Assembly (NCBI GenBank): GCA_038245195.1
Contig: JBBRSU010000001.1
Location: 128,121-192,120 of the forward strand
Source of the DNA: Candidatus Saccharimonadales bacterium
GTDB lineage: Bacteria > Patescibacteriota > Saccharimonadia > Saccharimonadales > UBA10212
Direction of reading: 5' to 3'
DNA: 64,000 nt
Position numbers and translations under genes: made by a program. This document shows positions 1 through 64,000 of the stretch, one piece after another. The notes beneath the pieces are model-generated. The model saw only the letters and a program-made list of their open reading frames with translations. It had not been told where the DNA came from and did no database searches. Numbering within the stretch: the first letter of the stretch is position 1; each line of letters starts with the position of its first letter.

Positions 1-544
1 GCAACAGCCCGTGTTCCTTGTTGGCGTTTTTGTTGGTGGCATAGTCGCCGCGTCTGACGTGAATCGAGACTGAACTAGATGCCTTCACCATTTTAAGTAG
101 CTGTTTTGAATAGGATGAAATTTCTTTGGGCTCAAATTCCTCTAATAGGATTTTTCGTACATCTTTAAAATATCGTTCATTTTGCCACCAACCCACGATA
201 TAGGTGTTATCTCTGGCTCTTAGCATAATGTCATAGAAGGATTTATTCGGCTCGCCTAGTGGGCGCAACCGTTTATCAATACCCAAGCGTCTAGTAATCT
301 TATAGAACAATCCAGCATGGTAGCCTTGCGGTAACATTCTGCCTAAATCGTGCTCATTGGCTGTCTTTGCTGAAATCTTATAACAACTAAGTTCGTAATG
401 TCTTGGAGTATCAATAGAAGCCATGTTGTCATACGTCGATACATCAAGCAAAAGAGTAGTCTGAATTTTGTCGGCAAGTCTTTTGGCGGTCGCATATTGA
501 AACATTTGGTTGCCCAACCCGCCCATCAGTTTAACTATAATCAT
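1..544 (-). CDS. alpha-1,2-fucosyltransferase (GT11 family), C-terminal part cut by window edge
   Basis: I translated the minus strand from the ATG at 544-542. It reads MIIVKLMGGLGNQMFQYATAKRLAD..., and later ...VSIHVRRGDY (codons around 70-41). GGLGNQMFQYA and HxRRGDY are the GT11 signature motifs. The start overlaps the stop of the upstream gene as ATGA. It is absent from the ORF track because it runs off the window. Confidence 0.8.
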   Translation of the reverse strand, partial: MIIVKLMGGLGNQMFQYATAKRLADKIQTTLLLDVSTYDNMASIDTPRHYELSCYKISAKTANEHDLGRMLPQGYHAGLFYKITRRLGIDKRLRPLGEPNKSFYDIMLRARDNTYIVGWWQNERYFKDVRKILLEEFEPKEISSYSKQLLKMVKASSSVSIHVRRGDYATNKNANKEHGLL

Positions 545-1716
545 TTTTTTAACACCCCTTGGTATAATTTTTCGTAGTCCTGTGCAATTTTCTCCCATGT
601 GAATTTTGATTGCCAAGCTTTGTGGCCACTTACTCCTAGGCTAGCCTTCTTGGGCTTAGCGTACCAATTCTCCAGCAAGCTTACTGAGCCCTCAATATCA
701 GCGCGTGAAATTCCAGAACCATCTTTGGTTGTGGGCAACAATGCACCGCCACCACTCCAGTTGATAATTTCCTTTGAGTTGCCCACGTCAGTTGTTAAAA
801 AGGGTAATCCGCTCGCCATTGCTTCAAATAAGACCAACGGAGAAGCCTCGATATTAGATGGAAAGAGAAAGATGTCTGCCTCTTTGTAAGCTGTAATAGT
901 ATCTTCTCTAGTCATTGATTTAACAATAAGTCGTTTTCTAAACTTAACATATCTGGGTAGGACTTTAGATAACTTACTTTTGCGTTTACATAATTTAGAG
1001 CAGCCATCGTCTCCGAAGTCATTCGCTATTATTAGTAGTACCGCATTTTGTATTTTTGCTTTTTCAAAAATTTCGATAGCCTCAATATGTCCTTTTGCAC
1101 CTGTATGAGAGCCAACAAGTAGAGCCAAAAAAGCTCCATCAGCTATCCCAAACTTCTTCCTGATTGAAGGGTTGATGGCTTTGCTGAATTCATCAGCTCC
1201 TGCTCCATTGGGTATCAAAAAATTATTATTAATCTTGTGTTTGCGTGCAAAGTCTACGTCTCTGTAATTGTCGCTCAGGTAGACTATGGCATCGTAGCTA
1301 CTCATAATCTTCGGCATTTTTTTAAAATAATTCTTATATATAGGGTCGAACAAACCAGAGAAACCACACGGGGCTAAAACCTTCCTTGCTCTCACATCGT
1401 CGAGTACTTCGAAAGTTAAATCAGTAGCCCATTGCTGAGCAGCATAGTTCATAACTATATCGAAATCAGAATCTTTAAGAAAATTTTTGTACCTCCGTAT
1501 ATCTTTACCGAGGTATCCAAGGACTTCCTTGCCGGCTATATCAAATTCCACAATTTTTACACCATTATAGAGAAGAGATTTTCTATCAGGCAGTTTTGAA
1601 GTTGCCACAGTAACATCGTGGCCTAGCTTGGCTAACCGTTCACTTATTTGCTTTACAACCTCCTGAGCACCCCCTACCGAAGGATAATAAAACTCTACTG
1701 TGTGCAAAATCTTCAC
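541..1716 (-). CDS. glycosyltransferase, GT4 (GT-B fold) family
   Basis: 391-aa ORF. The N-terminus MKILHTVEFYYPSVGGAQEVV and the C-terminal FLFPSNIEASPLVLFEAMASGLPFLTTDVG (EX7E-like region) are typical of GT4 retaining transferases. Confidence 0.8.
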   Translation of the reverse strand: MKILHTVEFYYPSVGGAQEVVKQISERLAKLGHDVTVATSKLPDRKSLLYNGVKIVEFDIAGKEVLGYLGKDIRRYKNFLKDSDFDIVMNYAAQQWATDLTFEVLDDVRARKVLAPCGFSGLFDPIYKNYFKKMPKIMSSYDAIVYLSDNYRDVDFARKHKINNNFLIPNGAGADEFSKAINPSIRKKFGIADGAFLALLVGSHTGAKGHIEAIEIFEKAKIQNAVLLIIANDFGDDGCSKLCKRKSKLSKVLPRYVKFRKRLIVKSMTREDTITAYKEADIFLFPSNIEASPLVLFEAMASGLPFLTTDVGNSKEIINWSGGGALLPTTKDGSGISRADIEGSVSLLENWYAKPKKASLGVSGHKAWQSKFTWEKIAQDYEKLYQGVLKK

Positions 1717-1799
1717 CCTTATATACTATGTAAATCTGCCAGCCAGCGCCAGTCGATTGGCAAGCTAATTGTTTACGTGTAGTCTATTTATCAGTAACT

Positions 1800-2506
1800 A
1801 TGAGACCGATAATCAGCCACCGCTTGCGTAAATCATCCAATGGCGCATACAGTAATCCATCCCCAAGGGGGACTGAGTTTGAGGTGGATAATTGGTATTT
1901 ATCAAAATTTGTAGTTGATAAAATTGTCCCAGCTGTGGGTGTTCACCCCTTTCCGCTAAATGAGCTGATGTTAATGAGTGGAGCAGTTGTGCGCTTCAAA
2001 CCCAAATTAATATTTGAGTGGGGCACACATATAGGCAAGTCGGCGTTGATTTTCTATAAGATCAGCCAAGACTTGGGCTTGATACTATAGTTCACTCGAT
2101 TGATTTACCAGATGAAATTGAACACGGCGAACATCCTCACAAAGAACGTGGTAAGTTAGTGCGAGGCTTACCCCAAGTTAATCTCCATCAAGGCGACGGC
2201 GTTGCGACAGCCCTGGGGATACTAAGCGAACAAGATAAAAAAACCCGAAACGGCGAAGGCGTCCTCTTTTTTATAGATGGGGATCACTCCTACAAGTCCG
2301 TCAAACGCGAACTCGGTAGTATTATTAAGAAAGTCCCAAAAGCATCAATTCTACTACATGATACTTTTTATCAATCTTCAAGCTCAAAATATAACGTTGG
2401 ACCATATGAAGCGATTAATAACTGTCTTAAATCTGGCCCAAAATCATACAGAAGGATTGATACGGCTACTGGCTTACCGGGAATGACTCTTTTGTATCAT
2501 GCTTAA
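1800..2506 (+). pseudogene. class I SAM-dependent methyltransferase (Methyltransf_24-like), interrupted by an apparent 1-nt frameshift near 2079-2084
   Basis: Two ORFs (1800-2090 and 2159-2506) lie in different frames. The second frame is open from 2060 and reads ...LGLDTIVHSIDLPDEIEHG..., continuing the first ORF (...EWGTHIGKSALIFYKISQDLGL). Together they form a SAM-binding fold: GTxxGxSA, then VxSIDL, then FFIDGDHSYKSV. Confidence 0.6.
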
Positions 2507-2540
2507 AATCTAGATACCACTTTCTGATAGAGTATTTTCA

Positions 2541-3272
2541 TTAAACCGTATTTTTAAATATTGTTACTAAGTATGGGCTATATATTCGTGATTTAGGGAA
2601 CTTCTTTAACTTTATAGCAAGTTTTAAAAACATCTTCTCTATTACTTCCTGGTGTTTTCTTAATTGCACAGGCTCCCTCCAAAACTCAGCGTCCTCTGCA
2701 TATCCGGAATATAAAGTCATAAATCCTTCGGCTTGAACTAACTTACATATTTTATTGAGAGACATAATACTTGTATTATGTATATCCAAATTCTCCCTAT
2801 CTAACAGGCGATGATAGGCATATTGCAAGTATCTAAAGTTAGGCAGGGTAATGATAAGGTACCCCCCACTTTTAACGAGGCTGCAGTGTTTTTTGATAAC
2901 TCTTTCAGTATCATCAAAATGCTCAATGAAACCGAAACTAGCTACAACGTCATATTTTCTAGTAGGACTGTACTTAAATATATCTTTTTTAATGAATTTA
3001 TAATCTTTGATCTTATTCGCTACCATCGTTCGGGTAAAGGCTTCTGTATTATCAGCAAAGTCTAAACCTTCGATTTTATATCCAAACTCCCTATGGAAAA
3101 ATACTAAAAACCTACCCGGTATGGCTCCTATCTCTAGGCATGTCATATTGCTATTATACGGTAGATATTTTTTGAATATATCACTAAATAGAACGTCCTT
3201 AACTATCGCGGGCTGGATTCCCGAGGTTCTTTTAGTCCATTCCGCATGGTCGCTTACTTTGTATTTAACCAT
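2541..3272 (-). CDS. class I SAM-dependent methyltransferase
   Basis: 243 aa. LEIGAIPGRFLVFF (motif I-like), YDVVASFGFIEHFDD and GGYLIITLPN match the Methyltransf_11/23 pattern. It overlaps the Wzt-like gene by 8 nt. Confidence 0.75.
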   Translation of the reverse strand: MVKYKVSDHAEWTKRTSGIQPAIVKDVLFSDIFKKYLPYNSNMTCLEIGAIPGRFLVFFHREFGYKIEGLDFADNTEAFTRTMVANKIKDYKFIKKDIFKYSPTRKYDVVASFGFIEHFDDTERVIKKHCSLVKSGGYLIITLPNFRYLQYAYHRLLDRENLDIHNTSIMSLNKICKLVQAEGFMTLYSGYAEDAEFWREPVQLRKHQEVIEKMFLKLAIKLKKFPKSRIYSPYLVTIFKNTV

Positions 3273-4470
3273 TTCTTATAACCAGCTCCCCATAAATGCA
3301 ATCACTTGAACCTTCAACCACTACCTCCGTAGGAAGTACCGTGAAATAGAGTGCTTCGGCCACAAAGTCAATAAGCTGGTCTTCAGGTGATAGTACAGAA
3401 ATATTTATATAATAATTTCCAGGCGCCAAATTACGTGCAGGCACAGTAGCAGAAATAAGTTGCCCTTCGATTTGCTTGGACGATTTCGAAAAGCATGCTA
3501 ACCTGGCCCCTTCCCAAGAGAAAATATTTATATCTATTCTCACACCACTAACCTTATTAGATAATTTAAGATTAAAAGTAATGTCGTCTTGGAACTCTAT
3601 CTTGTTGGTATTCTTTTCATTAACAATTAGAGAAGCGGCCATTAATTGTAGGGGCTTATTTATATCTAGTTTGAAGTTAACTTTACCGACATCTGTAGAA
3701 TCGGCTTCAAAATATTGGCGAGCTACTGTTTTTGTTTCACCAAAGCCGAGAATCTTACCGCTTTTTAATAACAACGCCTTGTTGCACAAGCTTTGGACTA
3801 AATTGAGACTATGACTTACGAATAATACTGTCCTACCTTCACTTGCCACGTCTTTCATTTTCCCCAAACTTTTCTTCTGGAAGGCGGCATCGCCAACTGC
3901 TAAAACTTCATCAACAATTAATATATCTGGTTCAAGATGGGCTGCGATTGCGAAAGCCAAGCGTACATACATGCCCGAAGAGTAAAACTTTACAGGCGTA
4001 TCCAAGAATTGCTCAACCTCACTGAAATCTACAATTTCATCAAATTTGGCTAAAATTTCTTTACGTTTCATGCCCAAGATGGCGCCATTGAAGAAAATGT
4101 TTTCCCGGCCGGTTAGCTCTGGGTGGAAGCCAGTGCCGACTTCTAGTAAGCTGGCCACCTTGCCGCGCATTTTGATTTCACCAGATGTAGGCTCGACTAT
4201 TTGCGACAAGATTTTAAGTAGGGTTGATTTACCAGAGCCGTTTTTGCCGATTATCCCCACGACATCGCCCTGCTGAATTTCGAAGTTAATATCTTTTAGC
4301 GCCCAGAACTCTTCTTTCTTAAGTTGTCGGCCGGTAATAAGTCCGAGAGGTTTACGGGCCATTTCGGTCAAAGAGTCACGGAGAGTCGCTGTACCCTTCA
4401 TGCCTTTACGTTCATGACCTATACGATAAACTTTGGATAAATCCTTTACCTCAATAGCTGGTTGACTCAT
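3265..4470 (-). CDS. polysaccharide/teichoic-acid ABC exporter ATP-binding protein (Wzt/TagH type) with an extra C-terminal beta-rich domain
   Basis: Walker A is GKNGSGKSTLLK, the signature is YSSGMYVRLAFA, and Walker B is LIVDEVLAVGD. About 150 residues follow the NBD (FKLDINKPLQ...NYYINISVL...), resembling the Wzt C-terminal glycan-binding domain. Confidence 0.85.
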   Translation of the reverse strand: MSQPAIEVKDLSKVYRIGHERKGMKGTATLRDSLTEMARKPLGLITGRQLKKEEFWALKDINFEIQQGDVVGIIGKNGSGKSTLLKILSQIVEPTSGEIKMRGKVASLLEVGTGFHPELTGRENIFFNGAILGMKRKEILAKFDEIVDFSEVEQFLDTPVKFYSSGMYVRLAFAIAAHLEPDILIVDEVLAVGDAAFQKKSLGKMKDVASEGRTVLFVSHSLNLVQSLCNKALLLKSGKILGFGETKTVARQYFEADSTDVGKVNFKLDINKPLQLMAASLIVNEKNTNKIEFQDDITFNLKLSNKVSGVRIDINIFSWEGARLACFSKSSKQIEGQLISATVPARNLAPGNYYINISVLSPEDQLIDFVAEALYFTVLPTEVVVEGSSDCIYGELVIRNG

Positions 4471-5285
4471 ATAATATCCGCGAACTCTTTTTCCTTAGAT
4501 TTGAAATACAGGTATCCAACCACAAACAAAACAATTGCACTTGTAATTGAGAGTGCTAACAGCCAAGTGTTAACCGTGCCTTGGTGTAGCCACCACGAGC
4601 GCATGGCGTTAATTACACCGGTCATGGGATTTAGGTATAAAATCCATTGGAATCTTAGTGGAACTAAGGAAATTGGGTAGATAACCGGTGTTAAAAAGAG
4701 GCCGACTTGGATGAAGAAGGGTACAATTTGTGCAACATCGCGATATTTGACATTCACAGCCGATAAGAACATGCCCAGACCAGACGCAGCGATAAAAGTT
4801 ATGATAACTGCGGGGATAACAAAAAGTATGCCGGCCGCACCAGGCGCTATGTGGTAGTAGAGCATTAGACCGATAAAAACTAAAAAAGCGAAAAAGAAAT
4901 CCATGAGAGCGACAATAGTGGCGGAAATTGGCACAATTATACGCGGAAAATAAATCTTGGTTATAACGCCTTGATTGGCTACCAAGCTGGCACTGGAGCG
5001 GGTGAGGGCACTTGAAAAGTAATTCCAAAATAGTAAGCCGGAATAGGAAAATATGGCATAGGGGACATTACCGGAGCTGACCTTAGCAACTTTATTAAAG
5101 AAGAGCGTAAAGACAACCATCATGGCAAATGGTTGTAAAATAGCCCAGCCTATTCCGAGTACGCTTTGCTTGTAGCGGACTTTAACATCGCGCCAGGCGA
5201 AATAAAAAAATAGCTCTCGGTAAGCTTTGAGCTCTCTAAAATTTAGTCCGGAGTGGCTGTTTGGCCGGATAATAGTTTCTTCCAT
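4467..5285 (-). CDS. ABC-2 type polysaccharide exporter permease (Wzm/TagG type)
   Basis: 272 aa with 6 predicted TM segments. The N-terminus (ELFFYFAWRDVKVRYKQSVLGIGWAILQP) is the typical ABC-2 permease signature. It overlaps the ATPase gene as ATGA. Confidence 0.85.
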   Translation of the reverse strand: MEETIIRPNSHSGLNFRELKAYRELFFYFAWRDVKVRYKQSVLGIGWAILQPFAMMVVFTLFFNKVAKVSSGNVPYAIFSYSGLLFWNYFSSALTRSSASLVANQGVITKIYFPRIIVPISATIVALMDFFFAFLVFIGLMLYYHIAPGAAGILFVIPAVIITFIAASGLGMFLSAVNVKYRDVAQIVPFFIQVGLFLTPVIYPISLVPLRFQWILYLNPMTGVINAMRSWWLHQGTVNTWLLALSITSAIVLFVVGYLYFKSKEKEFADII

Positions 5286-6223
5286 TACGAGCGATTTACC
5301 TTATACCATTGGATAGTTTCGCGTAAGCCTTCCTCGAAAGTTGTACTAGATAAAAAGCCAAACTCTTTATTTGCCCGTGAAACATCGAGTTTTCGGCGTG
5401 GCTGGCCGTTAGGCTTAGAAGTATCCCACTTTATTTTGCCCTGAAAGCCGGTTTCTTTAACGATAATATTAACAAGATCCTTGATGTTTATCTCTGAGGA
5501 CGAACCTAAATTTACTGGGTCGCTTTTATCGTATTTTTCAGCGGCCAAGATAATCCCGTCAGCTGCATCCTCAACGTACAAAAACTCTCGGGACGCACTG
5601 CCGTCTCCCCAGACTTCTATTGCGCCTGCGTTATTATCGACAGCGTCCACGGATTTTTTTATAAGAGCAGGGATAACGTGCGAACTTTGCGGGTCAAAGT
5701 TATCGCCCGGTCCATATAGGTTAACGGGTAATAAGAAAATAGAATCAAAGCCGTATTCTTGGCGATAGCCCTGGCTCTGTACCAGCATCATTTTTTTGGC
5801 CAAGCCGTAAGGGGCGTTTGTTTCCTCTGGGTATCCATTCCATAAATCAACTTCTTTAAAGGGAACGGGAGTATATTTTGGGTAAGCACAAACAGTTCCC
5901 AGAGCTACAAACTTTGGGATTTTAAACTGCCGGGCTTGCTCCATCAGCTCAACGCCCATAATCAAATTTTCATAAAAGAATTTACCGGGGTGTTCGCGGT
6001 TAGCCCCAATCCCGCCAACTACAGCCGCCAAGTGAATGACCATGTCGCTGGGATTGTCGCTGTACATTTTTTTAATTTGGTCACGATCAGTAAGATCATA
6101 TTCGGCATGAGTTGGAGAAATTACAGTTGCTCCTAGATCTTTTAGTTTTTTGCAAACATAGGTTCCTAGAAAGCCGCTACCGCCAGTAACCAATATCTTC
6201 TTTTTATTCCAAAAAGTACTCAT
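5285..6223 (-). CDS. fcl: GDP-L-fucose synthase (GDP-4-keto-6-deoxy-D-mannose 3,5-epimerase/4-reductase)
   Basis: 312 aa. It has the Rossmann motif [11 protein letters not shown], plus [20 protein letters not shown] (YxxxK) and [10 protein letters not shown], all typical of Fcl/WcaG. Confidence 0.85.
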
Positions 6224-6252
6224 ACTTAACTAGTATAACAGATTAGATAAGA

Positions 6253-8361
6253 CTAAAACTGGCCGCTAGTAAGCGTGTTCCAAATGGCATTATTGCTATT
6301 GTAGATGACTAAATTCCCATCATTTTGCACCACAAGCGAAGACGAACCTTTGCCGGCCGTCCCCGATGACCAGTAAGCCTTAGCCTGTGAGTCATAGAGC
6401 ACCAAGTTCCCATCACTCTGCATGACCGCACTTGTTACGGGTTTATTGGATGTGCCGCTGGACCATAATGCCCGTTTTATAGAGTAGAGCACCAAGTTCC
6501 CATCATTTTGCATATATAATCTATACCGCCCGTCAGCGGATGTAATTGACTGGCCCATATTCAATAACTGATTAGCCCCCAAACTAAAACCACCTGATGT
6601 ATCAAAATGAACCATCGTGTAGTAATTTAAGCCAACATCATTCATCCAAGCTATGCCTTCAGCAACAGGCGTAAAATGCTCCTGGTAGATACCGACTGTG
6701 GCAGGTGCTTGGTACCAAAATTCGAAGGTAGCAGTCTGGCCTGGTGCCACGGATGCCTCTTTCATTCCAGCAGGGCGGCCACAGCCAAGCCAAGACGGAG
6801 TGTCGGACTTATCACAAAAAACACTAGTCCGGTCGAGTGGGCTGCTTGTGCCGACATGAACTGGATTGGCTCCTGAGTTACTCCAGGTGACATTACCCGT
6901 ATTTTTAGCTGTGAATCCGACGAATGTCTTCTGACTAGGTGCTAAATTACTAAGACTGACAGCGGTTGATTTAGTTTGGTCTGTGTAAGCGTATTGGCTT
7001 TGCAGTGACCAGGTGTAGATAGGAGGTTTTACTACGGCGTGAAAGTACATTCCAGGGTCATTCATCCATTTTAGACCCTCGGCCACCAAACTAAAATGTT
7101 CATTGTATGTATTTGCTTGCATTGGTGCTTGGTACCAAAATTCGAAGGTAGCAGTCTGGCCTGGTGCCACGGATGGCTCTTTCATCCCCGCAGGGCGCCC
7201 ACAGCCAAGCCAAGATGGAGTGTCTGTTGTGTCGCAAAAAAGGCTATTTCGATCTTGAGATGAAGTTGTGCCAACATCTACAGGGTTATTCCCCGAATTA
7301 GACCATGTAGTGTCGCCTGTATTTAAGGCTTTAAAACCAACATAAACCTTCTGGCCAACCACTAAATTATTCAAATCTACCGGGGTAGTCTTGGCTTGAT
7401 CCGTATAAGCGTATTGACTGTTTGGCGACCAAGTGAACTTGTCGTAGTAAGAGCCGAACCAACTTTGAAATAGATTGTCGAAACTACTGTTACCAGAAAA
7501 GTGGGGTGTATAAACATAGAAAGCAGCGGTTGCACCATTATCGATATGTACACTACCGCCATCTATAGTTGTATATCCATCATAGAAAACTGTCGTTGAG
7601 TCGGTAGGGCAACGTTTGAAATTGCCTTGAGTCATAAAACCGCTGTAACAGGCATCAGAAGCGGGGATGTTCCAGGCTGATGGGCAGGTATTATTATCAT
7701 CACAGTTATTCCAGCTTCCTTTAATAACCGCCCAGCCAGTATCGCCTTCAGCCTTGTGCCTCGAAAAAGTCAACAACCACGCGGCATGAATAATTTGTTC
7801 TGAAAAGCCGGCTTTTGGCCCACTATTCACGCACGAGCCGGTAATAGAATTGACTGGATTGCCGTTTATATAATAAAGCGGTGTGACTAATCCACCACTC
7901 GGATAACCATAATCATGAGTATTAGTACCAGAGTCCGTGCATCCGTAGCCTACCGCAGATGCGTAACGCCAACTAGCACACCCAGAAGTGCCAGTTACTA
8001 AATTTTCTTCTTTTTCTAGGGTTGCTAGTAAGACTTGAGGGTTAATGCTATAGGCTTGAGAGGTATCGTATACTATCTGGCCAGCGGTAACGGGAGTGCT
8101 ACTATATAGAAATTGCGACGGGTTGGGGCTGTAACCTGTGGGGTCAGGGGCAGTAAATCCATTATTACTGCTAATACAGCTACTCGGAAAGTTAGCATTC
8201 AACCAGTTATCAATTTGAACCGCGGACATAGAATTAGCACGGTCAAATACTCCGTCGTCAATAACATTATTGCCATTAAAAGCGAAAGCCGGATGTGCTT
8301 TAAAGAGCAATGTGCCGGACACCATTAAAACAAAAATAATAAGATATCTTCTAATCATCAC
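6253..8361 (-). CDS. secreted multidomain protein: signal peptide, Cys-rich lysozyme-like(?) N-domain, 2 x ~140-aa Ig-like repeats, C-terminal bulb-type (B-)lectin domain
   Basis: The N-terminus MMIRRYLIIFVLMVSGTLLFKAHPAFA is a signal peptide. INPQVLLATLEKEENL resembles a muramidase/transglycosylase catalytic-Glu region. There are two tandem repeats (TWSxxSQYAYTDQ...SWLGCGRPAGMKExSVAPGQTATFEFWYQAP...). The C-terminus carries three QxDxNxVxY motifs: MQNDGNLVLY, MQSDGNLVLY and VQNDGNLVIY. Confidence 0.75.
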   Translation of the reverse strand: MMIRRYLIIFVLMVSGTLLFKAHPAFAFNGNNVIDDGVFDRANSMSAVQIDNWLNANFPSSCISSNNGFTAPDPTGYSPNPSQFLYSSTPVTAGQIVYDTSQAYSINPQVLLATLEKEENLVTGTSGCASWRYASAVGYGCTDSGTNTHDYGYPSGGLVTPLYYINGNPVNSITGSCVNSGPKAGFSEQIIHAAWLLTFSRHKAEGDTGWAVIKGSWNNCDDNNTCPSAWNIPASDACYSGFMTQGNFKRCPTDSTTVFYDGYTTIDGGSVHIDNGATAAFYVYTPHFSGNSSFDNLFQSWFGSYYDKFTWSPNSQYAYTDQAKTTPVDLNNLVVGQKVYVGFKALNTGDTTWSNSGNNPVDVGTTSSQDRNSLFCDTTDTPSWLGCGRPAGMKEPSVAPGQTATFEFWYQAPMQANTYNEHFSLVAEGLKWMNDPGMYFHAVVKPPIYTWSLQSQYAYTDQTKSTAVSLSNLAPSQKTFVGFTAKNTGNVTWSNSGANPVHVGTSSPLDRTSVFCDKSDTPSWLGCGRPAGMKEASVAPGQTATFEFWYQAPATVGIYQEHFTPVAEGIAWMNDVGLNYYTMVHFDTSGGFSLGANQLLNMGQSITSADGRYRLYMQNDGNLVLYSIKRALWSSGTSNKPVTSAVMQSDGNLVLYDSQAKAYWSSGTAGKGSSSLVVQNDGNLVIYNSNNAIWNTLTSGQF
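6704..7175 (-). repeat. intragenic tandem duplication (420-nt period) with an identical 52-nt core
   Basis: ggtgcttggtaccaaaattcgaaggtagcagtctggcctggtgccacggatg occurs at 6704-6755 and again at 7124-7175, exactly 420 nt apart. The flanking sequence is related but diverged. Confidence 0.9.
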
Positions 8362-8984
8362 TGCACCTCTAGCTTAAGGCTATCAGTTGATGTTTTAGTT
8401 TGGCCGTTTAGGCTAGCAATCGCTTCAACTATCCACGAGCCTTTACTTAGTCCGGCAGTCTCTATATCCCAGTACCAGTAGGTTGCACCGTTACTATCTG
8501 TGTTTTGCTCAGTTAGCTTTTTAACAACATCATTCTTGATGAATTTTATGTAACAGGTAGCACCGACAGTAGTATTACAAACGGAGGCCTCCGATGTCGG
8601 GTTGTTGCCACCCGGATGATGATTGCTTACGAAGTTACCATAGGGGCTGATTAAACTGCTATTAATAGCCGGTGAGGCAGTGTTGGATTGTGTTTTATCA
8701 GAGCCTTGGGTTGTGTCCGGCGCCGAAGAAGATTGAGGGGGTGCCTTCGACGCCTGATTTTTTAAGCTAGCCGAGTTTTCAGAGGTTGGGTTGGTGCTGG
8801 GTATAGTCCCACTTTTAGTGCCAGGACTTCGAAAAAAAAGGTAAACTGCAAATATAACTATGAGTAACGCAATAGATGTCAATAACACATTTCGTCGTGA
8901 GACTTTAATAGCTTTTCGTTTAGGCATTGTTTTTATTTTATCGTGTGCTTTGTAAGCACGCTGTGACACATTTAACTTTAGCAC
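8358..8984 (-). CDS. membrane-anchored hypothetical protein with S/T/P-rich linker and small C-terminal beta domain
   Basis: 208-aa ORF. The start is probably the internal MPKRK at 8927. One TM segment (LLTSIALLIVIFAVYLFF) is followed by a low-complexity linker. The stop overlaps the lectin gene start as ATGA, so the two are probably co-translated. Confidence 0.5.
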   Translation of the reverse strand: MLKLNVSQRAYKAHDKIKTMPKRKAIKVSRRNVLLTSIALLIVIFAVYLFFRSPGTKSGTIPSTNPTSENSASLKNQASKAPPQSSSAPDTTQGSDKTQSNTASPAINSSLISPYGNFVSNHHPGGNNPTSEASVCNTTVGATCYIKFIKNDVVKKLTEQNTDSNGATYWYWDIETAGLSKGSWIVEAIASLNGQTKTSTDSLKLEVQ

Positions 8985-9025
8985 TTTAAAACAGCAGTAG
9001 CAACTGGGGTTGACAGCATCACAAC

Positions 9026-9547
9026 TTAGCGGCCAAAGTCGTCTTGAACGCGGATAATATCATCTTCGTCAGAAGGATTGTTTAAATCGGTATGTTGCCA
9101 AATTTCGGCCACTAATGCCCAATCGTTAAGCCCCGCGGCTCTATGTCGCATACCTTGAGGGATTTTTACCACCTCCCCAGCACGGATTGTCTTCGGCTCT
9201 GTCTCTTCATCGGATTTACTTGTTACTAGGTTAAAATAGCCAGCGATTGGCCGCCAAATTTCGGCTCTGCGATGATGGTACTGCCAGCTTAGGCGTAGGC
9301 CTGGGTTAATACCGAGAAATTTTGGCCTGAGGGGCAGACTTTTGTCTATTCCGTCTAACTCAACACTGTTATAAAACTCATCGATAAACTCCCCGGCTTG
9401 TGATTCGTCCACTGATAAGAAAAAGCCCCAAGGTCTCCTAATATCCAAATCAATTAACCTAAAGTTTCGATCCAATAAAATTCGGGCGGCTTGCTGAAAC
9501 ACTTCTGCTTTATCGTTCGAGGTCTCATGGAATTCAAACTTTTGCAT
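9026..9547 (-). CDS. cupin-fold protein, type II phosphomannose isomerase-like
   Basis: 173 aa. WGFF...LSWQYHHRRAEIW...VVKIPQGMRHR matches the cupin motifs of the mannose-6-phosphate isomerase C-terminal domain. It is adjacent to GDP-mannose pathway genes. Confidence 0.6.
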   Translation of the reverse strand: MQKFEFHETSNDKAEVFQQAARILLDRNFRLIDLDIRRPWGFFLSVDESQAGEFIDEFYNSVELDGIDKSLPLRPKFLGINPGLRLSWQYHHRRAEIWRPIAGYFNLVTSKSDEETEPKTIRAGEVVKIPQGMRHRAAGLNDWALVAEIWQHTDLNNPSDEDDIIRVQDDFGR

Positions 9548-9590
9548 GTGTCTTATGATACCAGAAGCTTTCCGGTGTTAAGATTAGAAT

Positions 9591-10490
9591 GTGGAAAATA
9601 GGCCTATTCCTGTAAGGAAAGCGGTCATAGCCGCGGCTGGGTTCGGAACTCGATTTTTGCCCCAGACCAAAGCTATGCCTAAGGAAATGCTGCCTTTGGT
9701 AGATAAACCCATAATTCAATACATCGTCGAGGAACTAGCTGAAGCCGGAATAAAGGACATTATAATTGTTACCGGCTATCATAAGCGAAGTATTGAAGAC
9801 CATTTTGATTACATCAGTAGTGACCTGCGTGCCAACTTGAAGGCAGCTGGCAAGACCGAGCTGCTGGAGCAAACAAAGAAAATTTCTGACCTTGCCAACT
9901 TTGCATATGTTCGCCAAAAAGGACCCTATGGCAGTGCCACCCCGGTTTTAGCGGCCGCCCACCTGCTTGGTAACGAGCCATTTATTTATACTTTTGCTGA
10001 CGATTTGATCGTTTCTCGGCCCAACAGGTTTAGCCAAATGATTGAACTATACGATAGACTCCAGGGCAGTATATTGCCCTGTATTAAAGTAACCAAAGAT
10101 GAAGACTATAAAAGATATGGTATTGTACGTGGCAATGAAATTGAGCCGGACATCATAAGACTAGATGGCATAGTTGAGAAACCCGGTAAACAAGAAGGGC
10201 TGTCTAATTTAGCAAGCATTGGTGGTTATTTACTTGGGCCTGAAGTCTTTGGGTACCTGGATAAGGGCCTATCGATGCTAAAGCAAGATGGCGAGTTCTA
10301 CTTAACCACTTACGTAATTGAGGAAATGATAAAAGCCGGGGAAAAAGTTTTTGGTTGCGGCATTACCAATAGTAAATACTACGACACCGGCGATAAATTG
10401 GAGTACCTAAAAACAGTCGTAGATTTTGCATTAATGCACGATGACCTAAAAACAGATTTTAAACAGTTTTTGCGTGCTAGAATATCCTAG
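9591..10490 (+). CDS. galU: UTP--glucose-1-phosphate uridylyltransferase
   Basis: KAVIAAAGFGTRFLPQTKAMPKEMLPLVDKPIIQYIVEE is the canonical GalU N-terminus. GTG start. Confidence 0.85.
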   Translation: MENRPIPVRKAVIAAAGFGTRFLPQTKAMPKEMLPLVDKPIIQYIVEELAEAGIKDIIIVTGYHKRSIEDHFDYISSDLRANLKAAGKTELLEQTKKISDLANFAYVRQKGPYGSATPVLAAAHLLGNEPFIYTFADDLIVSRPNRFSQMIELYDRLQGSILPCIKVTKDEDYKRYGIVRGNEIEPDIIRLDGIVEKPGKQEGLSNLASIGGYLLGPEVFGYLDKGLSMLKQDGEFYLTTYVIEEMIKAGEKVFGCGITNSKYYDTGDKLEYLKTVVDFALMHDDLKTDFKQFLRARIS

Positions 10491-10492
10491 AT

Positions 10493-11566
10493 ATGATTGT
10501 CGTTATTATTGCCGGCGGTTCGGGGACGCGCCTTTGGCCTCTGTCTACAGCAGATTATCCAAAACACCTACTTAGCCTAACCAACGATCGAAGTTTGCTA
10601 CAAAATACTTATGACAGAGTAAAAAGCTTAGCCAATGAAGTCTATGTGATTACCGAAAAATCGCACTCTAAATATGTTGAGCAGCAGTTACCGGAAATCC
10701 CTGGTAAGCGAATTTTAGCCGAACCAGCCAGACGTGGCACGGCCTCTTGTTTTGCATTGGCGCTTAGCGAAATTAAGCGACGTAAGTCGAAAGATGAGGC
10801 TATCTTTTTCCTTTGGGCAGACCATTTAATTAGTGATACAAAAGGCTTCCAAAAAACTGTAACTGAAGCGGCTGAACTTTCGGAAAAAAGCCAAAAACTG
10901 GTTTTTATGGGGGTTAAGCCAACCTATGCTTCCACCGGTTTTGGCTATATCCAAGAAGGCAAGAAAGCCAAGGTCTCTGCAAAGAATGTCTATGAGTTAA
11001 AACAATTTGTGGAAAAACCCGATAAAAAAACCGCCGATCAGTACTTTAAAAACGGCCGGTATTTATGGAACACTGGATATCTGATTGGAACGCTGAAAAC
11101 ATTTGAACGTGAAATTATGGATCATGCCCCTAGGTTATGGAATGATTACCAATCACTAAATGGGACTTTTTTGTCCATGAACCGTAAAAAAATTTACATG
11201 GATTTTGTATCTGAACCCATCGATACCGCCCTTTCTGAACACGTGCCGGATGGATTGGTGGTGCAAGGTAAGTTTGACTGGGCTGATGTCGGCTCATTTC
11301 ATGATCTGCATGGAGTTAGCGAACATGATAAAACCGGCAATCACATTAGTGGAGAGATGATAGAGCTAGACAATGTTACTGATAGTTATGTGCGGAATGA
11401 ATCTAAGGTGCCGGTGGCTGTAATTGGCCTTGATAATGTGGCTGTTATAGCTACCGAAAACGGAGTATTAGTTACCAATAAGGAACAAGCCCAAAAAGTT
11501 GGCGATATATCAAAAAAACTACAAGCCAAGGATAATAAAGGATTCAAATGGTTAGAAAAGTTATAG
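10493..11566 (+). CDS. mannose-1-phosphate guanylyltransferase (nucleotidyltransferase domain only)
   Basis: IIAGGSGTRLWPLS is the ManC/CpsB N-terminal signature. At 357 aa it has no fused PMI cupin domain. Confidence 0.8.
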   Translation: MIVVIIAGGSGTRLWPLSTADYPKHLLSLTNDRSLLQNTYDRVKSLANEVYVITEKSHSKYVEQQLPEIPGKRILAEPARRGTASCFALALSEIKRRKSKDEAIFFLWADHLISDTKGFQKTVTEAAELSEKSQKLVFMGVKPTYASTGFGYIQEGKKAKVSAKNVYELKQFVEKPDKKTADQYFKNGRYLWNTGYLIGTLKTFEREIMDHAPRLWNDYQSLNGTFLSMNRKKIYMDFVSEPIDTALSEHVPDGLVVQGKFDWADVGSFHDLHGVSEHDKTGNHISGEMIELDNVTDSYVRNESKVPVAVIGLDNVAVIATENGVLVTNKEQAQKVGDISKKLQAKDNKGFKWLEKL

Positions 11567-12324
11567 CTTTCGATTTAGATGGAACACTAGCTCCAAGTAA
11601 ATCGGCACTACCAGACCGGATGGGTGCTGCTTTGAATGATCTGCTTGAAAAGTATCACGTTTGTGTAATCTCTGGTGGTAAGTTTGAGCAATTCGAAAAA
11701 CAGCTACTTGGCAACCTGAAGACCGATGAAACCAAGCTGGCGAAACTGCACCTTATGCCAACTTGTGGAACTCGTTATTATCGATATGACAAAGTTAGTA
11801 AAACTTGGGAGCAGGTTTATGCCGAAGATTTTGACGCACAGCAAAAAACCGTAATTATCAAAGCTCTGAAGGTAGCGGTTGAGCATTTTGGAATGCAGGA
11901 AGAAGAAGTTTACGGTGAGACTATCGAGGACCGGGGTAGCCAAATAAGCTGGTCGGCCCTAGGGCAGGACGTAGTTGATGTATTAGGTGAAGAGGGTATC
12001 AAGCGCAAAGAAGAATGGGACCCCGATAATAAGAAAAAACTAAAGATTGTAGATCATTTGACACCTCTTTTAAAGGAATTCGAGGTAAGAGCAGGCGGGA
12101 CTACGACTATTGATATTACAAAAAAAGGTATAGACAAGGCCTATGGCATGAATAAAATTATGGAGGTCCTTAAAATAGATAAACACCAAATATTCTTTAT
12201 AGGTGACAAAATAATGGAGGGCGGCAACGACTATCCGGTGAAAGCCATGGGTATCGACACTTTGCAGATTTCCGACTGGCAGGAAACGGCTTTAGCTGTC
12301 GAAGTTATTATAAAAACTTCATAA
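11548..12324 (+). CDS. HAD-IIB phosphatase-fold phosphomannomutase-like protein
   Basis: It has the HAD motif I VIAFDLDGTLAPSK, a cap region, and a C-terminal FFIGDKIMEGGNDYP (motif IV). The architecture is that of the eukaryotic-type PMM / HAD-IIB family. It sits next to the GDP-mannose gene. Confidence 0.65.
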   Translation: MVRKVIAFDLDGTLAPSKSALPDRMGAALNDLLEKYHVCVISGGKFEQFEKQLLGNLKTDETKLAKLHLMPTCGTRYYRYDKVSKTWEQVYAEDFDAQQKTVIIKALKVAVEHFGMQEEEVYGETIEDRGSQISWSALGQDVVDVLGEEGIKRKEEWDPDNKKKLKIVDHLTPLLKEFEVRAGGTTTIDITKKGIDKAYGMNKIMEVLKIDKHQIFFIGDKIMEGGNDYPVKAMGIDTLQISDWQETALAVEVIIKTS

Positions 12325-12396
12325 ACAATTGACTGTAAGTGGTCTGTGGGAATAGAATTTAGACAACTTGCAAAGATAAATAGAAGGAGCTTTTAA

Positions 12397-12654
12397 ATGC
12401 ACAGCTACATGGAAAGGCCAATGGCAACGCCGATTGTGGTCAATAATCAAGACCCAGTCTTATTGGGCAATATGCTTGAACAAACGTCGGGCGAAAAAAG
12501 AGATATCATTCGAAACCAACGTGATGCAATTAAATCAATAGTAGGATCATTAGCTTTGAGCGAAGGGCTGATTATGGGTATAGCAACAATGGGCCCAGCT
12601 GAAAGATTATTTCTGGCGGAAGCAAGAGAAGCTTCCGAAGGTAGTCTTCTCTGA
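12397..12654 (+). CDS. hypothetical small protein
   Basis: 85-aa ORF preceded by aaggag (12384-12389). No family recognised. Confidence 0.4.
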   Translation: MHSYMERPMATPIVVNNQDPVLLGNMLEQTSGEKRDIIRNQRDAIKSIVGSLALSEGLIMGIATMGPAERLFLAEAREASEGSLL

Positions 12655-12678
12655 ATTACTTAACTAGTTAAGTAATTC
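12653..12678. repeat. perfect 26-bp palindrome, member of the TACTTAAC/GTTAAGTA family
   Basis: gaattacttaactagttaagtaattc equals its own reverse complement. It begins inside the TGA stop (12652-12654) of the preceding ORF. Confidence 0.9.
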
Positions 12679-12818
12679 ATTTGACTGTTTATCGGATTTG
12701 GCTTGAGGTATAGTTTTAGGAATGTTTTTTTCAAGTGTAGTGACTAGGCTCTCGGAGATTTGTTTACTCTGCAGACTGTTAATTTGAGTAATTAACAAAA
12801 ATATGTTAAATAATATAT

Positions 12819-13340
12819 GTGAGACAAAATACTGAATACAGCAATACTTTTTGTAGAGATTACCCGGGAGAAATTAGCAGTGAATCCGATGCCGGTATAA
12901 ATGCGGGCTTTAGAATACGACTTGATGGGTTAATAGAACATACATTTTCTGATTATTATCCTCAAAATATGACCGAAGGGACATCACGCACCAGTAACGA
13001 GATAATGGTCAAAGAGCCATTCTCAAAAGAAACTAAGAAGCTAGAACTTTTTGAAGTAGATGGCCAGCCACTGACGTTGCATTTTTATATTTACAAACCC
13101 GAAGAGCATCCTGAAAATCACCTACCTTACAGCCCCAGCATCAACGCTATATTCCATTTGCAAGCAACTGAAGCCAAACCGGCTAGGATTTATGAGAGCA
13201 TTTATCTTTCGCAAAAACATTTTGATACATCAAATAGTCGATATGATGAGCTAAAGATTTTAGAGAATTTTGAACGTATGGAACAAGCTATCGACTTATA
13301 TAACTGGGCACTTGGAGTAAACCAACCGGCTATTTCTTAA
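12819..13340 (+). CDS. hypothetical protein
   Basis: 173-aa ORF with a GTG start and no recognisable motifs. Its 3' end overlaps the convergent GT4 gene by 11 nt. Confidence 0.4.
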   Translation: MRQNTEYSNTFCRDYPGEISSESDAGINAGFRIRLDGLIEHTFSDYYPQNMTEGTSRTSNEIMVKEPFSKETKKLELFEVDGQPLTLHFYIYKPEEHPENHLPYSPSINAIFHLQATEAKPARIYESIYLSQKHFDTSNSRYDELKILENFERMEQAIDLYNWALGVNQPAIS

Positions 13341-14421
13341 TCACTCGCTGTACGTAAGTCTGAAAATTATCGCTAAATACCACCGCAGAATATTTCTGGG
13401 AAGATTTTTGGATTTGAGTTGAGTTGTAATTTCCGGGATTAAACTTTTTAAGCTCGTTGGTCAGACTTTCGACGGTCTGTTCACTAAAAAACTCGCCGGT
13501 TTTACCTGGCTGAACATAATCTAAGGCACCCCCAGCTTCATAAGCAATTACAGGTGTGCCAGCAGCCAATGCTTCAACTGCTACAATCCCAAAGTCATCT
13601 ATGCCGGGGAAGATAAAGGCTAGAGAAGTTTGAAAATAGTGGGCCAGCTCTTCGTCGGTTTTACCGCGTAAGAATGTTACTGATTTTCCGGCCAGACGCT
13701 TGAGCTTGCCATGGTCTGGCCCACTACCTAGTACCACCAGTGGCAGATTAAGCTGAGTGCAAGCCTTAACCGCCAAGTCGATTTTTTTATAGGGCGTTTG
13801 CCGGCCAGCGATAACAAAGCCGCGTCGTGGTTCCTCGGCTTTGCCGGCAAACCGCTCGATTTCAACTGGCGGGTGAATTACCACCGAATCCCGCCCATAA
13901 TATTGCTTAATCTGATCTTTGATGAAGTTGGAGTTAGCAATTAAGTAATTAGGCCTTTGGGCGGCACTGTAATCCCAGCGTCGCATAGGACCAAGAAGTA
14001 TTTTTAAACCAAGCCGGGCCAGCCAGTTTAGTCTTCCGAAGCCAGGGTTGGCCATGTAGTCGTTGTAACGGCTCCAATAATAATGTGTCGGGGCATGAAT
14101 GTACGACATATGCACCGTGTGAGCGGCGACTTTAATGCCTTTGGCTTCGGCACCGGAGCTAGAGATTACTAAGTCGTATTCGCTTAAGTCTAAGTGCGAA
14201 AACCACCAAGCCCGTAATGGTGGCAAAAACTTACGGAGCTTAGAAAATGGCCAGTTTTGCATGTAGCTAGTGATAACTTGAGTGCCAGCTAATTTTTCGT
14301 GCCATTCAGGCGAACAATAGGCAGTATAAATCGGGGCTTTGGGGTACATCTTATGAAGCTCGTAAACTACCCGCTCAGCGCCACCGCCCACGAACCAATC
14401 ATGAATGATGGCAACTTTCAT
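13330..14421 (-). CDS. glycosyltransferase, GT4 family
   Basis: MKVAIIHDWFVGGGAERV at the N-terminus and FIFPGIDDFGIVAVEALAAGTPVIAYEAGG near the C-terminus fit the mannosyl/glycosyl-transferase GT4 pattern. Confidence 0.8.
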   Translation of the reverse strand: MKVAIIHDWFVGGGAERVVYELHKMYPKAPIYTAYCSPEWHEKLAGTQVITSYMQNWPFSKLRKFLPPLRAWWFSHLDLSEYDLVISSSGAEAKGIKVAAHTVHMSYIHAPTHYYWSRYNDYMANPGFGRLNWLARLGLKILLGPMRRWDYSAAQRPNYLIANSNFIKDQIKQYYGRDSVVIHPPVEIERFAGKAEEPRRGFVIAGRQTPYKKIDLAVKACTQLNLPLVVLGSGPDHGKLKRLAGKSVTFLRGKTDEELAHYFQTSLAFIFPGIDDFGIVAVEALAAGTPVIAYEAGGALDYVQPGKTGEFFSEQTVESLTNELKKFNPGNYNSTQIQKSSQKYSAVVFSDNFQTYVQRVIKK

Positions 14422-14424
14422 TAA

Positions 14425-15870
14425 CTATCGGGCTCCGCCACCACGGAGCACTACACGCACGGTCTTTGCCAGAATCATCAAATCCATCCAAATGCTCCAG
14501 TTCTGGACGTAAAACAAATCGAGCTTACGCCGCTCTGCAAAGCTAATATCTCGCCTGCCAGACACTTGAGCCAGACCCGTTAAGCCAGACTTCACTGCCA
14601 GGATCAGATCTTTCTTGTCGTATTCATTCAGCTCCGATATTTGCAGAGCGCGAGGTCCGACAAAGCTTATGTCTCCCTTAAAGATATTTATAAGCTGAGG
14701 CAGCTCATCTAAGCTTGATCGACGAAGCACTCGACCAATTCCACTAATCCGAGGGTCGTTAGGAATTTGGTCACCAGCTTGTCTATATTTTTCAATTAAA
14801 TCCCGTCGGCCCATTTTTTCAAAAGCTTCCTCTGGTGTCAGACCACTATATTTTTTTAAGTGTGTTCGGAATTTATATATCTTGGCAGTGCTACCAAAGC
14901 GGGTCAAACGAGGATCTTTATAAACGATCGGTCCTCGAAAATCGAAAATCTTCACCATTAATCCAATAAGTATCATCATTGGAACCCCCGGTATAAGCAT
15001 TGCTAGGCTTAGTATTAAATCACTGATTCTTTTTACTATTCGGCCCCAGCCGATTAGGGCAGTCTGGTGGACCGCAATAACTGGTACTGATGAACGGAAC
15101 AGCTCCACGGCAATATTGCCGACAAATAGTTCACTATTGCCCGGTACGAAGCGGTAGGAGATATGGTTAGTTTGAGTATAATCTAGAATTTCGTTATTAC
15201 GGCTGGCGGCGGCAAATAGTTCGGTTTGAACTACTCCGTGAATATCCGCCGCTTTTAAATGCTTAACAGCATCCTCGAATGAACCAAAGACCCTCAAATG
15301 AGGATACCGCTTCACAGCTTGGTCTTTATCGGCGACAACGCCAACAATCCGATAGCCAGAAACTTTATAATCATCTAGAAAATCTATTAGCTCAACTGTA
15401 ATCCGAGTGTTACCAACCAGCAGAAGATTGGTTATTCCGACATCGTAACTATACAGCCAAGCCCGTGTGCCGCGCGCGAAGTTACGAAACGAGGCTAGGA
15501 AAATAAAAGCCAAGCTAAATCCATAAATTGGAACCAGTTTAGAAGGAAATACTATCCGATTGGAAAAGTAGGCATAGCTAGTTACAAACAGCAGGCCGAT
15601 AAATGAGCCAATTAGTAAGCGGCCTAGCTCTACAAACCGCTTTTCCTGGATACTTGTGCCATACAACCCCATCAGAGCGAAGAAAGTTATCCAAAACGGT
15701 AAAAGCAATAAAAAAATACTTAAGTAAGTCGCTGCATGAAGTGGATGAGCTACAGGTGCAGCGCTTAAGTGGGTTCTTAAGATGTAAGCCGCCACAAAAG
15801 CCGCCACTAGAGCCAAAGCATCGCCCACCACCAGGATAAATCCATAAATGAGCGAAGCGTTACTTTTCAT
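14425..15870 (-). CDS. polyprenyl-phosphate sugar-phosphotransferase (WbaP/exopolysaccharide priming transferase family)
   Basis: An N-terminal polytopic region is followed by the C-terminal bacterial sugar transferase domain: DELPQLINIFKGDISFVGPRAL and DLFYVQNWSIWMDLMIL. Confidence 0.85.
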   Translation of the reverse strand: MKSNASLIYGFILVVGDALALVAAFVAAYILRTHLSAAPVAHPLHAATYLSIFLLLLPFWITFFALMGLYGTSIQEKRFVELGRLLIGSFIGLLFVTSYAYFSNRIVFPSKLVPIYGFSLAFIFLASFRNFARGTRAWLYSYDVGITNLLLVGNTRITVELIDFLDDYKVSGYRIVGVVADKDQAVKRYPHLRVFGSFEDAVKHLKAADIHGVVQTELFAAASRNNEILDYTQTNHISYRFVPGNSELFVGNIAVELFRSSVPVIAVHQTALIGWGRIVKRISDLILSLAMLIPGVPMMILIGLMVKIFDFRGPIVYKDPRLTRFGSTAKIYKFRTHLKKYSGLTPEEAFEKMGRRDLIEKYRQAGDQIPNDPRISGIGRVLRRSSLDELPQLINIFKGDISFVGPRALQISELNEYDKKDLILAVKSGLTGLAQVSGRRDISFAERRKLDLFYVQNWSIWMDLMILAKTVRVVLRGGGAR

Positions 15871-15891
15871 CTATACTAGATTGTAGCATTT

Positions 15892-17238
15892 ATGAAGTAT
15901 TCCGCCCCTGTTAGATTAGTTACTCTACTGTCGTGGCTGGTCACGGCCGTATTAGTTATAGTCCCATTCCACGCTTTTTTAACGGTTTGGGCTTCAAATT
16001 TGGTCGGTCACTATACACTGCTGAGACTCTGGAAAGAGTTTTTACTGGTGCCAATTGTGCTAGGTGCTTTTTATATTCTGTTAAGCGATAAAGCAATACG
16101 CAACAAACTATTTTCGCTGGGAATTACTAAGCTAATCTTGGTTTACGCCAGCTTATTAATCACTAACGGAGTAATATTTCTGGCTCGCCACCAAGTTAGC
16201 ACCAAAGCCATGTGGTACGGGCTTTTAGTAGACTTACGGTTTTTAATTTTCTTTTTAGCAACGCTAGTTTTGGCCAGCATTTCCGGCCAATTGGTCAAAA
16301 ATTGGCGGAAAATATTGTTTTTCCCGGCCATGGTAGTCGCGGTATTCGCAATAATTCAATATTTGATTCTACCGTATGATTTTTTAAAACATTTCGGCTA
16401 CGGCAATACCACTATCAGTCCTTATGAAACGATTAACTACAACCTAAATCATATTCGAGTAGCTTCTACTTTGCGCGGTTCCAATTCCTTAGGTGCTTAT
16501 TTGATTTTGCCCATCAGCGTGCTAGCGGCCAGTTTGTTTGCTCAAAATTCTGGCCGACGCGATAAAGCCATGCTAGGCTTTGGACTAGCTCTGGCCCTAG
16601 GTTTTAGTTTTTCGCGCAGTGCCTGGCTTGGTGCTATGTTAAGTGTTTTATTAGTAGCTTGGTATTCATTTAAGTCATTAAAAACCAGAGAGTTAATTGG
16701 TTGGTGGCTAGCCGGAGCACTCATTTTAGCCAGTTTGCTTGTATTCGGGTTGCGTAATAACTTGAGCTTTGAGAACGCCGTGTTTCATACCGATAGGCAA
16801 TCAAAGATTGCCCTTAACTCTAACCAAGGCCATTCGGCGGCCTTCAAATCGGCCGTTAAGGACATTGTGCATCAGCCGCTAGGCAGTGGAGTCGGTAGCG
16901 CCGGCCCACAATCGGTTTATAACAATAAGCCATCACGGATTGCCGAAAATTATTTTCTACAAATCGGCCAAGAAGCCGGCGTTTTGGGCATGCTGTTATT
17001 CATAGCTATCTGTCTGGCCCTAGCCAAATTATTATTCGATAACCGCAAAGATAGCTTAGCTATAGCCATGCTGGCCAGTTTAATCGGTCTGAGTTTAGTA
17101 AACCTATTATCACACGCTTGGGCTGACGATACCTTAGCTTACGTCTGGTGGGGAATGGCTGGTATCTGTCTAGCGCCTGCTATAATTACCAGTAATAGGC
17201 ATAACCAATTACATGGCCAAAAAATCAAAAAATCGTAA
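15892..17238 (+). CDS. O-antigen ligase/polymerase-like (Wzy_C domain) polytopic membrane protein
   Basis: 448 aa with at least 10 TM segments. The central loop region (SFSRSAWLGAMLSVLLV) is typical of the O-antigen ligase family. Confidence 0.65.
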   Translation: MKYSAPVRLVTLLSWLVTAVLVIVPFHAFLTVWASNLVGHYTLLRLWKEFLLVPIVLGAFYILLSDKAIRNKLFSLGITKLILVYASLLITNGVIFLARHQVSTKAMWYGLLVDLRFLIFFLATLVLASISGQLVKNWRKILFFPAMVVAVFAIIQYLILPYDFLKHFGYGNTTISPYETINYNLNHIRVASTLRGSNSLGAYLILPISVLAASLFAQNSGRRDKAMLGFGLALALGFSFSRSAWLGAMLSVLLVAWYSFKSLKTRELIGWWLAGALILASLLVFGLRNNLSFENAVFHTDRQSKIALNSNQGHSAAFKSAVKDIVHQPLGSGVGSAGPQSVYNNKPSRIAENYFLQIGQEAGVLGMLLFIAICLALAKLLFDNRKDSLAIAMLASLIGLSLVNLLSHAWADDTLAYVWWGMAGICLAPAIITSNRHNQLHGQKIKKS

Positions 17239-17707
17239 GTTAGTCATCCAGTTCATTGAGTATATGGTTTCGGGCGGTGTGTATTTTTGGGTTGGCTACG
17301 GAATCTTATTGTATTTGTACAACGGCTTGCATTGGAGCTTGTGGTGGTCGACAATTGCTAGCAATGTAGTGGGCTGGTCGGCCAACTTTATGCTACAACG
17401 GTTTTGGGTATTTAATAACAAATCACTCAAAACTCATCAAACCCAGGTCACCGGCCGATATATTTTTATAACCCTAGTCGACTTTGTCTTGAACTACTTC
17501 ATCCTATTTGGTCTAAATAGCGTTGGCATACCCCCGAAATTTGGCCAATTTATTAGCTCCGGCTTTTTTACGGTTTGGAACTACCTGTGGTATCGCTTTT
17601 GGGTATTCCCGGTGCATATGAAGAAGCATAAAACTATAGTTACTCCAGTCCGAGTTGTTGCCCACCGGGCCCACGGACATGTGGGTTATCATAGGGCAAC
17701 AAAATGA
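17213..17707 (+). CDS. GtrA-family membrane protein
   Basis: 164 aa with 4 TM segments. FIEYMVSGGVYFWVGYGILLYL and NFMLQRFWVFN are GtrA-like motifs. Confidence 0.65.
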   Translation: MAKKSKNRKLVIQFIEYMVSGGVYFWVGYGILLYLYNGLHWSLWWSTIASNVVGWSANFMLQRFWVFNNKSLKTHQTQVTGRYIFITLVDFVLNYFILFGLNSVGIPPKFGQFISSGFFTVWNYLWYRFWVFPVHMKKHKTIVTPVRVVAHRAHGHVGYHRATK

Positions 17708-18207
17708 GCCCATCGCCAGCAAAAGTTGAACCCAACGAGAGGCTCCGGCCGACTAAAAAACAAAAAGAGCTACTAACATTTATTGAAGATTTTATTATTG
17801 CCCACGGTTATAGCCCCAGTTATCGGGAAATTATGGCTGGCACCGGCCATACTTCGGTAGCAACCGTTAGCTTACATGTTAATAGTTTGATAAATCGTGG
17901 TCATCTAGCAAAACGCGACCGCTCCGCCAGATCTTTGGAGTTAGTAAAAGCTAAAAATCAGCCCACTGATACTGAGATTAAGATTAAACAGCTAAATGCT
18001 AGTGAAGAAAAATGGCTAATTCAGAAAGTTGAGCTATTTTTTAAACAAGCCGAGGACACCCCTAGGCTATCAGAGCCTGAGCTAGACAAGCTATATGTTT
18101 TAATTGGTGCCCTAAAAGTTTTAGGATTAGATGGTGCCGCCCAATCCTTTATGCCACGACTAAACGAGCTCAAGAAATCAAAAGAGTCTAATCAATATAG
18201 TGTTTAG
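17704..18207 (+). CDS. LexA-type winged-helix DNA-binding domain protein lacking the S24 peptidase domain
   Basis: PTKKQKELLTFIEDFIIAHGYSPSYREIMAGTGHTSVATVSLHVNSLINRGHLAKRDRSARSLEL matches the LexA N-terminal DNA-binding domain. The C-terminal ~80 aa have no Ala-Gly cleavage site or Ser/Lys dyad region. Confidence 0.6.
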   Translation: MSPSPAKVEPNERLRPTKKQKELLTFIEDFIIAHGYSPSYREIMAGTGHTSVATVSLHVNSLINRGHLAKRDRSARSLELVKAKNQPTDTEIKIKQLNASEEKWLIQKVELFFKQAEDTPRLSEPELDKLYVLIGALKVLGLDGAAQSFMPRLNELKKSKESNQYSV

Positions 18208-18211
18208 GGTC

Positions 18212-18451
18212 TTAGCCTTTTAGGAATAAGAAATAGATAACAACTAATACAACTACAGCTACAGCCACATACACCCACATCTTTTTCTTACTACCGGCTG
18301 TGGCCGGTTGATTGGGGGGAGTTGGAGAGACTGGAGCTGGATCTGCCGGGGCAGGTGAGGCCAATGGTGGCATAGGGCCTGGTACTGGCGGTTCAGATGT
18401 GGTTGGCGGAGCCGGTGGGGTTTGGGTTGGCGGTTCAGCGGTTGGATTCAT
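18212..18451 (-). CDS. small proline-rich protein with C-terminal TM anchor
   Basis: 79 aa. The sequence PTQTPPAPPTTSEPPVPGPMPP... is followed by WVYVAVAVVVLVVIYFLFL. The call is uncertain because the low-complexity sequence also opens an antisense ORF. Confidence 0.4.
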   Translation of the reverse strand: MNPTAEPPTQTPPAPPTTSEPPVPGPMPPLASPAPADPAPVSPTPPNQPATAGSKKKMWVYVAVAVVVLVVIYFLFLKG

Positions 18452-18530
18452 TAGTTTGACCTCATTTAATAACCATATTTTATCACGCTTGAGTTAACGC
18501 TTATAAAATATTGAGTGCTAACATATAATC

Positions 18531-19046
18531 ATGGATTCAATAATTATATTCGGTGCCAAGTTCTTATTCGTGCTAGTGCCCGTGCTTTTTGTGGTTGCGT
18601 TATATCAAGCTAGTAAAAAACACCAGAAACAGCTTATTGTAGCGGTGGTTGTAGCTGTAATTGTGGCTGCCATCGCTGATAAGATCTTGAGCAAACTTTA
18701 TTACGATCCCAGGCCTTTTGTGACTCATCACCTAAAACCTCTAGTGGCCCATGCCGCTGATAACGGTTTTCCCTCCGAGCACACCCTTTTTTCAATCACA
18801 ATCAGTAGCGTGCTTTATGCCTATCGAAAACGCCTAGGACTATTAGCCCTGGGCGTCTCGATGATAGTTGGTATTGCTAGAATAGCTGCTCATGTCCACT
18901 CACCGATAGATATTTTAGGTGCAATCGCTATCGGTGCTGGCTCAGCCTATATTGGCGTTTGGGTAGCTGCTAAATACTTAGCTAAACACTCAAAGAAGCT
19001 AAACGCTACGCCGACCCACAATCATATTGTAGATAAACACCACTAG
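18531..19046 (+). CDS. PAP2-family phosphatase (undecaprenyl-diphosphatase/BcrC-like)
   Basis: The PAP2 motifs are KxxxxxxRP (KLYYDPRPF), PSEHT (FPSEHTLFS) and SRxxxxxHxxxD (ARIAAHVHSPIDILGA). Confidence 0.8.
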   Translation: MDSIIIFGAKFLFVLVPVLFVVALYQASKKHQKQLIVAVVVAVIVAAIADKILSKLYYDPRPFVTHHLKPLVAHAADNGFPSEHTLFSITISSVLYAYRKRLGLLALGVSMIVGIARIAAHVHSPIDILGAIAIGAGSAYIGVWVAAKYLAKHSKKLNATPTHNHIVDKHH

Positions 19047-19149
19047 GGCGATTACCAATAGAATATGGATTAAGCCACCACCAATATGAAAGGCTACAAA
19101 ACCTAACAGCCACAGAACGAACAAAATTGCTGCGATAGTTAATAACATA
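18999..19149 (-). pseudogene. lmo0937-family (DUF5670-like) small membrane protein with an apparent 1-nt insertion after codon 3
   Basis: I translated the minus strand. An RBS ggagaataatt precedes ATG (19149-19147), followed by TTA TTA A. The +1 frame from 19139 then reads TIAAILFVLWLLGFVAFHIGGGLIHILLVIALVVFIYNMIVGRRSV*. Family members I recall look like MLWTIAVIL...GGxIHxLLVIA...GRR. Removing one A from the ttaaac run restores MLLTIAAIL. The gene is below the ORF-track size cutoff and overlaps the convergent PAP2 gene's 3' end. Confidence 0.45.
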
Positions 19150-19361
19150 ATTATTCTCCTTTAATTTACAAGTACCATTTAAGCCTAAACGGACATAAGC
19201 AGCTGTAAGAAACTTAACGGCCAGATGGTAAGAAATATTGCCTCACGAATTAGATTTGAGCTAATCTTCCTAGCTTTCAATTTCTTAAGGTGTTTATGAT
19301 TCGGTTGGCTACTATAAATCTTTAATAGTTCAGCCCGGCCAAATAAGTATTCCTGGTAATA

Positions 19362-19389
19362 AAGTAGGGCCCCTTTCGGAGCCCTACTT
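19362..19389 (-). terminator. GC-rich hairpin downstream of the GC-rich gene 19406-20347
   Basis: aagtagggcccctttcggagccctactt pairs as aagtagggc/gccctactt, plus an inner cc/gg pairing around a tttc loop. On the minus strand it is followed by TTTATT. Confidence 0.55.
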
Positions 19390-19405
19390 GTCATGCGTCG
19401 CGGTT

Positions 19406-20347
19406 TTATCCGCGGTCGATCAGCCCAGCAGCGGCAGAGGGATGGTTCGCAATGAACCGCTCCCAGCTGGCGCCGCGGGCACTCAGCCAGCCGGCGAACT
19501 CATCAGTACTTCGGAAAGTACGGCCGTCCCAGAGCAAGCCCTGGGCTTTGACCGTTCCCCTAGCCTGTGTGAGTCGATGGCTGTGAGAATTGTTGGGCGA
19601 TGTAGCTGTATTGCTTATGGCGATTGTTGCACTTGAGCACTGGTTATCGACGACGTTTGGGTCTGAAACCGTCGTTGTACCTACGCACGCTCGATTGGTT
19701 AGTGTGCCGGGCGAGTCAGCCCGAGCAACAATGGACACCATCACATGTTGTCCGGCACTCAGAGTGCTGAACGAACAGCTGATGGTTTGGTTGCCTACCC
19801 CTCCAACGACGGAACAGGCTCCCTGGGTAGTCGTGACCTGCTCGGCACTCAATAGCTCCATCTGCGGTGGCAGAGAATCATTGAGGCTCACATCGGTCGC
19901 ATTACACTCAGGACTCCCACTATTGAAGACATCCAGAGTGTAGTTGACCATCGAACCCAGACCGTAGCTGGAGGCTCCGGCGGTGTTGATGACGCCAATG
20001 TCTGCCGTCGGAGTCACTTCGCAGTAACTCGGCGGTCGAGCAGTTGGCGGTACTACAACCGGCGTCGTAGTAATCGTTGTAGCCGTCGGTGGTAGTTGGG
20101 CATCAGGGTCATTGTTGTCATCCGTGACACTTCCGGGGGTATCCGGAGGTGTCGGCGGGTCAGCGTTGGCCCCACTGTCGCAGGCATCACCGGAACAGAC
20201 GATGGTTGGATTGTCCGGGATGTCGCTACCGCAAACGGTTATTCCTTGGACCGTTATGCAACCCTTGCTGTTCGCCACAGCGTTGTCCGCCATGAACCCC
20301 AGGATACCAAGGGCACTTACTGTCACTAGAAGCAGAAACTTTTCCAT
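19406..20347 (-). CDS. secreted DUF11/CARDB-like repeat-domain protein (GC-rich, probably foreign)
   Basis: It has the signal peptide MEKFLLLVTVSALGILGFMADNAVA, a P/T-rich linker, then MVNYTLDVFNSGSPECNATDVSLNDSLPPQMELL...TISCSFSTLSAGQHVMVSIVARA. That last stretch fits the conserved-repeat (DUF11) pattern YTLxVxNxGxxxAxxVxLxDxLP. A hand count of line 20101-20160 gives 36/60 GC. Confidence 0.6.
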   Translation of the reverse strand: MEKFLLLVTVSALGILGFMADNAVANSKGCITVQGITVCGSDIPDNPTIVCSGDACDSGANADPPTPPDTPGSVTDDNNDPDAQLPPTATTITTTPVVVPPTARPPSYCEVTPTADIGVINTAGASSYGLGSMVNYTLDVFNSGSPECNATDVSLNDSLPPQMELLSAEQVTTTQGACSVVGGVGNQTISCSFSTLSAGQHVMVSIVARADSPGTLTNRACVGTTTVSDPNVVDNQCSSATIAISNTATSPNNSHSHRLTQARGTVKAQGLLWDGRTFRSTDEFAGWLSARGASWERFIANHPSAAAGLIDRG

Positions 20348-20355
20348 GACCGCCT

Positions 20356-21135
20356 CTAGATAATCGACGGGCTGTAGTCCCAGAAAATCACCGTGCCGGC
20401 GCTGTTTACCTTAACTAGCACCCACGGGTAAATCGTCTGGCTGTTGACTCCCGGAACGGGAGAAGTGACGGTCATAGGCAGCTTGATCTTAGCGAAAAAA
20501 CAGCCATGAGACCGCCAATGGCCGTGAACGGTGCATCCGTAGACCCCAGTCTTAAAGTACCTCGAGTCCGAGAGATCCGCCATGTTGTACTTAATGAAGG
20601 CTCTCTCATCGGTTACTGATGCGCTGGCTAGTGGCCGCGAGTCGAACGTCAAGTAGCCGTTGTGGTTCGTGCTCCAGTCCACCTTCAAGTGCAGGCGGTA
20701 GAGCGTGAAGCCACCGAGCGGGTAGTGCCCACGGTGCCAGACGTCGACTGACTCGTGGCCGGGTTCCGAGGCGTAGCCCATGTTCTGGTCTACAGCTTGG
20801 TTCCAGCTGACCCCGCCGCTGAAGCCTTCATCCTTGTTGGAATTGACGAACCCCGTAGAGATCGCCAAGAACCCAGCCAGGATTAGGACTAGTAGCTGGA
20901 CACGCCAGGCGTTTTTCCAACCGGTAAGGATCAGTCCCAGGGCTGCCAGAGTCAGAGCAACCAGGCCGAAGCCGAAGCTGCCCACCATGCCCGCCCAGTC
21001 CCCCACCTGCAAGAGCAGGTAGGTTCCCAGGGACATCGCGGCAATGATGGTGAGAACCGTAGCGATGGTCCACACCAAGATTGCAAGTGTTGCTTTAAGA
21101 ACAGATGGCATTTTGCTTCCCTTCGTCTTTGACAA
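20356..21135 (-). CDS. GC-rich polytopic membrane protein with C-terminal extracytoplasmic beta-rich domain, unknown function
   Basis: 259-aa ORF starting at TTG 21135. The more likely start is the ATG at 21111 (MPSVLK), which is preceded by GAAGGGAAG. It has four N-terminal TM segments. It lies 9 nt from the DUF11 gene on the same strand. Confidence 0.55.
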   Translation of the reverse strand: MSKTKGSKMPSVLKATLAILVWTIATVLTIIAAMSLGTYLLLQVGDWAGMVGSFGFGLVALTLAALGLILTGWKNAWRVQLLVLILAGFLAISTGFVNSNKDEGFSGGVSWNQAVDQNMGYASEPGHESVDVWHRGHYPLGGFTLYRLHLKVDWSTNHNGYLTFDSRPLASASVTDERAFIKYNMADLSDSRYFKTGVYGCTVHGHWRSHGCFFAKIKLPMTVTSPVPGVNSQTIYPWVLVKVNSAGTVIFWDYSPSII

Positions 21136-21300
21136 TAGGAAGCCGCAGATGCCGCAGACTACTACAAGTTACACGTAATTAGCATTTGAACTATCATCAC
21201 CTCTTTTCAAGGATCGACTTGCATGACAAGTTAAGCAAACTGTACTACTTTTATTTAATTATGTCAATAGTAGCTAAGAGGCTAATGCCTATGAATAATC

Positions 21301-21333
21301 AAAAAAAAGGCCAGGGACTCCCAAGCCTTTTTT
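21301..21333. terminator. bidirectional intrinsic terminator-like hairpin (A8 - stem-loop - T6)
   Basis: The sequence is aaaaaaaa ggccagggactcccaagcc tttttt. The stem is GGCx(x)GGG/CCC(x)xGCC, flanked by an A-run and a T-run. Confidence 0.5.
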
Positions 21334-21349
21334 ATATTGAAAACCTTAC

Positions 21350-21442
21350 CTACCAGAAGAATTGGTTATCTTCATTCAGAACATCGCGAATATGTCTTCG
21401 CTCTTTACGGTATTCAATAAATTTCTCTATTACGCCGGTCAT
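21350..21442 (-). CDS. candidate 30-aa small protein (MTGVIEKFIEYRKERRHIRDVLNEDNQFFW)
   Basis: From my own translation. AAGGGGA lies 4 nt upstream of the ATG (21442-21440). The TAG stop at 21352-21350 is followed by the hairpin/T-run at 21333-21301. It is below the ORF-track size cutoff. Confidence 0.25.
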   Translation of the reverse strand: MTGVIEKFIEYRKERRHIRDVLNEDNQFFW

Positions 21443-21737
21443 AAAATCCCCTTAAACTTACTCATCTAGATTAACTGGGTTAATTATTTAAATCCGTTAA
21501 GAATCTCACTAATAAGCCTTGCTCATCGGGATTCAAGAGCTAATAGGTGGTGGACTATAATATAAAACTTAAGCTAATAATAGAAAGCGGGTAATCATTG
21601 AAAAGTCCTAAATCTAACGGGCAGGCAACGCTTAGTAATATGTGCGGGGTACGTAGTAGGCTAAATTACCACTCGGCATCAACCTGCTTAAGTAGGCAAA
21701 TACCCAATAACTCCGATTAACAAGATTTTCAAACTTT

Positions 21738-22406
21738 CTATCTAGTTTTGGATTTTAGCCTGCAGTGCTTATGTGACATATAGATTCCAAAAACTATCAA
21801 CCAAATAGCCTGCGGATAAGCCGTTAATCTTTCCATACCGCCAACACCGAAGCCTAAATAAACGTTTAGAACAAAAAGTATCAAAGCAAACAAAGCTATG
21901 ATGCCCGAACCAATTGTATAAAAGCGGAGTTTTTGTGGCATATCGAGTGTTAAGCCTAACGCTATCAGAGCTAGATTGCCAAGTATAAAAGCCAAGGCCG
22001 CTCCAGTAATATGAAGCGGGCTAATGGTATTCTCTGGGAATAAACCGACAAGTAGTGTGCCGAAACCGGCCAGGCCCATAAAACTGAATCCGGCTAGGCT
22101 CAACCTGGTTTTAGGAAATTCTCGATATATCAGAGTCGACCCGGCCATCATGGAGATTCCAAGTATTATAAACGATGCATTCATCCAATTATGCAGTGGG
22201 GAGCAGACTAATCTTTGTCCGTAAGCTCCGCAAGCGGTATTCCCCAAATCGCTAATGGTATTGTGCAGTAAGCTAAAGGGGGTCGACCATCGACTTGCCG
22301 CCACAATTTGAATAATAAAATACTGGACACTAAGCATCCAAAACAGTGGCCCTACCAGGGGATAACGGTCGTTGAATGTCTCAATCATAGCAACCGGTGT
22401 TTTCAT
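21738..22406 (-). CDS. DUF998-family polytopic membrane protein
   Basis: 222 aa with 6 TM segments. The NTISDLGN motif follows TM1, as in DUF998 proteins. Confidence 0.55.
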   Translation of the reverse strand: MKTPVAMIETFNDRYPLVGPLFWMLSVQYFIIQIVAASRWSTPFSLLHNTISDLGNTACGAYGQRLVCSPLHNWMNASFIILGISMMAGSTLIYREFPKTRLSLAGFSFMGLAGFGTLLVGLFPENTISPLHITGAALAFILGNLALIALGLTLDMPQKLRFYTIGSGIIALFALILFVLNVYLGFGVGGMERLTAYPQAIWLIVFGIYMSHKHCRLKSKTR

Positions 22407-22439
22407 AATCTCAGACTACTCCATGTAACCATGTTTATT

Positions 22440-22691
22440 CTAACGATGGATACAACCAATCCAGCAACACGGCCGACGTTTGCTGGCCAGCAATTCAGTA
22501 ACTGTTCTCTCAACATGGTTTTTTCGGGTTTCGGGTTTTTTATTGCTAATCGTCCAGCAGATCCATTCATTACGGGCTAAAGGCGTCAGGTCTTCCCAGC
22601 GTTCTAGTGCAGACTCATCAGATAGCAGAGCATCGTATAAATCGGTAGGCACTTGGTGTACGATTCCACTAGAAATTTTTACTTTAACCAT
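22440..22691 (-). CDS. YdeI/OmpD-associated (OmdA) family protein
   Basis: LTPLARNEWICWTISNKKPETRKNHVERTVTELLASKRRPCCWIGCIHR matches the family C-terminal pattern (LARNExICW...ETR...RRPCCWxGCxHR). Confidence 0.6.
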   Translation of the reverse strand: MVKVKISSGIVHQVPTDLYDALLSDESALERWEDLTPLARNEWICWTISNKKPETRKNHVERTVTELLASKRRPCCWIGCIHR

Positions 22692-22770
22692 AGTCTAAAT
22701 ATAACAAACAAAGATTGAACTGCATCCTCTATCAGGCATAGTCCAAGCATTTAAATCATTGATTGGCGGT

Positions 22771-22779
22771 TGATACAAT
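22771..22779 (+). promoter_or_regulatory. extended -10 element TGaTACAAT, 6 nt upstream of ATG 22786 (leaderless-type arrangement)
   Basis: The sequence tgatacaat is followed by tatttt and then ATG. There is no Shine-Dalgarno sequence. Confidence 0.4.
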
Positions 22780-22785
22780 TATTTT

Positions 22786-23031
22786 ATGGCATTTAACCAC
22801 TATGCAAAGATAAGAGACATTCTTGCTCAACAGCCCAATGGTTGGATAATTAAACGGATTGATGAACCGACAAGTGCAAAAAATTTTAGAGGAGAGACAG
22901 TAAAGTTTACTCACTATTATCGAATTTACAGTAGCAAAGGTTTACCAATAAAATATTGTAAGTTTCAGCAGATTGAGCGTTTAGCCAGAATACTTGAAGT
23001 GCCGATCGAGGCCTTACCAATAGTCAATTAG
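22786..23031 (+). CDS. hypothetical small protein
   Basis: 81-aa ORF. No family recognised. Confidence 0.4.
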   Translation: MAFNHYAKIRDILAQQPNGWIIKRIDEPTSAKNFRGETVKFTHYYRIYSSKGLPIKYCKFQQIERLARILEVPIEALPIVN

Positions 23032-23073
23032 AGACTAAGAGTTGAAAATGATTACAAGACAAAATCTAGCACC

Positions 23074-23955
23074 ATGAAATATCACAATATATATATTATC
23101 TATAACCCAAATAGTACCGGTCCTAGCGATGATATGGCTAAGGAGCTTAAGACTCAGCTGCAAACGGCTTATCCCAAAGCAACCATAAAGCTGCTGGCGA
23201 CAAAGTATGCCGGGCATGCTGAAAAACTAGCTTACAAAACAGCTCTACAGTCAAACCAGCCACTTATTATCTCGGTCAGCGGGGACGGCGGATACAACGA
23301 GGTAATTAACGGTGCCATGACGGCAATAACCAAAGGAGCTGACCCGATTTGTACCGTCTTGCCGGCAGGAAACGCCAATGACCATAGCCGCACAGTCCAT
23401 GAGCACCCACTGGTTGAGCTTATAAAGCAGGCTAAAATTACTCCTATAGATTTACTTAAAGCGGAAGTGTCGGGAAGTTCTAAAAATTACACACGCTACG
23501 CTCACTCTTATATTGGCTTGGGTCTAACTCCGGTGGTAGCAGTCGAGCTTAATAAAACTAGCCTTAACACCCTAAAAGAATTGTGGATTGTCATAAGAAC
23601 TTTTTATAAATTTCGTCCATTCAAACTGCTTATAAATAATAAAGTCAGTAAGCTCGACAGCATTATCTTTGCAAACATTGGCCAGATGGCAAAGATTCTA
23701 ACCCTGACTAAAACAGCCAAGCTAAATGATGGACGTTTTGAAGTTATAACCTTGTACCACTCTCGGAAAATCAAATTAGTTAAGATTTTTTCAAAAGCCG
23801 TCTTTAGCGGACTAAAACCTAAAAAATATCAGTCTTTTGAGTTCACTGTGATTAAGAAACTTCCGGCACAGTTTGACGGAGAGATCATGTATATGAATGC
23901 CGGTTCCAAAGTTAAGGTTACGGCCGAGAAGAAGGTATTAAAATCTATAATTTAG
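23074..23955 (+). CDS. diacylglycerol-kinase-catalytic-domain lipid kinase (YegS/BmrU family)
   Basis: IYNPNSTG...LIISVSGDGGYNEVINGAM...LPAGNANDH are the DAGK_cat motifs. Confidence 0.75.
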   Translation: MKYHNIYIIYNPNSTGPSDDMAKELKTQLQTAYPKATIKLLATKYAGHAEKLAYKTALQSNQPLIISVSGDGGYNEVINGAMTAITKGADPICTVLPAGNANDHSRTVHEHPLVELIKQAKITPIDLLKAEVSGSSKNYTRYAHSYIGLGLTPVVAVELNKTSLNTLKELWIVIRTFYKFRPFKLLINNKVSKLDSIIFANIGQMAKILTLTKTAKLNDGRFEVITLYHSRKIKLVKIFSKAVFSGLKPKKYQSFEFTVIKKLPAQFDGEIMYMNAGSKVKVTAEKKVLKSII

Positions 23956-24063
23956 ATAACTCGGAACAAAAGGTAATAAAAAAGCCTTCGCCATTTTTTC
24001 AATGTGCTTATGTTTGGCTCTCTATAGTAATGGAAGTTAGAGCTGTTTGTTGGTTACAATAGT

Positions 24064-24444
24064 TTAATTTCTTCGGTCTCTCCGGCTCCCTATAAATGCT
24101 CCTAGAGCCGATAAAACAATTATCGGAGCTAATAAGGCCCCCATTTGAATTTCCTTGTTCGCAGTTGGGAGCACCTCGGCCTGGGGAGCCTTACTCGGGA
24201 CAGAGATTACATTGTGTGAACGCATCATGTCACTGACTGTACGAGATGTCGGTGTGCTTAAAATTACTCCACCAAGGGTTCCTGTGAGGAAACCCTCTGC
24301 CCAAAGTTTTTTGCCAGGTTCTTCATTATCGCCATCATCTTTATTGTCCCATCTTGAGTCATCATAACCACCATTATCTCCACCATTGTCGAACTGGACA
24401 TCAAGAGCTTCCCAATCTATGCATTCTTCAGAGATACTGCTCAT
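24064..24444 (-). CDS. hypothetical acidic protein with C-terminal TM anchor
   Basis: 126 aa. A D/G-rich N-terminus is followed by MGALLAPIIVLSALGAFIG and RRDRRN. Confidence 0.4.
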   Translation of the reverse strand: MSSISEECIDWEALDVQFDNGGDNGGYDDSRWDNKDDGDNEEPGKKLWAEGFLTGTLGGVILSTPTSRTVSDMMRSHNVISVPSKAPQAEVLPTANKEIQMGALLAPIIVLSALGAFIGSRRDRRN

Positions 24445-24606
24445 TACTTAAATAGTAATCTCGAGTTATTTGTGATGCAAGCATAAGGATGATTCTTAGC
24501 CTATCTAAAGTAAACACATGAATAATAAGTAAAAGTCATGGCCCCCCTGGTGGACGAACTTCGCAATTTTGAGTCTAATAAAAAACTAATCACGTAAAAT
24601 AATTAT

Positions 24607-25305
24607 ATGATTCGTAGGCCGACTATAAGCGTTATAATTCCTGCACAAAATGAGCAAGATTCTATAGCTAAGCTTATTGAGCACATCAAAGTTAGGGCCC
24701 AAACAAAGTCAGTTAAACAAATTATAGTGGCCGTCGATGGAACAGACTTTACTGCTGATAGGGCAAAAAAAGCCGGTGCAATCGTTGTTACCGGAGGTAG
24801 TTCTAGGGCGATAGCATTAAATCGCGGGCAGAGGTTAGCAACCGGCGACATACTTTACTTTTTACATGCCGATAGCTTGCCACCTATTGGATGGGACGCT
24901 CAAATAATTGATGCATATTGTACTGGCTACCATGCCGGTACTTTTCGTTTACGATTTAATAGTAATTATCCGCTACTCAGACTTTCGGCGTGGTTTACTA
25001 GATTTAACTGGAAATTTATTCGTTTTGGCGATCAAAGCCTTTTTGTAGGGCAGGATGTTTTCATAAAGGCCGGAAAGTTCAGTGAGAGCATGTTTATAAT
25101 GGAGGACCGTGAAATTATTAATCGAATTACACAGTTTTCTAAATTTGTCATTTTGCCACAGTATTTAATTACATCCGCACGTAAGTATCAGCACTACGGT
25201 TATTGGCGACTACAGGCGGTATATTTATTAATCAATATTATTTATTATTTGAGGTTTCCACAAGCGAAAATCGTTGCACTACAACGTAAGCTATTAGACT
25301 ACTGA
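24607..25305 (+). CDS. glycosyltransferase family 2
   Basis: ISVIIPAQNEQDSI, VAVDGTDFTA and ILYFLHADSLPP follow the GT2 (DxD/HAD) pattern. Confidence 0.75.
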   Translation: MIRRPTISVIIPAQNEQDSIAKLIEHIKVRAQTKSVKQIIVAVDGTDFTADRAKKAGAIVVTGGSSRAIALNRGQRLATGDILYFLHADSLPPIGWDAQIIDAYCTGYHAGTFRLRFNSNYPLLRLSAWFTRFNWKFIRFGDQSLFVGQDVFIKAGKFSESMFIMEDREIINRITQFSKFVILPQYLITSARKYQHYGYWRLQAVYLLINIIYYLRFPQAKIVALQRKLLDY

Positions 25306-25342
25306 AGGTCCTATTGGTGAGTAAGCCTGGGGATAAGAAAAA

Positions 25343-25370
25343 AGCACCAATCTTGCGATAGATGCTTTTT
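25343..25370 (+). terminator. putative intrinsic terminator after the GT2 gene
   Basis: agcaccaatc ttgc gatagatgct pairs at 8 of 10 positions and is followed by ttttt. Confidence 0.4.
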
Positions 25371-25373
25371 ATT

Positions 25374-25397
25374 TGGCTCCGGCGGCTGGATTCAAAC
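25374..25397 (-). repeat. tRNA 3'-end fragment (direct repeat of the tRNA-Asn 3' end; att-like)
   Basis: tggctccggcggctggattcaaac compared with tggctccggaggccggattcgaac at 27620-27643 gives 21/24 identity in the same orientation. No 5' acceptor partner exists upstream, so this is not a complete tRNA. Confidence 0.7.
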
Positions 25398-25477
25398 TAA
25401 TATGACCTTAAGCCTTCGAATCTAATGAATCGCTTTACTTTAGCTTAATCTGTCTGTCTTATCAAATTTAGATATAT

Positions 25478-25486
25478 TGCTAGAAT
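25478..25486 (+). promoter_or_regulatory. extended -10 element TGcTAGAAT, 6 nt upstream of ATG 25493 (leaderless-type)
   Basis: tgctagaat is followed by agattt and then ATG. No SD. Confidence 0.4.
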
Positions 25487-25492
25487 AGATTT

Positions 25493-25831
25493 ATGACTAC
25501 ACACCAACTTCAGGTAGCCACTCAGCCATTTAACTCAATCGTCGCCGGCATAAAAACTATTGAGTCTCGACTATTCGATGATAAACGTAAAACTATCAGA
25601 CTAGGCGATGAGATTATTTTTGCTAATCGAGAAGACCCAGCACAAACAGTATCAACACGAGTAATTGGTCTACTGAACTACCGAGACTTCCACAACCTTT
25701 TTAGTCATAATGACCCACTTAAGTTCGGTGGCGAGAGTGTTGAGTGGCTCGAGAACCAAATCAATGAGTTTTACAGTGTCGATGATCAAGTACAGTATGG
25801 GGTTGTCGGCATTGAGTTTGAACACATGTAG
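25493..25831 (+). CDS. ASCH (PUA-like) domain protein
   Basis: 112 aa. LQVATQPFNSIVAGIKTIESRLFDDKRKTIRLGDEIIF...YGVVGIEFE follows the ASCH beta-barrel pattern. Confidence 0.6.
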   Translation: MTTHQLQVATQPFNSIVAGIKTIESRLFDDKRKTIRLGDEIIFANREDPAQTVSTRVIGLLNYRDFHNLFSHNDPLKFGGESVEWLENQINEFYSVDDQVQYGVVGIEFEHM

Positions 25832-25918
25832 TTGTAAATACCTTAGTTTTATATTATAATAAGCATATCCTATCCACTGCTACGTACTAAAATCGTAGCA
25901 ATCACATGGAGGTGTACC

Positions 25919-27262
25919 TTGACCACATCATTGGTCAACGACAAGGTTATCGTCCGCCCTGCGGCAGCCGATGACTTCGAGTGGGTGGCCGATCTCATGG
26001 TGCGGGCTCTGAGCCCGTTCTACGGAGGTGACCACCGTGCGCACGCACAGAGGATCTTCGACACGCACATGGAAGGAGGCATCGATCACGTTGGTCACTT
26101 CTCGGCTGGACAGTACATGTTCATCGCGGAGCAGAGTGGCCAGCCGCTCGGCCTTATCCACGTCGTCGAGAAGAAGCAAGAGACGGTGAAGATCAGTCCA
26201 CTGATCGTCAGCCCCGACTACCGGGGCAAGCTGGGAATCGGAAGCGTGCTACTCAAGCACGCCGAAGACTTCGCCCACGAGCTTGGTGCTCGTCAGCTGT
26301 ACTGCACAGTCGCTTCACCTAACCAGAAGGCGCTGGACTTCTTCCTCCGGAAGGGGTTCCGCATCACTGGCACAGCGAAGGATCACTACAAGCAGGGCAT
26401 CAATGAGCACATGCTCTACAAGGAGCTGGGCGACGAGCCTGGCTACGACGCCCCCAACGTGTCGGTGATTCCGTTCAATGAGGAGAAGCACGGCAACGCC
26501 GCGCGACACCTCATCCTCTCGCAGATGAGTGACATCTTCCGCGGTGTAGACGACGACTGGGTTGACGCCCTGTTCGCCGGCTACAAGCGAAGGACAAGCT
26601 CTGATGTCAACAGCAAGTACAAGATCGTCTTCGTCGCCGAGAGCGGTGGCGAGGTTGTCGGCGTTGCTGGGGCCACCCCCAAGAAGGGTGAACCCATCAA
26701 GTTGATGCCACTCGTGGCTTCTTCTGAGGTGGCATTTGAAGCGCTCGTCATCGACCTCCAGGGGCTTCTGATGGACCACGGCCACAAGCTGTATGCCCAC
26801 CTGGTTCCGGAACCATGGCAGGTCGCATCTCTCCAGAGTCACGGCTGGTCGCTTGAAGGTGTGTTCCCGGGTGGGTACGCACCGAACAGCGTCGTTCAGC
26901 AGTGGGGCTTCAACTTCAACAAGGAAGGAACGACTGTGAGGAAGCTACGTATCAAGTACCCGTACTTCCGCGACATCATGTCCGGGAAGAAGTCGCTCGA
27001 GGTACGAGTTGGGTACGACAACATCAAGAAGTTTCGCGAGGGCGAGCTCCTGCAGCTCGAAACCAGCCGAACGTCGGGCGTCGTCCGGATCAAGTCGATC
27101 CGGATCTACGACAACTTCGCTGATATGCTGGCGATCGAGCCGTGGCGCGAGATTGTGCCGCAGGTCGACAGCCAGGAGGCGGCAGTGAAACTCCTGCGGG
27201 AGATCTACCCCGTCAACAAGGAGCGTCTCGGCGTACACGTCATCGAGGTCGAGAAGCAGTAG
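25919..27262 (+). CDS. GC-rich fusion protein: two GNAT acetyltransferase-like domains plus C-terminal ASCH domain
   Basis: The TTG start follows GGAGGTGTACC. GNAT region: IVSPDYRGKLGIGSVLLKHAEDFAHELGARQLYCTV...ALDFFLRKGFRITG. A second GNAT-like half spans ~190-330. The C-terminus LRIKYPYFRDIMSGKKSLEVRVGYDNIKKFREGELLQL...LGVHVIEVE is ASCH-like. Line 26401-26460 is 37/60 GC by hand count. Confidence 0.65.
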   Translation: MTTSLVNDKVIVRPAAADDFEWVADLMVRALSPFYGGDHRAHAQRIFDTHMEGGIDHVGHFSAGQYMFIAEQSGQPLGLIHVVEKKQETVKISPLIVSPDYRGKLGIGSVLLKHAEDFAHELGARQLYCTVASPNQKALDFFLRKGFRITGTAKDHYKQGINEHMLYKELGDEPGYDAPNVSVIPFNEEKHGNAARHLILSQMSDIFRGVDDDWVDALFAGYKRRTSSDVNSKYKIVFVAESGGEVVGVAGATPKKGEPIKLMPLVASSEVAFEALVIDLQGLLMDHGHKLYAHLVPEPWQVASLQSHGWSLEGVFPGGYAPNSVVQQWGFNFNKEGTTVRKLRIKYPYFRDIMSGKKSLEVRVGYDNIKKFREGELLQLETSRTSGVVRIKSIRIYDNFADMLAIEPWREIVPQVDSQEAAVKLLREIYPVNKERLGVHVIEVEKQ

Positions 27263-27380
27263 GGTAAGACAGGGTTCACACCCCTAAATAGTGCGAGTGA
27301 CCTGGGCTAGTGTCACTGATACCCGATCTAAGGTGTCGAACAACTAGCCTGTTTTTCTTTGGTTCAAATTTTAACGGTTC

Positions 27381-27594
27381 GGTCTAGGAACCCAGTCGGG
27401 TTTCACGCCGCTCGCTTCTCATATAGGCTTACGGTCGAATCTAGAACCGAATAACAGAAGGGAAGAGTCAGTATTAAAGCTATTTGATTGGTTCCAACCG
27501 TTTCTGAAAGTATAGGAACCGAACTCGGACTGCTAACAGGAGTGAGACTTTATGGAGAAAGTATCAAAAATAAGAAAGACCGGTCTAGGAACCT
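27381..27594. repeat. array of four copies of a 10-12 bp motif (GGTCTAGGAACC / TMTAGRAACC) next to the tRNA-Asn 3' end
   Basis: The copies are ggtctaggaacc at 27381-27392, gaatctagaacc at 27437-27448, agtataggaacc at 27509-27520 and ggtctaggaacc at 27583-27594. Start-to-start spacings are 56, 72 and 74 nt. Complementary GGTTC(C) half-sites lie at 27361, 27376 and 27490. Confidence 0.7.
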
Positions 27595-27619
27595 GGTCTA
27601 CCTCTGTTGATGCTTGGTC

Positions 27620-27694
27620 TGGCTCCGGAGGCCGGATTCGAACCGGCGACCTGGGGATTAACAGTCCCTCGCTCTACCGCTGAGCTACTCCGGA
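27620..27694 (-). tRNA. tRNA-Asn (anticodon GTT), CCA encoded
   Basis: The reverse complement is TCCGGAG TA GCTC AGCGGTA GAGC G AGGGA CTGTTAA TCCCC AGGTC GCCGG TTCGAAT CCGGC CTCCGGA G CCA. It forms a full cloverleaf with a 7-bp acceptor stem, a T33-GTT-A37 anticodon loop and the TTCGAAT T-loop. Confidence 0.92.
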
Positions 27695-27758
27695 TTAACA
27701 GATTGATTATATGGGAGCGAAAGATAGGGCGTCAATTGTTAAATTCTTTGATTAGGTG

Positions 27759-28808
27759 TTAGCTTTTAGAAAAGCCGGTTGCTGCAATTTTACCCAAACG
27801 GCTGGATACGCTACTGTATTGCACATCTTTCCCGGTTAATTCTTCTAAGTCCTGGACGATTTCAGCGTAAATCAAGTCCGTGATCTGGGCATAGTTATAA
27901 GATTTAAGCATCTGCTGAACATCGATAATGTCGTGTACACGCAAATGCCAATCTTCTAATACAGGGGGCCCAACTAATGTAATCGCTACTGCGTCGTCAA
28001 AATCCTCGACCAACTTAGCCGAAGACTGATGGATCTCGGGTATTCTATAATGCTCAAACACACCATCTTCATCCAACACTGGCTTTACCTCACTACCGCT
28101 TAAGGCAATGTCTAGCTCTAAGCCCCCAGCTTTTAAATCGGGTAGGAGGACTTTTTTGAAGAGTGCATTAGTGAGGTCTGATGCACTGTCTGGAATTCCG
28201 TATTTTTCAGCGGAGAGACTTTTAGGGCTAGAAAAGTATACGTTTCCTAATGGTTTAAACTGATTAGTTAATTTTTTACCCCTATATTCTTGGCGCGTCA
28301 TCAATTTATTTAATACTACGCCGTTCTTGTTTATTAAATCTCGGTCTTGTTTCGCCAAGTGCCTTAAGGCTTTTACGTAGCCCATCTCCTGAAAATTAAT
28401 ATGCGAAGTAACTACGAGCGTATTTTTACCCTGGGCATGGTTGTTATTTAGTCGGTCGGGCAAAGTAGTAGAATCCGATTCCGAAGCTGGGTGCTCATGG
28501 AGTTGATGAAGAAGTTTTTGTGTAGCAACTACTCCAATTGATCTCATGAGTCTTAGTCTGAACCCTAGATAATATAGACTGTCTGGTAAGTTTGGAAATA
28601 TAGTCTGAGCGTCAACCTTAGGCATATAAATTCCCTGTTCGGGGTGAGAAGTAATATCAAAGTTGAACGGCTGGAGTTTGGAGCCTGGTCTACTGCTCAT
28701 ATCCTCTAGCCAAGGGTCATAGGCCTTATGTAAACCTATAGTTGGGTCGCCGTATCTTTTGTAGAATCTGGAGTACTGACCAGCTTCAATTTCTTGCGGA
28801 TTAGTCAT
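27759..28808 (-). CDS. hypothetical protein (349 aa)
   Basis: Long clean ORF with no confident family. There is only a weak, unverified resemblance to acyltransferase motifs (VVTSHINFQE, ALSGSEV). Confidence 0.5.
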   Translation of the reverse strand: MTNPQEIEAGQYSRFYKRYGDPTIGLHKAYDPWLEDMSSRPGSKLQPFNFDITSHPEQGIYMPKVDAQTIFPNLPDSLYYLGFRLRLMRSIGVVATQKLLHQLHEHPASESDSTTLPDRLNNNHAQGKNTLVVTSHINFQEMGYVKALRHLAKQDRDLINKNGVVLNKLMTRQEYRGKKLTNQFKPLGNVYFSSPKSLSAEKYGIPDSASDLTNALFKKVLLPDLKAGGLELDIALSGSEVKPVLDEDGVFEHYRIPEIHQSSAKLVEDFDDAVAITLVGPPVLEDWHLRVHDIIDVQQMLKSYNYAQITDLIYAEIVQDLEELTGKDVQYSSVSSRLGKIAATGFSKS

Positions 28809-28819
28809 ATAAGTGTTCT

Positions 28820-28828
28820 ATTATAGCA
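28820..28828 (-). promoter_or_regulatory. extended -10 element TGCTATAAT (minus strand), 11 nt upstream of ATG 28808
   Basis: Forward attatagca is the reverse complement of TGCTATAAT. No SD lies between it and the start codon. Confidence 0.4.
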
Positions 28829-29000
28829 AATTTAATGAGAAAAGTACTACAAAAATGTGAAGCAGACCGTGGTATTATTAAATTCTTAACAAATGGGTTG
28901 CTGGAAGTTAGTGAAAATCTAACACTGTGCCGCAACGGTGATGCGCTTTTAAGCGATAAGTCCGATACAGCTTTTTAGTAAATTTGCTCCCGAGCAGGAG

Positions 29001-29025
29001 AAGTACTTAACTTATCAAGTATTTT
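29001..29025. repeat. degenerate copy of the TACTTAAC/GTTAAGTA palindrome family
   Basis: aagtacttaacttatcaagtatttt has an intact left arm and 2 changes in the right arm. It sits in the divergent intergenic region 28809-29056. Confidence 0.6.
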
Positions 29026-29056
29026 AAACCTCTGCCAGCGAGCCGGGGTATTTTTT

Positions 29057-30475
29057 TTGGAAACAAGCGAAAAATTAATTGAACGAACTAGGCCCAGGCT
29101 AGCCTGTGAAATCTATGATCAGCCGACAATGGAACAGCAAGCTTGGCTATTAATTAATTCGCGTGACCAAATCGAGCACGACCGCTGGGAACAAGAACCA
29201 AGTATAAATGCTAGAACCGCATTATTCGAGGCCCTTACAGCCAAAGGCCATCTATCCAGAATTGAATTTAATGAACCTCCAGAGTTAACCAACCAACGAA
29301 CTCTTCAAAGATTGATAAATGGTTGGGCTGATAGTCTGCCAGACTGGGAAAAACAACGCCGGTTTTCAGAAATTGTCGAGGAACTAACGATACATGAGGT
29401 CTATGAAGATATTAAAGCCGGTCTGTTGCCTGAAGATACCATAATTATCACTATCTCCAATTTTCCGCAGGGCGTTTCGGAGCAAGAAGCCACCCAAAAC
29501 GGTTATGGGGTACTGAATCAAAAAGGGATGACCCGAACAACCGCCTTTGAAGATGAGTTTAGAGTATTGGAGCAAGCGTCTAGGAGCAATAGTAACGACG
29601 GCAGTGCCGAGCGTTTCTTCTCAGCTCAAGGTCTTGTAGCTGAGCAGGGGGCTAATCAGCTATTGGCTAATCAGATTATAGCTACCAAACGTGATTTCCC
29701 GGACGGTGTAGTAAGCATCCAACAAATTTTAGACAGCTACTCTGGACCAAATGTTATTTACGGGGAAAATCGCCATCAAATGGATTTTAATGTTCCGGAA
29801 TATTATGAGCTTAGAGATATATCCGCCCAACGAGAGTTACAAGCCGAAAGTTTTATAAAAATACTAGAGAACTATGAGCGGCAGTTAAATATTAGCTACA
29901 ATGCTGGGCATATAAACTATGACCAGAAACTTTCAGCCTTATATATAAAACGCAAAGAACTGGTAGCTCAGATATGTTTGCTTTGTCCTGATTATGCCAA
30001 GGATGCTATGGGTGAACGATCGGCTGAATATATTAAGCAAGCGTCATATGCCATGGCCGCCGGCAATGATTCGGCCGGTATGCAGCACATGGAAATGGCA
30101 GTATCAGTTGCCGACTCTCGGGCCGGAGCGGTTTGCGGTGGTAGTGGGCTAGAATCGAATGACATTAACAATAATTCCAACTCCGATGTTAAGCTCATCT
30201 ATCTTGAAGCCAAAGAAGAGCGCAAAAACTGGAAATGGGCTCGCGGAGTTTGTGTAGTTAAAGAGTGTCCTAGCCGCCCGGTAAAAACCGAAGTTGGTCC
30301 GTGTAGCGTCTGCCGAAATTGCCAAAATATATTCGATAAAGGCGATACTCCCAAGCAAATTTATAAAGTCTTAGGTTTCTTGGATATTTTGTTTGAATCG
30401 CTGGCCGAATTCAATCGAAAATACGATGCCGAGCAAGCTGAAAAGAAAGCTAATAAGTCGAAGTTAGCTGCGTAA
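29057..30475 (+). CDS. hypothetical protein (472 aa) with C-terminal Cys-rich zinc-ribbon-like motif
   Basis: Long ORF. The start is uncertain: TTG at 29057 has no SD. The C-terminus reads CVVKECPSRPVKTEVGPCSVCRNC. No family recognised. Confidence 0.5.
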   Translation: METSEKLIERTRPRLACEIYDQPTMEQQAWLLINSRDQIEHDRWEQEPSINARTALFEALTAKGHLSRIEFNEPPELTNQRTLQRLINGWADSLPDWEKQRRFSEIVEELTIHEVYEDIKAGLLPEDTIIITISNFPQGVSEQEATQNGYGVLNQKGMTRTTAFEDEFRVLEQASRSNSNDGSAERFFSAQGLVAEQGANQLLANQIIATKRDFPDGVVSIQQILDSYSGPNVIYGENRHQMDFNVPEYYELRDISAQRELQAESFIKILENYERQLNISYNAGHINYDQKLSALYIKRKELVAQICLLCPDYAKDAMGERSAEYIKQASYAMAAGNDSAGMQHMEMAVSVADSRAGAVCGGSGLESNDINNNSNSDVKLIYLEAKEERKNWKWARGVCVVKECPSRPVKTEVGPCSVCRNCQNIFDKGDTPKQIYKVLGFLDILFESLAEFNRKYDAEQAEKKANKSKLAA

Positions 30476-30499
30476 AAATACTTAACTTGTTAAGTATTT
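30476..30499. repeat. palindrome family copy (exact 24-mer aaatacttaacttgttaagtattt)
   Basis: It has 11-bp perfect arms around TT. It fills the whole 22-nt gap between two convergent genes, whose stops are at 30473-30475 and 30498-30500. Confidence 0.9.
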
Positions 30500-32252
30500 A
30501 AGATTTGGCACGGCTAAGGCTGGCTAGGCTGCCCACTACGCTATGGCCCAGTTTTTTACGCTTAACTTTGCGCTGTTCCACGCCGTGCTGCTTCTTAAGA
30601 TAGCGGATGTGTTGTTCGCGGATTCGTTTAAAGTCCGATTTAGCAAAGCCGGACTTTTTTACAAAAGCCCCGATTTTTTCACCGCCAATAAAGTGCGGTA
30701 ATATCACATAGCTGGCGCCCTCATCGTAAAGTTTGCCGGCTTGTTTGGGGCTGTCGGCTTCGGCAATCACCACAGCTTCAGAATTTTTACGTTTCAAATA
30801 ATCTAGTAAAAACGAATTTGCCACCGGATCGGTGATGGTTGAAACAATTAGCTTGGCTCTGCTGATGTTGGCTTCGTCTAGCAGTTCTACGTCGGTACTA
30901 TCACCATAAATATGGGGGATTTTGCGCTGAATTAGGACATCGATAATTTCCGGGTCATAATCTACCACCACAAAACTACCTTTCAGTTGACGAAAAACTT
31001 TCACAAACTCATGGCCGCCTTTTTGATAGCCAAACAACACCATTTCGTAATTTTTAGGCTGAGCCGGCTCGCTGTGAGTATGGCTGCGCTCGAAAATATC
31101 CAAAAATCGTTCTAGCACACTAAAAATTCGCTCGCTAAAGATAATTAAATAAGATGATGCAGCGATAGAAACTAGGGCGATAAAAGTAATTGCTGTGACT
31201 AAACTGGAATCGATTAAGCCACGGCGATGGGCCAGCAGAACAAGCACAATTGAGAACTCACTAACTTGGGCCAGGGCCACCGAGGCTTTAAAACTGGTGC
31301 GCTTAGTGTAGCCAAGATAGCCCATTACGGCCATTGAAACTAAGGGCTTGGCAATAATAACTATTAAAGCTGAAACTAAAATTACTGGGAACATAGGGCC
31401 GATATGGTTGAGGTTGAGATTGGCACCCAATGCAATGAAGAAAACGATGACAAAAAAATCACGCAGTGGTCGCAAGCGAGCAGCAATTTCTTGGGCGTAG
31501 GGCTGAGTGGCCAGGCAAATACCGGCCAGCAGAGCCCCAATTTCGCTAGATAAGCCAATTTTTTGAAACAAGGCAGCGGCACCCAAGCCCCAAGCAATCG
31601 CAAATAAAAACAAAAATTCCTGACTGCCGGAAATTAGTCGATGATAACGTGGCAGTAACCGGTCGCTGATCCAGTAAATCACCAAACCCAAGACCCCGCC
31701 TTTTATAGCCAGCACAATTGTCGAACCAAGGGCTAGCGATTTGGTGTTGCCGGCCGAGGTTATCACTACCAACATAATCGCGAATAAGTCCTGAACCAAA
31801 GACACACTAATGGCAATTTTGCCGTATAGACGTGATTGCTCACGCTTATCACTTAGCATTTTTAGAATGATAATCGTGCTAGAAACTGCCAGACTGGCAC
31901 CCAAAAAAGCCGCCCCAGTGGAGCTTAAGCCTAGGGCTTTACCAAAAACCCAACCAAGGGCTGTGATAACTCCAACTTGGACTGAAGCCACATAGGTAGC
32001 AGTTTTACTAACCTCACGGACAATTTGCGGGTTTAACCCCAAGCCGATGATGAACAACAACAGGGCAATGCCTAGATCGGAAAATAGAGCCAAAGTGTCT
32101 GGTGATTTGGCAACATGGAATACCGCCGGTCCAACAATAATGCCAGTTAGGATGTGGCCAATAATTAGTGGCTGGTTGATGGCCCGCATCATTAACGCCA
32201 TAGCCGCACCGATTACGATAATTAAGCTAAGACCGGAAAATACGGTATCCAT
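30498..32252 (-). CDS. cation:proton antiporter (CPA2/Kef-type) with C-terminal RCK/TrkA-N domain
   Basis: 584 aa. About 12 TM segments form a Na_H_exchanger-like domain. This is followed by MVLFGYQKGGHEFVKVF...VVDYDPE, a Rossmann-type RCK domain. Confidence 0.8.
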   Translation of the reverse strand: MDTVFSGLSLIIVIGAAMALMMRAINQPLIIGHILTGIIVGPAVFHVAKSPDTLALFSDLGIALLLFIIGLGLNPQIVREVSKTATYVASVQVGVITALGWVFGKALGLSSTGAAFLGASLAVSSTIIILKMLSDKREQSRLYGKIAISVSLVQDLFAIMLVVITSAGNTKSLALGSTIVLAIKGGVLGLVIYWISDRLLPRYHRLISGSQEFLFLFAIAWGLGAAALFQKIGLSSEIGALLAGICLATQPYAQEIAARLRPLRDFFVIVFFIALGANLNLNHIGPMFPVILVSALIVIIAKPLVSMAVMGYLGYTKRTSFKASVALAQVSEFSIVLVLLAHRRGLIDSSLVTAITFIALVSIAASSYLIIFSERIFSVLERFLDIFERSHTHSEPAQPKNYEMVLFGYQKGGHEFVKVFRQLKGSFVVVDYDPEIIDVLIQRKIPHIYGDSTDVELLDEANISRAKLIVSTITDPVANSFLLDYLKRKNSEAVVIAEADSPKQAGKLYDEGASYVILPHFIGGEKIGAFVKKSGFAKSDFKRIREQHIRYLKKQHGVEQRKVKRKKLGHSVVGSLASLSRAKS

Positions 32253-32253
32253 C

Positions 32254-33618
32254 CTAATGAACTAGCGAGAAAATCGCTGCTCCGCCAGCCAATATCATCA
32301 GGCCGGTAACCGCCCAGCCAATAATTGTAGTGGAGGGTTTGTTAACCCACGGGCCCATAATTTTTTTGTTACTGCTAATGATTACAATTAGTACTAGCAC
32401 CACAGGGGCTACAACGCCATTAAACACAGCCGAGTATATCAAGGCCTTAATTGGGTCTAGCCCGATAAAATTCAACCCCAACCCGATTAGCATCGATAAA
32501 ATAATAACCCCATAAAAAGCATGGGCTTGTTTAAATTTACGGTAAAGGCCTTCGTTTAGCTTAAAACTCTCAGCAAATGCGTAACTGCTAGCACCGGCCA
32601 GTACCGGTATAGCCAGCAGGCCGGTACCGATAATGCCTACAGCGAATAGTAAGTAGGTAGCGTTACCGGCAAACGGCCGTAGGGCTTCGGCCGCCTGGGC
32701 GGCGGTGGTAATTTTAGTTATCCCGTGAGTGAATAATAGAGCACCGGAAGCGGCGATAATAAAGAACATCACTAAGTTACTTAGCAACATACCGCTCCAG
32801 ACATCTATACGCATATTGTGTACATCAGCCTTATGTACGTCGTTTTGGCGGGAAGTTATGCTGGTTTTCCCATCCATGATTTCCTGCTCGACTTCTTGCG
32901 AGGTCTGCCAAAAGAAAAGATATGGCGAAATGGTCGTACCCAAAATCGCACAAATTAGTAAAATCTGGTCCTTGCTCCAAGTGATACTTGGTATCGTAGC
33001 GTGTTTTAGCACATCACCCCAATTTAAGTGGGCCAGCAAAGCCGAGGCGATATAAGCCAACAGCACTAAGGCCAGCCACTTTAGGTATTTGGCGTAGCGG
33101 GCGTATGGTGTGAATATTTGCAAGCCGACACTTAATAAGGTAAAGCCGATAACCAATGCCGGAAAGTTTAAACTCGGCCGCAGTAGTTGGGCACCTTTGG
33201 CCATGGCGCCTAGGTCGGCACCAATGTTGAAGGCGTTGGCCGCGAATAAAAGCAAGGTGCAGGCGTATAAAACTTTTTTGGAAAAATGTGTCCGAATAAC
33301 CCCGGCCAGGCCACGGCCGGTCACCATGCCAATCCGGGCGCACATTTCCTGTACAACGGCCATTAGCGGAAATGTAATAATCGATAGCCAGAGTAGCTGA
33401 AAGCCGTACTGGGCACCGGTTTGGGAATAAGTGGCAATGCCGGATGGGTCGTCGTCTGATGCGCCAGTTGTCAGTCCAGGGCCTAAAATATTCCAGTATT
33501 CACGGGTTTTCTTGACAGTTTTGGTGGCACCAACTTGCTTAACCCTATTGGAAACCGCGTCGTTAATAGACCCGACTTCGTTTTCGGCTCTTTGCTGAAT
33601 TGTCTGTTTTTTTACCAT
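32254..33618 (-). CDS. mntH: NRAMP-family divalent metal (Mn2+/Fe2+) transporter
   Basis: GPGLTTGASDDDPSGIATYSQTGAQYGFQLLW and MVTGRGLA are NRAMP signatures. 11 TM segments. Confidence 0.8.
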   Translation of the reverse strand: MVKKQTIQQRAENEVGSINDAVSNRVKQVGATKTVKKTREYWNILGPGLTTGASDDDPSGIATYSQTGAQYGFQLLWLSIITFPLMAVVQEMCARIGMVTGRGLAGVIRTHFSKKVLYACTLLLFAANAFNIGADLGAMAKGAQLLRPSLNFPALVIGFTLLSVGLQIFTPYARYAKYLKWLALVLLAYIASALLAHLNWGDVLKHATIPSITWSKDQILLICAILGTTISPYLFFWQTSQEVEQEIMDGKTSITSRQNDVHKADVHNMRIDVWSGMLLSNLVMFFIIAASGALLFTHGITKITTAAQAAEALRPFAGNATYLLFAVGIIGTGLLAIPVLAGASSYAFAESFKLNEGLYRKFKQAHAFYGVIILSMLIGLGLNFIGLDPIKALIYSAVFNGVVAPVVLVLIVIISSNKKIMGPWVNKPSTTIIGWAVTGLMILAGGAAIFSLVH

Positions 33619-33711
33619 GTATGCCCGCTTTATTCCGCTTAAGCATTATGGTATAACCTCTTGAGCTAAAAGCCAAGTGCGGTTAATCCCAATCGGGGCG
33701 TAAGTCTGAGT

Positions 33712-33735
33712 AAATACTTAACTTGTTAAGTATTT
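33712..33735. repeat. palindrome family copy (exact 24-mer aaatacttaacttgttaagtattt)
   Basis: It is identical to the copy at 30476-30499. It overlaps the stop codon (33734-33736) of the DsbA-like gene. Confidence 0.9.
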
Positions 33736-34414
33736 ACGGCTTGGTTTTAGCGTCGATTTCGGCTTTGATAGCTGCACCAATTTTATCAGCACTAGGCGCA
33801 CCAGTTTGAGCATCGACTAATCCGCTGTTAGGCAGATATTTTCCGTCTAGGAAAAAGGTTGGCGTGGCTTTTTCTTGTTTGGTTTTATCAAAAGCCGCGA
33901 TATCGGCGTTAATTGAATCGTTAACTTGTGAGCTGGCATAATCGGTTTTGAACTGGCTAACATTTAAGCCGATTTGTTGAGCGTACTGAGCGAAAGTGTC
34001 CAGCGGGCTAGTAGAGCTTACCCAGGAATTCTGGTTTTCGTAGAGTTTATCGTGCATCTGCCAAAACTTGCCCTGCAACGATGCGGCTTCGGCCGCCCTA
34101 GCACCAGCAAAAGCGTTTTGGTGGATGGCCGTTAAGGGAAGGTTGCTAAACTGAAAATGAATGTCGTTGGAGTATTGGCTAAACATCTGTTTTAGAGGCA
34201 AGTAATAGGCTTCGCAGATTGGACATTCGTAATCGCCGTATTCAACCAGACTAACGTTTTTTAAGCCCTTACCTTCAACGTGAGAAGAAACTTGGCTGCC
34301 GCTGTTTTTTGAGCCGGATCCACTAGAATTGCTGCTGGAATGCTGGCTAATCACAAAAATTCCCACAAAAACAATAGCTATTCCACTAAGAATTCCCAAA
34401 AACCGCTTATCCAT
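33734..34414 (-). CDS. DsbA-family thiol:disulfide oxidoreductase, membrane-anchored
   Basis: It has an N-terminal TM segment, a Ser-rich linker, the CPICEAY active site (CxxC) and a thioredoxin fold. Confidence 0.75.
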   Translation of the reverse strand: MDKRFLGILSGIAIVFVGIFVISQHSSSNSSGSGSKNSGSQVSSHVEGKGLKNVSLVEYGDYECPICEAYYLPLKQMFSQYSNDIHFQFSNLPLTAIHQNAFAGARAAEAASLQGKFWQMHDKLYENQNSWVSSTSPLDTFAQYAQQIGLNVSQFKTDYASSQVNDSINADIAAFDKTKQEKATPTFFLDGKYLPNSGLVDAQTGAPSADKIGAAIKAEIDAKTKP

Positions 34415-34455
34415 ATAATCTCCTTATACTGTCAATACCAGTCTAGCACGAGTTA

Positions 34456-35337
34456 CTAGCCAACAATTGCCGCCGGCAATTCGTGAATACTAGCCAATTT
34501 AAGTACACCGACTGTGAACAAACCGCTTTGCATGAGCTTGCGGGCAATTTCATCATCTGAAAACTCGTCCTGTCGGAGTTGGTTAAGATAAAGACCATAA
34601 GTAATCGAAAGCATACCAAGCGGATGCCTGTCTTCGCTGATATGTTCATTGCGGAACAAGCCATTGATAAAAGAGTTGGGCGAGACGTCTTCGCGAGAGC
34701 CAGCTACGCGGTGCTTGCGCTCTAGTATTTCAGTAGAAGCCCCATGTCGAGCTGCCAGCTCAAACGCTTCGCTGGGCTCAAGGTCCCAGAGACTTTTGTC
34801 ACTGGCTCGTTTGGCTCCGACTTCAATCTCTCGTTCAATGTCACTAATTTCAAGACTATCAACGCCGGCTCGACGCAAACGAGTGTAAACTAGCCCGGCC
34901 ACCACTTCTTTATGCTCATAGTTGTAGCGTAGAGCATCAGCGTTGCAGAGTAGCGTAAGTGCCGCACATCCGGCTTTACCGAGTTTATTATCACCATGGA
35001 ACCACGGCATTCGATCCATAGCGATTAGCTCCTCGACTTTTTCTGGAAGCACCAGACTAAGTGGGCGTGCCTCTAAGCTAGCGTCCATATACTCGCCGGC
35101 AATCTCTGCTATCGCACGATTACCGGGTAACTGGCAGGTGCCGCCCTCAAAACCATCATCCATACAGTGTGAGTCTTTACTCTCAGGGCCAATATATTTA
35201 TTTTTAGCACAATCTCTAACTGCCTCAAGTTCGCGCTCAGAGACCGGTCCGAACTGCCCGCAATTACCTTTCCCCAGTAGGTCGAGTTCTAAGAACTTAA
35301 GTCCATTATCATCTTGTTCATTGGTAATTCTTGGCAT
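34456..35337 (-). CDS. hypothetical protein, moderately GC-rich
   Basis: The ORF extends to 35397. The best start is the ATG at 35337 (MPRITNEQ), preceded by GAAGGAG at 8 nt. Line 34681-34740 is 34/60 GC by hand count. No family recognised. Confidence 0.5.
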   Translation of the reverse strand: MPRITNEQDDNGLKFLELDLLGKGNCGQFGPVSERELEAVRDCAKNKYIGPESKDSHCMDDGFEGGTCQLPGNRAIAEIAGEYMDASLEARPLSLVLPEKVEELIAMDRMPWFHGDNKLGKAGCAALTLLCNADALRYNYEHKEVVAGLVYTRLRRAGVDSLEISDIEREIEVGAKRASDKSLWDLEPSEAFELAARHGASTEILERKHRVAGSREDVSPNSFINGLFRNEHISEDRHPLGMLSITYGLYLNQLRQDEFSDDEIARKLMQSGLFTVGVLKLASIHELPAAIVG

Positions 35338-35505
35338 ATATTCGACTCCTTCAAAATTCGGCATAAATAAAAAATCTCCTAAAGGTAGCCAACACAATAA
35401 GAAGGCAGCACCTATTTATCTTTAAACAACAGTTTTTTAATTTACACCTGTCTTTTGGATATGTAAAGTTAAAATCTTAGATTGGGCGTGTAAAATGGAA
35501 GACAG

Positions 35506-36549
35506 ATGAAGCCTGTGTATATTTTGTTGGTAATTGGGTCGGTAAAAATTATCATGCTATATAAGATGTATAATTCGGTGCCGGCCTTAGAGCTAAAGAG
35601 ATTGGCCAGGGACGGCAACCATCGAGCCGCGTCACTATACAAGGTTGCCAATTACCAAGCCAGTCTAGATGCGTTTCTTTGGATAACTGGTACTGCCATG
35701 GCCAGCGTCTTACTTATTTGGTCGGCTCGAACAAACTGGTGGCTGGCTAGCCTATTAATTACTGGTATAGCCTGGCTGGTTATTTGGGCACCAGCACCAC
35801 GCTGGGAAGGTCGGTTTGGTGCCTTATCAGCTATTAGTGCAAAATATCTGGCTTCGGTTTTAGCTTTTTTGAACCCAGTGTTGGGCCGAATGGCTACTTG
35901 GTTGCCACCAACCGCTCGGGTCCAGCTGCATTCTGGCTTGTACGAAAAAAAAGATTTGTTAGATTTGTTGAACAACCAAAACCAACAGCTTGATAATCGA
36001 ATCGATGGGTCTGATTTAAAAATTGCTTCTGGAGCCATTAGCTTTGGCGATAAAACCGTTAGATCAGTTATGACCCCCCGCCGAAAGCTACGACTTGTGG
36101 GCGCCGGTGAGACGGTTGGCCCAATGCTAATGGACGAGTTACACAAGACTGGTCACAGTCGGTTTCCGGTGGTTAAAGATTCAACAGCCAAAAACGCCAC
36201 GCCGGAAATTGTCGGCACGCTTTATCTAAAAGATATTATTGGCTACCAAGGGGGTGGCAAAGTTAAAGATCAGGCCCGAAAGGATGTGTACTACATCAAT
36301 GAAGACGCAAGCCTGCGCCAAGCCCTCGGCGCATTTTTAAAAACCCATCATCACTTGCTGATAGTAGTTAATAGTTTCGAAGAAATTGCCGGAGTTTTAG
36401 CAATGGAAGACGTTTTTGAACAAATAATTGGTCAGCCAATTATTGATGAGTTTGATAACTACGATAGCCTAAGGGCGGTAGCCAGTAAAGAAGCCGAAAC
36501 CGAGCGCAAAAACCACAACGAAGTTCCAGTTGCACCCAAAGCCGAATAA
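35506..36549 (+). CDS. CNNM/CorC-HlyC family protein (DUF21 membrane domain + CBS pair)
   Basis: N-terminal TM segments are followed by VRSVMTPRRKLRLV...GHSRFPVVKD...IVGTLYLKDII...HLLIVVNSFEEIAGVLAMEDVFEQIIG, a CBS pair of the CorC type. Confidence 0.75.
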   Translation: MKPVYILLVIGSVKIIMLYKMYNSVPALELKRLARDGNHRAASLYKVANYQASLDAFLWITGTAMASVLLIWSARTNWWLASLLITGIAWLVIWAPAPRWEGRFGALSAISAKYLASVLAFLNPVLGRMATWLPPTARVQLHSGLYEKKDLLDLLNNQNQQLDNRIDGSDLKIASGAISFGDKTVRSVMTPRRKLRLVGAGETVGPMLMDELHKTGHSRFPVVKDSTAKNATPEIVGTLYLKDIIGYQGGGKVKDQARKDVYYINEDASLRQALGAFLKTHHHLLIVVNSFEEIAGVLAMEDVFEQIIGQPIIDEFDNYDSLRAVASKEAETERKNHNEVPVAPKAE

Positions 36550-36591
36550 ATTTATACTCTTTAACAATTTGACTCTTGTACGACAGCAACT

Positions 36592-37131
36592 ATGACAATA
36601 TTAGAAAAACCAGCTTTACGAACCCTACAAAGTTCGCCCCCACTTGGGACCATTGAACATATTTCTTATTTTGCAGAGCAGTCAAAATCATTTAGGGGTA
36701 GAAAACTTTCCAAGTTGTTTGAGTTTTTGTATCAGCACAACGTTGCTGAGTCTTTGGCATATTTTATAGCCCAGAACGAAACACCTAAGCGCAATAGTCC
36801 AGAGCTTCATCGTTCGCTCGATACTCGGGATCTTCATGACTATCAAACCGGTCCAATTATTGATGCCGAGTTTCATTACGATCCGTTCCAAGACGATAGG
36901 TATGTTTTCTTAGCCGGGCGGCGTTGGCCTAAGTCAAAGCGATCATACAGTCTAAAAATGTTCCTGAGCAATGACCTAGAAATGGATGGTGCTAGACCAC
37001 CCGAAGCTCATGTAACTGGCGGACTATATCCTGTACAAACGTTTAGAACTTTTGCAAGACCAGAATATAACGAAGACCGTCCAGCGGTTTTTTTAAATAT
37101 TTTGCGAGTGGCCGCATCTGGGTTAGAGTAG
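36592..37131 (+). CDS. hypothetical protein
   Basis: 179-aa ORF. No family recognised. Confidence 0.45.
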   Translation: MTILEKPALRTLQSSPPLGTIEHISYFAEQSKSFRGRKLSKLFEFLYQHNVAESLAYFIAQNETPKRNSPELHRSLDTRDLHDYQTGPIIDAEFHYDPFQDDRYVFLAGRRWPKSKRSYSLKMFLSNDLEMDGARPPEAHVTGGLYPVQTFRTFARPEYNEDRPAVFLNILRVAASGLE

Positions 37132-37182
37132 TTTGTTGTAGCCCGTGATAATAGTTAATCAATCTGTTAAAATAACTCCTAT

Positions 37183-38577
37183 ATGGAGCGAATTTTAATT
37201 AAGGATACTGTTGATAAAGTTGGCGACAAAGTTATTGTTAAGGGTTGGGTGCACGCTCGGCGCGACCACGGAAAATTAATTTTTATAGATTTACGCGACC
37301 GTGGTGGGTTACTCCAAGTAGTTTTTTGGGGCGGTGGTGATACCAAGCTTTTCAAACAAGCCGAAGAACTACGCAGTGAATTCGTAGTTGCAATTACCGG
37401 CACTGTCCAAAAACGCCAAGACAACCAAATTAATCCAGATTTACCAACCGGTACAGTTGAGCTAGCCGCCGAGAAGCTAGAAATTATTAGCCAAGCCGAA
37501 ACCCCGCCATTCGAAATCGCCGACTCCAATGTTCCAGAAGCCGGTGAAGAATCTCGCCTAAAATATCGATACCTAGACTTACGTCGCGATAAAATGCAAC
37601 ACAACATCCGCTTGCGTAGTGCCTTTGTCCAAAAATGCCGCGAATATTTATTCAGCCAAGATTTCGTAGAAATCGAAACACCGTTATTAACCGAGGCCAC
37701 ACCGGAAGGCTCGCGCGATTTCGTAGTGCCATCCCGCTTAAACCAAGGTAAGTTCTATGCTTTGCCACAGTCGCCCCAGCAATACAAACAGCTATTAATG
37801 ATTGGCGGGTTTGAGCGCTACTTCCAAATTGCCCGGGCTATCCGCGACGAAGACCCGCGGGCCGACCGTGGCTTCGAACACACTCAGGTAGATATCGAAA
37901 TGAGCTTTGTCGAACAAGATGACGTTATGAACACAGTCGAAGCGATGATGATTAAAACCGTTGAATCACTGGGCTTTAAAGTCAAAGACAAGCCGTTTCC
38001 GCGTTTTACATATGCCGAGGCAATGGAAAAATTCGGAGCTGACAAGTTCGATTTACGCAGCGGCGAAGAAAAGAAAGACCCTAAACTGCTGGCTTACGCC
38101 TGGGTATATAAGTTTCCATTTTTTGAAAAAACCGAAGAAGGCGGTTGGACCTTTACCCATAACCCGTTCAGCATGCCAGTCCCAGAGCATCTTGATGATT
38201 TGTTAAACAAAAATAACATCGAGAATATTCTAACCACCCAGTATGACCTGGTTTGTAACGGCTATGAATCGGGCGGTGGCAGTATCCGGGCCCACCAGCC
38301 AGAAATTCTTAAAGCCGTATACGAAGTTATGGGCTATTCTGCCGAGAAAATCCAAGACAGTGTCGGGCATATGCTGGAAGCCTTTAAATATGGCACGCCG
38401 CCACACGGTGGTATCGCTCTGGGCGTGGAGCGCAACCTAATGAACTTAACCGGCGAAAGCTACCTGCGCGAAGTCCAAGCCTTCCCAATGACCGGCAAAG
38501 GTCAAACCGCTGTTATGAAGGGCCCTAAACCACTTACCGATGCCCAGCTCAAAGAACTCGGGCTAAAAATTTCCTGA
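37183..38577 (+). CDS. aspS: aspartate--tRNA ligase, bacterial-type motifs but lacking the GAD insertion domain
   Basis: It has an OB-fold N-terminus (VIVKGWVHARRDHGKLIFIDLRD). Motif region: FYALPQSPQQYKQLLMIGGFERYFQIARAIRDEDPRADRGFEHTQVDIEMSF. C-terminus: GGGSIRAH...PPHGGIALGVER. It is only 464 aa: FGADKFDLR is followed directly by ...FPFFEKTEEGGWTFTHNPFSMP. Confidence 0.9.
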   Translation: MERILIKDTVDKVGDKVIVKGWVHARRDHGKLIFIDLRDRGGLLQVVFWGGGDTKLFKQAEELRSEFVVAITGTVQKRQDNQINPDLPTGTVELAAEKLEIISQAETPPFEIADSNVPEAGEESRLKYRYLDLRRDKMQHNIRLRSAFVQKCREYLFSQDFVEIETPLLTEATPEGSRDFVVPSRLNQGKFYALPQSPQQYKQLLMIGGFERYFQIARAIRDEDPRADRGFEHTQVDIEMSFVEQDDVMNTVEAMMIKTVESLGFKVKDKPFPRFTYAEAMEKFGADKFDLRSGEEKKDPKLLAYAWVYKFPFFEKTEEGGWTFTHNPFSMPVPEHLDDLLNKNNIENILTTQYDLVCNGYESGGGSIRAHQPEILKAVYEVMGYSAEKIQDSVGHMLEAFKYGTPPHGGIALGVERNLMNLTGESYLREVQAFPMTGKGQTAVMKGPKPLTDAQLKELGLKIS

Positions 38578-38675
38578 CGAGTTAAGTATCATATACAACA
38601 GTTTAAATTAGATATATAAGGGAGTCTTGCACTGGCCCGGTAAGGAAAATTCCCTTGACCGAACCAGCGCGCTGA

Positions 38676-38694
38676 CTCGTTGAACGGTTATGCA
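38676..38694. repeat. left arm of 19-bp imperfect inverted repeat flanking the desaturase gene
   Basis: ctcgttga acggt tatgca. Its reverse complement, tgcata accgt tcaacgag, matches 39818-39836 (tgcata ggttg tcaacgag) at 6/6 plus 8/8 outer positions. Confidence 0.6.
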
Positions 38695-39797
38695 TTAGCC
38701 GGGCTCGCTGCAGGGTTCTGGCCCATGTTCTTTAGGTGGCGGTAGTGGGCTTTGACAGCACTCCAAAGAGTCGGCTGGCAGTTGTAGGGCAGACCGTGAC
38801 GCAAACAGGCCTGTTTAACAATGGCCGCGATGGCCGGATAGTGCACGTGTGCTGTGTGCGGAAACAGATGGTGTTCCAGCTGGTAGTTGAGCCCACCCAT
38901 GAACCAAGTAATTGCCCGGTTGCCCGGACAAAAATCACTGGTCGCCAGAACCTGATGGACCGCCCAGGAGCTAGGTAGCTTGCCATTGCTGTCGGTGTCC
39001 TGATCTGACGTGAACTGTGCCTCGTCAGTGCAGTGCGCCAGTTGGAAGGTGGCCGCCAGTATGAAACTGAACAGCCAGCTAAGACTCAGATAAGCAATTG
39101 CGAATCCCAGTGCACCGTGCCACGTCAAGTGGAGCAGCAGTGGTATCACAAAGGCCCAACCGATGAAGATCAGCTTGCCGATGGCGAACGCACCGGCTTC
39201 GAAAGCACTGGGCTTTTTCAGCTCGAAGCGGGTAATCCGACCACGAATCATCACGCTGATGTCGCCAAAGCTCTGCCACTTCAGCGTCAGTAGGCCGTAG
39301 CCAAACCACAGGTACAGGTGTTGCCACTTATACCAGGGCTTCCATTCTTGGGTAGACGTCATGCGGGCGAACGGTGGCTGGTCGATGTCTTCGTCCAGGC
39401 CGTCGAAGTTTGGATAGGTATGGTGAGCCAGGTTGTGTTTGACTCGCCACGTGTAGCTACTTCCTCCCAGGACTTCCAACACATATCCAGCCTGACGGTT
39501 GACCCGCCGGCTGCGGCTGAAACCACCGTGGTTGCCATCGTGCATGATGCAAAAGGCGGCGGCCAGAGTGCCGAGTACGAAGGGTACACCGTACAGGATG
39601 ATCTGCCACCAGCTGTTGCCCATAATTACCAGGGCCAAGTACCAGCTGATTGTCCAAGCAACGATGAACGCTGCTTTGCGATGCAAGCGACGGAAACCCG
39701 CTTGGACGACATCAGCCTTGAGGTAGGAGTTCACCTCCACTTGAAGTTCTTTCCAAAAATCCTCTTTGACTCTGAAGGTAATTTTGGCTACCGGCAT
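38688..39797 (-). CDS. membrane fatty-acid desaturase (three His-box, front-end/acyl-lipid desaturase-like), GC-rich
   Basis: The His boxes are HDGNHG, HNLAHH and QLEHHLFP. It has 4 TM segments, and the RBS AGGGGGTGA lies before the ATG at 39797. Line 39481-39540 is 38/60 GC by hand count. Many shadow ORFs appear in all frames. Confidence 0.8.
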   Translation of the reverse strand: MPVAKITFRVKEDFWKELQVEVNSYLKADVVQAGFRRLHRKAAFIVAWTISWYLALVIMGNSWWQIILYGVPFVLGTLAAAFCIMHDGNHGGFSRSRRVNRQAGYVLEVLGGSSYTWRVKHNLAHHTYPNFDGLDEDIDQPPFARMTSTQEWKPWYKWQHLYLWFGYGLLTLKWQSFGDISVMIRGRITRFELKKPSAFEAGAFAIGKLIFIGWAFVIPLLLHLTWHGALGFAIAYLSLSWLFSFILAATFQLAHCTDEAQFTSDQDTDSNGKLPSSWAVHQVLATSDFCPGNRAITWFMGGLNYQLEHHLFPHTAHVHYPAIAAIVKQACLRHGLPYNCQPTLWSAVKAHYRHLKNMGQNPAASPANA

Positions 39798-39817
39798 TGT
39801 CTTTCACCCCCTAACAT

Positions 39818-39836
39818 TGCATAGGTTGTCAACGAG
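39818..39836. repeat. right arm of the inverted repeat flanking the desaturase gene
   Basis: tgcataggttgtcaacgag lies 21 nt upstream of the desaturase start codon. See the left arm at 38676-38694. Confidence 0.6.
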
Positions 39837-39903
39837 CTAAAGCAAGTGTAGCACCGTATGCTCATGAGTTGCGATAGCCAGTTCGTAGTACAATAAATTT
39901 CCA

Positions 39904-40656
39904 ATGACGTGGCACGAATTACAACCGGTAGCGGTTTTTTTGGTAACCTTTGTAGCATCGGCGTTTAGCGGCATGGCTGGCGGTGGCGGAGGCTTTATTG
40001 TAAACCCGTTTTTAATTGCCTTGGGCCTAACACCACAGCAAACCGTTGCCACCGCTAAGTTTGTAAGTTTTGGATTAACGGGGGGCAGTATTCTGGCATT
40101 CCGCGAGCGCATGCTACAAAACAAAAGATTTAGTTTGTTCATCATAGTTTTATCGGCGGTGATTGGGATTATAGCTAGCCTTTTACTCAGGAAAGTAGAT
40201 AACAAAAGCCTTCAGCTGCTAATGGGCATCATCACTTTAGCCATGGTGCCATTTATGCTAAAAAAAGCCCGTGGTCTAAAAAGTACAAAAGTAAATCAAA
40301 TATCAAAAGTCCTCGGTGCAATTTCTCTAGCATTCATTTTATTCCTACAGGGAATATTAAGTGGCGGGATAGGCTCTTTAGTCTCAGCAATATTTATAGT
40401 TTTTTTCGGCACTACGGCCTTGGAAGCCAATATCCTAAAACGAAAAGCATCATTAGTGCTGAACGTTGTGATTGTGGTGAGTCTGCTTGGTAGCGGTTTG
40501 ATAAACTACAAATTTGGATTTTTTGGCATGGCCGGCGGATTGCTAGGTGGCTACGTTGGCTCGCGGATTGCCATAAAAAACGGTGATGAATTCGCCAAGT
40601 ATGCCCTACTGGTATTTATGGTAGTGTCTGGCGTGTGGTTAGTTGTCACTGCTTAA
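39904..40656 (+). CDS. TSUP (TauE/SafE, DUF81) family anion exporter-like membrane protein
   Basis: 250 aa with 8 TM segments. Gly-rich motifs (FSGMAGGGGGFIVNP; GMAGGLLGGYVGSRIA) are typical of TauE/SafE. Confidence 0.7.
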   Translation: MTWHELQPVAVFLVTFVASAFSGMAGGGGGFIVNPFLIALGLTPQQTVATAKFVSFGLTGGSILAFRERMLQNKRFSLFIIVLSAVIGIIASLLLRKVDNKSLQLLMGIITLAMVPFMLKKARGLKSTKVNQISKVLGAISLAFILFLQGILSGGIGSLVSAIFIVFFGTTALEANILKRKASLVLNVVIVVSLLGSGLINYKFGFFGMAGGLLGGYVGSRIAIKNGDEFAKYALLVFMVVSGVWLVVTA

Positions 40657-40658
40657 GT

Positions 40659-40666
40659 TGTATAAT
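40659..40666 (+). promoter_or_regulatory. -10 element TGTATAAT, 6 nt upstream of ATG 40673 (leaderless-type)
   Basis: ttgtataat is followed by taagca and then ATG. No SD. Confidence 0.4.
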
Positions 40667-40672
40667 TAAGCA

Positions 40673-41200
40673 ATGAATCCGACTGAGTTTGAAGACTCCA
40701 TAAAAATTCCATCACCACAAGAATTTGAAGGTCCTAACGGCCTTCTAGTTACAGAGCTTACAAACTGGGACTCCCAAGAATTATTTAATTTCGTCAAAGC
40801 CAATGGTGGTGAAAAGTTTAGCCCGGAGTTAGAGCAAATACATACAGAGTATGAAGCTTTGAAAATGATTCAAAATAGAGAATTCTCAACTTATGGAGCG
40901 AGACTTGGAAAAGAGGAGCCATTGGCTGCGATTATTACGGTAGGCCAAGAAGCTGAGGACCGAGTTAGTATCGGCTACGTAGTTGGGAAAGATTTCAGAG
41001 GCCAGGGAGTTGCAACTGGTGCTATTAAAACGATTAGTCAAAATTATCTAATGATTCCTGGCATAAATACCATCAGATGTTACGTTAATCCAAAAAACAT
41101 CGCCAGCCGAGGACTGTTAGAAAAATGCGGTTTTCATTTACAAGGTGAAATCTTATACAAAAATGTGTTTTATGACTTAGATAAGCCTAAAAATACTTAA
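40673..41200 (+). CDS. GNAT-family N-acetyltransferase (RimJ/RimL-like)
   Basis: IGYVVGKDFRGQGVATGAIKTI...NIASRGLLEKCGFHLQG matches GNAT motifs A and B. Confidence 0.7.
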   Translation: MNPTEFEDSIKIPSPQEFEGPNGLLVTELTNWDSQELFNFVKANGGEKFSPELEQIHTEYEALKMIQNREFSTYGARLGKEEPLAAIITVGQEAEDRVSIGYVVGKDFRGQGVATGAIKTISQNYLMIPGINTIRCYVNPKNIASRGLLEKCGFHLQGEILYKNVFYDLDKPKNT

Positions 41201-41216
41201 CTTGTTAAGTATTTTT
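41189..41216. repeat. palindrome family copy with 13-bp arms (aaaaatacttaac tt gttaagtattttt)
   Basis: It has perfect arms. The gene's TAA stop (41198-41200) lies inside the left arm. The A5/T5 flanks give a bidirectional terminator-like shape. Confidence 0.9.
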
Positions 41217-41246
41217 ATACAAAGATTGTTTGTATAATTATTGTAA

Positions 41247-41603
41247 ATGGATCTGCTATTGATTCTTTTAGGAATAATCGCCGGCGGGCTAGCCGGTTTA
41301 CTGGGTGTTGGTGGCGGAATTATAATTGTACCGGCACTGATTTATATCTTTCACTTTAGCCAAAAGACTGCCCAGGGCACCACACTGGCCTTACTTGTAC
41401 CGCCAATCGGTATACTTGCAGCCTATGCATATTACAAAACCGGCCACGTTAATATTCGCGCGGCATTGTTTATTGTGGCAGGTTTCTTGATAGGTAGTTT
41501 TCTGAGTGCCCAGTTCACAAATAGTATTAACGAAGCATATCTTAGTAGAATTTTTGGGACATTTTTATTAGTGGTTGCTATACGAATGATAATTTGGGGA
41601 TAA
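41247..41603 (+). CDS. half-size TSUP (TauE/SafE) family membrane protein
   Basis: 118 aa with 4 TM segments. GGLAGLLGVGGGIIIVPALIYIF is the TauE N-terminal motif. Confidence 0.6.
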   Translation: MDLLLILLGIIAGGLAGLLGVGGGIIIVPALIYIFHFSQKTAQGTTLALLVPPIGILAAYAYYKTGHVNIRAALFIVAGFLIGSFLSAQFTNSINEAYLSRIFGTFLLVVAIRMIIWG

Positions 41604-41670
41604 AAATCACTTCCGCCAACGATGCTGTACATTTATAGATGAAGTAAGCCTTGTTCCCCTAGATGGTATT

Positions 41671-43851
41671 ATGGGAATAATGTTTGAGACAATTGCTAAA
41701 TTTTCGGTAAAGTATCGCTGGCCGATTATTATTTTGTGGATTATGGCTGTACCCATCCTAAGCAGTACATTACCCAAACTTAATGACGTATCCAAAAACG
41801 ATAACTCGTTATTTTTGCCGAAAAACAGTCAAACTCAAAAAGCTGCCGATTTAGAAGCTAGTTTTCAAAGCAAGAATACAACTTCTCGCTCAGTTTTAAT
41901 TGTTTCGCGTGATAATTCGCAACTAACCACCGCCGACACGACCGCAACCGACAAAGTTCTGACCCAAATAAAAACTGTAAAAGGGGTTACTGATGTAAGA
42001 GACGTAGGGGTATCGCAAGATGGGAATGCCCATGAATATTTGTTAGGCCTGGGCGATGCTGCCAACGGTCCTAACGGCCTAAAGCTGGTTGAGGATATTC
42101 GGGCCAAGATGAAAACTACTGTGCCGGGTTTGCAGATGCATCTGGCGGGAGAACTTGCTCAAGCAGCAGACTCCCAGAATGCTAACAGTAAAGGCAAAAA
42201 CAACACCGAGATATATAACGTTATATTCATCATCGTCTTACTTTTTTTGGTTTTTCGCTCGGCACTGGCACCACTGGTAACATTACTTCCGGCGGCTTTA
42301 GCTCTAATTATTGCCCAACCAATAATTGCGGAATCTACCCATATTGGTGTGCAGGTTTCGTTTATCACTGAAATTCTATTGATTGTACTTATGTTGGGAG
42401 CTGGCACCGACTACGGCCTGTTCTTAGTTTTTAGAACTCGCGAAGAACTGCGCAACGGCTTAATGCCCAAGGACGCGGTTATAAAAGCCCTAACTAGGGT
42501 AGGCGAATCGATTACTTTTTCGGCAGCGACCGTCGCCGCTGCATTAGTGTGTTTGATTTTGGCTTCGTTTGGAGTTTATAAGGGTCTGGGCCCGGCCCTG
42601 GCCATTGGTTTGGGGGTTATGTTACTAGCAGCTTTGACTTTCCTGCCGGCATTGCTAGCCATATTGGGCCGGGCAGTATTTTGGCCGTCTAAAACGCTAA
42701 AGAAACAAAAGATTGGCATATGGGGACGTGTGGCCGATAAAGTAATTGAGCGCCCAAAAACTATGATAGCCGCTGGCCTAGTACTATTTATATTATTAAG
42801 TTTGGGCGTCATTGGTTACAAAACCGCCGGTTTCACTAGCGGTGATGCTCCAGCTGGCAGCGACTCGGCCAAAGGAAATGCCATTTTAACCAAGCACTTC
42901 CCGGCGGCCAACAATAACCCACAATTTTTGATAATGGCCTTTGATAAACCAGTCTGGGATAACTTAGACAAACTAAACCAAGCCCAGAACCAACTGGCTT
43001 CAAACCACCTATTTAAGGCCATTAGCGGACCATTTAGTGCCAATGGATTTAAGCTGTCCTCAACTGAACTACAGGCCCTACATCAAGCGGGGTCTAGCCC
43101 TTTACTCAAAGCCGAAAGCCAGTTCATAAGTGCTAACGGTAAGGTAGTCCAATTTTATTCGGTAGCGGATACCGGACCAAGCGGTAGTACAGCAGCCGCT
43201 AATGCCACGCCAAGGGTTCAGGCCGCATTGAGCACCGCCGCTAAAACTGCTGGGGCCACTAACTCACAGGTTTACGGCCAAGATTCAGCCGCTTACGACA
43301 TTAGTCGAATTGCCAATAACGATCTTAAAAAAATTATTCCAATCGTACTGGTTGTAATTGGAATTTTGCTAGCGGTGATGTTAAAGAGCTTAATTGCACC
43401 GATTTATTTGATACTAACGGTTGGCTTAAGCTATCTAGCGGCTTTGGGTTTTGCGATGTTATTGTTTGTACATTTGCAGGGCTCGGACGGGCTTAATTTC
43501 ATACTGCCATTTATGATGTTTGTATTTTCGATGGCTTTGGGCCAGGACTATAACATTTTAGTAATGAGCCGGATTAGGGAAGAAGTCCACGGCAATGTTA
43601 GCCTAAAACAAGCTGTCGCCAAAGCCATTGGTGTAACCGGCACAACCGTAACTTCGGCTGGTTTAATTTTGGCCGGAACTTTCACTGTTTTTGGGCTGGC
43701 TGGTGGCGACAAACAGTTCCAAGAAATCGGCTTTTCCATCGCTTTCGGAATTTTGCTTGATACTTTCTTTGTGCGGACTTTGCTGGTCCCATCCATCGTG
43801 GTCTTACTCGGCAAATGGAACTGGTGGCCATCCAAGCTAGCCATGAAATAG
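41671..43851 (+). CDS. MMPL-family (RND superfamily) transporter
   Basis: 726 aa. It has two 6-TM bundles, each preceded by a large extracytoplasmic loop. The motifs LMLGAGTDYGLFLVFRTREE and FSMALGQDYNILVMSRIREE are typical of the MMPL domain. Confidence 0.8.
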   Translation: MGIMFETIAKFSVKYRWPIIILWIMAVPILSSTLPKLNDVSKNDNSLFLPKNSQTQKAADLEASFQSKNTTSRSVLIVSRDNSQLTTADTTATDKVLTQIKTVKGVTDVRDVGVSQDGNAHEYLLGLGDAANGPNGLKLVEDIRAKMKTTVPGLQMHLAGELAQAADSQNANSKGKNNTEIYNVIFIIVLLFLVFRSALAPLVTLLPAALALIIAQPIIAESTHIGVQVSFITEILLIVLMLGAGTDYGLFLVFRTREELRNGLMPKDAVIKALTRVGESITFSAATVAAALVCLILASFGVYKGLGPALAIGLGVMLLAALTFLPALLAILGRAVFWPSKTLKKQKIGIWGRVADKVIERPKTMIAAGLVLFILLSLGVIGYKTAGFTSGDAPAGSDSAKGNAILTKHFPAANNNPQFLIMAFDKPVWDNLDKLNQAQNQLASNHLFKAISGPFSANGFKLSSTELQALHQAGSSPLLKAESQFISANGKVVQFYSVADTGPSGSTAAANATPRVQAALSTAAKTAGATNSQVYGQDSAAYDISRIANNDLKKIIPIVLVVIGILLAVMLKSLIAPIYLILTVGLSYLAALGFAMLLFVHLQGSDGLNFILPFMMFVFSMALGQDYNILVMSRIREEVHGNVSLKQAVAKAIGVTGTTVTSAGLILAGTFTVFGLAGGDKQFQEIGFSIAFGILLDTFFVRTLLVPSIVVLLGKWNWWPSKLAMK

Positions 43852-43885
43852 TGCTACAATCAAACTACTAACATCGGGAGGCCGG

Positions 43886-44464
43886 ATGCGTAGGCGTTGG
43901 ATTTATGGAATAGGTGCTAGCTTGTTGGTTCTGGCGGTATTGGCAATAGTTGTGGCTTTGGATAATTCTAATGACCGCACTGATAAATCAGGCAAAACGG
44001 CTGCTCAAAAACCGGCCAACAGTTTAGCTTCTGCTCAATCTAAAGCTTGCAATATTTTTAGCTTAGCTAATGCTAAGCAATTATTAGGCGATACCGCCAA
44101 AGGCGGCGATAACGCCGCCACTACTTCATCCGATGAGCTTTCGGTTACAACTTGTTCTTACGCCCAGGACAGTGGAAGTAATCTGCCGATTTCGTCTAAT
44201 CGTTTGGCTACATTGCTGGTTCGGGCTCCAAAAACTAGTGCCGGAATTAGCAGTAATCAAAACCAATTTACAACTCTTAAACCGGCTAATTCTCAACTGG
44301 TGGCTGGCTATGGCGACAATGCTTATTGGGATCCACAATACGGTCAGCTAAATATTTTAAAGAATGACAACTGGTACATTCTTAGCAACGGCCCAATTAC
44401 GCCATCTAATCGAACTTTGGATGAAGCTAAACAATTGGCCGATATCCTGATAAACAAGCTCTAA
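43886..44464 (+). CDS. secreted/membrane-anchored hypothetical protein downstream of MMPL gene
   Basis: It has an N-terminal anchor (WIYGIGASLLVLAVLAIVVAL), and the RBS GGGAGG lies before the ATG. No family recognised with confidence. Confidence 0.5.
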   Translation: MRRRWIYGIGASLLVLAVLAIVVALDNSNDRTDKSGKTAAQKPANSLASAQSKACNIFSLANAKQLLGDTAKGGDNAATTSSDELSVTTCSYAQDSGSNLPISSNRLATLLVRAPKTSAGISSNQNQFTTLKPANSQLVAGYGDNAYWDPQYGQLNILKNDNWYILSNGPITPSNRTLDEAKQLADILINKL

Positions 44465-44526
44465 TAAACTAACTCGTTTTGAAAAACCTAAACTAAAGTC
44501 TATAGTTAAGCATAAGCAATAAAACA

Positions 44527-46293
44527 ATGGCCGAACCAGATATATCAACCGAGCCTGAATCAGATATGCCGCCCCCGCAAGAGGCTGATGAACAACCTTT
44601 AAAATCTGAGCGTAAGACCAGGTTTTCAAAAATAAAACATCTTAAAACTTGGTATTTAAGTCATAAAAAATGGTCAATTCCGGCCAGCCTCCTGGTTTTA
44701 TCATTAGTTTTGGCAGCCATCCCATTCACTCGTTACCATTTATTAGGCTTGGTCTATAAAAAAGATTTCTCAATCAAAGTCATGGACGCTGCAACCAATA
44801 CGCCGGTTAGCGGAGCTCAAGTTAAATCAGGCAACTTGCAGGTCGAAACCAATGCGAACGGGCAAGCATTAGTGCATCTATCAGTGGGATTGCACCAATT
44901 CGATATATCCAAAAAGTACTATAAAGGCCGCACCCTGCAACTAGTAGTTCCAATCCTCAAAAACAACAACCCGGCCTTCATAATTGCCGCCACTGGCCGC
45001 CAAGTTAAGATCAACGTTAAGAACTCTATTAGTAAGCAAATCTTGAGCGGTGTGGATATACAGGTCGCCGATATCACAGCTAAAACCGACGCCAGCGGTA
45101 GCGCAACTATTGTATTGCCAGCTGGTATCAGCGAACAAAAAACCACACTAAGCTTAAATGGTTTTAATAATTCTGTAGTAACTGTTAAAGTTAGCAACGA
45201 TAAAATTCAAGAAAATGAATTCAGCTTAACCCCCACTGGCAAAGTTTACTTTTTATCAAAACTAAGTGGCAAAATCGATGTCGTCAAAACTAACCTAGAT
45301 GGTACCGCCCGCCAAACTGTCTTAGCCGGCACAGGTAACGAACAAGACCAGGGGACAGTACTACTAGCTTCCCGAGATTGGAAATATTTGGCGTTGTTGT
45401 CACGCCGGGCTGGTAGCTCGGCCAGCTTATATCTAATCGATACCTCGGACGACAGCCTAACGACTATGGACGAGGGTAGTGCCGACTTTAGCTTAAATGG
45501 TTGGGTTGGTGGCAATTTTGTCTACACCGTAACTCGTACCGGCACCCAGTTGTGGCAGCCTAATCGGCAAGCCATAAAAAGCTATAATGCCAGCACAAAA
45601 AAAGTTGTGGTTTTAGACCAGACTACAGCTTCTGGTACCGGTTCATTTGACTATTTAAGCGAGCTGGTTGGTGACGTTTACGCATACAACGACCAAGTTT
45701 TTTATATCAAAAACTGGACGGCCTCGTATTCCGGATCATCGTCTACAGAACTTGCCACCAAACAGGCTACTTTCAATTCCGTTAAACCCGATGGCACTGC
45801 TAAAAAAGCTATTAAATCATTCCCAATGGCCACCGGAACCACCGCAATTGATATAACGCTCGAAGAAAGAGTTCAAAATCCTAACCAAGTTAATTTGAAA
45901 TTTTCAGACGGTTCAAAAGATAACTTCTACACCTATACTAACGGCCAAGTTAAGGACCAGCCTACTCAAACGCCGGATGCTTTTTATAGTGCTAGTTACC
46001 CAACCTATCTACAATCGCCATCAGGCGGCAATACTTTTTGGAGCGAATCACGAGACGGCAAAAACACACTGTTTATTGGTGATGAAGATGGTCAGAACGG
46101 TAAGCAAATTGCCGACCTAAGCGACTATAACACCTATGGCTGGTACACAGACAGCTATCTGCTGGTCAGCAAAAATGGCAGCGAACTTTACATCATGCCA
46201 AAAGCTGGCCCGACTAATGCCATAAAAGTGAGTGATTATCATAAGCCGGCATTAACCTATGAAGGCTATGGTGGTGGCTACGGCGGTTTGTAA
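44527..46293 (+). CDS. membrane-anchored extracytoplasmic protein with Ig/carboxypeptidase-regulatory-like and beta-propeller-like regions
   Basis: 588 aa. An acidic cytoplasmic N-terminus and one TM segment are followed by repeated beta-rich modules (VMDAATNTPVSGAQV; VKNSISKQILSGVDI), then a long region with WD/PD40-like periodicity. The assignment is tentative. Confidence 0.45.
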   Translation: MAEPDISTEPESDMPPPQEADEQPLKSERKTRFSKIKHLKTWYLSHKKWSIPASLLVLSLVLAAIPFTRYHLLGLVYKKDFSIKVMDAATNTPVSGAQVKSGNLQVETNANGQALVHLSVGLHQFDISKKYYKGRTLQLVVPILKNNNPAFIIAATGRQVKINVKNSISKQILSGVDIQVADITAKTDASGSATIVLPAGISEQKTTLSLNGFNNSVVTVKVSNDKIQENEFSLTPTGKVYFLSKLSGKIDVVKTNLDGTARQTVLAGTGNEQDQGTVLLASRDWKYLALLSRRAGSSASLYLIDTSDDSLTTMDEGSADFSLNGWVGGNFVYTVTRTGTQLWQPNRQAIKSYNASTKKVVVLDQTTASGTGSFDYLSELVGDVYAYNDQVFYIKNWTASYSGSSSTELATKQATFNSVKPDGTAKKAIKSFPMATGTTAIDITLEERVQNPNQVNLKFSDGSKDNFYTYTNGQVKDQPTQTPDAFYSASYPTYLQSPSGGNTFWSESRDGKNTLFIGDEDGQNGKQIADLSDYNTYGWYTDSYLLVSKNGSELYIMPKAGPTNAIKVSDYHKPALTYEGYGGGYGGL

Positions 46294-46323
46294 AAACTTT
46301 CAAACTTTGTAAACTAAATATCC

Positions 46324-46893
46324 GTGGCATATATAACGCAATCTTTTGACGATGAGATAGTCCGGCTATTGAATAACGGCGGAGTTGGTTTATTGCCAAG
46401 CGACACGATTTACGGATTGTCTTGCCGAGCACTTGGTGAAGTGGCAGTAGAGCGACTTCATAAGCTGAAGGATCGCAGTGCCGGTAAGCCGTTCATCATT
46501 TTAATTTCGAATATAAAAATGCTTGACTTGTTAAGTATTTCTAAATCTCAAGCCGAACCAGCTTTTAAATACTGGCCGGGCGCACTAAGTGCAATCCTAG
46601 AATCTAAAGCCCCAAAATTTTTAACCCTCAATACGAACTCACTCGCAGTTCGTATGCCCAACCAACCAGACTTACTCAAGCTTATTGATAAAGTTGGGCC
46701 AATTGTTAGTACCAGTGCCAATCTAGAAGGAGGTAAGCCAGCACAGTCTGTGGCTGAAGCTAAATCTATATTTGCTGATAAGCTCGATTTTTATGTTGAT
46801 GTCGGCCCGCTGGATGGTTCGCAGTCGACGTTGGCGGCACTTAAGGACGGCCGGCTGGAAGTGATTCGCCAAGGGGCTGTTAGAATTAACTAA
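46324..46893 (+). CDS. tsaC: L-threonylcarbamoyladenylate synthase (YrdC/TsaC type)
   Basis: LPSDTIYGLSCRA, KLKDRSAGKPFIILI, PGALSAIL and VSTSANLEGGKP are YrdC/Sua5 family motifs. GTG start. Confidence 0.8.
   Translation: MAYITQSFDDEIVRLLNNGGVGLLPSDTIYGLSCRALGEVAVERLHKLKDRSAGKPFIILISNIKMLDLLSISKSQAEPAFKYWPGALSAILESKAPKFLTLNTNSLAVRMPNQPDLLKLIDKVGPIVSTSANLEGGKPAQSVAEAKSIFADKLDFYVDVGPLDGSQSTLAALKDGRLEVIRQGAVRIN
46517..46540. repeat. near-copy of the palindrome family inside tsaC coding sequence
   Basis: aaatgcttgacttgttaagtattt differs from the exact 24-mer at 2 left-arm positions. It encodes KMLDLLSIS. Confidence 0.6.
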
Positions 46894-46905
46894 ACAGGAG
46901 AATTT

Positions 46906-47232
46906 ATGACACTTGATGAATATCAGAAAAAAGCACTTAGTACCAACATTAACCCAGGCACACATATTTTCTTTGATAGAATGTTTGGTTTGGTCGGTGA
47001 ATCTGGCGAAATGGCCGACAAAGTTAAAAAATGGATTCGCGACGATAATGCCGACTGGGATAAGCTCGATAAACACGCCATGATGGCCGAACTAGGCGAT
47101 GTGCTGTGGTACGTGGCAACTTTGGCCGAAACATTGGGTTTTTCGTTTGATGAAGTCGCCCAATATAACCTGACCAAGCTGGCCGATAGGCACAAACGGG
47201 GTGCCATCAAAGGCTCCGGCGACACCCGTTAG
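46906..47232 (+). CDS. MazG-like nucleoside triphosphate pyrophosphohydrolase
   Basis: LVGESGEMADKVKKWIRD...ELGDVLWYVATLAETLGFSFDEV matches the EExxE/D motifs of the MazG/NTP-PPase fold. Confidence 0.7.
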   Translation: MTLDEYQKKALSTNINPGTHIFFDRMFGLVGESGEMADKVKKWIRDDNADWDKLDKHAMMAELGDVLWYVATLAETLGFSFDEVAQYNLTKLADRHKRGAIKGSGDTR

Positions 47233-47882
47233 TCTCTTAATGTCGTGAGCTTTGCGGGGTTGTTGTCTAGGCTTTGCCACAGGTACCAGCTGGCCACTGA
47301 TTCATACGGATGCCATTTATTTTTATTTGAAAGCGTAGTTATCTGCTCGGGCGTTGGCATTTCTTTGAACCCATAAAGTAGCATTATGGCTTTTCTGACA
47401 CCTAAATCGCCAACCGGTAAAATATCCAGCCGGCCCAAACCGAACATCATAAACATGTGGGCACTCCATTCGCCAAGGCCCTTAACGGCTGTTAATTGCT
47501 CTATAACTTGTTGGTTGGGCATGGTGGCGATGTGGTCTAAATCTAGCCGTCCGTCCAAGATGTGTTGGGCTAAATCCTTTACGTATTTAACTTTGGCCCA
47601 GCTTAAACCAACATCTCGCAGTTTTTGGTCCTCAACTTTTATAAGCTCTTGTGGTGTTGGCATTTTGTCACCAAACAAGGCTAAGACTCGTTTCCAAATC
47701 GTCCCGGCGGCGGCAGTTGATAGCTGTTGACCAACGATACTGCCGACTAGTTCACCATAATAATCGGTATGTGGTTTGATACTACACTGTCCGCTGGCTT
47801 GGATAATTGGAGCCAATTTTTTATCATTTTTAGCCAAATAGAGTTCAGCTGTACGTAAATTTTCCTGAAAAGTCATATTCAC
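47229..47882 (-). CDS. HhH-GPD DNA glycosylase (DNA-3-methyladenine glycosylase II, AlkA-like)
   Basis: LTAVKGLGEWSAHMFMMFGLGRLDILPVGDLGVRKA is the HhH-GPD motif, including the catalytic Asp. Confidence 0.75.
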   Translation of the reverse strand: MNMTFQENLRTAELYLAKNDKKLAPIIQASGQCSIKPHTDYYGELVGSIVGQQLSTAAAGTIWKRVLALFGDKMPTPQELIKVEDQKLRDVGLSWAKVKYVKDLAQHILDGRLDLDHIATMPNQQVIEQLTAVKGLGEWSAHMFMMFGLGRLDILPVGDLGVRKAIMLLYGFKEMPTPEQITTLSNKNKWHPYESVASWYLWQSLDNNPAKLTTLRD

Positions 47883-47893
47883 ATTAAAGCACG

Positions 47894-48334
47894 ATGAAAT
47901 TGGCTTATGTTAAAATCACAGATATGCAGCCAGCTAATCCCCAACCCCGAACTCCTAGTAATCAAACTGTTTCTGGCACAGGTCTAAATACCGATATTGT
48001 CGGCAACATTCCCCTCAAAACTCAAGACGGCTTTTTAAACCCCCTAAAGGACGACGAAGAACTGGATTCATTAATGAATGACGTCAGCAACAATCTGAAG
48101 CAAACTGGCACAAAGCCAGTAAAAAAACGATTTTTTGATTTTAAGCGGCAAGCCAAAACCCAAAAACAACCGCAAAAACCTAAGCAAGCAGCACCGGCCC
48201 ATTCTCAGCCACAAACACCGGGCCAACCAAAAATTATGACTCCAAAATCAAACCCTAAGCCTGTTCTAGCTATTTGTCTGACAGTTATTGTTACCGGCAC
48301 CTTAATTGCCGCTGCCGTTTTTGCCTACAAGTAG
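47894..48334 (+). CDS. hypothetical P/Q-rich protein with C-terminal TM anchor
   Basis: 146 aa with low-complexity sequence. The C-terminus VLAICLTVIVTGTLIAAAVFAY is a TM anchor. Confidence 0.4.
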   Translation: MKLAYVKITDMQPANPQPRTPSNQTVSGTGLNTDIVGNIPLKTQDGFLNPLKDDEELDSLMNDVSNNLKQTGTKPVKKRFFDFKRQAKTQKQPQKPKQAAPAHSQPQTPGQPKIMTPKSNPKPVLAICLTVIVTGTLIAAAVFAYK

Positions 48335-49618
48335 TCAGCTAAATTCTTGGCGGAGCCACTCGCCCAACGAACCAGCCCCACCGGCACTCAAACACAGAAC
48401 TAAGTCACCGACCAAAATATGTTGCTTAATTGTGTCTTTTAATGCACTGTCTAGCTCGGCCGTATCAGCTCTGGATTTGGATTTATTACTTAACAAGTTA
48501 AGTAATTTAACAGGGGTAAATACTTCTAAAGACTCATCTTCGCGGGCTAGATAGCTTGGAACAATATACAACTTTTTAACGCTATCAAACAAACCCCTCA
48601 ACTGATCCTTAATAAAATGCTGGCGGGTGTTGTGCAGACCTTCGTAAATAACCACCACATTATCACCGGCTAGTTCGTGGGCTAATTGCAGAGCGCCGCG
48701 GATTTTCGGAGGCGTATGGGCATAATCGGAATAAAGATTATCGATAATTTTTTCGAACCGCCGAGAAACTCCCGGGAATTTGTTTAGCTTGTTAATCAAG
48801 GTCTGAAGTGGTTCATTGACTATCGGTTGCAAGACTTGGGCAACCAACCAAGCGTTAAGGCGATTAACATGTCCGGCTAGATTTAGCTTTACATCAATTT
48901 GGCTGTCTGTTTGGTCTAAAATCTTTAGGCTTTGAGTTGCTTCTAAGGCCAATTTCTCGGCATCGTCGTGCCACATATAAGTTGTTTGGCTTTGTTCGAT
49001 GAATTCCAGAAATGCTTGGTTGTAGCTTTCGCGGGTTGGGTAAATATCTGGGTGGTCCCAATCTATCCCAGAAATTAGAGAAACTTCTGGGTAAAAACAT
49101 AAAAAATTACGATCGAATTCGTCGCATTCATAAATGAAATACTGACTTTGCTTATCCAGCTGAGCCATATCGCCAAAACTAATTTTGCCGCCCACAAGAT
49201 AACTGATGGGTAAATCTAGTTGCTTGAATAACCAGATTGCCATAGCCGAAGTTGTGGTCTTACCATGGGTCCCAGCGATAGCGATTAGCTTTAAGCCCTG
49301 AGCTTCAATTAGTTTATTTAAAAACTCATCACGCTTACTTAACTTAATATTATTTTTGGTACTAAAGTCTAGTTCGGGATGACCGGCTGGCAAAGCTGAA
49401 GTGAAAACTAGCCAATCGATTGGATTCTGGGCATGAACTTCGGCAATCTGCTCTGTGGTTTGACCGATGTGAATATCTTTAATTCCGTGTTGGCGGAGGT
49501 AGTCAATATATGGTCCCTCCATTTGGTCTGAACCGGAAACGTCATAACCGGCTTGGTGAGCCAATAAAGCCAGGCCACTATGGCCCGAACCACCGATCCC
49601 AGAAAAGAAAACATGCAT
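48335..49618 (-). CDS. Mur ligase family protein (UDP-N-acetylmuramate--L-alanine ligase MurC-like)
   Basis: GIGGSGHSGLALLAHQAGYDVSGSD is a MurC-type N-terminus, and IAIAGTHGKTTTSAM is the P-loop. Confidence 0.75.
   Translation of the reverse strand: MHVFFSGIGGSGHSGLALLAHQAGYDVSGSDQMEGPYIDYLRQHGIKDIHIGQTTEQIAEVHAQNPIDWLVFTSALPAGHPELDFSTKNNIKLSKRDEFLNKLIEAQGLKLIAIAGTHGKTTTSAMAIWLFKQLDLPISYLVGGKISFGDMAQLDKQSQYFIYECDEFDRNFLCFYPEVSLISGIDWDHPDIYPTRESYNQAFLEFIEQSQTTYMWHDDAEKLALEATQSLKILDQTDSQIDVKLNLAGHVNRLNAWLVAQVLQPIVNEPLQTLINKLNKFPGVSRRFEKIIDNLYSDYAHTPPKIRGALQLAHELAGDNVVVIYEGLHNTRQHFIKDQLRGLFDSVKKLYIVPSYLAREDESLEVFTPVKLLNLLSNKSKSRADTAELDSALKDTIKQHILVGDLVLCLSAGGAGSLGEWLRQEFS
48485..48506. repeat. 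perfect 22-bp palindrome family copy inside the Mur ligase CDS
   Basis: attacttaac aa gttaagtaat. On the coding strand it encodes KLLNLLSNK. It lies about 150 nt from the gene's 3' end. Confidence 0.85.
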
Positions 49619-49674
49619 ACATATAGGTTACCGCGTGAAGCCAGAAGCGTGAAGTGTTACATTTAAATAAGCTA

Positions 49675-50262
49675 ATGAAAAAAAATCTTTACAAAATAGT
49701 CCAAATTTCGGCACGTACTTGGTTATATATCTTCATTTGCTTTAGCCTGCTGACGGTTCTTGGGCTTCGCCATAACAATCAGACAATGGTTAAACTACGC
49801 GATGCGGTGTTTGTGGCCGATAAGGACAATAAAGATGTGAATACTGCTCTGAACAATTTACGTGAATACGTTTACGGGCATATGAACACCAACCTGTCCA
49901 GCGGGAACAACAATATCAAGCCACCCATCCAGCTAAAATATACCTACCAGCGGCTTTATAACTCGGAATTAAGTCATGTTCAATCAGCTAACCAGTCCCT
50001 GTATACCGATGCCGAGTTATATTGCCAGTCGATAAACAATGCTTATTTCGGCACTACCAGGGTCCCCTGCGTACAGAATTACGTTATCAACCATGGGTTA
50101 AAGCAAGCCAATGTTTCCATCCCAGCCGGTCTTTACCAGTTTGACTTTGTTAGCCCAACTTGGTCACCTGATTTAGCTGGCTGGAGTCTGGTACTCAGCC
50201 TAATCTTCTTGATAGCTCTCGTATTAAAATTTGGATTCGATAAGTTCTACCCCAAAAAATAA
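49675..50262 (+). CDS. hypothetical membrane protein (N- and C-terminal TM segments)
   Basis: The ORF is open from GTG 49654. The ATG at 49675 (MKKNLYKIVQ...) is the more typical start. Confidence 0.5.
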   Translation: MKKNLYKIVQISARTWLYIFICFSLLTVLGLRHNNQTMVKLRDAVFVADKDNKDVNTALNNLREYVYGHMNTNLSSGNNNIKPPIQLKYTYQRLYNSELSHVQSANQSLYTDAELYCQSINNAYFGTTRVPCVQNYVINHGLKQANVSIPAGLYQFDFVSPTWSPDLAGWSLVLSLIFLIALVLKFGFDKFYPKK

Positions 50263-50283
50263 ACCCCCGATAATCGGGGGTTT
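50261..50283. terminator. bidirectional intrinsic terminator between convergent genes
   Basis: aaacccccga taa tcgggggttt forms a 10-bp perfect stem, preceded by an A-run and followed by a short ttt run. Confidence 0.75.
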
Positions 50284-50305
50284 ATGTCTCACTTAATCTT
50301 TACGA

Positions 50306-50920
50306 CTAAGGAGTTTTGGTAGTAGTTGGAGTAGTACTTTGGGTGTTTGTAGTGCTACTGCTTGGTGAGTTAGTGCTGGCGCTACAATTAGGCCCATTCG
50401 GGTTTTGTGTCTTGAATTGCTTGATTGCCGTAACAACTTTGCCGTTATCCTGTAGATTCTCCCAGAAAGCTACTTGGTTTCGGTTAACAACCATCTCATC
50501 GTAAGGCGAGTGTAGTTGTTGACAGCCCAGCTTAGTTAGCTGAGGGTTAGCGGCGGCGCTTTGGTCGGTTGTGTTAGAAGTTGTCAGGTAGTAAACATCC
50601 TTAAGGATTAAGTAGCTACCGTTAAGCTTGGTAACATGACCGAAATAGGTGGTGTAGGCCACCGAACCACTGGTGGCTCCGCCGTTCAGGAACACTGCCT
50701 GATACTTGCTAGTGTCCACTTGCTTCCATTCTGAAGTTGTTGGTGTCCCGCTGAAGCCTAGGTATAAAGCTACAGCTGCTAGCAGTAGAGCACTGCCTAC
50801 CAAAACTACGAATAGTTCTAGTCTGACTGTTTTAGCCACCCAATCTATGTGTTTGCGCCGTCCGGATACCGGATGTTGTGCGGCGGCGGGTCTGTTATCC
50901 CCTCGAGGTATAAATTCCAT
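50306..50920 (-). CDS. membrane-anchored secreted hypothetical protein with S/T-rich C-terminus
   Basis: The ORF extends to 50965, but the ATG at 50920 (MEFIPRG) is preceded by GGAAGGTGGA. It has one TM segment (LFVVLVGSALLLAAVALYLGF). Confidence 0.5.
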   Translation of the reverse strand: MEFIPRGDNRPAAAQHPVSGRRKHIDWVAKTVRLELFVVLVGSALLLAAVALYLGFSGTPTTSEWKQVDTSKYQAVFLNGGATSGSVAYTTYFGHVTKLNGSYLILKDVYYLTTSNTTDQSAAANPQLTKLGCQQLHSPYDEMVVNRNQVAFWENLQDNGKVVTAIKQFKTQNPNGPNCSASTNSPSSSTTNTQSTTPTTTKTP

Positions 50921-51159
50921 ATTTATTCCACCTTCCTTTTTCCCTTTATTAAATGATACCTTCATATACTACCGCATAAGCATTTTGGGGTGCAACACCT
51001 TAAATATTTTGAGCTAATCGGCCTGTGGATGATTCATACAAAAATAAGCAATTTAACATCTTAGAAACAGGGGTGTTGTACTAAAAACCAGTTGACAACA
51101 GAGAAGCCGACAGAGTATTTTAGGGGTACCATTACCAATTAACGGAGAGAGGGAAGTAA

Positions 51160-51360
51160 ATGGCTTACAAGCACACAAACAGCAAGGGTGTTACATATTA
51201 TCTAAACGCTAAGGAGGTTACACTCCGCGGCGGTAAAGCTCAAACAATCTACTATTTTTCTAAGGACGAACGAAGCGACACTGGCGTTGATTTGCCAGAC
51301 GACCGCAGCGTTAACGAGAACCCACGAAACGGTTTCCTGACCTTAAAGCGCAAAGTTTAG
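51160..51360 (+). CDS. small basic hypothetical protein (66 aa)
   Basis: A strong RBS (ggagagagggaag) precedes the ATG, and a terminator hairpin follows. Confidence 0.5.
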   Translation: MAYKHTNSKGVTYYLNAKEVTLRGGKAQTIYYFSKDERSDTGVDLPDDRSVNENPRNGFLTLKRKV

Positions 51361-51388
51361 ACTTAAAAACCAAACGAAAACGGAGGGG

Positions 51389-51419
51389 GCGCTCGGCTAA
51401 TATGGCCGGGCGCTTTTTT
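51389..51419 (+). terminator. intrinsic terminator
   Basis: gcgctcggc taatatg gccgggcgc forms a 9-bp stem including one G-U pair. It is followed by tttttt. Confidence 0.7.
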
Positions 51420-51434
51420 GTGGGACTGCGGAAT

Positions 51435-51443
51435 TGCTATAAT
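51435..51443 (+). promoter_or_regulatory. extended -10 element TGcTATAAT, 9 nt upstream of ATG 51453
   Basis: tgctataat is followed by aaaaatctt and then ATG. No SD. Confidence 0.45.
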
Positions 51444-51452
51444 AAAAATCTT

Positions 51453-52211
51453 ATGTCTGATGTAATAGTTAAAGTCGAGAAACTCAAGAAAAGCTACGGC
51501 GACAAAGCCGCAGTTAAGGCTATTAGCTTTGAGGTCAAAAAAGGCGAAATCTTCGGTATTCTGGGGCCTAACGGCGCCGGTAAAACCACAACTCTAGAAA
51601 TGATGGAAACCTTGCGGCCGATTGATGCGGGTACAGTCACAATCGACGGCGTTGATGTGTCTAAAGATCCGCAGAAAATTAAGTACATGATTGGCGTCCA
51701 GACCCAGTCAACGGCCTTTATGGATAAGGTTAAACTGCACGAACTACTAGAGCAGCAAGCTGCGGCCTACGGTGAGAAAACCAATATCAAACAACTTCTA
51801 GAGGATGTGAATTTAACCGAAAAGGCCAATAGCTACATAGACGATCTTTCCGGTGGTCAGAAACAGCGTTTCAGTATCGCAGCGGCCCTTGTACACAAGC
51901 CCAAAGTGTTTTTCCTGGACGAACCGACCACTGGACTTGATCCCCAGGCTCGGCGCCGATTGTGGGAACTGGTGCAAAGCTTACAAAAGCGCGGCATCAC
52001 GGTAATACTGACTACGCATTATATGGAGGAGGCTGAAGTACTCTGCGAGCGGGTGGCTATTATGGACGAGGGTGTGATTGTGGCATTAGACTCGCCCAAA
52101 AACTTAATACAGCAATTGCTAAAACGCGGCTTTAAGAAAGAACGTCGGGTTGAGCAAGCTGACTTAGAGGATGTATTTATTGATATAACTGGGAAGAAAC
52201 TGGGTAATTAG
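51453..52211 (+). CDS. ABC transporter ATP-binding protein (ABC-2/DrrA-like exporter)
   Basis: Walker A is GPNGAGKTTT, the signature is LSGGQKQRFSIA, and Walker B is VFFLDEPTTGLD. The start is set at MSDVIVKVEKL because the track's start at 51402 lies inside the upstream terminator. Confidence 0.85.
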   Translation: MSDVIVKVEKLKKSYGDKAAVKAISFEVKKGEIFGILGPNGAGKTTTLEMMETLRPIDAGTVTIDGVDVSKDPQKIKYMIGVQTQSTAFMDKVKLHELLEQQAAAYGEKTNIKQLLEDVNLTEKANSYIDDLSGGQKQRFSIAAALVHKPKVFFLDEPTTGLDPQARRRLWELVQSLQKRGITVILTTHYMEEAEVLCERVAIMDEGVIVALDSPKNLIQQLLKRGFKKERRVEQADLEDVFIDITGKKLGN

Positions 52212-52215
52212 GCTT

Positions 52216-53322
52216 ATGCCAAAGTGGTTATTTACAATTTTAGTCTTCGCCAAAATTAGTGTCCGCCGCTACTTCCGCGATAAAGTGGCTATCTTCTTTA
52301 CGGTGCTTTTCCCGATAATTTTCCTGGTGGTCTTCGGCAGTTTCAGTAAAAATAACGGCGTGTCGTTTCATATTGCTCTGATTAATCAAAGCCATAGCCA
52401 GTTTGCCAACAAATTTGCGTCTGATACCAACGCCGGCAAGATGTTTAAAGTCGACAACACAGTCACGACCTTGGCTGAGGCCAAACAAAAGATGAGTCGT
52501 AGTGAGGTCGACGCCACGCTGGTGTTGCCGCCCAGCTTTGGCGATGTTAAGGACAATGCCTACCCGTCAGGCCAAGCGATTATTTATTATGATGAGAACA
52601 GTGCCCAAGCCGCCCAGACCATGCAGGCGGTGCTCCGAGGCGAATTCGAAAATATCAATTCCAACCTGGTTAAAGTTAACGCACCTTTCGGCGTTATTAG
52701 TAAATCCACTAATACTCAAGGCTTATCCAAGCTCGACTACACTGTTTCGGGCTTAATCGGCTTCTCAATAATTGGACTTGGTATTTTTGGCCCGGTTAAC
52801 TATTTCCCGCTTATGAAACGCCAGGGAGTACTCCGACGGCTGCATATCACACCTTTGAGGGTTTGGCAGTTTTTTGTGGCCAGCGTACTTAGTAATGCTG
52901 TTATCGGACTTTTCTCGATTGGGATAATGATAGCTGTCGCCTCGTCGCCGCTGTTTCATTTTAAGATTGTCGGCAACTACTTTGAGTTGGCCGTCTTTAT
53001 TATGTTTGGCATACTGACTATTTTTGGCATTGGCTTGGCGATTGGCGGCTGGGCCAAGAACGAAAACCAAGCGGTGCCGTTGGCCAATATCATCGTTTTC
53101 CCGATGCTGTTTTTATCGGGAACATTCTTCCCCCGTTTTGCAATGCCGCAGTGGCTGCAGCACGTTACAACTTTTTTGCCGCTGACGCCGATAATTGACG
53201 GTATAAGGATGATAGCCACAGAAGGCAAACACCTGACTGATATCGGGCCTCAAATCGGCCTGACGGCCTTATGGGCTGTAATTATTTACGCCATCGCCTT
53301 CCGTGTCTTCAGGTGGGAGTAA
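52216..53322 (+). CDS. ABC-2 family transporter permease
   Basis: 368 aa. An N-terminal TM segment and a large extracytoplasmic loop are followed by a C-terminal 5-TM ABC2_membrane region. Confidence 0.8.
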   Translation: MPKWLFTILVFAKISVRRYFRDKVAIFFTVLFPIIFLVVFGSFSKNNGVSFHIALINQSHSQFANKFASDTNAGKMFKVDNTVTTLAEAKQKMSRSEVDATLVLPPSFGDVKDNAYPSGQAIIYYDENSAQAAQTMQAVLRGEFENINSNLVKVNAPFGVISKSTNTQGLSKLDYTVSGLIGFSIIGLGIFGPVNYFPLMKRQGVLRRLHITPLRVWQFFVASVLSNAVIGLFSIGIMIAVASSPLFHFKIVGNYFELAVFIMFGILTIFGIGLAIGGWAKNENQAVPLANIIVFPMLFLSGTFFPRFAMPQWLQHVTTFLPLTPIIDGIRMIATEGKHLTDIGPQIGLTALWAVIIYAIAFRVFRWE

Positions 53323-53377
53323 GATTTTAGCTTAAGTTCTGGAACCTCTAACTTCTAACCTTTATACTAAGTGAAGC

Positions 53378-54964
53378 ATGAATCGATGGCTAACCCGGGC
53401 TAATCAACGAGTGTCGCTCGCAAGCGCCGCTAGTCTGTTAGTTGGAGCATCTTTATTCGGCCAAATCCTGGGCTTTATGCGAACTCAGGTTATTAACGGA
53501 AACTATAATACCACTGGGCATATTACAACCGATGCCTATTTTGCAGCTTTTAAAATTCCTGACTTCTTCTTCTATACAATTGCCGCTGGGGCGCTTGGCG
53601 TGGCCTTTATGCCGTTCTTAGCTGACAAATTACAACACGGTGATAGGCAAACGGTTTGGAAGCTAACTTCTAGCCTGTTGAACTGTCTGGGAGTCCTAAT
53701 GTTCTTAGTGGGTTTGGTTTTACTTATCTTTACTGAGCCACTTCTTAGATTGGTGGTAGGTCATAATCTGCCACCTAACCAAACTCACGATGCCGTTTTG
53801 ATTATGCGCTTGGTGGCCTTTAACCCTTTGCTCTTTACAATCTCTGGAATTCTTACCAGTTTACAGCAAACTTTTGGGCGGTTTTTCTTCTATGCCTTGG
53901 CACCAATTCTGTATAACGGTTGTATTATCGCTAGCGTCTATATATTCAAAGACAATATTGGCCTGGTTGGGCTGGGTATCGGAGCCTTGGCGGGGGCCAT
54001 ACTCCAACTTCTGATTGTTATGTTCGGCTTAGTCGGGTTGAGGTTCCGCTACATGCCTGGTTTCAATCTACATAACCAAGATTTTCGGGCGATTCTGCGG
54101 AACCTACCCCCCCGCTCAATTGACCAAGGCTTGGACTCAATCAACAGTATTGTCGAGACAAATCGAGCCAGTACCTTACGGCCAGGCTCTATTACAATTT
54201 ATGAGAACGCTTACACTTTGCACTTGGCACCAATTTTGCTGATTGGAACAGCTATTTCTACAGCTGCTTTCCCTAGGCTAAATACTCGTTTAGCCCAAGG
54301 TCGACCAGATTTATTCAGGCGAGATTTTTTGATGGTGCTTAGAGCTATGATTTGGATAATTGTGCCAGTAGTGGTTATTATATTCTTCACTCGGGCGTAT
54401 CTGGCACGCCTAATCTTCAAGAATCCCCAGCCCGATATCGCCATCGCTCTAGGTTTTCTAACAGGGGCCATATTTTTCAGAACTATTTACAGTTTGATTA
54501 GCCGTTGGTTCTATTCCCAAAAAGATACTCGCACACCGTTGTTTGTTTCGTTGTTCGCCATTGCCCTTAACATTTACTTGGCTTTTACTTTGGTTAGAGA
54601 AACCGGTGACGTAGCTAGTCTGGCAATTGCCCAGTCGATTGTGGCTGCTGTAGAGGTATTTATTTTGGTGGTTATTATGCTGTGGCGTGACAAAAAGCTG
54701 TTTAATGCCGAATTTTGGAGCGGTATCTCGCGTATTCTGTCGGTTACCGGCTTTACGATTCTGGCCACCTATATCATGGTTACGCTTATACCTTTGGCCA
54801 CAACCGACCGGGGTTTTATAAAGCTGTCTACTAAGTTGCTGGCGATTGTTATCCCAACTCTTGTACTCCATGTCTGGCTATCGGCTATCTTCGGGCTAGA
54901 AGAAGTTCGTCCGGTGCTTAGCAAACTGCGGGCCATTATTCTCAAACCAATCCGCATCCAATAA
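53378..54964 (+). CDS. murJ: lipid II flippase MurJ/MviN
   Basis: 528 aa with 14 TM segments. The N-terminus (SLLVGASLFGQILGFMRTQVI...DAYFAAFKIPDFF) is typical of MurJ. Confidence 0.8.
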   Translation: MNRWLTRANQRVSLASAASLLVGASLFGQILGFMRTQVINGNYNTTGHITTDAYFAAFKIPDFFFYTIAAGALGVAFMPFLADKLQHGDRQTVWKLTSSLLNCLGVLMFLVGLVLLIFTEPLLRLVVGHNLPPNQTHDAVLIMRLVAFNPLLFTISGILTSLQQTFGRFFFYALAPILYNGCIIASVYIFKDNIGLVGLGIGALAGAILQLLIVMFGLVGLRFRYMPGFNLHNQDFRAILRNLPPRSIDQGLDSINSIVETNRASTLRPGSITIYENAYTLHLAPILLIGTAISTAAFPRLNTRLAQGRPDLFRRDFLMVLRAMIWIIVPVVVIIFFTRAYLARLIFKNPQPDIAIALGFLTGAIFFRTIYSLISRWFYSQKDTRTPLFVSLFAIALNIYLAFTLVRETGDVASLAIAQSIVAAVEVFILVVIMLWRDKKLFNAEFWSGISRILSVTGFTILATYIMVTLIPLATTDRGFIKLSTKLLAIVIPTLVLHVWLSAIFGLEEVRPVLSKLRAIILKPIRIQ

Positions 54965-54989
54965 TTACCTCTGTTATAATTGAGAGCTA

Positions 54990-56768
54990 ATGAACCAGGA
55001 CCATATCAGGAACTTCTGCATAATTGCCCATATTGACCACGGCAAGTCGACTTTGGCTGATCGTTTGCTGGAATTAACCGGAACAGTAGAAAAACGCAAC
55101 ATGAAAGCCCAGATTCTCGATAAAATGGATTTAGAACAAGAGCGAGGCATTACTATTAAATTGGCACCAGTCAGGATGGGCTATAAAGACTTTGAGTTAA
55201 ATTTGATAGACACCCCCGGTCATGTGGACTTCAGCTACGAAGTCAGTCGGTCGTTGGAAGCGGTAGAAGGAGCTATTTTAGTAGTTGATGCTAGTCAGGG
55301 CATCCAAGCTCAAACCCTAGCCAACGTTTATTTAGCACTAGCGGCCGATCTTAAAATTATCCCGGTTCTTAATAAAATCGACTTACCGGCCGCCGATGTG
55401 GAGCGAGTCAGTGCCGAAGTCGTGAAGTTACTGGGCTGCAAAAAAGCCGATATTCTACTGGTTAGTGCCAAAACCGGCCAAGGTGTCATCGAACTCCTCG
55501 ACAAGCTAGTTATTGATGTACCGCCACCCAAAGGCCAATCCACCAACTCAGCCAGAGCCTTAATTTTCGATTCCTACTACGACGATTACAGGGGTGTAAT
55601 TCTTTATGTTCGTCAGTTCGACGGCCAAATTCAAAAGAATTCAGCTATCAAAATGCTTGGTACTAAGGCCGAGGGCATAGCCCTTGAAGTTGGTAGTTTG
55701 AATCCGGAAATGAGCCCATCGGCTAAACTTACGGCTGGCGAAATCGGCTATATAGTAACAAACCTTAAATCAACTCGCGAGGCTAGGGTTGGCGACACTG
55801 TCGGTTTGGCAGCCGATAATTCTGTGGAACAACTACCAGGCTATAAAGACGTATTACCATTTGTTTATGCTGGATTTTTCCCAGAAAGCAACGAAAATTA
55901 TCAAGCTCTAAAAGATGCTGTGGAACGACTTAGTTTGAGTGACTCAGCCCTACAATATGCTGCCGAGAATTCCCCGGTTTTAGGTTTTGGATTTCGTCTC
56001 GGTTTCCTGGGTTTGTTACACATGGACATTGTTCGCGAACGGCTCGAACGTGAGTACGATTTAGAGCTAATCGTTACTAATCCTTCAACTGATTATGAAG
56101 TTAAGCTGACATCAGGTGCTGAGTTAGATATAAAATCGGCCTCCGAATTGCCCGATACCAGCCTCATAGAAGAGATTAAAGAACCTTGGGTAAAAGGTGA
56201 GATTGTTTGCCCTAATCAATATGTTGGCAGTGTCCTTCAAATGGTAGTTAATGCTCGCGGTCGCCAAAAACACATTAGCTACATGGATAATCTAGCTGTG
56301 ATTGATTTTGAAGCACCACTGGCCAATTTATTAACTGATTTTTACGACCAACTTAAAAGTTTGACCTCGGGCTACGGTTCTTTTAACTATGAACTCGATG
56401 ATTATCGCACCGAAGACCTAGTGCGACTAGATTTTTACGTAGCTGGCGATAGAGTTGATGCGTTATCTATAATGGTTCATAAGACAGAAGCCGAAAGGCT
56501 GGCCCGCGGTGCAGTGGCTAAGCTAAAAGAAGTAATCCCGCGCCAACAGTTCAAAGTCGCTCTTCAGGCCGCGGTTGGTGGAAAGTTTATAGCTCGCGAA
56601 GACATCAGTGCCTATCGTAAAGATGTTACGACCGGACTCTACGGCGGGGATGTTTCACGCAAGAAAAAGGTCTTAGCTAAACAGAAAAAGGGTAAAGAAC
56701 GTATGAAGCGATTTGGTAAAGTAGATATACCAGCCGAAGCTTTCGCTGTTATGCTAAAGAGAGATTAA
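54990..56768 (+). CDS. lepA: translation elongation factor 4
   Basis: IRNFCIIAHIDHGKSTLADRLL, DTPGHVDF and NKIDLP form the GTPase domain. The LepA-specific C-terminus ends ...KKGKERMKRFGKVDIPAEAF. Confidence 0.95.
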   Translation: MNQDHIRNFCIIAHIDHGKSTLADRLLELTGTVEKRNMKAQILDKMDLEQERGITIKLAPVRMGYKDFELNLIDTPGHVDFSYEVSRSLEAVEGAILVVDASQGIQAQTLANVYLALAADLKIIPVLNKIDLPAADVERVSAEVVKLLGCKKADILLVSAKTGQGVIELLDKLVIDVPPPKGQSTNSARALIFDSYYDDYRGVILYVRQFDGQIQKNSAIKMLGTKAEGIALEVGSLNPEMSPSAKLTAGEIGYIVTNLKSTREARVGDTVGLAADNSVEQLPGYKDVLPFVYAGFFPESNENYQALKDAVERLSLSDSALQYAAENSPVLGFGFRLGFLGLLHMDIVRERLEREYDLELIVTNPSTDYEVKLTSGAELDIKSASELPDTSLIEEIKEPWVKGEIVCPNQYVGSVLQMVVNARGRQKHISYMDNLAVIDFEAPLANLLTDFYDQLKSLTSGYGSFNYELDDYRTEDLVRLDFYVAGDRVDALSIMVHKTEAERLARGAVAKLKEVIPRQQFKVALQAAVGGKFIAREDISAYRKDVTTGLYGGDVSRKKKVLAKQKKGKERMKRFGKVDIPAEAFAVMLKRD

Positions 56769-56769
56769 T

Positions 56770-57456
56770 ATGACAAGAGACGAATTTATTAAGCATCTGC
56801 CCAGTCTAATAGACAATTATCAGCCACTCTCCGAGGCCAAAGACCGCATTTCTAATGTTGATCTTCTGATGATTGTTGGAGCGACTGGGGTAGGCAAAAC
56901 TAGCATTATAAAACGGCTGGGCGTACCGTTTGTAATAACCGATACCACTCGACCAATCCGACCGGATGAGATTAATGGTTCGGATTATAACTTTCGGACC
57001 GACTACGAGCAGCTTTCTAAAGAAATTAAAGAGCACGAGTTTGTCCAATTTAACATTTTCCCGACCGGCGATTTTTATGGTACCAAGGCCAGTTCTTACC
57101 CCGATCTGGGCTTTGCTGTCTACGCTATCGTATCTGGCATTATCCCGCAGATGCGTCAGTTGGGCTTTAACGACAGCATAACCGCCTTTATTGTCCCGCC
57201 AACCTTCGAAGAGTGGATGCATCGAATCGACCATGTGAACATTGAAAGAGACCAGTTAACCAAACGGCTCGAGGAAGCTATGGATTCATTTAGCTTTGCG
57301 CTAAGTGATCAGCGAACCCACTTTATTCTCAACGACGAAATCCCCGACGCAGCGCAGCAGGTTAAAGAGCTATTGAATGGCAAAATTAATAAATCTCGCG
57401 AGTCGGAAGCTCGAAAAGCCGCCGAAGCCAACTTTCAGCACCTTATAAAGCGTTAA
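56770..57456 (+). CDS. divergent guanylate-kinase-like P-loop kinase
   Basis: It has the P-loop GATGVGKTS, plus TDTTRPIRPDEINGSDYNFRT...GDFYGT, which parallels the Gmk pattern SxTTRxxRxGExxGxxYxF...GNxYGT. Confidence 0.55.
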   Translation: MTRDEFIKHLPSLIDNYQPLSEAKDRISNVDLLMIVGATGVGKTSIIKRLGVPFVITDTTRPIRPDEINGSDYNFRTDYEQLSKEIKEHEFVQFNIFPTGDFYGTKASSYPDLGFAVYAIVSGIIPQMRQLGFNDSITAFIVPPTFEEWMHRIDHVNIERDQLTKRLEEAMDSFSFALSDQRTHFILNDEIPDAAQQVKELLNGKINKSRESEARKAAEANFQHLIKR

Positions 57457-58035
57457 ATGATTATCCCGTCCAAGAAATCCCATGGGAAGCTTTTGATAAT
57501 CTCTGGGACTTCGGCGGGGGCTGGCAAAGATACACTTTTAAAGCTGTTTTTAAAAAAACATCCCGACTGGGTACATCCGCCGTCCACCACCACTAGACCG
57601 CCACGCTTTGGTGAAACCGAGGGTGTTGATTATTTTTTCATCGATAAGCAAACTTTCGAAGATAAGCTACGAAGAGACGAATTTTTAGAAGTCGATTTCC
57701 ACGCTGGAAACTGGTACGGAACACTCCAAAAGCCTATCCAGGACTTGCTGGATACCAATGCCAAACTTGTTTTACGTAAAGACGTCAATGGCTCTATTGA
57801 ACTTAAGAACAAAATTCCGCAAGCCATAGTGGTCTTTATCGATGTCGAAAGGCCCGAAGTGCTCGAACAAAGGATTAGGCAACGTGACTTGGATTCAGAA
57901 GCCGAAATCCAAGCCCGATTAAAACTGGCTCAGCAGGAACAAGCTTTAAAAAAACACTTTGACCATGTAGTCATCAACCACCACAACCGGCCAGAAGAGG
58001 CATTGGCTACCATCGAAAAGGCCGTTGGGCTTTAG
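57457..58035 (+). CDS. gmk: guanylate kinase
   Basis: ISGTSAGAGKDTL and STTTRPPRFGETEGVDYFFIDKQTFEDKLRRDEFLEVDFHAGNWYGT are canonical Gmk motifs. Confidence 0.85.
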   Translation: MIIPSKKSHGKLLIISGTSAGAGKDTLLKLFLKKHPDWVHPPSTTTRPPRFGETEGVDYFFIDKQTFEDKLRRDEFLEVDFHAGNWYGTLQKPIQDLLDTNAKLVLRKDVNGSIELKNKIPQAIVVFIDVERPEVLEQRIRQRDLDSEAEIQARLKLAQQEQALKKHFDHVVINHHNRPEEALATIEKAVGL

Positions 58036-58062
58036 CTGGCACTCTTGACATATGAGTGCTAA
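58036..58062 (+). promoter_or_regulatory. CIRCE operator 1 (HrcA binding site)
   Basis: ctGGCACTC-ttgacatat-GAGTGCTAA compares with the consensus TTAGCACTC-N9-GAGTGCTAA. It overlaps the -35 hexamer. Confidence 0.8.
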
Positions 58063-58074
58063 TTTAACTAAAAT
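58045..58074 (+). promoter_or_regulatory. sigma-70-type promoter of the hrcA operon
   Basis: The -35 is TTGACA (58045-58050). After an 18-nt spacer, the -10 is TAAAAT (58069-58074). Confidence 0.55.
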
Positions 58075-58083
58075 ATAAGTACT

Positions 58084-58110
58084 CTGGCAGTAATGTCATA
58101 GGAGTGCTAA
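58084..58110 (+). promoter_or_regulatory. CIRCE-like operator 2, abutting the hrcA start codon
   Basis: ctGGCAgTa-atgtcatag-GAGTGCTAA is followed immediately by ATG 58111. The right half is perfect; the left half has 2 further mismatches compared with operator 1. Confidence 0.6.
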
Positions 58111-58815
58111 ATGACAGAAAGACAAACCAAGATATTACAGGCGATTGTCGAGCAATATGCCGAAGTCGCCGCTCCAGTTGGTAGTAGTTTGCTAGCCAAA
58201 GCTTTTAGTGTGTCCAGTGCCACTGTTCGGGCCGATATGGCCGAATTAGAACGCTTAGGTTTTATAAATCAACCTCATACCAGTGCTGGTCGGATCCCAA
58301 CCGACAAGGGTTATCGGTTTTATGTTAACAATTTATCCGAAATCGCCGATAAGCCAGCCGAACGCCGAGCCGAGCGGGCCTTAGAAGCCCGGGTAACTAC
58401 CGGTGGCCATCCCGAACACACCATTCGCAACACTGTAGATACCCTAGTGGAGCTGACTCACAATCTAGGCCTGGCCACAATTGGACCACAACTTTATATG
58501 AGTGGCTTGTCTAACTTATTTGGCCAACCAGAATTTATCCAACCTGGCCAGGTCCAAGAAGTCGCCCGGCTTTTGGATAATCTACAGCCTTGGCTCAACG
58601 AAGCCGCCCCCAACGAACCGCTAAGCGTTTACATCGGTCGCGAGAACCCGATTGGTCGTAGTGCCGGTGCTAGCCTAATAATTAGCCGATTTCGCAGCCC
58701 ATTTTCCGATAGTAGTTACATTGGCGTGCTGGGCCCCACTCGCCAAAGCTATCGTGATGTAATGAATTTGGTCGGCCGAGCCGGCAAAGCCCTGGAGGAA
58801 ACTCTTTATGTCTAA
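58111..58815 (+). CDS. hrcA: heat-inducible transcription repressor HrcA (short form, 234 aa)
   Basis: MTERQTKILQAIVEQYAEVAAPVGSSLLAKAFSVSSATVRADMAELERLGFINQPHTSAGRIPTDKGYRFYVN matches the HrcA wHTH N-terminus. CIRCE elements lie upstream. Confidence 0.8.
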   Translation: MTERQTKILQAIVEQYAEVAAPVGSSLLAKAFSVSSATVRADMAELERLGFINQPHTSAGRIPTDKGYRFYVNNLSEIADKPAERRAERALEARVTTGGHPEHTIRNTVDTLVELTHNLGLATIGPQLYMSGLSNLFGQPEFIQPGQVQEVARLLDNLQPWLNEAAPNEPLSVYIGRENPIGRSAGASLIISRFRSPFSDSSYIGVLGPTRQSYRDVMNLVGRAGKALEETLYV

Positions 58816-59065
58816 TTCTGACAGATTACAATCTTTTATAGGCGATAAAGAATTAAAACCTGCTTATGACTACTATGGGGCTGGATTTTATGAACAAGTC
58901 GGCAGTAACTCAGGAATACTTAAACGTGTACAAGAGGTAAATGATTACATTGAAACTTGCTTGCATGTGTTTGGGGTTAGTGAACTGTTTGAACTACCAG
59001 GAGAATTACAGGATGAAATAAATAGGCTAGCGGTTATAGATCTAATGGAGTTTATGGATGACTAA
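58808..59065 (+). CDS. hypothetical acidic small protein embedded between hrcA and grpE
   Basis: 85 aa. It overlaps both hrcA (58808-58815) and grpE (59058-59065) by 8 nt. Confidence 0.5.
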   Translation: MSNSDRLQSFIGDKELKPAYDYYGAGFYEQVGSNSGILKRVQEVNDYIETCLHVFGVSELFELPGELQDEINRLAVIDLMEFMDD

Positions 59066-59522
59066 GAAACCAACCCTAAAAGAACTAGAGCAAAAAGTCG
59101 GTGAGTTAACCGAAGCCCTACAGCGCGAGCGGGCTGATGCTCAAAATTTGCGCCGTCGAACCGAAGAAGACAAAGCTCGGCTGGGAGGATTCTATAAGGC
59201 CATGGTCGTCCAAGAGCTTCTACCGGCTTTAGATAATTTAGAGAGGTCAATGTTGCATACCCCTAAAGAATTACATGACAACGACTATGTTAAAGGTGTT
59301 CAAGGAGTAATAAAACAGTTCGATCAAAGTTTTGCTCAGCTTGGGGTTAAGCGCATCAAAACCGTTGGTGAGGTTTTTGACCCCAGACTGCACGAAGCAG
59401 TACACATGGAAGAAGGTGACGGAACGGTTGAAGTTGTTTGCGAGGAACTTCAACCGGGTTACTTACTGGGCGACGAAGTTATTCGCCACGCCATGGTCAA
59501 AGTAAAAATGGAGAAAAAATAA
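59058..59522 (+). CDS. grpE: nucleotide exchange factor GrpE
   Basis: It has a coiled-coil N-terminus. LLPALDNLERS...FDPRLHEAV...GYLLGDEVIRHAMVKV are GrpE motifs. Confidence 0.85.
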   Translation: MTKKPTLKELEQKVGELTEALQRERADAQNLRRRTEEDKARLGGFYKAMVVQELLPALDNLERSMLHTPKELHDNDYVKGVQGVIKQFDQSFAQLGVKRIKTVGEVFDPRLHEAVHMEEGDGTVEVVCEELQPGYLLGDEVIRHAMVKVKMEKK

Positions 59523-59743
59523 TGGCTAAATCATCAGAAAACTTCGAGTTTTTTATTGATCCTCCGGTAAATATAAGGGGCGGCCAGGTAAATCTTCAGG
59601 AACTAAGCAGTTCACAAATTATGGAAATATATGAAAGGGACAAAAGAATGATTTATTTTTTTGAGAGAGCTCGTGAACGTGAAGCAGTCGAAGAAGCAGA
59701 ACAAATTTTAAGTGAACAAATTCAAACTAAAGAGGAGGAATAA
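59522..59743 (+). CDS. hypothetical small acidic protein between grpE and dnaK
   Basis: 73 aa from the ATG at 59522, which overlaps the grpE stop as TAATG ([15 protein letters not shown]...). The track's longer start at 59438 would overlap grpE out of frame. Confidence 0.4.
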
Positions 59744-59745
59744 TT

Positions 59746-61671
59746 ATGGCAAAAATAATTGGAATAGATCTAGGAACAACTAACAGTGCTATGGCGGTGA
59801 TGCAGTCCGGCAAGCCGGAAATCATCGCTAACAGTGAAGGTAACCGCACTACGCCCAGCGTAGTAGCTATTAATAAGAACGACGAACGTTTGGTCGGCCA
59901 AGTGGCCAATCGACAGCGCGTAACTAACCCAACTAACACAATTTTTGGTGTAAAACGTTTAATTGGTCGCAAATTCGATGACGAAGAGGTCCAGCGTGAC
60001 CTAAAGCTAATGCCATACAAAATCGTCAAAGCCGGCAGTGGCGTAAAAGTTGAAATGGCTGGCAAAGAGTACAGCCCTGAAGAAGTTAGTGGCATGATTT
60101 TAAGCAAATTAAAAGCTGACGCCGAAGCCTTTCTGGGCGAGCCGGTCACCGAAGCTGTAATAACCGTGCCAGCCTATTTCGATGACGGACAGCGCCAAGC
60201 CACCAAAGATGCCGGAAAAATTGCTGGTTTGGAGGTTAAGCGAATTATCAACGAACCAACTGCCGCAGCACTAGCCTACGGTTTAGATAAAGGCAAGGAA
60301 GAAAAAATCGCCGTATTTGACCTTGGCGGCGGAACTTTTGACGTATCAATCCTGCAACTGGGAGACGGCGTTTTTGAGGTTTTAAGCACCAACGGCGATA
60401 CCCATCTAGGCGGCGAAGATTTTGATATGCGGATCGTGAACCATTTCGTAGAACAATTTAAAAATCAATCCGGCATAGAAGTCAAAGACGACAAAGCCGC
60501 CATGCAACGGCTCAAAGAAGAGGCCGAGAAAGCCAAAAAAGAGCTATCAACTACAGAGGTAGCAGATATTAATCTGCCGTTTCTAACCGCCGATGCCGAT
60601 GGCCCTAAGCACTTTGAATACAAGCTAACTCGGGCCAAACTGATCGAGCTGGTACAGGACTTAATCGATAAAACGGCTGTTCCTTGCGAGAAAGCTATTA
60701 AAGACGCCAAACTATCAGCATCAGATATTAATGAAATTGTACTAGTTGGCGGCATGACTCGCATGCCATCGGTTGTCGAAAAAGTTAAGCAAATTTTCGG
60801 CAAAGACCCGCTTCAAGGTGTTAATCCGGATGAAGTTGTGGCCGTAGGTGCTGCTATACAAGGTGGCGTACTCCAGGGCGATGTCAAAGATGTACTACTG
60901 CTAGACGTGACCCCACTCAGCTTAGGCATTGAGACACTTGGTAGCGTAACTACCAAGCTAATCGAGCGTAATACCACCATACCAACAAGTAAGAATGAGG
61001 TATTTTCTACGGCGGCTGATAATCAAAACAGCGTCGAAATCCACGTTTTACAGGGTGAGCGAGAAATGTCAGCTGACAACAAGTCTCTCGGCCGGTTTGT
61101 ACTTGACGGCATCCCGCCTGCGCCCCGCGGCGTACCTCAGATCGAGGTTACCTTTAACATCGACGCAAACGGCATCCTAAATGTTGGTGCTAAAGACAAA
61201 GGCACCGGTAAAGAGCAGAGTATTACCATTCAAGGCAGCGGCAACCTAGATAAAGCCGAAGTTGAGAAAGCTGCTAAAGATGCCGAAGTCCACGCCGAAG
61301 AAGACAAGAAAAAACGTGAGGTGATCGAGGCCAAAAACACACTGGAAAACGCAGTTTACCAAGCTGGGAAAATGAAGACCGAATACAAGGACAAGCTGGC
61401 CGAAGAGGATGTAAAAACTCTCGACGAAGCAGTGGCTGAAGCAAAAACCCATCTAGAAGCCACCGATAAGGACGAGCTAGAAAAAGCCGCTAAGGAACTC
61501 AGCGACAAACTAATGCCAATTGGTGCCAAGATGTACGAAGCCGCCCAGGCCGAAGGCAAGCCGGCCGAGAACTCAACCCAACCTGACGACAAGAAAAAGT
61601 CCGACAAAGACGAACCCATCGAAGGCGAAGTCGTCGATGACACATCCGACAAGGACAAGAAGGAAGACTAA
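59746..61671 (+). CDS. dnaK: molecular chaperone DnaK (Hsp70)
   Basis: [21 protein letters not shown] and [10 protein letters not shown] are Hsp70 signatures. The RBS is aaagaggagg. Confidence 0.97.
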
Positions 61672-61829
61672 TGAAACCGGCTAACTACCTGCGCTATGTG
61701 CTGTTACCACTTGTGGCCATAGCCGCAGGCGTTAAGCTTGGCATAAAATACGCCCAAGATAATTATGTTGTGAAGGACAAGAAGTTCATTGAAGGCCAAG
61801 TTAAGTCAAATATAAGGGATAATAAGTAA
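61671..61829 (+). CDS. candidate 52-aa membrane peptide overlapping the dnaK stop
   Basis: From my own translation: [52 protein letters not shown]. The ATG overlaps the dnaK TAA as TAATG. It is below the ORF-track cutoff. Confidence 0.35.
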   Translation: MKPANYLRYVLLPLVAIAAGVKLGIKYAQDNYVVKDKKFIEGQVKSNIRDNK

Positions 61830-61842
61830 TATAAGGTTAATT

Positions 61843-62262
61843 ATGGCGAACAGAATTACTAGTGGTGAACCAGACGGAAGTCTCGTAAATGAACAGGTAC
61901 CTATGATTTCAATTAACGAAATGATTCAGGAGTTACTAGGCTACAATATTGATTCGATTTCGGAAGCTGAGAGTCGGCAGTTCAAATTAAATAAAACCCT
62001 TTGGCAAAGGGAAACACACTCTAAATTAGGCGAGCACGTTTTCTTATCGTTTAACGACCATAGTGAGAGTAAGCATTTAGTTCCCGCTCAGTACTTCATC
62101 CAGGTTTACGGAATACAACACTCCAAAAACAACCCCCAGATAATTGACGATATACGCTGGACCGAACACGATGACCCTACAAAACTATTTGCAGATAATT
62201 TAGCTCGGATAGAGGAGCTACTTGGACTATTTAAGACTGTAGAGCCATCCAACAATGGCTAA
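61843..62262 (+). CDS. hypothetical protein between dnaK and dnaJ
   Basis: 139 aa. It overlaps the dnaJ start by 8 nt. No family recognised. Confidence 0.5.
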
Positions 62263-63346
62263 GCGGGATTATTACGAAGTATTAGGGGTAAGCAAAAGTG
62301 CCAGTGCTGACGAGCTTAAAAAAGCTTATCGGCGCAAAGCCGTGGATTCGCACCCCGACAGGGGCGGTGACGAAGCCAAATTCAAAGAAGTTAACGAAGC
62401 CTACGAAGTTCTAAAAGACACCAGTAAACGCCAGCGTTATGACCAATTTGGGCACGCTGGAGTTGGTAGTAGTGCGGCCAGCGACGGCAATCCGTTTGGT
62501 GGCTATGGTAGCAGTGCTCAAGACTTTAGCTTCGATTTCGGCGATTTAGGACTAGGTGATATCTTTGGTAGTTTCTTTGGCAATGAAATGGGCGGTGGCC
62601 GACGCGGCCAAAAAAGCCGTGGTCAAGACGTAGAGACCAATGTTGAAATTTCTTTTGAACAAGCCGTCTTTGGCACCGAAATCGATTTAAGCCTAACCAT
62701 GCAGGATGTTTGCAGCCATTGCTCGGGCACAACCGTCGAGCCTGGTTATGATATGAAAACTTGCGATAACTGCAAAGGTAGTGGCCAAATTACTAATGTA
62801 ATGCGAACGGTTTTTGGAAATATTCAGCAGGCCGCACCGTGCCCCAAATGTCAAGCTAGTGGCCGTATACCGGAAAAAGTCTGCTCGGTCTGCAACGGAA
62901 AGGGTACAGAGCGACGCAACCAAAAAGTTGGCTTAAAAATTCCGGCCGGTGTCGATGATGGAGCCACGATTCGTTTGCGCGAGCATGGCGAAGCCATTGC
63001 TCACGGCCCCAAGGGTGATTTATATGTAAATATTCGGGTCAAATCACACAAAAAATTCACTCGTGAAGGCGATTTAATTCTGTCCAGTGAGCACATCAGT
63101 ATGGTTGATGCCGCTTTGGGCACCGAAATCGAAATTAATACAGTCGATGGCCCAGTGCGCATGAAAGTCCCGGCCGGCACCCAAAGCGGCACCGACTTTA
63201 AGCTATCTGGCCACGGGGTTACTCACCTAAATAAAAACAGCCGCGGCGCCCATATTGTAACTGTCGCAGTTGACACTCCCAGTAGGCTAAATCGCTCCCA
63301 AAGAAGCATCCTAGAATCCTTCAAAGATACTCAACCCAACAGCTAG
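62255..63346 (+). CDS. dnaJ: molecular chaperone DnaJ (Hsp40, type I)
   Basis: It has a J domain (DYYEVLGV...HPDRGGD), a G/F region and four CxxCxGxG zinc-finger repeats ([31 protein letters not shown]). Confidence 0.95.
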
Positions 63347-63960
63347 TCTTCAAAGCTCTGCTTGAACATCACAATTGTAAAATCTTTTCTAAGGTATTGG
63401 GTTTTTAATATCACACGCGGGCACATACTTTTACAAAATTCGAAAATTTCTTGGGCATCGGCATAAGCAATCAATGAATCGTGACGCAGAGGTTTTAGCC
63501 CCCCGGCCATATTGAAAGCCAGAACTTCCCCGGTTTGTTCATAAAGGGCACTAATCATCTTTTTACGTTCGTCTAGCCAACCTTCAACGTTGCCATTCAT
63601 CACGCCGGAGCTTAGCACCACATCAAACATTCCCAAGGACTTTTTAAAAGGGTCGTAGATCTTAAAATTATGGCCCTCGTATCTTTGCTTGGCGATTTTT
63701 ATAAAATCTGGGCTTTTATCAACTCCCAAATATGTAAAATTGGTGGCTTTTGCATATAGATAGGGTAGTAAATCACCCATACCACAGCCGGCATCTAAAA
63801 TACTCTTACCTTCAACCGGCACATCTTTAACCAGCTCTCGAAATCGCAAGGCCATTGAGCGATAATCCCACCACAGCAATCCCTTCGGACCCGGTCCATA
63901 TTGCTTTAAGCTGTGAGTATAATCTTCACTCGAGGGATACGGATTAAAAATGCTCATCAA
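63343..63960 (-). CDS. class I SAM-dependent methyltransferase
   Basis: [16 protein letters not shown] (motif I) and [11 protein letters not shown] (motif II/III) identify it. It is convergent with dnaJ and overlaps it by 4 nt. Confidence 0.7.
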
Positions 63961-64000
63961 CCTATTTTAACCCGTTATCACACTAATTTTCTGCTCAGCC

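Follow-up and report, generated by a model that had tools for sequence, protein, structure and literature searches.

What kind of element recurs, almost letter for letter, at the ends of genes and inside reading frames of a Saccharibacterial genome, and what might read it? The question arises from a stretch of DNA of 64,000 nucleotides (hereafter the window), in which we found the palindrome TACTTAAC-NN-GTTAAGTA five times in perfect form and three to four times in a degenerate one (Table 1).

A recurrent palindrome in the window

The first-pass annotation of this DNA had reported three exact 24-mers, two perfect palindromes with ATTAC arms and two degenerate copies at 29001-29025 and 46517-46540; all were recovered, the latter two with two mismatches each. 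It had also reported a half-site at 38581-38589, after aspS. The right arm is indeed intact there, but a candidate full copy with three mismatches (38571-38588) had been missed; neither this nor the candidate at 10299-10316 figured as a full copy in the earlier list. A partial copy claimed near 49338-49348 proved to be an isolated half-site (49336-49343) at chance level. Four of the five perfect copies touch or contain a stop codon, as had been stated (the stops at 12654, at the 30476 gap, at 33734 and at 41200), and one does fill an entire convergent gap of 22 nt. All three identical 24-mers share a central TT, and each of the five perfect copies contains the same central box, TTAAC-N2-GTTAA.

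Table 1 Copies of the palindrome in the window, with an adjoining riboswitch, in positions of the whole stretch
Feature	Position	Strand	Basis	Context
Candidate decayed copy TACTTAACCACTTACGTA, with a disrupted inner box and 2 core mismatches	10299-10316	.	weak	Inside ORF 9591-10490(+); may be chance
Perfect 26-bp palindrome GAATTACTTAACTAGTTAAGTAATTC, TTAC-arm variant	12653-12678	.	sequence match	Overlaps TGA stop of ORF 12397-12654(+); 143 nt before start of ORF 12819-13340(+); RNA hairpin dG -10.9 kcal/mol (folding computation)
AdoCbl (B12) riboswitch aptamer	28876-29008	+	Rfam RF01482, 59.3 bits vs gathering score 50	3' end adjoins the degenerate copy at 29001-29025
Degenerate copy AAGTACTTAACTTATCAAGTATTTT, core 29004-29021, 2 core mismatches	29001-29025	+		Riboswitch leader; first of two hairpins ahead of ORF 29057-30475
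Exact 24-mer AAATACTTAACTTGTTAAGTATTT	30476-30499	.	sequence match	Fills 22-nt gap 30476-30497 between convergent 29057-30475(+) and Na+/H+ exchanger 30498-32252(-)
Exact 24-mer AAATACTTAACTTGTTAAGTATTT	33712-33735	.	sequence match	Overlaps stop of DsbA-like gene 33734-34414(-); 95 nt upstream of Nramp gene 32254-33618(-)
Candidate decayed copy TTCCTGACGAGTTAAGTA, 3 core mismatches, right arm intact	38571-38588	.	weak	Spans stop of aspS 37183-38577(+)
Perfect 28-bp palindrome AAAAATACTTAACTTGTTAAGTATTTTT, holding the exact 24-mer AAATACTTAACTTGTTAAGTATTT at 41191-41214	41189-41216	.		TAA stop of GNAT gene 40673-41200(+) in left arm; 30 nt upstream of TauE-like ORF 41247-41603(+); RNA hairpin dG -9.5 (folding computation)
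Degenerate copy AAATGCTTGACTTGTTAAGTATTT, core 46520-46537, 2 mismatches, TTGAC variant arm	46517-46540	.		In frame in Sua5/TsaC-family CDS 46324-46893(+); encodes MLDLLSI
Perfect 22-bp palindrome, TTAC-arm variant	48485-48506	.		In frame in Mur-ligase CDS 48335-49618(-); encodes LLNLLSN

The recurrence exceeds compositional expectation, a comparison that the first-pass annotation had proposed for the whole genome. At up to three mismatches the 24-mer matched seven loci in the window and none in 100 dinucleotide-preserving shuffles, and the 8-mer arm occurred 16 times against 2.5 expected. Outside the seeded sites, TACTTAAC was observed 50 times where about 24 were expected, and relaxed palindromes contain about 20 of these 50. 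The functional unit is the palindrome; lone half-sites are not enriched. Palindromes occur once per 10-44 kb, which amounts to tens per genome.

Distribution across the Saccharibacteria

Scanning GTDB species genomes for the exact pattern gave at least 118 loci. About 95% of these belong to MAGs from many species of Saccharibacteria/Saccharimonadales, and one such MAG is approximately 72-75% identical to the window DNA. The 122 sites analyzed below are those among the matches listed; they were ascertained by exact match, and their gene context comes from our own crude ORF caller. All of them carry the same central box as the perfect window copies. One contig of 776 kb held at least eight exact sites, spread over 10-671 kb, and 2.9 million viral contigs yielded two matches. 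Judged by sequence comparison, the motif is genuine and its core has been conserved throughout the Saccharibacteria class; it is indeed the primary sequence, beyond the fold alone, that is conserved.

Among the matches listed, 49 of the 122 sites (40%) were intragenic and 21% lay in convergent gaps, which were approximately 13-fold enriched relative to random positions, while divergent, promoter-rich gaps were depleted. The host genome is about 88% coding. Of the tandem copies listed, 25 of 32 were located -16 to +30 nt from the upstream stop codon, an anchoring also seen where the intergenic gap is long (rough p ~0.02). Tabulating sites against stop codons and gene orientation therefore bore out, in the window and in the GTDB sites alike, the clustering at gene 3' ends noted earlier.

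Comparison of orthologous loci revealed both retention and turnover. The convergent-gap site at 30476-30499 is kept at the orthologous place in L077, and the recX and ValRS sites are likewise kept, but other intergenic positions turn over. The site matching 33712-33735 is present in L046 and L117 and absent in L077 and L016, L077 conserving the Nramp promoter block without it; overall, three of five orthologues have a site upstream of Nramp and one of ten upstream of tsaB. The recX site, found in most species, is located instead in the adjoining tsaB in L037 and L054. Similarly, a site at the 3' end of ksgA in four species lies inside ksgA in L086, L149, and L163. This local turnover looks compensatory.

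Copies inside genes

Only one frame through the motif is open, encoding ILNxLS(I), and the intragenic copies always use it. Their hosts include the housekeeping and genome-maintenance genes recX, uvrC, and ligA, as well as the essential valS and gatB. ILNxLS is present in 86 of 120 RecX homologues, and the recX codons are exactly ATA CTT AAC AAG TTA AGT in three independently sampled species (four loci), with one change in a fourth species. ValRS orthologues that are 38-40% identical in protein carry an identical 20-mer at the same position. On this comparative evidence, selection acts on the intragenic copies at the DNA level, beyond the protein. Residue by residue, the intragenic copies can be lined up with homologues, as WILNKLS can with the ValRS motif WIL..L, indicating that they arose by substitution, not insertion.

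A MarR-family gene with the motif in its promoter

At all seven GTDB loci the motif precedes, by 20-50 nt, the start of a MarR-family gene (Pfam MarR/MarR_2) that is usually encoded just downstream of ksgA; three of these loci were not ascertained through the promoter site. When metagenome loci were fetched by the MarR protein alone, the motif was found at up to three mismatches in 69 of 76 testable loci (~90%), and marR keeps its site where the synteny with ksgA is lost (L127, L178/L179), unlike the intergenic positions with turnover described above. The promoter copy overlaps the -35 element (TTGAC) in a fixed orientation, with TTGAC upstream, and a TAnnnT -10 element is present at 17-nt spacing in 50 of 62 distinct marR-promoter sites, compared to 4% in the control. 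Within the lineage, the regulator family and RecX are about equally abundant (1135 versus 1303 clusters). No MarR homologue is encoded within the 64-kb window.

An operator for a dimeric DNA-binding protein was among the alternatives raised by the first-pass annotation and is the one that the evidence favors. The reader suggested at the time, a LexA-DBD protein at 17704-18207, gained no supporting evidence; the likely candidate is a protein of the MarR family, with its gene elsewhere in the genome. Mismatches between sites concentrate in the outer pairs 1-3 and in A/G at pair 7, and a sense-strand G.U bias is absent (6 consistent versus 9 inconsistent cases), a pattern of variation consistent with a protein reading the inner box. 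The Saccharibacterial MarR clade has invariant His and Cys residues (H13, H90, H113, H136, C140, and C148), which hint at metal or redox sensing. The expectation that other sites would lie in promoters of regulated genes was not borne out, given the intragenic and convergent-gap shares reported above; a -10 at marR-like spacing accompanied only 1 of 40 dispersed sites that face a gene start.

Comparison with AdcR and ZitR operators

AdcR and ZitR are zinc-responsive MarR-family repressors of the Streptococcaceae that bind the palindrome TTAACYRGTTAA, overlapping a -35 or -10 box (PMC6372160, PMC7012047, PMC4288194); the published adc operator consensus is TTAACYRGTTAA / TTAACNRGTTAA. The palindromic inner box TTAAC-N2-GTTAA, there read by a MarR-family dimer, is identical to ours, and the marR-promoter copy overlaps the -35 and spacer in the way described for zit and adc (PMC6372160, PMC4288194). 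The earlier statement that no such motif had been described thus stands for Saccharibacteria, for which we found no description in the literature, but not for the inner 12 bp, which equal this operator.

The Saccharibacterial site differs in being longer (20-24 bp), in its preferred central dinucleotide (TT/AA/AT rather than YR), and in that most copies are not in promoters but at the 3' ends of genes or, in frame, within them. The conserved His/Cys residues of the protein differ from the Zn(II) ligand set, and a zinc-uptake regulon is not evident in Saccharibacteria. Orthology of the Saccharibacterial MarR to AdcR/ZitR was rejected: it scored 19.2-32.2 bits against NCBIfam AdcR_fam NF038251 (cutoff 175), and AdcR was absent from its 33 PDB hits at E<=0.01. 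As this MarR is no AdcR equivalog, the shared inner box could be convergence.

Alternative explanations

The position of the copies suggests weak bidirectional intrinsic terminators or stabilizers of mRNA 3' ends, formed by an A/U stem of 10-13 bp with a CNNG tetraloop and A/U-run flanks, sequence conservation being secondary. Besides the stop-codon anchoring and convergent-gap enrichment, at least five extra complementary flank bases were found in 15 of the 70 intergenic copies among the matches listed (1.5 expected by permutation), U-rich tails accompany 33-42% of the listed intergenic copies versus 11% of intragenic ones, and compensatory TA/AT and GC changes were seen. The hairpin of the B12 riboswitch leader is kept at the RNA level in three species: in L117 as a perfect motif, and in L077 with G.U pairs and altered arm length, indicating that base pairing matters at some copies. 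However, the stem is A/U except for two to three pairs, a weakness that the first-pass annotation had recognized, and hairpin energies of -6 to -11 kcal/mol compare poorly with the -19 of a canonical GC-rich terminator at position 50263 of the window. Among the matches listed, at least four T in positions +1 to +6 follow 10 of 32 tandem and 11 of 26 convergent copies, symmetrically with an upstream A-run, and co-directional contexts show no asymmetry between downstream U and upstream A. Rather than being excluded from coding sequence, 40% of the listed copies (49/122) are inside essential genes, with codon-level conservation. A constraint on fold alone would not explain the class-wide invariant primary sequence, and the arms of the marR-promoter copies vary without compensation. 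A plain intrinsic terminator is therefore disfavored, and we regard the hairpin explanation as unlikely.

The copies could instead be chromosome landmarks, at which a protein with a transcription-factor fold, recruited to nucleoid organization or division control, would dock. Gene position would then be irrelevant, and copies would build up at any place that coding permits. Known examples are SlmA-SBS, Noc-NBS, and RefZ-RBM, with TetR- or ParB-fold readers acting in nucleoid occlusion or chromosome capture, and, as a further analogue, MatP-matS. The first three resemble our motif in several respects: a genome has tens of palindromes of high information content, many of which are intragenic and conserved at the DNA level at orthologous positions, and the reader has a transcription-factor fold. 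The density of our copies, their spread over 10-671 kb of the 776-kb contig, their avoidance of promoter space, and the compensatory-looking turnover between recX and tsaB and between the 3' end and inside of ksgA all agree with such a role. Yet the MarR protein shows no link to division proteins, a regional bias along the chromosome or a role in division is not evident for the Saccharibacterial motif, and stop-codon anchoring even in long gaps is not predicted. To our knowledge, a bias towards stop codons or convergent gaps has not been described for SlmA-SBS, Noc-NBS, or RefZ-RBM. We hold this explanation, too, to be improbable.

Saccharibacteria are naturally competent (PMC10633639), and a preference of the competence machinery for motif-bearing DNA could spread copies, the intergenic ones doubling as terminators. 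Like the Neisseria DUS and Haemophilus USS, the motif is lineage-wide, is enriched as palindromes downstream of genes, and occupies the only tolerated coding frame, often in housekeeping and genome-maintenance genes. In contrast to these signals, the unit here is the palindrome, single arms being near expectation, and the density is at least 10-fold, and up to 40 times, lower (one per 10-44 kb against ~1 per kb). Presence at most orthologous intergenic positions is sporadic, and a promoter copy of fixed orientation with -35/-10 geometry has no uptake logic. The uptake signal envisaged by the first-pass annotation is accordingly disfavored and, in our estimate, very improbable.

The REP-like element that it also considered, a selfish palindrome of REP/MITE type spread by a transposase-type enzyme, would account for short dispersed palindromes with hairpin potential at gene 3' ends and in convergent gaps, as in the REP/BIME of Enterobacteria and Pseudomonas, and for three identical 24-mers with a central TT, but is disfavored to the point of being barely credible: REPs are imperfect, extragenic, species-specific, and RAYT-linked, whereas our motif is perfect, class-wide, and also intragenic by substitution, nearly absent from viral contigs, without a clean indel between DsbA-Nramp spacers with and without the site, and with no RAYT-like gene seen in a search that was not systematic.

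A putative MarR-dimer site

We lean, if only slightly, towards the palindrome being a putative binding site of a class-conserved MarR-family dimer, autoregulatory at marR and acting as a roadblock or insulator at the dispersed copies. Under this MarR-dimer reading, (A)AATACTTAAC-NN-GTTAAGTATT(T) would be the double-stranded recognition site of a homodimeric winged-helix protein encoded outside the window, with one CTTAAC/GTTAAG half-site per monomer and A/T flanks that probably provide wing or minor-groove contacts. Comparative genomics shows that TACTTGAC-NN-GTTAAGTAT overlaps the -35 hexamer and spacer of the marR promoter, where binding would result in autorepression. Perfect copies dispersed through the genome, every one in the window among them, may represent extra high-affinity sites, placed where a 20-bp element would be tolerated without touching promoters: at stop codons, in convergent gaps, and in the open frame, the in-frame ILNxLS(I) copies probably falling in helical protein segments. 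We infer that a dimer bound at these copies could form a conditional transcription roadblock or an insulator between transcription units. Given a palindrome lengthened in about one-fifth of intergenic copies and A/T runs in about one-third, the hairpin may add weak bidirectional termination.

Some observations weigh against the MarR-dimer reading. The window encodes no MarR homologue, and most copies occupy positions that are unusual for repressor operators. A roadblock in the essential valS, gatB, and ligA would come at a high cost if it were neither weak nor conditional. The stems of 15 of the 70 listed intergenic copies are extended, and the B12-leader hairpin is conserved at the RNA level, base pairing mattering at some copies.

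For the Saccharibacteria, the MarR-dimer reading would mean that a regulator conserved throughout the class represses its own gene through this palindrome, while the copies dispersed over the chromosome are possibly roadblocks or landmarks.

A class-wide palindrome in Saccharibacteria

The dispersed palindrome of the window, with two arms around a central dinucleotide, is a real, non-random, lineage-wide cis-element. We recovered the copies reported in the first-pass annotation: the exact 24-mer AAATACTTAACTTGTTAAGTATTT occurs three times, the TTAC-arm variants form two further perfect palindromes, and both degenerate copies were confirmed. The reported overlaps with stop codons were also correct, including the copy that fills the 22-nt gap between convergent genes, and the copies in the Mur ligase and Sua5/TsaC genes are indeed intragenic and in frame. 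An item near 49336 held up as a half-site but is solitary and forms no full copy. In 100 shuffles of the window, no match to the 24-mer was found at up to three mismatches, and the 8-mer arm occurs 16 times in the window against 2.5 expected. Copies number approximately 1 per 9 kb in the window, a density above that of unbiased flanking DNA, where copies with at most two mismatches occur approximately once per 29–44 kb.

Features of the window
Feature	Position	Strand	Details
Exact 24-mer	start 30476
Exact 24-mer	start 33712
Exact 24-mer	start 41191
TTAC-arm perfect palindrome	12653-12678
TTAC-arm perfect palindrome	48485-48506		within Mur ligase gene; peptide LLNLLSN
Degenerate copy	29001-29025
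Degenerate copy	46517-46540		within Sua5/TsaC gene; peptide MLDLLSI
Weaker candidate copy	38571-38588		spans aspS stop
Weaker candidate copy	10299-10316
AdoCbl (B12) riboswitch	28876-29008	+	leader to 29056; two successive hairpins with U-runs
ORF downstream of riboswitch	29057-30475		472 aa; no Pfam match
Canonical GC-rich bidirectional terminator	50263-50285		ACCCCCGATAATCGGGGGTTTAT; dG -19 kcal/mol; between convergent genes
LexA_DNA_bind protein	17704-18207	+	167 aa; Pfam E=1e-11; 4-nt overlap with end of GtrA-like gene
TauE/SafE-family ORF	39904-40656		250 aa
TauE/SafE-family ORF	41247-41603		118 aa; matches only first half of TauE profile
CIRCE-like inverted repeat	58039-58059		exact GCACTC-N9-GAGTGC; upstream of ORFs 58111-58815 and 59746-61671 (641 aa)
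CIRCE-like inverted repeat, second	58087-58107		2 mismatches; upstream of the same ORFs

An exact-pattern scan for ATACTTAACNNGTTAAGTAT over one genome per GTDB species returned at least 118 stretches with at least 122 sites, against a chance expectation of about 9 matches in 596 Gb. Among the matches listed, all but three came from Saccharibacteria, Saccharimonadales or unclassified Patescibacteria MAGs, or from evident mis-binned contigs thereof. Since Saccharibacteria MAGs dominate the matches, the motif is a class-level feature and no quirk of a single genome. One of these MAGs (locus L077) shares 72–75% identity with the window at 30.5–34.5 kb. In this sample, picked by exact match, the central dinucleotide of the sites listed is TT/AA in 68, AT in 25, AC/GT in 18 and TA in 6, and an A at -1/-2 and a T at +1/+2 lengthen the consensus to approximately 24 bp. 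Isolated arms are not enriched, and the unit is therefore the palindrome. We found no description of the motif in the searchable literature.

Two side observations concern sequence composition and distant copies. The same 20-mer palindrome lies in two Firmicutes MAG contigs (Sporomusa and Bacillota; L012 6721-6740 and L055 5313-5332), 150–200 nt upstream of a c-di-GMP-I riboswitch; these copies may represent an unrelated AdcR-like or MarR operator. The 8-mers ACCTCTGT/ACAGAGGT, ACCCCTGT and TCCCCTGC are approximately 4-fold over-represented in Saccharibacteria DNA (loci L002-L119, flanks of seeded sites), and CCCTGCC strings akin to them often precede the marR promoter described below.

Sites cluster at gene ends

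Gene contexts were assigned with a simple, crude ORF caller of our own. By this measure, the sites listed (at least 122) comprise 49 within coding sequences, 32 in co-directional gaps, 26 in convergent gaps and 9 in divergent gaps, with another 6 at the edges of loci, whereas random positions fell in coding sequences in 88% and in convergent gaps in 1.6% of cases. Scaled to intergenic length, convergent gaps were approximately 2.6-fold enriched among the sites listed and divergent gaps approximately 2.3-fold depleted. In co-directional gaps, 25 of the 32 sites listed lie at -16 to +30 nt from the upstream stop, a placement that holds also for gaps longer than 100 nt, and the TAA within either arm is often the stop codon itself.

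Copies within genes and DNA-level constraint

A single open reading frame runs through the palindrome on either strand, and the intragenic copies therefore all encode ILNxLS(I). Their hosts are unrelated housekeeping enzymes: RecX, ValRS, ApbE, TsaB, RsuA/RluD, GatB, UvrC, LigA and KsgA, together with MurA/C/I, FolC, NifS, Dus and GDH. Sequence comparison indicates that these copies arose by substitution, without insertion. In ValRS, DHWILNKLSI aligns to the class-I synthetase WIL..L motif, and orthologues with only 38–40% protein identity have an identical 20-mer in common. In RecX, ILNxLS stands at the same place in 86 of the best 120 homologues. Four recX loci with this site were retrieved blind to DNA sequence: three distinct species use exactly the codons ATA CTT AAC AAG TTA AGT, and a single base separates the fourth (IVNKLS) from them. 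Under free synonymous choice, this codon set has a probability of approximately 4e-4 per species. Conservation of the palindrome's codons in recX, valS and further genes clearly exemplifies a DNA-level constraint that moulds protein sequence.

Individual positions nonetheless turn over. Most TsaB orthologues lack the site, the site upstream of Nramp is present in three of five species, and two comparison loci (L037 and L054) have a recX without the site next to a tsaB with it. In a further set of loci (L200-L204, approximately 5–16 kb), the order type IV pilus genes, recA, NUDIX, recX, ..., tsaE, tsaB, rny, ymdB is conserved, and two motif sites recur, within recX and at the tsaE/tsaB junction respectively.

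A MarR-family protein as candidate reader

The only recurrent family encoded downstream of sites is a MarR/MarR_2 protein of approximately 140–155 aa adjoining ksgA. The motif, in the form TACTTGAC-NN-GTTAAGTAT, lies upstream of marR in all seven GTDB loci listed, three of which were brought in via other sites. We then retrieved 80 metagenome loci by the MarR protein alone, using a 3-sequence MarR alignment as query; of the 76 with sufficient upstream DNA, 69 carry the motif at up to three mismatches. The site lies 20–42 nt before the start codon with TTGAC always on the upstream side, and in 50 of 62 distinct marR sites the spacing from TTGACn to a downstream TAnnnT hexamer is 17 nt (4% in the control). 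The marR promoter thus reads as sigma-70-type, with its -35 and spacer under the palindrome, as is classical for an autorepressed MarR promoter. Because marR keeps the site even in loci that lack an upstream ksgA (L127, L178/L179), the site is more than a ksgA terminator.

In the protein collection, the MarR family (1135 clusters) is about as common as RecX (1303). One large clade (proteins P0121-P0240) has invariant or nearly invariant H13, H90, H113, H136, C140 and C148, including a C-terminal tail MH...C..GK.GAC that is missing in more distant orthologues, such as those of L028 and L022. The invariant His and Cys residues hint that the clade may sense a metal or redox signal. The 64-kb window itself encodes no MarR homologue. 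In S. epibionticum Tn-seq data, the only MarR gene listed is a truncated, non-essential one of 87 aa, whose orthology to the candidate reader is not demonstrable.

The zinc repressors AdcR and ZitR, both of the MarR family, have a published operator, TTAACYRGTTAA, that equals the inner 12 bp of the motif and overlaps -35/-10 boxes (PMC6372160, PMC7012047, PMC4288194). Overlap with the -35 is common to this operator and the Saccharibacterial marR site. The Saccharibacterial protein is no AdcR equivalog. The motif sites lie largely outside promoters and partly within coding sequence, and the motif is best filed as a MarR operator of the AdcR/ZitR type that is unusual in where its copies lie.

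RNA-level and other readings of the palindrome

A competing reading is a bidirectional terminator acting as an RNA hairpin. Predicted motif hairpins are weak (-6 to -11 kcal/mol) compared with the -19 of the GC-rich terminator at 50263, whose presence indicates that the genome uses ordinary terminators too. No U-tract asymmetry was seen among oriented co-directional copies, the mismatches in 23 relaxed copies show no sense-strand G.U bias (6 vs 9), and the left arm in marR promoters varies without compensation. The conservation of intragenic copies in essential genes also counts against a general terminator role. Some pairing-dependent use is supported by symmetric TA/AT and GC double changes, and 15 of 70 intergenic copies have at least five further complementary flank bases (1.5 expected by permutation), an extension not seen in intragenic copies. 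From these patterns we conclude that recognition of the palindrome core probably takes place at the DNA level. Some intergenic copies, a minority, may have evolved into usable hairpins; alternatively, template-switch extension may be promoted by the perfect palindrome itself.

A hairpin occurs at the same place 3' of an AdoCbl riboswitch in three species. The L117 copy is perfect and that of the window degenerate; the L077 hairpin contains G.U pairs and its arms differ in length. Folding and alignment of the three leaders revealed that another hairpin follows, rich in GC and ending in a U-run, which sequesters the SD; the motif copy was therefore rejected as the riboswitch terminator. The motif hairpin is one element of the riboswitch platform only, in partial support of RNA-level use. 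The riboswitch-leader-ORF arrangement is found also in L077 and, with an AdoCbl-II aptamer, in L117.

Other identities were disfavoured or rejected. An uptake signal, one of the first-pass suggestions, is disfavoured by the lack of enrichment of isolated arms and by turnover at orthologous positions, and a REP-like element by the origin of intragenic copies as substitutions. A link to phages was rejected, with only two matches in IMG/VR. The LexA-DBD protein put forward as reader has no motif copy near its gene, which removes a LexA/SOS box. A parS or ori-cluster reading was rejected because the sites are widely dispersed (at least eight exact ones across 10–671 kb of a 776-kb contig), and the likeness by eye to integron attC (RYYYAAC/GTTRRRY) because of the 2-nt spacer and housekeeping contexts.

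Other features of the window

The ORFs at 58111-61671 presumably form an HrcA-controlled chaperone operon, judging by the CIRCE-like repeats. A GAGTGCTAA half is also present upstream of ORF 18531. A GNAT gene lies between the two TauE/SafE-family ORFs, and an MMPL transporter is encoded downstream; the shorter of the two ORFs may be split or truncated.

Possible roles of the dispersed sites

On its own promoter, a MarR dimer would bind the palindrome, cover the -35 and spacer, and repress its own gene. We consider it reasonably probable that this dimer binds all motif copies. A classical regulon is unlikely, since a -10 spaced as in marR occurs at only 1 of 40 dispersed sites and the genes nearby show no coherence: a search by flanking proteins revealed no dominant family besides MarR, and Nramp, TauE, SecA, TsaB and a zincin-like protein each neighbour sites in only two to three species. 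Tentatively, the non-promoter copies might act as conditional roadblocks or insulators; a function as chromosome landmarks strikes us as improbable.

A more ambitious proposal, which we rate as doubtful, is that the MarR protein and tens of palindromes form a genome-wide system, either a ligand-controlled roadblock set or a SlmA/RefZ-like landmark system. In the first form, sites within and between housekeeping genes (valS, recX, gatB, ligA, mur genes) would together form a global brake on growth, in the service of the swarmer/attached life cycle; the second would supply a SlmA/RefZ-like chromosome-landmark system in bacteria without the classical ones. If either is true, the peptide ILNKLSI would be dictated by a DNA element class-wide, in numerous essential proteins that are unrelated to one another.

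Few regulators are encoded in the tiny genomes of Saccharibacteria and other Patescibacteria, and to our knowledge virtually nothing is known of the cis-regulatory code of these bacteria. A review calls their cell-cycle regulation "virtually unknown" (PMC11665869). Given the strong placement of sites at stop codons and in convergent gaps, one may ask what insulates transcription units from each other where genes stand only approximately 20 nt apart. The class-wide 20–24 bp element and its candidate reader are a first concrete cis-element/regulator pair testable in the newly tractable Saccharibacteria, and the palindrome could serve genetic tools as a ready-made operator or insulator part.

Follow-up and report, generated by a model that had tools for sequence, protein, structure and literature searches.

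A GC-rich cassette that combines the gene of a membrane protein with that of a secreted DUF11 protein in a Saccharimonadales genome from soil

The stretch of 64,000 nucleotides analysed here (the window) is part of a Saccharibacteria (Saccharimonadales) genome from soil, and contains a GC-rich patch that is a complete two-gene cassette. The cassette encodes a membrane protein (gene A) and a secreted surface protein (gene B) in a single transcription unit on the minus strand, in the order promoter, leader, gene A, gene B, and terminator (Table 1). It is very rare, and the pairing of the two genes, the leader and the GC-rich composition were conserved in highly diverged relatives. We tentatively favour the reading that it is a surface-display cassette which would circulate laterally in the gene pool of the Saccharimonadales. 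Saccharibacteria are ultrasmall epibionts whose attachment hardware is largely unknown, and a rare and presumably tightly regulated pair of this kind, carried by only some lineages from soil, could mediate strain-specific interactions with a host or a surface.

Table 1. Features of the cassette and of the adjacent intergenic region, with positions in the window
Feature	Position	Strand	Description
Intrinsic terminator of the cassette	19362..19389	-	GC-rich 12-bp hairpin, GAAA loop, then TTTATT; inverted repeat I5
Gene B, 313 aa	19406..20347	-	GC 0.569, GC2 0.554, GC3 0.589
Gene A, 251 aa	20356..21111	-	Three N-terminal membrane helices, then an all-beta extracytoplasmic domain of ~155 aa
5' leader, ~120 nt	21112..21232	-	RNA folds and conservation across 12 cassettes
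Shine-Dalgarno sequence (SD) of gene A, GGGAAGC	21115-21121	-	In the leader
Anti-SD GCUUCC	21138-21143	-	In the leader
Two CUGCGGC heptamers	21151-21157, 21142-21148	-	In the leader
Orphan SD-like GAGGUGAU	21196-21203	-	Upstream in the leader
5' hairpin of the leader	~21217-21231	-	Predicted fold
Sigma-70-type promoter, TTGACA-17 nt-TACAGT	21239..21267	-	10/12 consensus matches
Bidirectional terminator hairpin	21303..21333	.	Inverted repeat I2, A- and T-runs on either side; separates the 30-aa ORF from the promoter of the cassette
Conserved 30-aa ORF, MTGVIEKFIEYRKERRHIRDVLNEDNQFFW	21350..21442	-	38% GC, as in the backbone; HMM search, six-frame translations

Anatomy and composition of the cassette

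The abrupt shift in composition described in an earlier note on this DNA was real. The GC content was 56.8% at positions 19395 to 21140 and 44.2% in the remaining window by GC count, and the patch exceeded all other 1.75-kb stretches (window mean 44.6%, sd 3.2). The line counts given in the note, 36/60 G or C at 20101 to 20160 and 27/60 at 23101 to 23160, were exact. The GC3 values were 0.73 (0.731) for gene A and 0.59 (0.589) for gene B, compared with a median of 0.43 for the 62 ORFs in the window, and the shift thus exceeds what amino acid composition alone would give. Furthermore, the composition-normalised tetranucleotide correlation between the patch and the backbone was 0.26, whereas equal-sized chunks of the backbone correlated with it at 0.70 +/- 0.11, with a minimum of 0.43. 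The patch is thus compositionally foreign by GC, GC3, and tetranucleotides, and it is an outlier in the window, though two further genes, at 25919 to 27262 (GC3 0.78) and 38688 to 39797 (GC3 0.67), also have a high GC3. Long shadow ORFs, which had been noted exclusively in the patch, were present there but also in these two genes, neither of which has a leader of the cassette type.

The patch was confirmed to be a discrete module of two co-directional genes that is bounded by a terminator. The hairpin, located 17 nt past the stop codon of gene B, has 12-nt arms that are 92% complementary and a 4-nt loop, and GC-rich hairpins with T-runs were also identified 3' of gene B in the related loci L002 and L006. 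The gap on the other side of the module, at 21136 to 21737, is AT-rich (36.9% GC) but not empty: besides the promoter and leader of the cassette, it contains a bidirectional terminator and two conserved elements, a 30-aa ORF and a candidate small RNA. The 30-aa ORF was collinear with the cassette in both the window and L003, with a 1075-nt alignment that was 71% identical from this ORF through the end of gene A, and it also adjoined the cassettes in L008/L009 and L109/L110. The neighbours of the patch in the window are PAP2, DUF5670, DUF998, and LexA-like genes, and no integrase, transposase, flanking direct repeats, insertion scars, or adjacent tRNA gene were found at the patch. An assembly chimera is unlikely, since the junctions were identical in the Logan assembly L001 (100% over 6432 nt, possibly from the same sample), and since GC-rich cassettes in lower-GC flanks recurred across other runs and samples.

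The ATG at 21111 was taken as the start of gene A because it is common to all homologues and to the gene callers; the mechanical ORF begins with a TTG at 21135. The product had been described as a polytopic membrane protein. Three helices were indeed present in an AF2 model (residues 3 to 36, 38 to 63, and 65 to 95, pLDDT about 85 to 92), but more than half of the protein, residues 96 to 251, was modelled as a soluble all-beta ectodomain, with a pLDDT of 84 from a 22-sequence alignment and of about 30 from a 7-sequence alignment. The ectodomain contains the motifs VDVWHRGHYPxGGF and YGCxVxGxWRxHGCF. It would be extracytoplasmic, since some homologues have a plain signal peptide in place of the three helices and since two cysteines are nearly invariant. 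Gene A had no matches in Pfam, NCBIfam, PHROGs, or PADLOC, and neither PDB nor BFVD contained a match to the fold of the ectodomain model. The invariant or nearly invariant positions of the family (alignment A3) were restricted to Gly, Pro, Tyr, and Cys and included no residues of catalytic type, so that an enzymatic role is unlikely. A function for the ectodomain can be suggested only from its genomic context.

The signal peptide, the Pro/Thr linker, and the DUF11 domain (Pfam) proposed for gene B were all confirmed. A Sec signal peptide, probably cleaved past AVA near residue 25, is followed by an N-module with 4 cysteines (GCITVQGITVCGSDIPD...C...C), a low-complexity stalk rich in Pro, Thr, and Asp at about residues 60 to 105, a DUF11/CLIPPER domain with 6 cysteines and no lysine at residues 116 to 239, and a conserved C-tail (GLLWDGRTFRSTDEFAGWLSARGASWERFIANHP). 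The match of residues 116 to 239 to PF01345 covered HMM positions 1 to 112 of 114 with 62.4 bits (cut-off 24.6, E 6.4e-17), and TIGR01451 was matched with 24.6 bits (cut-off 24). An Ig-like domain of integrin alpha was matched weakly by profile (E 1.5e-4), which is the one indirect hint at a CnaA-like beta-sandwich fold. As anticipated in the note, the cargo is envelope or surface hardware, consisting of a membrane protein and a DUF11 protein that is secreted via Sec.

CLIPPER domains (formerly DUF11, PF01345) are found in fibrillar adhesins, where disulfides are common and some domains lack an isopeptide bond (Protein Sci 2025, PMC12617251; structure 9IFR). Like these adhesins, the gene B protein is secreted, rich in cysteine (10 Cys overall), and scores well above the HMM threshold. 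Unlike them, it has a single domain in 313 aa in place of the tandem repeats that form the stalk of a giant adhesin, an anchor (LPXTG, OmpA-like, or membrane helix) could not be recognised, and its gene invariably follows that of a membrane protein of unmatched fold. The C-terminus, ...FIANHPSAAAGLIDRG, contains neither the LPXTG motif of a sortase anchor nor a hydrophobic segment. Furthermore, residues 105 to 250 contain no lysine, and homologues have 0 to 4 lysines in this region and no conserved Lys column (alignment A2). The intramolecular Lys-Asn isopeptide with a catalytic Asp, to which CLIPPER owes its name, is therefore impossible in this domain, and the gene B product is predicted to be exported and to lack this bond. 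The co-transcription of a membrane protein, part of which is exposed, with a stalked, anchorless secreted protein is reminiscent of non-covalent two-component display by a membrane or wall anchor and a secreted adhesin. The likeness is a functional analogy only; the cassette has no sequence or fold relationship to described anchors.

Promoter and leader

The promoter pattern TTGACA-N17-TAnnnY was kept in all 11 leaders that extend that far. The tandem repeat reported at 21142 to 21158 was confirmed as GCCGCAGA-T-GCCGCAGA, and corresponds to the two copies of the heptamer CUGCGGC on the minus strand. This heptamer was invariant in 12/12 cellular leaders, which is every copy for which upstream DNA was read, and was often present in 2 to 3 copies per leader; we know of no counterpart in other leaders. 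The combined promoter and leader motif was exclusive to cassettes within the 1.56 Mb of DNA scanned.

The ribosome-binding site of gene A was paired in the predicted ensembles of all 11 folded leaders. The probability that the SD is unpaired was 0.09 in the window and 0.21 on average over the 11 leaders, compared with 0.45 for 45 control genes (p = 1.4e-4). One sigma-70-type promoter would drive the long leader, in the default fold of which GCUUCC is predicted to pair with GGAAGC and to bury the ribosome-binding site. The SD-occluding hairpin would be located directly 3' of the invariant CUGCGGC, with the orphan SD-like GAGGUGAU and the 5' hairpin placed further 5' in the leader. Judging from this arrangement in the sequence, the leader probably blocks expression of the cassette after transcription until a trans factor or a condition opens the hairpin.

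A predicted paired ribosome-binding site is shared with other leaders that sequester the SD, such as RNA thermometers and the expression platforms of riboswitches. Unlike these, the cassette leader has no Rfam family: the Rfam 15 covariance models matched neither the leader in the window (E <= 10) nor those in eight related loci (E <= 1). A widespread riboswitch was also rejected, since a metagenome scan with the pattern TCTGCGGCTTCY...ARGGAAGCAA returned 14 stretches, only 1 of which was a true cassette, while the others were chance matches in coding DNA. RNAalifold on the 3' hairpin of the leader identified invariant pairs only; the outer stem did not vary, and no alignment of the inner stem was obtained.

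The conserved leader, with its CUGCGGC heptamer, occluded ribosome-binding site, and orphan SD, is a candidate for a new regulatory RNA in a phylum in which, to our knowledge, almost no regulatory RNAs have been described. The orphan SD, with the consensus G(A/G)GG(U/G)G(A/G/C)U, was located 83 to 146 nt 5' of the start codon in 10 of the 11 leaders. A leader peptide behind it is unlikely, since neither a start codon nor an ORF was conserved there. In sequence alone, the element resembles the STAB-SD stabilisers of mRNA (Agaisse and Lereclus 1996, as cited in PMC7509114), and it may stabilise the cassette mRNA in the same fashion.

Rarity, pairing, and composition of the cassette family

Homologues of the two proteins were searched for in protein databases without taxon labels. 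Gene A had 7 close homologues among 5.8 billion proteins and 17 relatives in an exhaustive profile search of 1.84 billion representative proteins; these searches returned no homologues beyond this small family. With two peptide patterns, none were found in the genomes of 185,579 species, represented by one genome each (GTDB representatives, Actinobacteria covered), and the cassette was missing from 80 Saccharibacteria species-representative loci. Relatives were also absent from plasmids and from 50,697 GenBank phages in tblastn searches, and IMG/VR scans with the profiles A2 and A1 and with the remote homologue P0014 returned zero relatives.

The pairing of A and B was kept in all 7 close loci and also in remote loci at 23% to 35% identity (L107, L109, L106, and a second pair in L002). 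The only parts of B that were retained beside A in all loci, the phage-like contig L104 included, were the Cys-loop N-module and the Pro/Thr stalk, which points to the N-module as the probable contact with A. The distal domain of B was of the CLIPPER type in most loci, and other domains were present in L104, in the second pair of L002, and at the C-terminus of the L107 protein. A comparison of L002, L003, L007, L107, and L111 placed the cassettes at different chromosomal sites. They were inserted beside PAP2 (in two orientations), tRNA-Asn, tRNA-Arg, Ku, or RimK, and adjacency to tRNA genes was limited to L002 (Asn) and L111 (Arg).

All copies had a GC content of 57% to 67%, down to identities of 23% to 30% and including the paralogous pair in L002, and the GC3 values of the cassettes ranged from 0.59 to 0.88 irrespective of the flanks. 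The close homologues with flanking sequence were all located in lower-GC DNA, and none of the copies in the loci examined had a cellular backbone that is demonstrably high in GC. The GC anomaly is a trait of the entire cassette family and not of this single insertion. The flanks were Saccharibacteria-like where this could be tested: L007 had PAP2/DUF5670 synteny, the 30-aa ORF recurred, and loci of Saccharibacteria were matched weakly. The affiliation of most related contigs rests on such weak matches.

In L003, which contained the closest copy with 74% identity, the GC3 of the flanks (0.68) was close to that of the cassette genes (0.79 and 0.66), and the cassette is thus nearly native there. 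The closest named relative, L010, had a GC content of 55.7% and GC3 values of 0.70 to 0.76, which match the module. The sampled Saccharibacteria loci peaked at 55.7% GC, and several cassettes had 62% to 67%. Four-fold sites were near saturation between copies (identity 0.21 to 0.53 observed versus 0.28 to 0.41 expected) and the GC3 of the cassettes had no trend towards the flanks, with a value of 0.87 in the lowest-GC backbone, L107, so that maintenance of the GC content in place fits as well as repeated import.

Origin and possible function

The foreign composition, the absence from species representatives, the varied sites, the GC match with L010 and L003, and the compositionally native pair on L104 argue for lateral circulation. 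A tiny and ancient family, always GC-rich and in cells always equipped with the same promoter and leader, would move laterally inside the gene pool of the Saccharimonadales, some members of which are themselves about 56% GC; phages may help in the transfer. The cassette resembles horizontally acquired islets in its sharp boundaries in GC, GC3, and tetranucleotides, its own promoter and terminator, its patchy distribution and variable sites, and the location of some relatives' copies beside tRNA genes. Unlike such islets, it has no integrase, transposase, or flanking repeat, and no donor could be identified in the searches made. It also differs from a single recent import that drifts to host composition, in that the atypical GC content is common to all members despite saturated synonymous divergence. 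A compositional island thus need not signal recent import from an obvious partner, and a GC-rich signature that is stable across saturated divergence is relevant to the detection of horizontal transfer in reduced genomes.

At the cell surface, the gene A protein would insert into the membrane via its three helices and expose a disulfide-bonded beta domain, on which the Sec-exported gene B protein may dock via its Cys-rich N-module. The CLIPPER/DUF11 beta-sandwich, stabilised by disulfides and free of an isopeptide, would then be presented at a distance from the cell by the Pro/Thr stalk, together with a small domain at the C-terminus, and the two proteins would form a two-part device for surface display or adhesion.

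A rather unlikely explanation is that the family is native, that its GC-rich coding sequence is actively kept, and that the foreign signature records no transfer. Possible causes are mRNA structure or stability, slow rare-codon translation of the secreted protein or its membrane partner, or biased gene conversion among cassette paralogues. The GC and GC3 values of all copies whatever their flanks, both L002 paralogues included, and the high GC3 that shows no drift to flank composition at near-saturated synonymous sites are in its favour, as are the AT-rich promoter and leader, which are specific to the cassette and conserved more strongly than the proteins. Furthermore, the module had diverged about as much as the backbone genes linked to it, with identities to L007 of 69% for PAP2 and 56% for A, and identities to L003 of 77% for the 30-aa ORF and 74% for A. 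However, the cassette occupies varying chromosomal positions and is missing from every species-representative genome, the leaderless and unrelated GC3 outliers in the window argue for a general influx of GC-rich DNA, and the copy on L104 is compositionally native and has no leader. We also know of no mechanism that would select for a GC3 of 0.8 in one operon.

It is quite unlikely that the cassette represents an undescribed and regulated system by which soil Saccharibacteria display surface proteins, in which A is a membrane receptor of orphan fold that captures B, a stalked and domain-swappable secreted partner, by a Cys-loop module, in which CUGCGGC gates the SD hairpin and the orphan SD stabilises the transcript as a new class of leader RNA, and in which the GC-rich coding sequence is under selection for mRNA stability or the pacing of translation and is not a relic of transfer. 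If true, the composition of a single operon would be maintained within a reduced genome, which would be rare, and a link to the attachment to host cells is conceivable.

An origin as a phage moron, with the pair derived from large phages of about 57% GC and the Saccharibacteria copies as domesticated remnants, appears improbable; superinfection exclusion, receptor masking, or remodelling of the host surface would then be conceivable roles. It is suggested by L104, a 33.9-kb contig of uniform 57% GC with co-directional small ORFs, 10 tRNAs, HNH endonucleases, and two RNA ligases, which resembles jumbo phages and has an RNA ligase that is 44% to 52% identical to those of jumbo phages. P0014 on this contig is the closest remote homologue of gene A (E 2e-37), and the secreted protein after it has the Cys-loop N-module and Pro/Thr stalk of gene B (E 5e-8). 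The tetranucleotide signature of the module in the window was also closer to L104 (0.44) than to its own backbone. However, the basis is a single contig, the phage collections contained no relative and PHROG and PADLOC no match, no other phage genes flank the cellular copies, and the leader common to the cellular copies is missing from the phage-like copy. Phages often capture host surface genes, so that transfer may have run in either direction.

The earlier note had suggested that the patch, if the organism is an epibiont of high-GC Actinobacteria, is surface or adhesion hardware derived from the host, which would correspond to a recent horizontal acquisition. Cultivated Saccharibacteria live on Actinobacteria, and the foreign composition in a Saccharibacteria backbone would fit such a donor. 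The best or only plasmid relatives of the two other GC-rich genes in the window were actinobacterial, but at only 31% to 38% identity, and DUF11/CLIPPER domains are common in Actinomycetota (PMC12617251). However, none of the searches returned a homologue of A or B from Actinobacteria or from other cellular DNA of high GC, and the best homologues were instead found in the lineage of the backbone, with flanks that are lower in GC and Saccharibacteria-like where testable. Moreover, the GC content of 57% and the GC3 of 0.59 to 0.73 are below those of typical soil Actinobacteria and equal to those of a related Saccharimonadales genome, and the promoter and leader of the cassette are specific to the lineage. 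The claim of a host donor fails on these grounds, and such an origin, which we consider very improbable, is close to refuted by the distribution of the homologues.

Least probable is a polymorphic effector/immunity pair, with B as a secreted effector that combines a constant N-terminal trafficking module with variable C-terminal domains and A as its membrane immunity or export partner: the tight pairing with a small membrane protein and the constant N-module and stalk beside distal domains that differ among remote cassettes would be in agreement with it, but no toxin or immunity families were detected (Pfam, NCBIfam, and PHROG searches among others), the distal domain is mostly a predicted structural beta-sandwich (DUF11/CLIPPER) and not a toxin fold, and A is located upstream of B and is at least as conserved, whereas the usual layout is toxin followed by immunity.

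A GC-rich two-gene cassette

The patch at 19395-21140 is a real, well-bounded and compositionally foreign two-gene cassette. Its GC content was 56.8% compared with 44.2% in the remainder of the window, and it was the most GC-rich stretch of 1.75 kb in the 64-kb window (mean 44.6%, sd 3.2). The GC3 values were 0.73 for gene A and 0.59 for gene B, against a median of 0.43 for 62 ORFs in the window, and the shift is therefore not due to amino acid content; the GC2 value of gene B was also high, at 0.55, because of the many Pro, Thr, Ala and Gly residues in the protein. Furthermore, the base-composition-normalised tetranucleotide correlation between the patch and the backbone, meaning the window outside it, was 0.26, compared with 0.70 +/- 0.11 (minimum 0.43) for backbone chunks of equal size. 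A recount gave exactly the 36/60 and 27/60 GC bases by which an earlier note had set a line of the patch against one of the backbone, and the hairpin and the tandem that it had placed at the two borders were both found, the latter as GCCGCAGA-T-GCCGCAGA at 21142-21158. The long shadow ORFs that it had considered typical of the patch only are present there, but they are not confined to it.

Features of the cassette, of the rest of the window and of the paralogous pair on contig L002 (positions are those of the window unless a contig is named)
Feature	Position	Strand	Remarks
Promoter	21267-21239	-	TTGACA-17-TACAGT
Leader	up to ATG at 21111	-	about 120 nt; predicted start near 21232
Gene A	20356-21111	-	membrane protein, 251 aa
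Gene B	19406-20347	-	313 aa; in order, Sec signal peptide, four-Cys N-module, stalk, DUF11, tail
Terminator	19362-19389	-	GC-rich hairpin then TTTATT; ends the unit; equivalent hairpins in related loci
79-aa protein	18212-18451	-	Pro/Thr/Ala-rich; C-terminal membrane helix
30-aa ORF, MTGVIEKFIEYRKERRHIRDVLNEDNQFFW	21350-21442	-	conserved; own terminator; immediately precedes the cassette promoter
Element of about 125 nt	21587-21712	+	within the gap called gene-poor by the earlier note; TATAAT at 21557-21562
GNAT-GNAT-ASCH protein gene	25919-27262	+	447 aa; GC 58.9%, GC3 0.78; second GC-rich islet
tRNA-Asn	27620-27694	-	358 nt from the GNAT-GNAT-ASCH gene
AdoCbl (cobalamin) riboswitch	28876-29008	+	Rfam RF01482, 59.3 bits against a gathering score of 50 bits
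Fatty-acid (acyl-CoA) desaturase gene	38688-39797	-	GC 55%, GC3 0.67; third GC-rich islet
A'/B' pair	L002 6040-7888	+	paralogous pair, 272 and 349 aa; GC 60%
A'/B' leader	L002 5859-6039		same promoter/leader type: GAGGTGATG, GCTGCGGC...GCTGCGGG, SD hairpin

All parts of the cassette are located on the minus strand. The start of gene A was placed at the ATG at 21111 in all homologues and by the gene callers, whereas the mechanical ORF begins at a TTG at 21135. The protein had no match in Pfam, NCBIfam, PHROGs or PADLOC, nor in a sequence search of the PDB. An AlphaFold model built from a 22-sequence alignment (overall pLDDT 84) contained three membrane helices (residues 3-95), followed by an ectodomain (residues 96-251) of about 155 amino acids that was confidently modelled as all-beta, and a Foldseek search with this model identified no match in the PDB or BFVD (best E-values 0.08 and 0.02; TM-scores of at most 0.2). 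The conserved residues of the ectodomain were structural only (G, P, Y and two C). In some homologues, the ectodomain was carried on a plain signal peptide.

Gene B begins 9 nt downstream of gene A. The description of the cargo in the earlier note, as a secreted protein with a P/T linker and a DUF11-like domain next to a co-directional membrane protein, was largely right. The N-module contains four cysteines (GCITVQGITVCGSDIPD...C...C), and is followed by a stalk rich in Pro, Thr and Asp, a DUF11 domain (PF01345, E = 6e-17) and a conserved tail of about 55 amino acids; both an LPXTG motif and a membrane segment were absent. DUF11 is at present called CLIPPER, after an intramolecular Lys-Asn isopeptide bond (PMC12617251). 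The domain in gene B has no lysines and six cysteines, and must therefore be an isopeptide-free, disulfide-stabilised member.

Distribution and composition of the cassette family

The sugar transferase encoded beside the patch (14425-15870) was 71% identical to that of CRAIB_MAG7, a Saccharimonadales MAG (L010 among the loci fetched for comparison), and 35-59% identical to those of about 70 further Saccharibacteria and Patescibacteria genomes. These identities place the backbone in the Saccharibacteria, in line with the guess at the organism in the earlier note. Envelope functions surround the patch (GT4, Wzy_C, GtrA, PAP2, DUF998).

Among 5.8 billion proteins, we identified 7 homologues of gene A; for gene B there were 5 close homologues and a single distant protein with DUF11. 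When 1.84 billion cluster representatives were searched exhaustively with an HMMER profile, only 17 relatives of gene A were recovered. None was found in 185,579 species genomes (one genome per species), and searches of plasmids, GenBank phages and IMG/VR likewise yielded none. Of 80 Saccharibacteria loci that share synteny with the window, none contained the A/B pair. The close homologues were in every case located on metagenome contigs, and gene B again followed gene A wherever the contig extended far enough. The sources of the cassette-bearing contigs were SRR19962014, JGI 3300003321, ERZ27265316, ERZ27264792, SRR16608034, SRR28624403, SRR21686406 and SRR28644779.

Judged by sequence matches, the readable flanks of these homologues resemble the window backbone. 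Contig L003 and the window aligned collinearly (71% DNA identity) over the 30-aa ORF, the terminator, the promoter, the leader and the whole of gene A; in L007, the genes for PAP2 (69% identity) and DUF5670 adjoined the pair in an arrangement opposite to that in the window; further flank genes gave weak matches to Saccharibacteria loci. The pair was located about 230 nt past a tRNA-Asn gene in L002 and after two tRNA-Arg genes in L111. The soil contig L002 contained a second, paralogous pair, A'/B', in which B' has the conserved GLLW...HP-type C-tail, and several cassettes are thus possible per genome.

The pairing of the two genes extends beyond the close homologues. The counterparts of gene A in L107, L109 and L106 were only 23-30% identical to it; nevertheless, the next gene in each encodes a secreted protein with the Cys-loop N-module, to which a DUF11 domain is added in L107 and L109. 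In L008 (5099-5696) and L009, two genes take the place of gene A between the cassette leader and the gene B homologue; one encodes a 152-aa beta protein with a signal peptide and the other a 42-aa membrane protein with a single helix. They may represent a split or replaced gene A; the match of the 152-aa protein to the A-family HMM was below significance.

The closest remote relative of gene A, P0014 (E = 2e-37), was encoded on L104 (logan SRR12927082_156748), a contig of 33.9 kb with a uniform GC content of 57%, co-directional small ORFs, 10 tRNA genes, HNH endonucleases and two RNA ligases. One of the ligases matched phrog_24030 (E = 3e-119), and its identity to ligases of the jumbo phages RsoM2USA, SCTP-2 and CcrSC was 44-52%. 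By these features, L104 is a fragment that resembles a jumbo phage. The secreted protein encoded after P0014 shares the Cys-loop N-module and the P/T stalk with gene B (E = 5e-8), but not its distal domains, and the cassette leader was absent upstream of the pair. The phage link of the cassette comes from this one contig.

The cassettes were GC-rich throughout, with values compared with their flanks of 57% and 44% in the window, 60% and 46% in L002, 65% and 48% in L007, 63% and 51% in L006, 63% and about 50% in L008, 62% and 43% in L107, and 63% and 52% in L109. The GC3 values of the cassettes other than that in the window ranged from 0.66 to 0.88, and reached 0.87 in L107 despite its backbone having the lowest GC content. 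At four-fold-degenerate third positions of conserved residues, the identity between copies was 21-53%, compared with 28-41% expected from base usage. Synonymous sites are thus near saturation while GC3 is high everywhere, and there was no sign of drift towards the flank composition among the copies compared.

The leader RNA and the upstream gap

We examined the DNA upstream of 12 cellular cassettes, among them the remote ones and the paralogue in L002. A TTGACA-N17-TAnnnY promoter and a 5' hairpin were present in all 11 leaders that reached far enough, and a purine-rich G(A/G)GG(U/G)G(A/G/C)U was located 83-146 nt ahead of the start codon in 10 of 11. The sole invariant block was the heptamer CUGCGGC, which occurred in 1 to 3 copies in each of the 12 leaders; the tandem GCCGCAGA corresponds to the two copies in the window, read on the opposite strand. 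A hairpin downstream of the heptamer pairs the Shine-Dalgarno (SD) region. Its outer stem was invariant, and its inner helix varied in sequence among loci, misaligned in the alignment and paired in every single fold. In partition-function folds, the region from -16 to -5 was mostly paired in 11 of 11 leaders, with a mean unpaired probability of 0.21; 45 control genes from the window averaged 0.45 (p = 1.4e-4, Mann-Whitney).

The leader matched no family in Rfam. Its combined promoter/leader motif was confined to cassettes in 1.56 Mb of scanned sequence, and the single true instance in a metagenome pattern scan was again a cassette. The sequence GAGGUGAU is a perfect complement of the 16S rRNA 3' end, and no conserved ORF was found behind this element. 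By analogy only, it resembles the STAB-SD stabilisers (Agaisse and Lereclus 1996, cited in PMC7509114).

The 125-nt element in the gap upstream was found with 77-85% DNA identity in two further cassette-bearing contigs (L007 1636-1800, plus strand; L008 3908-4062, minus strand), in both of which an intrinsic terminator follows. The element has a closing stem and an invariant core, AAGUCCUAAAUCUAAC, and an Rfam search gave no match; we regard it as a candidate small RNA in these Saccharibacteria. Homologues of the 30-aa ORF, which has a backbone-like composition, were located beside cassettes in L003/L004, L008/L009 and L109/L110, and away from cassettes in L007 and L002.

Proposed working and origin of the cassette

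The cassette is an accessory surface-protein islet, and the family it belongs to, like the gene A fold and the leader, appears to be undescribed. Only the N-module and the stalk of gene B stay with gene A in every context, while the distal domains change. From this constancy, the structural-only conservation of the ectodomain and the versions with signal peptides, we infer a model of docking, display and regulation that goes beyond the observed anatomy and conservation, in which gene A would be a membrane-anchored platform on which gene B docks via its Cys-loop, and the Pro/Thr stalk would project the beta-sandwich and the C-tail. The two proteins would then constitute a device of two parts for surface display or adhesion, and the SD-occluding leader would keep the cassette translationally off by default.

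For the origin, we favour lateral circulation within the Saccharimonadales, possibly via phages, because the insertion sites differ, the cassette is absent from all species-representative genomes checked, and the window also contains unrelated GC-rich islets. The range of composition in the lineage argues for the same: GC contents spanned 35% to 55.7% across the Saccharibacteria loci fetched (L010-L081), and L010, the nearest named relative (71% amino acid identity), has a GC content of 55.7% and a GC3 of 0.70-0.76, equal to that of the module, compared with 44.5% and 0.43 for the window, indicating a large compositional shift inside the clade. The closest copy, that of L003, also fits this view, being nearly native in composition. 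Selection that maintains the GC-rich coding sequence in place would account equally well for the GC uniformity and for the lack of drift towards the flanks. The donor suggested by the earlier note, an actinobacterial host, has no support, since the homologue searches do not point to Actinobacteria. The cassette would gain in interest if its composition turns out to be selected or if the leader is shown to act as a new regulator.

Three islets in the window were outliers in GC3: the patch, the GNAT-GNAT-ASCH gene and the desaturase gene. No homologue of the GNAT-GNAT-ASCH protein was encoded in the 80 Saccharibacteria loci, and its sole plasmid-borne relatives were in Rhodococcus, at 33% identity, and, for the ASCH part alone, in Streptomyces. 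The top plasmid-borne relative of the desaturase was in Miltoncostaea oceani (Actinomycetota; 38% identity). The idea of a host donor may, on weak evidence, be better suited to these genes than to the cassette.

It was also noted that the tRNA-Asn near the GNAT-GNAT-ASCH gene has an equivalent in L002, where it adjoins the A/B cassette, and that the AdoCbl riboswitch is located upstream of an ORF at 29057-30475. A local rise in GC to about 55% at the gene for the 79-aa protein is explained by the amino acid composition of the protein alone, and in L010 and L007 the protein is conserved beside the region of the LexA-like gene.

Follow-up and report, generated by a model that had tools for sequence, protein, structure and literature searches.

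A small tRNA-Asn islet in a Saccharibacteria chromosome retains an ASCH/tandem-GNAT cassette found at many other loci

Introduction

Saccharibacteria and other members of the Candidate Phyla Radiation (CPR) have tiny, streamlined genomes, and gene exchange among them is poorly understood. 3'-terminal tRNA pieces ending in CCA are what integrase duplications leave, and tRNA islands and prophages with tyrosine integrases reportedly fall into T-loop and anticodon-loop att classes, as in the classification proposed by Williams in 2002. Cis-mobilizable elements (CIMEs) are defined by the lack of integration and transfer genes and the retention of both attL and attR (PMC6323972). We found no description of CIME-like elements in CPR in the literature, and nothing relevant on tRNA islands in Saccharibacteria or on the cassette described below.

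Here we analyzed an islet beside tRNA-Asn in a 64-kb stretch of Saccharibacteria DNA (the window). Like CIMEs and decayed tRNA islets, it is flanked by att-like direct repeats, one of which is the tRNA 3' end, its cargo is small and includes no genes for integration or transfer, and in relatives this type of site is taken by elements that carry recombinases. It differs in that its repeats are imperfect, the distal one bearing three mismatches that include stem-breaking ones, in that no cognate integrative conjugative or mobilizable element (ICE or IME) was identified, and in its CPR host; moreover, the CIMEs described to date are each confined to a single att site, whereas this cargo occurs at five tRNAs in both orientations. 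With classical tRNA islands it shares a duplication running from the T-loop (or, at tRNA-Trp and tRNA-Leu loci of other genomes, the anticodon-stem region) to the CCA, with the intact tRNA on one side and the fragment 3' of it, but the islet is only 2.2 kb long and has no integrase beside the tRNA, and the recombinases near the tRNAs of relatives are large serine enzymes (L023, L048) rather than tyrosine integrases. The cargo also recalls integron gene cassettes: it is short, discrete and gene-sized, its structured 3' end is conserved, and it turns up in many contexts. Unlike integron cassettes, it has its own promoter-like boxes and a 3' stem followed by a T-run in terminator layout, occurs in both orientations, and lacks R''/R' core sites, intI/attI and arrays. 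With no GTTRRRY core at the boundary, no attC architecture and no integrase, we rejected an integron gene cassette.

Results

An intact tRNA-Asn and a degenerate copy of its 3' end bound the islet

The features of the locus are listed in Table 1. ARAGORN found a single tRNA gene in the window, and its call and that of Rfam agree with the minus-strand tRNA-Asn(GTT) of the first-pass annotation, which had also claimed a 24-nt copy of its 3' end, matching at 21 positions, in the same orientation on the 3' side of the tRNA. The copy is there as claimed: with up to three mismatches allowed, the 24-mer matches just one other site in the 64 kb, on the same strand, and two matches were obtained in 0 of 100 dinucleotide shuffles of the window. 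By our estimate, which assumes uniform composition, the chance of such a match is ~3e-5 for the whole window. The copy covers the T-loop through the encoded CCA, and its three differences from the tRNA comprise one T-loop change and two stem-breaking changes, so that it is non-functional. An intact tRNA at one junction and a repeat of its 3' end at the other have the geometry of a tRNA 3'-end integration scar, as had been proposed, and elsewhere (L004, L053) this cargo lies between tRNA-Trp and a fragment of that tRNA's 3' end. The hairpin with T/A runs between the GT2 gene and the tRNA fragment probably terminates transcription from both sides, and probably began as the trailer of the tRNA 3' end that was displaced.

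Table 1. Coordinates of the islet and its flanks within the window.
Feature	Position	Strand	Remarks
Hairpin with T/A runs, AAAAAGCACC...GATGCTTTTT	25339-25370		Between GT2 gene stop and tRNA fragment; inverted-repeat search
Distal att-like repeat, degenerate copy, TGGCTCCGGCGGCTGGATTCAAAC	25374-25397	minus	21/24 match to tRNA-Asn 3' end
Junction segment, 79 nt, fragment to cassette	25398-25476	none	Cassette homology starts at 25466-25492 (blastn)
Promoter-like site, TTATCA-16-TAGAAT with TG	25459-25486	plus	Ends 6 nt before ASCH ATG
ASCH-domain gene, 112 aa	25493-25831	plus	Pfam PF04266, 2.7e-08
Intergenic region	25832-25918	plus	Promoter-like site 25832-25860, hairpin 25879-25899, GGAGGTG Shine-Dalgarno, TTG start
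Tandem-GNAT + C-terminal ASCH fusion gene, 447 aa	25919-27262	plus	Pfam GNAT and ASCH matches
Conserved structured 3' tail	27263-27362	plus	Small hairpin, then long bipartite stem, then T-run
Spacer, 257 nt	27363-27619	none	Not significantly structured (z-scores -0.1 and -0.5)
18-nt direct repeat in spacer, CGGTCTAGGAACCCAGTC and CGGTCTAGGAACCTGGTC	27380-27397 and 27581-27598		
Native tRNA-Asn terminator, GACCAGGTTCCTAGACCGGTC then TTTCTTATTTTTG on minus strand	27565-27598	minus	Inferred function
Proximal att-like repeat, last 24 nt of tRNA-Asn, TGGCTCCGGAGGCCGGATTCGAAC	27620-27643	minus	
tRNA-Asn(GTT), intact, encoded CCA	27620-27694	minus	ARAGORN; Rfam 70.7 bits
Promoter-like site for tRNA-Asn, TTGACG-18-TATAAT, 11/12	27706-27735	minus	

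The cargo is a sharply bounded transcription unit

Between the repeats lie only the ASCH gene and the GNAT-ASCH gene, and the cargo forms a sharply bounded unit of ~1.9 kb (25477-27362) that consists of a promoter-like box, the ASCH gene, the tandem-GNAT-ASCH gene and a long covarying terminator. The position of the predicted promoter suggests that the ASCH transcript would be leaderless or have a very short leader, and a -10-like box is found at the same place upstream of ASCH in most other loci. The ASCH gene lies upstream of the fusion gene in all loci compared and always co-travels with it; the intergenic hairpin (GCTACG...CGTAGC), Shine-Dalgarno sequence and TTG start are also present in L020. 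The cassette boundaries are the same to within ~15 nt across all contexts, and the junction segment outside the left one has no homologue in any fetched locus. On the right, the stem of the 3' tail (GGGCTAGTGT...ACAACTAGCCT) encloses GATACC...GGTGTC, RNAalifold analysis of 15 loci gave 26 pairs, 12 of them with compensatory changes, and cassette homology stops at CTTTGG in all loci. The tail, for which no Rfam family matched, forms the right boundary of the cassette and is its predicted intrinsic terminator.

The first-pass annotation had described about 360 bp of non-coding DNA with a repeated motif. The stretch measures 357 nt (27263-27619) and contains GGTCTAGGAACC twice exactly in addition to degenerate copies, but ~100 nt of it are the covarying terminator of the cassette. 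From its sequence, the rest appears to be the native terminator hairpin of tRNA-Asn plus a partial duplicate, not obvious recombinase arm sites. This native terminator is the tRNA-proximal copy of the repeated motif, and its homologue directly follows tRNA-Asn in L048. We rejected the idea that the spacer encodes a structured RNA or belongs to a known family (z-scores near 0, no Rfam match), and likewise that the motif is a genome-wide binding site, as it is local to the spacer.

The fusion gene is GC-rich in every host

The cargo had been annotated as an ASCH gene and a GNAT-GNAT-ASCH fusion of roughly 60% GC, which the Pfam matches, the tandem-GNAT fold and the composition all bear out. GC is 0.58-0.60 across the fusion gene versus 0.35-0.48 around it, and the whole gene has a GC of 0.59 and a GC3 of 0.78. 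Host ORFs have GC3 values of 0.34-0.52, and the ASCH gene of the window (GC3 0.39) and the spacers are host-like. The GC3 of the fusion gene is 0.65-0.81 in every host, and the co-travelling ASCH gene is host-like there too. The cassette shows a dN/dS of ~0.1 and slow synonymous change, and synonymous divergence of ASCH is saturated. Among 931 homologues of the fusion protein, the best 120 are 74-100% identical; the family is found across Saccharibacteria and in one Uhrbacteria genome (47% identity). The named distant full-length homologues are from CPR, where homologues 38-51% identical occur, and an actinobacterial origin of the GC-rich gene is not supported.

The AlphaFold (AF2) model of the 447-aa protein (pLDDT 73.5) has tandem-GNAT proteins as its best fold matches: the clavulanate-pathway protein 2wpw, Legionella VipF and Clostridium glucosamine N-acetyltransferase 5kf2. 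These resemble its first ~330 residues, and the ASCH proteins PH0355 and PF0469 resemble its C-terminal ~105 residues, but sequence identity to the solved structures is only 12-20%, and none of those matched has the three-domain fusion with ASCH that is present in the cargo protein. A type II toxin-antitoxin module with a GNAT toxin (TacT/AtaT-like) was rejected, because the cargo is a 447-aa tandem GNAT with ASCH, not a small single-domain GNAT, and the upstream gene encodes an ASCH protein, not an RHH/DUF1778 antitoxin. The only PADLOC match was a weak one to PDC-M11A.

The cassette recurs in many contexts and at five tRNAs

Other Saccharibacteria carry this unit in at least 16 genomic contexts; across 21 genome loci and additional contigs, the cassette has sharp ends and unrelated surroundings. 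Nucleotide identity to the cassette of the window is 71-81% over ~1.9 kb, and reaches ~98% between other loci. It lies directly 3' of five tRNAs (Asn, Trp, Leu(TAG), Gly(CCC) or Glu(CTC)), either following tRNA-Gly(CCC), Leu(TAG), Trp and Glu(CTC) at 9-80 nt or facing tRNA-Trp or tRNA-Asn convergently across 54-257 nt. In about half of the contexts no tRNA is close by, and a search of these with 19 distinct tRNAs, which are not the full sets of those genomes, found no tRNA fragments.

At orthologous tRNA-Trp loci, including L004 and L053, tRNA-Trp, with its terminator hairpin, borders the cassette on one side and a ~30-40-nt piece of the tRNA's 3' part borders it on the other. The frame that these form is itself collinear, and the cassette sits in it in either orientation, in both cases ~16-18 nt after the same terminator hairpin; between genomes the cassette is 86.5% similar versus 69% for the backbone. 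Without exception, the tRNA fragments seen come from the 3' terminus and finish with CCA (the window, L003, L004, L006, L007, L020, L048, L053, L056), and the duplicated segments measure 24 nt for Asn, starting from the T-loop, and ~40 nt for Trp and 56 nt for Leu in L003, starting from the anticodon-stem region. The Gly, Leu and Glu sites yielded no distal fragment within 5 kb, and fragments also occur where the cassette is absent (L048, L056 and Leu-TAA in L006).

A phage vehicle was not found, there being no phage match, and the only plasmid matches were a tandem GNAT at 33% (Rhodococcus plasmid) and an ASCH protein at 31% (Streptomyces plasmid). The sole IMG/VR contig with the cassette comes from Saccharibacteria and has a RecT/SSB/YopX prophage-like block ~1.5 kb from it; we rejected this contig as a vehicle that would carry the cassette internally.

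Relatives carry other material, including recombinases, at tRNA-Asn

Synteny on the core side of tRNA-Asn, traced through a 349-aa gene, extends to L047, L048 and L056; the 3' side is different in each. In L048, an island with a split large serine recombinase lies 2-3 kb 3' of tRNA-Asn, L056 has an inverted, perfect 18-nt tRNA fragment there, and L057 has no tRNA at the position. In these relatives, the closest with synteny, tRNA-Asn is a hot spot of recombination. An empty site, with tRNA-Asn directly followed by the GT2 region, had been suggested as a check in related genomes; sought through both the GT2 gene and the 349-aa core-side gene, it was not found, and syntenic L047, L048 and L056 carry other material there. 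In a metagenome scan with the GT2 gene, the 17 loci recovered had only matches to that gene, with neither synteny to the window nor a tRNA fragment.

The first-pass annotation had reported no integrase or excisionase in the islet, and a Pfam search of all ORFs of at least 110 aa found no integrase, recombinase or transposase domain there or anywhere in the window. It had also suggested looking for the cargo beside an integrase in other genomes. The cassette does have large serine recombinase genes as neighbors at 0.5-3.7 kb in L006, L020 and L023, and in L020 an HTH_17 (excisionase-type) gene adjoins a tRNA-Asn fragment, but neither a cognate, tRNA-Asn-specific integrase nor any intact integrase tied to this att was identified, and most related genomes that carry the cassette have no recombinase of the cassette's own. 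In L006 the cassette lies between 181-nt inverted repeats beside the large serine recombinase. We rejected an IS, MITE or transposon, as there is no transposase and, tRNA repeats aside, no significant repeats at the cassette ends in 16 loci. A recombinase-flipped invertible segment was likewise rejected, since end inverted repeats and an invertase are absent in the window, and inverted repeats with a recombinase occur only in L006.

Discussion

The first-pass annotation had offered two interpretations of the islet, a decayed island or a satellite mobilized in trans. We favor the former, with somewhat better than even confidence: the locus would be an eroded, integrase-less, att-flanked, CIME-like islet that retains a horizontally circulating cassette. 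The interval 25374-27643 would then be what erosion has left of a site-specific integration event at the tRNA-Asn 3' end of a Saccharibacteria chromosome, with the intact tRNA as one att site and the degenerate 24-nt copy, with its own terminator, as the displaced other. The recombination genes may have been lost or never present in cis. An integrase acting in trans may have made the duplication, deletion may have trimmed the island down to the cassette, and the cassette may have been kept because its acetyltransferase is useful. The cassette itself would circulate horizontally among Saccharibacteria and repeatedly end up in hot spots immediately 3' of tRNA genes. A single tRNA-Asn-specific satellite is insufficient, because a discrete 1.9-kb unit is found at five tRNAs in both orientations; as this is not the product of a single integrase/attP pair, the eroded-islet reading requires several independent vehicles, followed by erosion. 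The missing empty site, the lack of an identified tRNA-Asn-specific integrase, the imperfect 21/24 repeat and the absent distal fragments at the Gly, Leu and Glu sites also count against it.

A trivial origin, in which the repeat arose by chance or the contig is an assembly chimera of GC-rich and Saccharibacteria contigs, is effectively refuted. The repeat is imperfect, GC jumps abruptly and the Logan unitigs break inside the fusion gene, all of which would fit such an origin, but no shuffle reproduced the match, and two independent Logan unitigs of run SRR19962014 (L001, L046) reproduce both islet junctions, reaching into the fusion gene from each side, so that the arrangement of tRNA-Asn and cargo is not an assembly chimera; the low-GC ASCH and high-GC fusion genes are, in addition, joined without a break in over 25 loci drawn from many studies. 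A biological alternative that we consider unlikely is that the 1.9-kb unit itself is mobile, and that a recombinase in trans (a large serine recombinase acting on a symmetric-core site being one candidate) or another route places it downstream of tRNA terminators in either orientation, the tRNA fragments being older, unrelated scars. The constant boundaries argue for this, as do the fixed distance from the tRNA-Trp terminator hairpin in both orientations of a collinear frame, the excess of cassette over backbone similarity, the inverted repeats beside the recombinase in L006, and the missing distal fragments at the Gly, Leu and Glu sites. However, the cassette ends show no terminal inverted repeats, target duplications or conserved recombination core, the L006 inverted repeats were not found at any other locus, the conserved 3' structure is laid out as an intrinsic terminator and not as an attC site, and tRNAs are missing from about half of the contexts. 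The higher cassette identity could also reflect constraint, given the low dN/dS and slow synonymous change.

The cassette might instead be an old resident operon of Saccharibacteria, inherited mostly vertically, with turnover at tRNA flanks scrambling its neighborhood; the 24-mer would then have no causal link to the cargo, and would be left over from an earlier, deleted island or from a decayed tandem copy of tRNA-Asn. Long residence is indicated at tRNA-Leu(TAG), because L003 and L017 both carry the cassette (72.6% identical) on a common backbone of ~67% nucleotide identity, and the spread of the family to Uhrbacteria, the saturated ASCH divergence expected of an old gene and the tRNA fragments without a cassette fit as well. 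Nevertheless, we hold this account to be improbable. Cassettes 90-95% identical lie in regions without common flanks (94.5% for L004 and L009, whose flanks have no homology), the L003 cassette is closer to that of L004 at a Trp site (89.6%) than to its orthologously placed counterpart in L017, the nearest relative of the window's cassette (92% amino acid identity) is at tRNA-Gly(CCC) and not at tRNA-Asn, and a fusion gene GC3 of ~0.8 is foreign to every host.

A bolder proposal, which we offer as speculation and rate as doubtful, is that the cassette represents a new recombinase-less type of mobile cassette in CPR: a bare promoter-to-terminator unit captured at the terminator-proximal flanks of many tRNAs, in either orientation, by host large serine recombinases in trans or by some other process. 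If so, its constant GC3 of ~0.8 and slow synonymous change would reflect frequent exchange and not the host genomes, with GC3 maintained by biased gene conversion or nucleotide-level selection.

Taken together, the scars, the nearby serine recombinases and the rapid erosion point to tRNA 3' ends as integration hot spots in Saccharibacteria. A single small acetyltransferase cassette has reached many lineages and tRNA sites, and it has resisted the compositional drift of its hosts. It provides a concrete, widely distributed marker for horizontal transfer in CPR and a defined candidate for functional study of a predicted ASCH-linked acetyltransferase, and it cleanly poses the question of how a high GC3 is kept up in a low-GC genome.

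Repeat at tRNA-Asn and anatomy of the islet

tRNA-Asn(GTT) is the sole tRNA called in the window by ARAGORN, and its last 24 nt, including the encoded CCA, read TGGCTCCGGAGGCCGGATTCGAAC on the plus strand. Only one other match with up to three mismatches was found on both strands of the 64 kb, namely the copy that marks the far end of the islet and extends from the T-loop to the CCA (table below). No second match appeared in 100 dinucleotide shuffles of the window, and we estimate its chance, assuming uniform composition, at ~3e-5 per window. One mismatch falls at a conserved position of the T-loop and the other two in the stem, so that, as read from the sequence, the copy could not function with the present 5′ half. 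Both junctions are contained in independent Logan unitigs of run SRR19962014, one (L001) spanning GT2, the fragment, ASCH and the fusion gene, and the other (L046) spanning the 349-aa gene, tRNA-Asn, the spacer and the 3′ end of the fusion gene, indicating that the arrangement is not an assembly chimera. With these unitigs and the shuffles, a chance repeat or a misassembly is excluded for practical purposes, and the repeat and geometry described in the first-pass annotation are confirmed.

Features of the islet and its borders (window coordinates)
Feature	Position	Strand or orientation	Remarks
GT2 gene stop	25305		
Hairpin with flanking A/T runs	25339-25370		between GT2 stop and tRNA fragment
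tRNA-Asn 3′-end copy	25374-25397	that of the tRNA	on the tRNA's 3′ side; TGGCTCCGGCGGCTGGATTCAAAC, 21/24
Promoter-like site	25459-25486		ends 6 nt before ASCH ATG
ASCH gene, 112 aa	25493-25831		ATG start
ASCH/fusion intergenic region, 87 nt			second promoter-like site, conserved hairpin, GGAGGTG Shine-Dalgarno, TTG start
Fusion gene, 447 aa	25919-27262	+	
Conserved structured tail			100 nt directly 3′ of fusion gene
Spacer, 257 nt			between structured tail and tRNA-Asn
Second copy of spacer motif	27380-27397		partial duplicate of tRNA-Asn terminator
tRNA-Asn(GTT)	27620-27694	−	ARAGORN; Rfam 70.7 bits

The 447-aa protein has Pfam matches to GNAT and ASCH. The best structural matches of its AlphaFold model (pLDDT 73.5) are tandem-GNAT enzymes (clavulanate-pathway 2wpw, Legionella VipF and a clostridial glucosamine N-acetyltransferase), and its C-terminus resembles archaeal ASCH proteins, so the initial label GNAT-GNAT-ASCH is correct. 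The leader of the gene at 25879-25918 (a GCTACG...CGTAGC hairpin and a strong GGAGGTG Shine-Dalgarno, with TTG) is kept at 4609-4650 of the comparison locus L020; this conserved leader may be a regulatory element. Across 15 loci, the tail forms a long stem in two parts, with a T-run behind it and compensatory changes in 12 of 26 pairs; it is an intrinsic terminator and matched no Rfam family. The structure of the spacer was not significant (z-scores -0.1 and -0.5), and its repeated motif is confined to the local region. Since the tRNA-proximal copy forms a hairpin stem and then a T-run on the tRNA strand, and homologous sequence lies directly 3′ of tRNA-Asn in the relative L048, this copy represents the terminator of tRNA-Asn itself. 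The 79 nt between the tRNA fragment and the cassette have no homologue in any fetched locus.

The cargo is a discrete cassette

The fusion protein has 931 homologues, the best 120 of which are 74-100% identical. In blastn comparisons with 21 species-representative genomes and a number of additional contigs, homology to the window ran from ~25470-25490 to 27362 and then stopped. The left end lies ~15 nt 5′ of the ASCH ATG, including a -10-like box, and the right end is the close of the terminator T-run (...CTTTGG); the cassette is a complete transcription unit. The fusion gene is paired with the ASCH gene in the loci that were compared. Even near-identical copies have sharp boundaries: the cassettes of loci L004 and L009 are 94.5% identical along 1903 nt, and nothing else in 9.5 kb is similar between these loci, and those of L003 (at tRNA-Leu) and L004 (at tRNA-Trp) are 89.6% identical.

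The GC3 of the fusion gene is 0.65-0.81 in 18 loci, whatever the flanking GC (0.38-0.55), whereas that of the neighbouring ASCH gene, though co-inherited, is host-like (0.25-0.50; window ORFs, 0.34-0.52; window GC, 44.5%). For the same pairs, dS was 1-3 in ASCH versus 0.2-1.4 in the fusion gene, a synonymous divergence 2-5 times lower; identity steps up at the boundary between the two genes, and the fusion gene shows a dN/dS of ~0.1. The named distant full-length homologues (38-51% identity) belong to Uhrbacteria and Saccharibacteria, and actinobacterial links are limited to a 33% tandem-GNAT match on a Rhodococcus plasmid and a 31% ASCH-domain match on a Streptomyces plasmid. The cargo is a discrete unit of anomalous composition, a cassette that circulates horizontally. 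It is neither an integron cassette nor an IS or MITE, nor a GNAT toxin-antitoxin pair, and our literature searches found no published description of the cassette or of Saccharibacteria tRNA islets.

Several tRNA genes have the cassette on their 3′ side

Five different tRNA genes, all intact, lie directly beside the unit, in ~16 context classes. The tRNA is convergent with the unit for tRNA-Asn in the window (257 nt) and tRNA-Trp in L053-55 (54 nt) and L007 (231 nt), and is upstream of it for tRNA-Gly(CCC) in L023-L028 (57 nt), tRNA-Leu(TAG) in L003/L019 (72 nt) and L017 (9 nt), tRNA-Trp in L004 (58 nt) and tRNA-Glu(CTC) in L010 (80 nt). By our own estimate, which is not a computed value, chance adjacency would amount to a few per cent in a ~1-Mb genome with ~45 tRNAs. 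The cassette shows a strong affinity for positions 3′ of several tRNA genes.

The loci at tRNA-Trp give the most information. The 5′ sides of tRNA-Trp in L004 and L053 are syntenic (69% nucleotide identity), and both loci show the same frame of tRNA-Trp, terminator hairpin, unit and a ~30-40-nt degenerate copy of the tRNA 3′ part; the geometry of the window thus recurs with a second tRNA. The units within this frame are 86.5% identical and inverted relative to each other, the arrangement of L053 being common to L007 and L002, and that of L004 to L008. The sites at tRNA-Gly, tRNA-Leu and tRNA-Glu yielded no tRNA-fragment repeats flanking the unit. In L020 the unit is truncated, and beyond it lie a tRNA-Asn 3′ fragment and an HTH_17 gene. 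Every tRNA fragment seen in these loci is a 3′-terminal piece with a CCA end, the signature of integrase-generated duplications and not of random tRNA decay.

Two further structures were observed. A ~125-nt piece with a tRNA-Trp-like 3′ end at ~11590-11715 (+) of L004, uncalled by ARAGORN and Rfam, has its acceptor strand CACCCCC paired by an upstream GGGGGTG, a compensated change versus the real tRNA-Trp. In L006, a very small, att-like 79-nt tandem duplication (5367-5445 and 5474-5552; 96% identical, 28 nt between copies) begins in the final 21 nt of tRNA-Leu(TAA) and takes in its trailer.

Recombinases and the surroundings of tRNA-Asn

No integrase, recombinase or transposase domain was found in any window ORF of at least 110 aa, so the description of the islet as integrase-free held, and most cassette contexts are without a recombinase. 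Nearest to the window's cassette is that of L023 (92% amino acid identity, at tRNA-Gly(CCC)), which lies 1.4 kb from a large serine recombinase gene that lacks its catalytic N-terminus (7275-8582, +). The 3′ end of this gene overlaps that of tRNA-Gly(GCC) (8570-8645, −), suggesting that in Saccharibacteria tRNA 3′ ends serve serine recombinases as att sites. In L006, inverted repeats of 181 nt (902-1082 and 4153-4334; 99% identical), found in no other fetched locus, enclose the unit and a 292-aa gene. A large serine recombinase with the N-terminal motif YVRKSTD runs leftwards from ~614 (−), ~290 nt outside the left arm and ~550 nt from the cassette, and the repeat-flanked segment may be invertible or transposable. 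Homologous recombinases occur in L020 and L048. The IMG/VR contig L060, of oral-type Saccharibacteria, has a prophage-like block (2735-8169; PDDEXK DUF3799, RecT, SSB and YopX) ~1.7 kb downstream of the cassette.

The homologues and the fetched loci place the host in Saccharibacteria. To the right of tRNA-Asn, a core block (349-aa gene, 472-aa gene, Na/H exchanger, Nramp, thioredoxin-like protein, CBS protein and class II aminoacyl-tRNA synthetase) is syntenic in the relatives L047, L048 and L056. tRNA-Asn is a synteny breakpoint, with different 3′-side content in each of them. In L048 the terminator starts in the same way and a degenerate tRNA fragment comes 50 nt downstream; beyond it lie an AAA_21 fragment, a large serine recombinase that is split and a fragment of a restriction enzyme. 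In L047 and L056 the tRNA has the opposite orientation and a 235-aa ORF intervenes, and L056 carries a perfect, inverted 18-nt tRNA-Asn 3′ fragment beside an unrelated GT2 gene. The empty tRNA-Asn site that the first-pass annotation proposed to look for was found neither in these relatives nor among metagenome GT2 homologues, which share the gene alone, without the fragment. The glycan and cell-envelope genes that occupy 25 kb left of the islet showed no synteny in the relatives found, and the whole left side of the window may be a large variable region.

tRNA-Asn divides this cluster (1-25305) from the core block (27695-38577). The tRNA-Asn of L056 (2914-3225), missed by ARAGORN, is split by a group I intron (2963-3201, −; Rfam RF00028, 86.7 bits, E 1.6e-22). 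An AdoCbl (B12) riboswitch at 28876-28998 (+; 56.3 bits, above the gathering threshold) lies just upstream of the 472-aa ORF (29057-30475), which has no Pfam or NCBIfam match and is a candidate B12-regulated gene in a CPR genome; ORFs without Pfam match are in the corresponding position in L047 (464 aa) and L048 (368 aa).

Origin of the islet

The main rival to an integration product is that a trans-acting recombinase, or some other route, put the cassette itself beside tRNA terminators, the fragments being older scars. The occupancy of one tRNA-Trp frame in either orientation, the sharp cassette ends and the L006 arrangement of inverted repeats and recombinase fit such placement, but the cassette has no end motif, and we consider this origin unlikely. 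Vertical inheritance of the cassette, with turnover of its flanks and an unrelated tRNA fragment, would fit the L003/L017 pair; near-identical cassettes in unrelated contexts argue against it and make it quite improbable.

We lean, on balance, towards reading the islet as what erosion has left of a site-specific integration at the 3′ end of tRNA-Asn. The repeat, its geometry and the missing recombinase support this part of the original interpretation, which had not foreseen that the cargo is a discrete cassette. The islet differs from a genomic island in having no integrase; its organisation is closest to decayed tRNA-linked islets and to cis-mobilizable elements, which keep their att sites and have lost integration and transfer genes (PMC6323972). 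An integrase would have inserted an element at the tRNA 3′ end, displacing the original end, which would survive as the 24-nt fragment with its terminator. The element would then have eroded, its recombination genes now being absent, and the sole survivor would be a selectively retained cassette, a passenger often met in the tRNA hot spots of Saccharibacteria.
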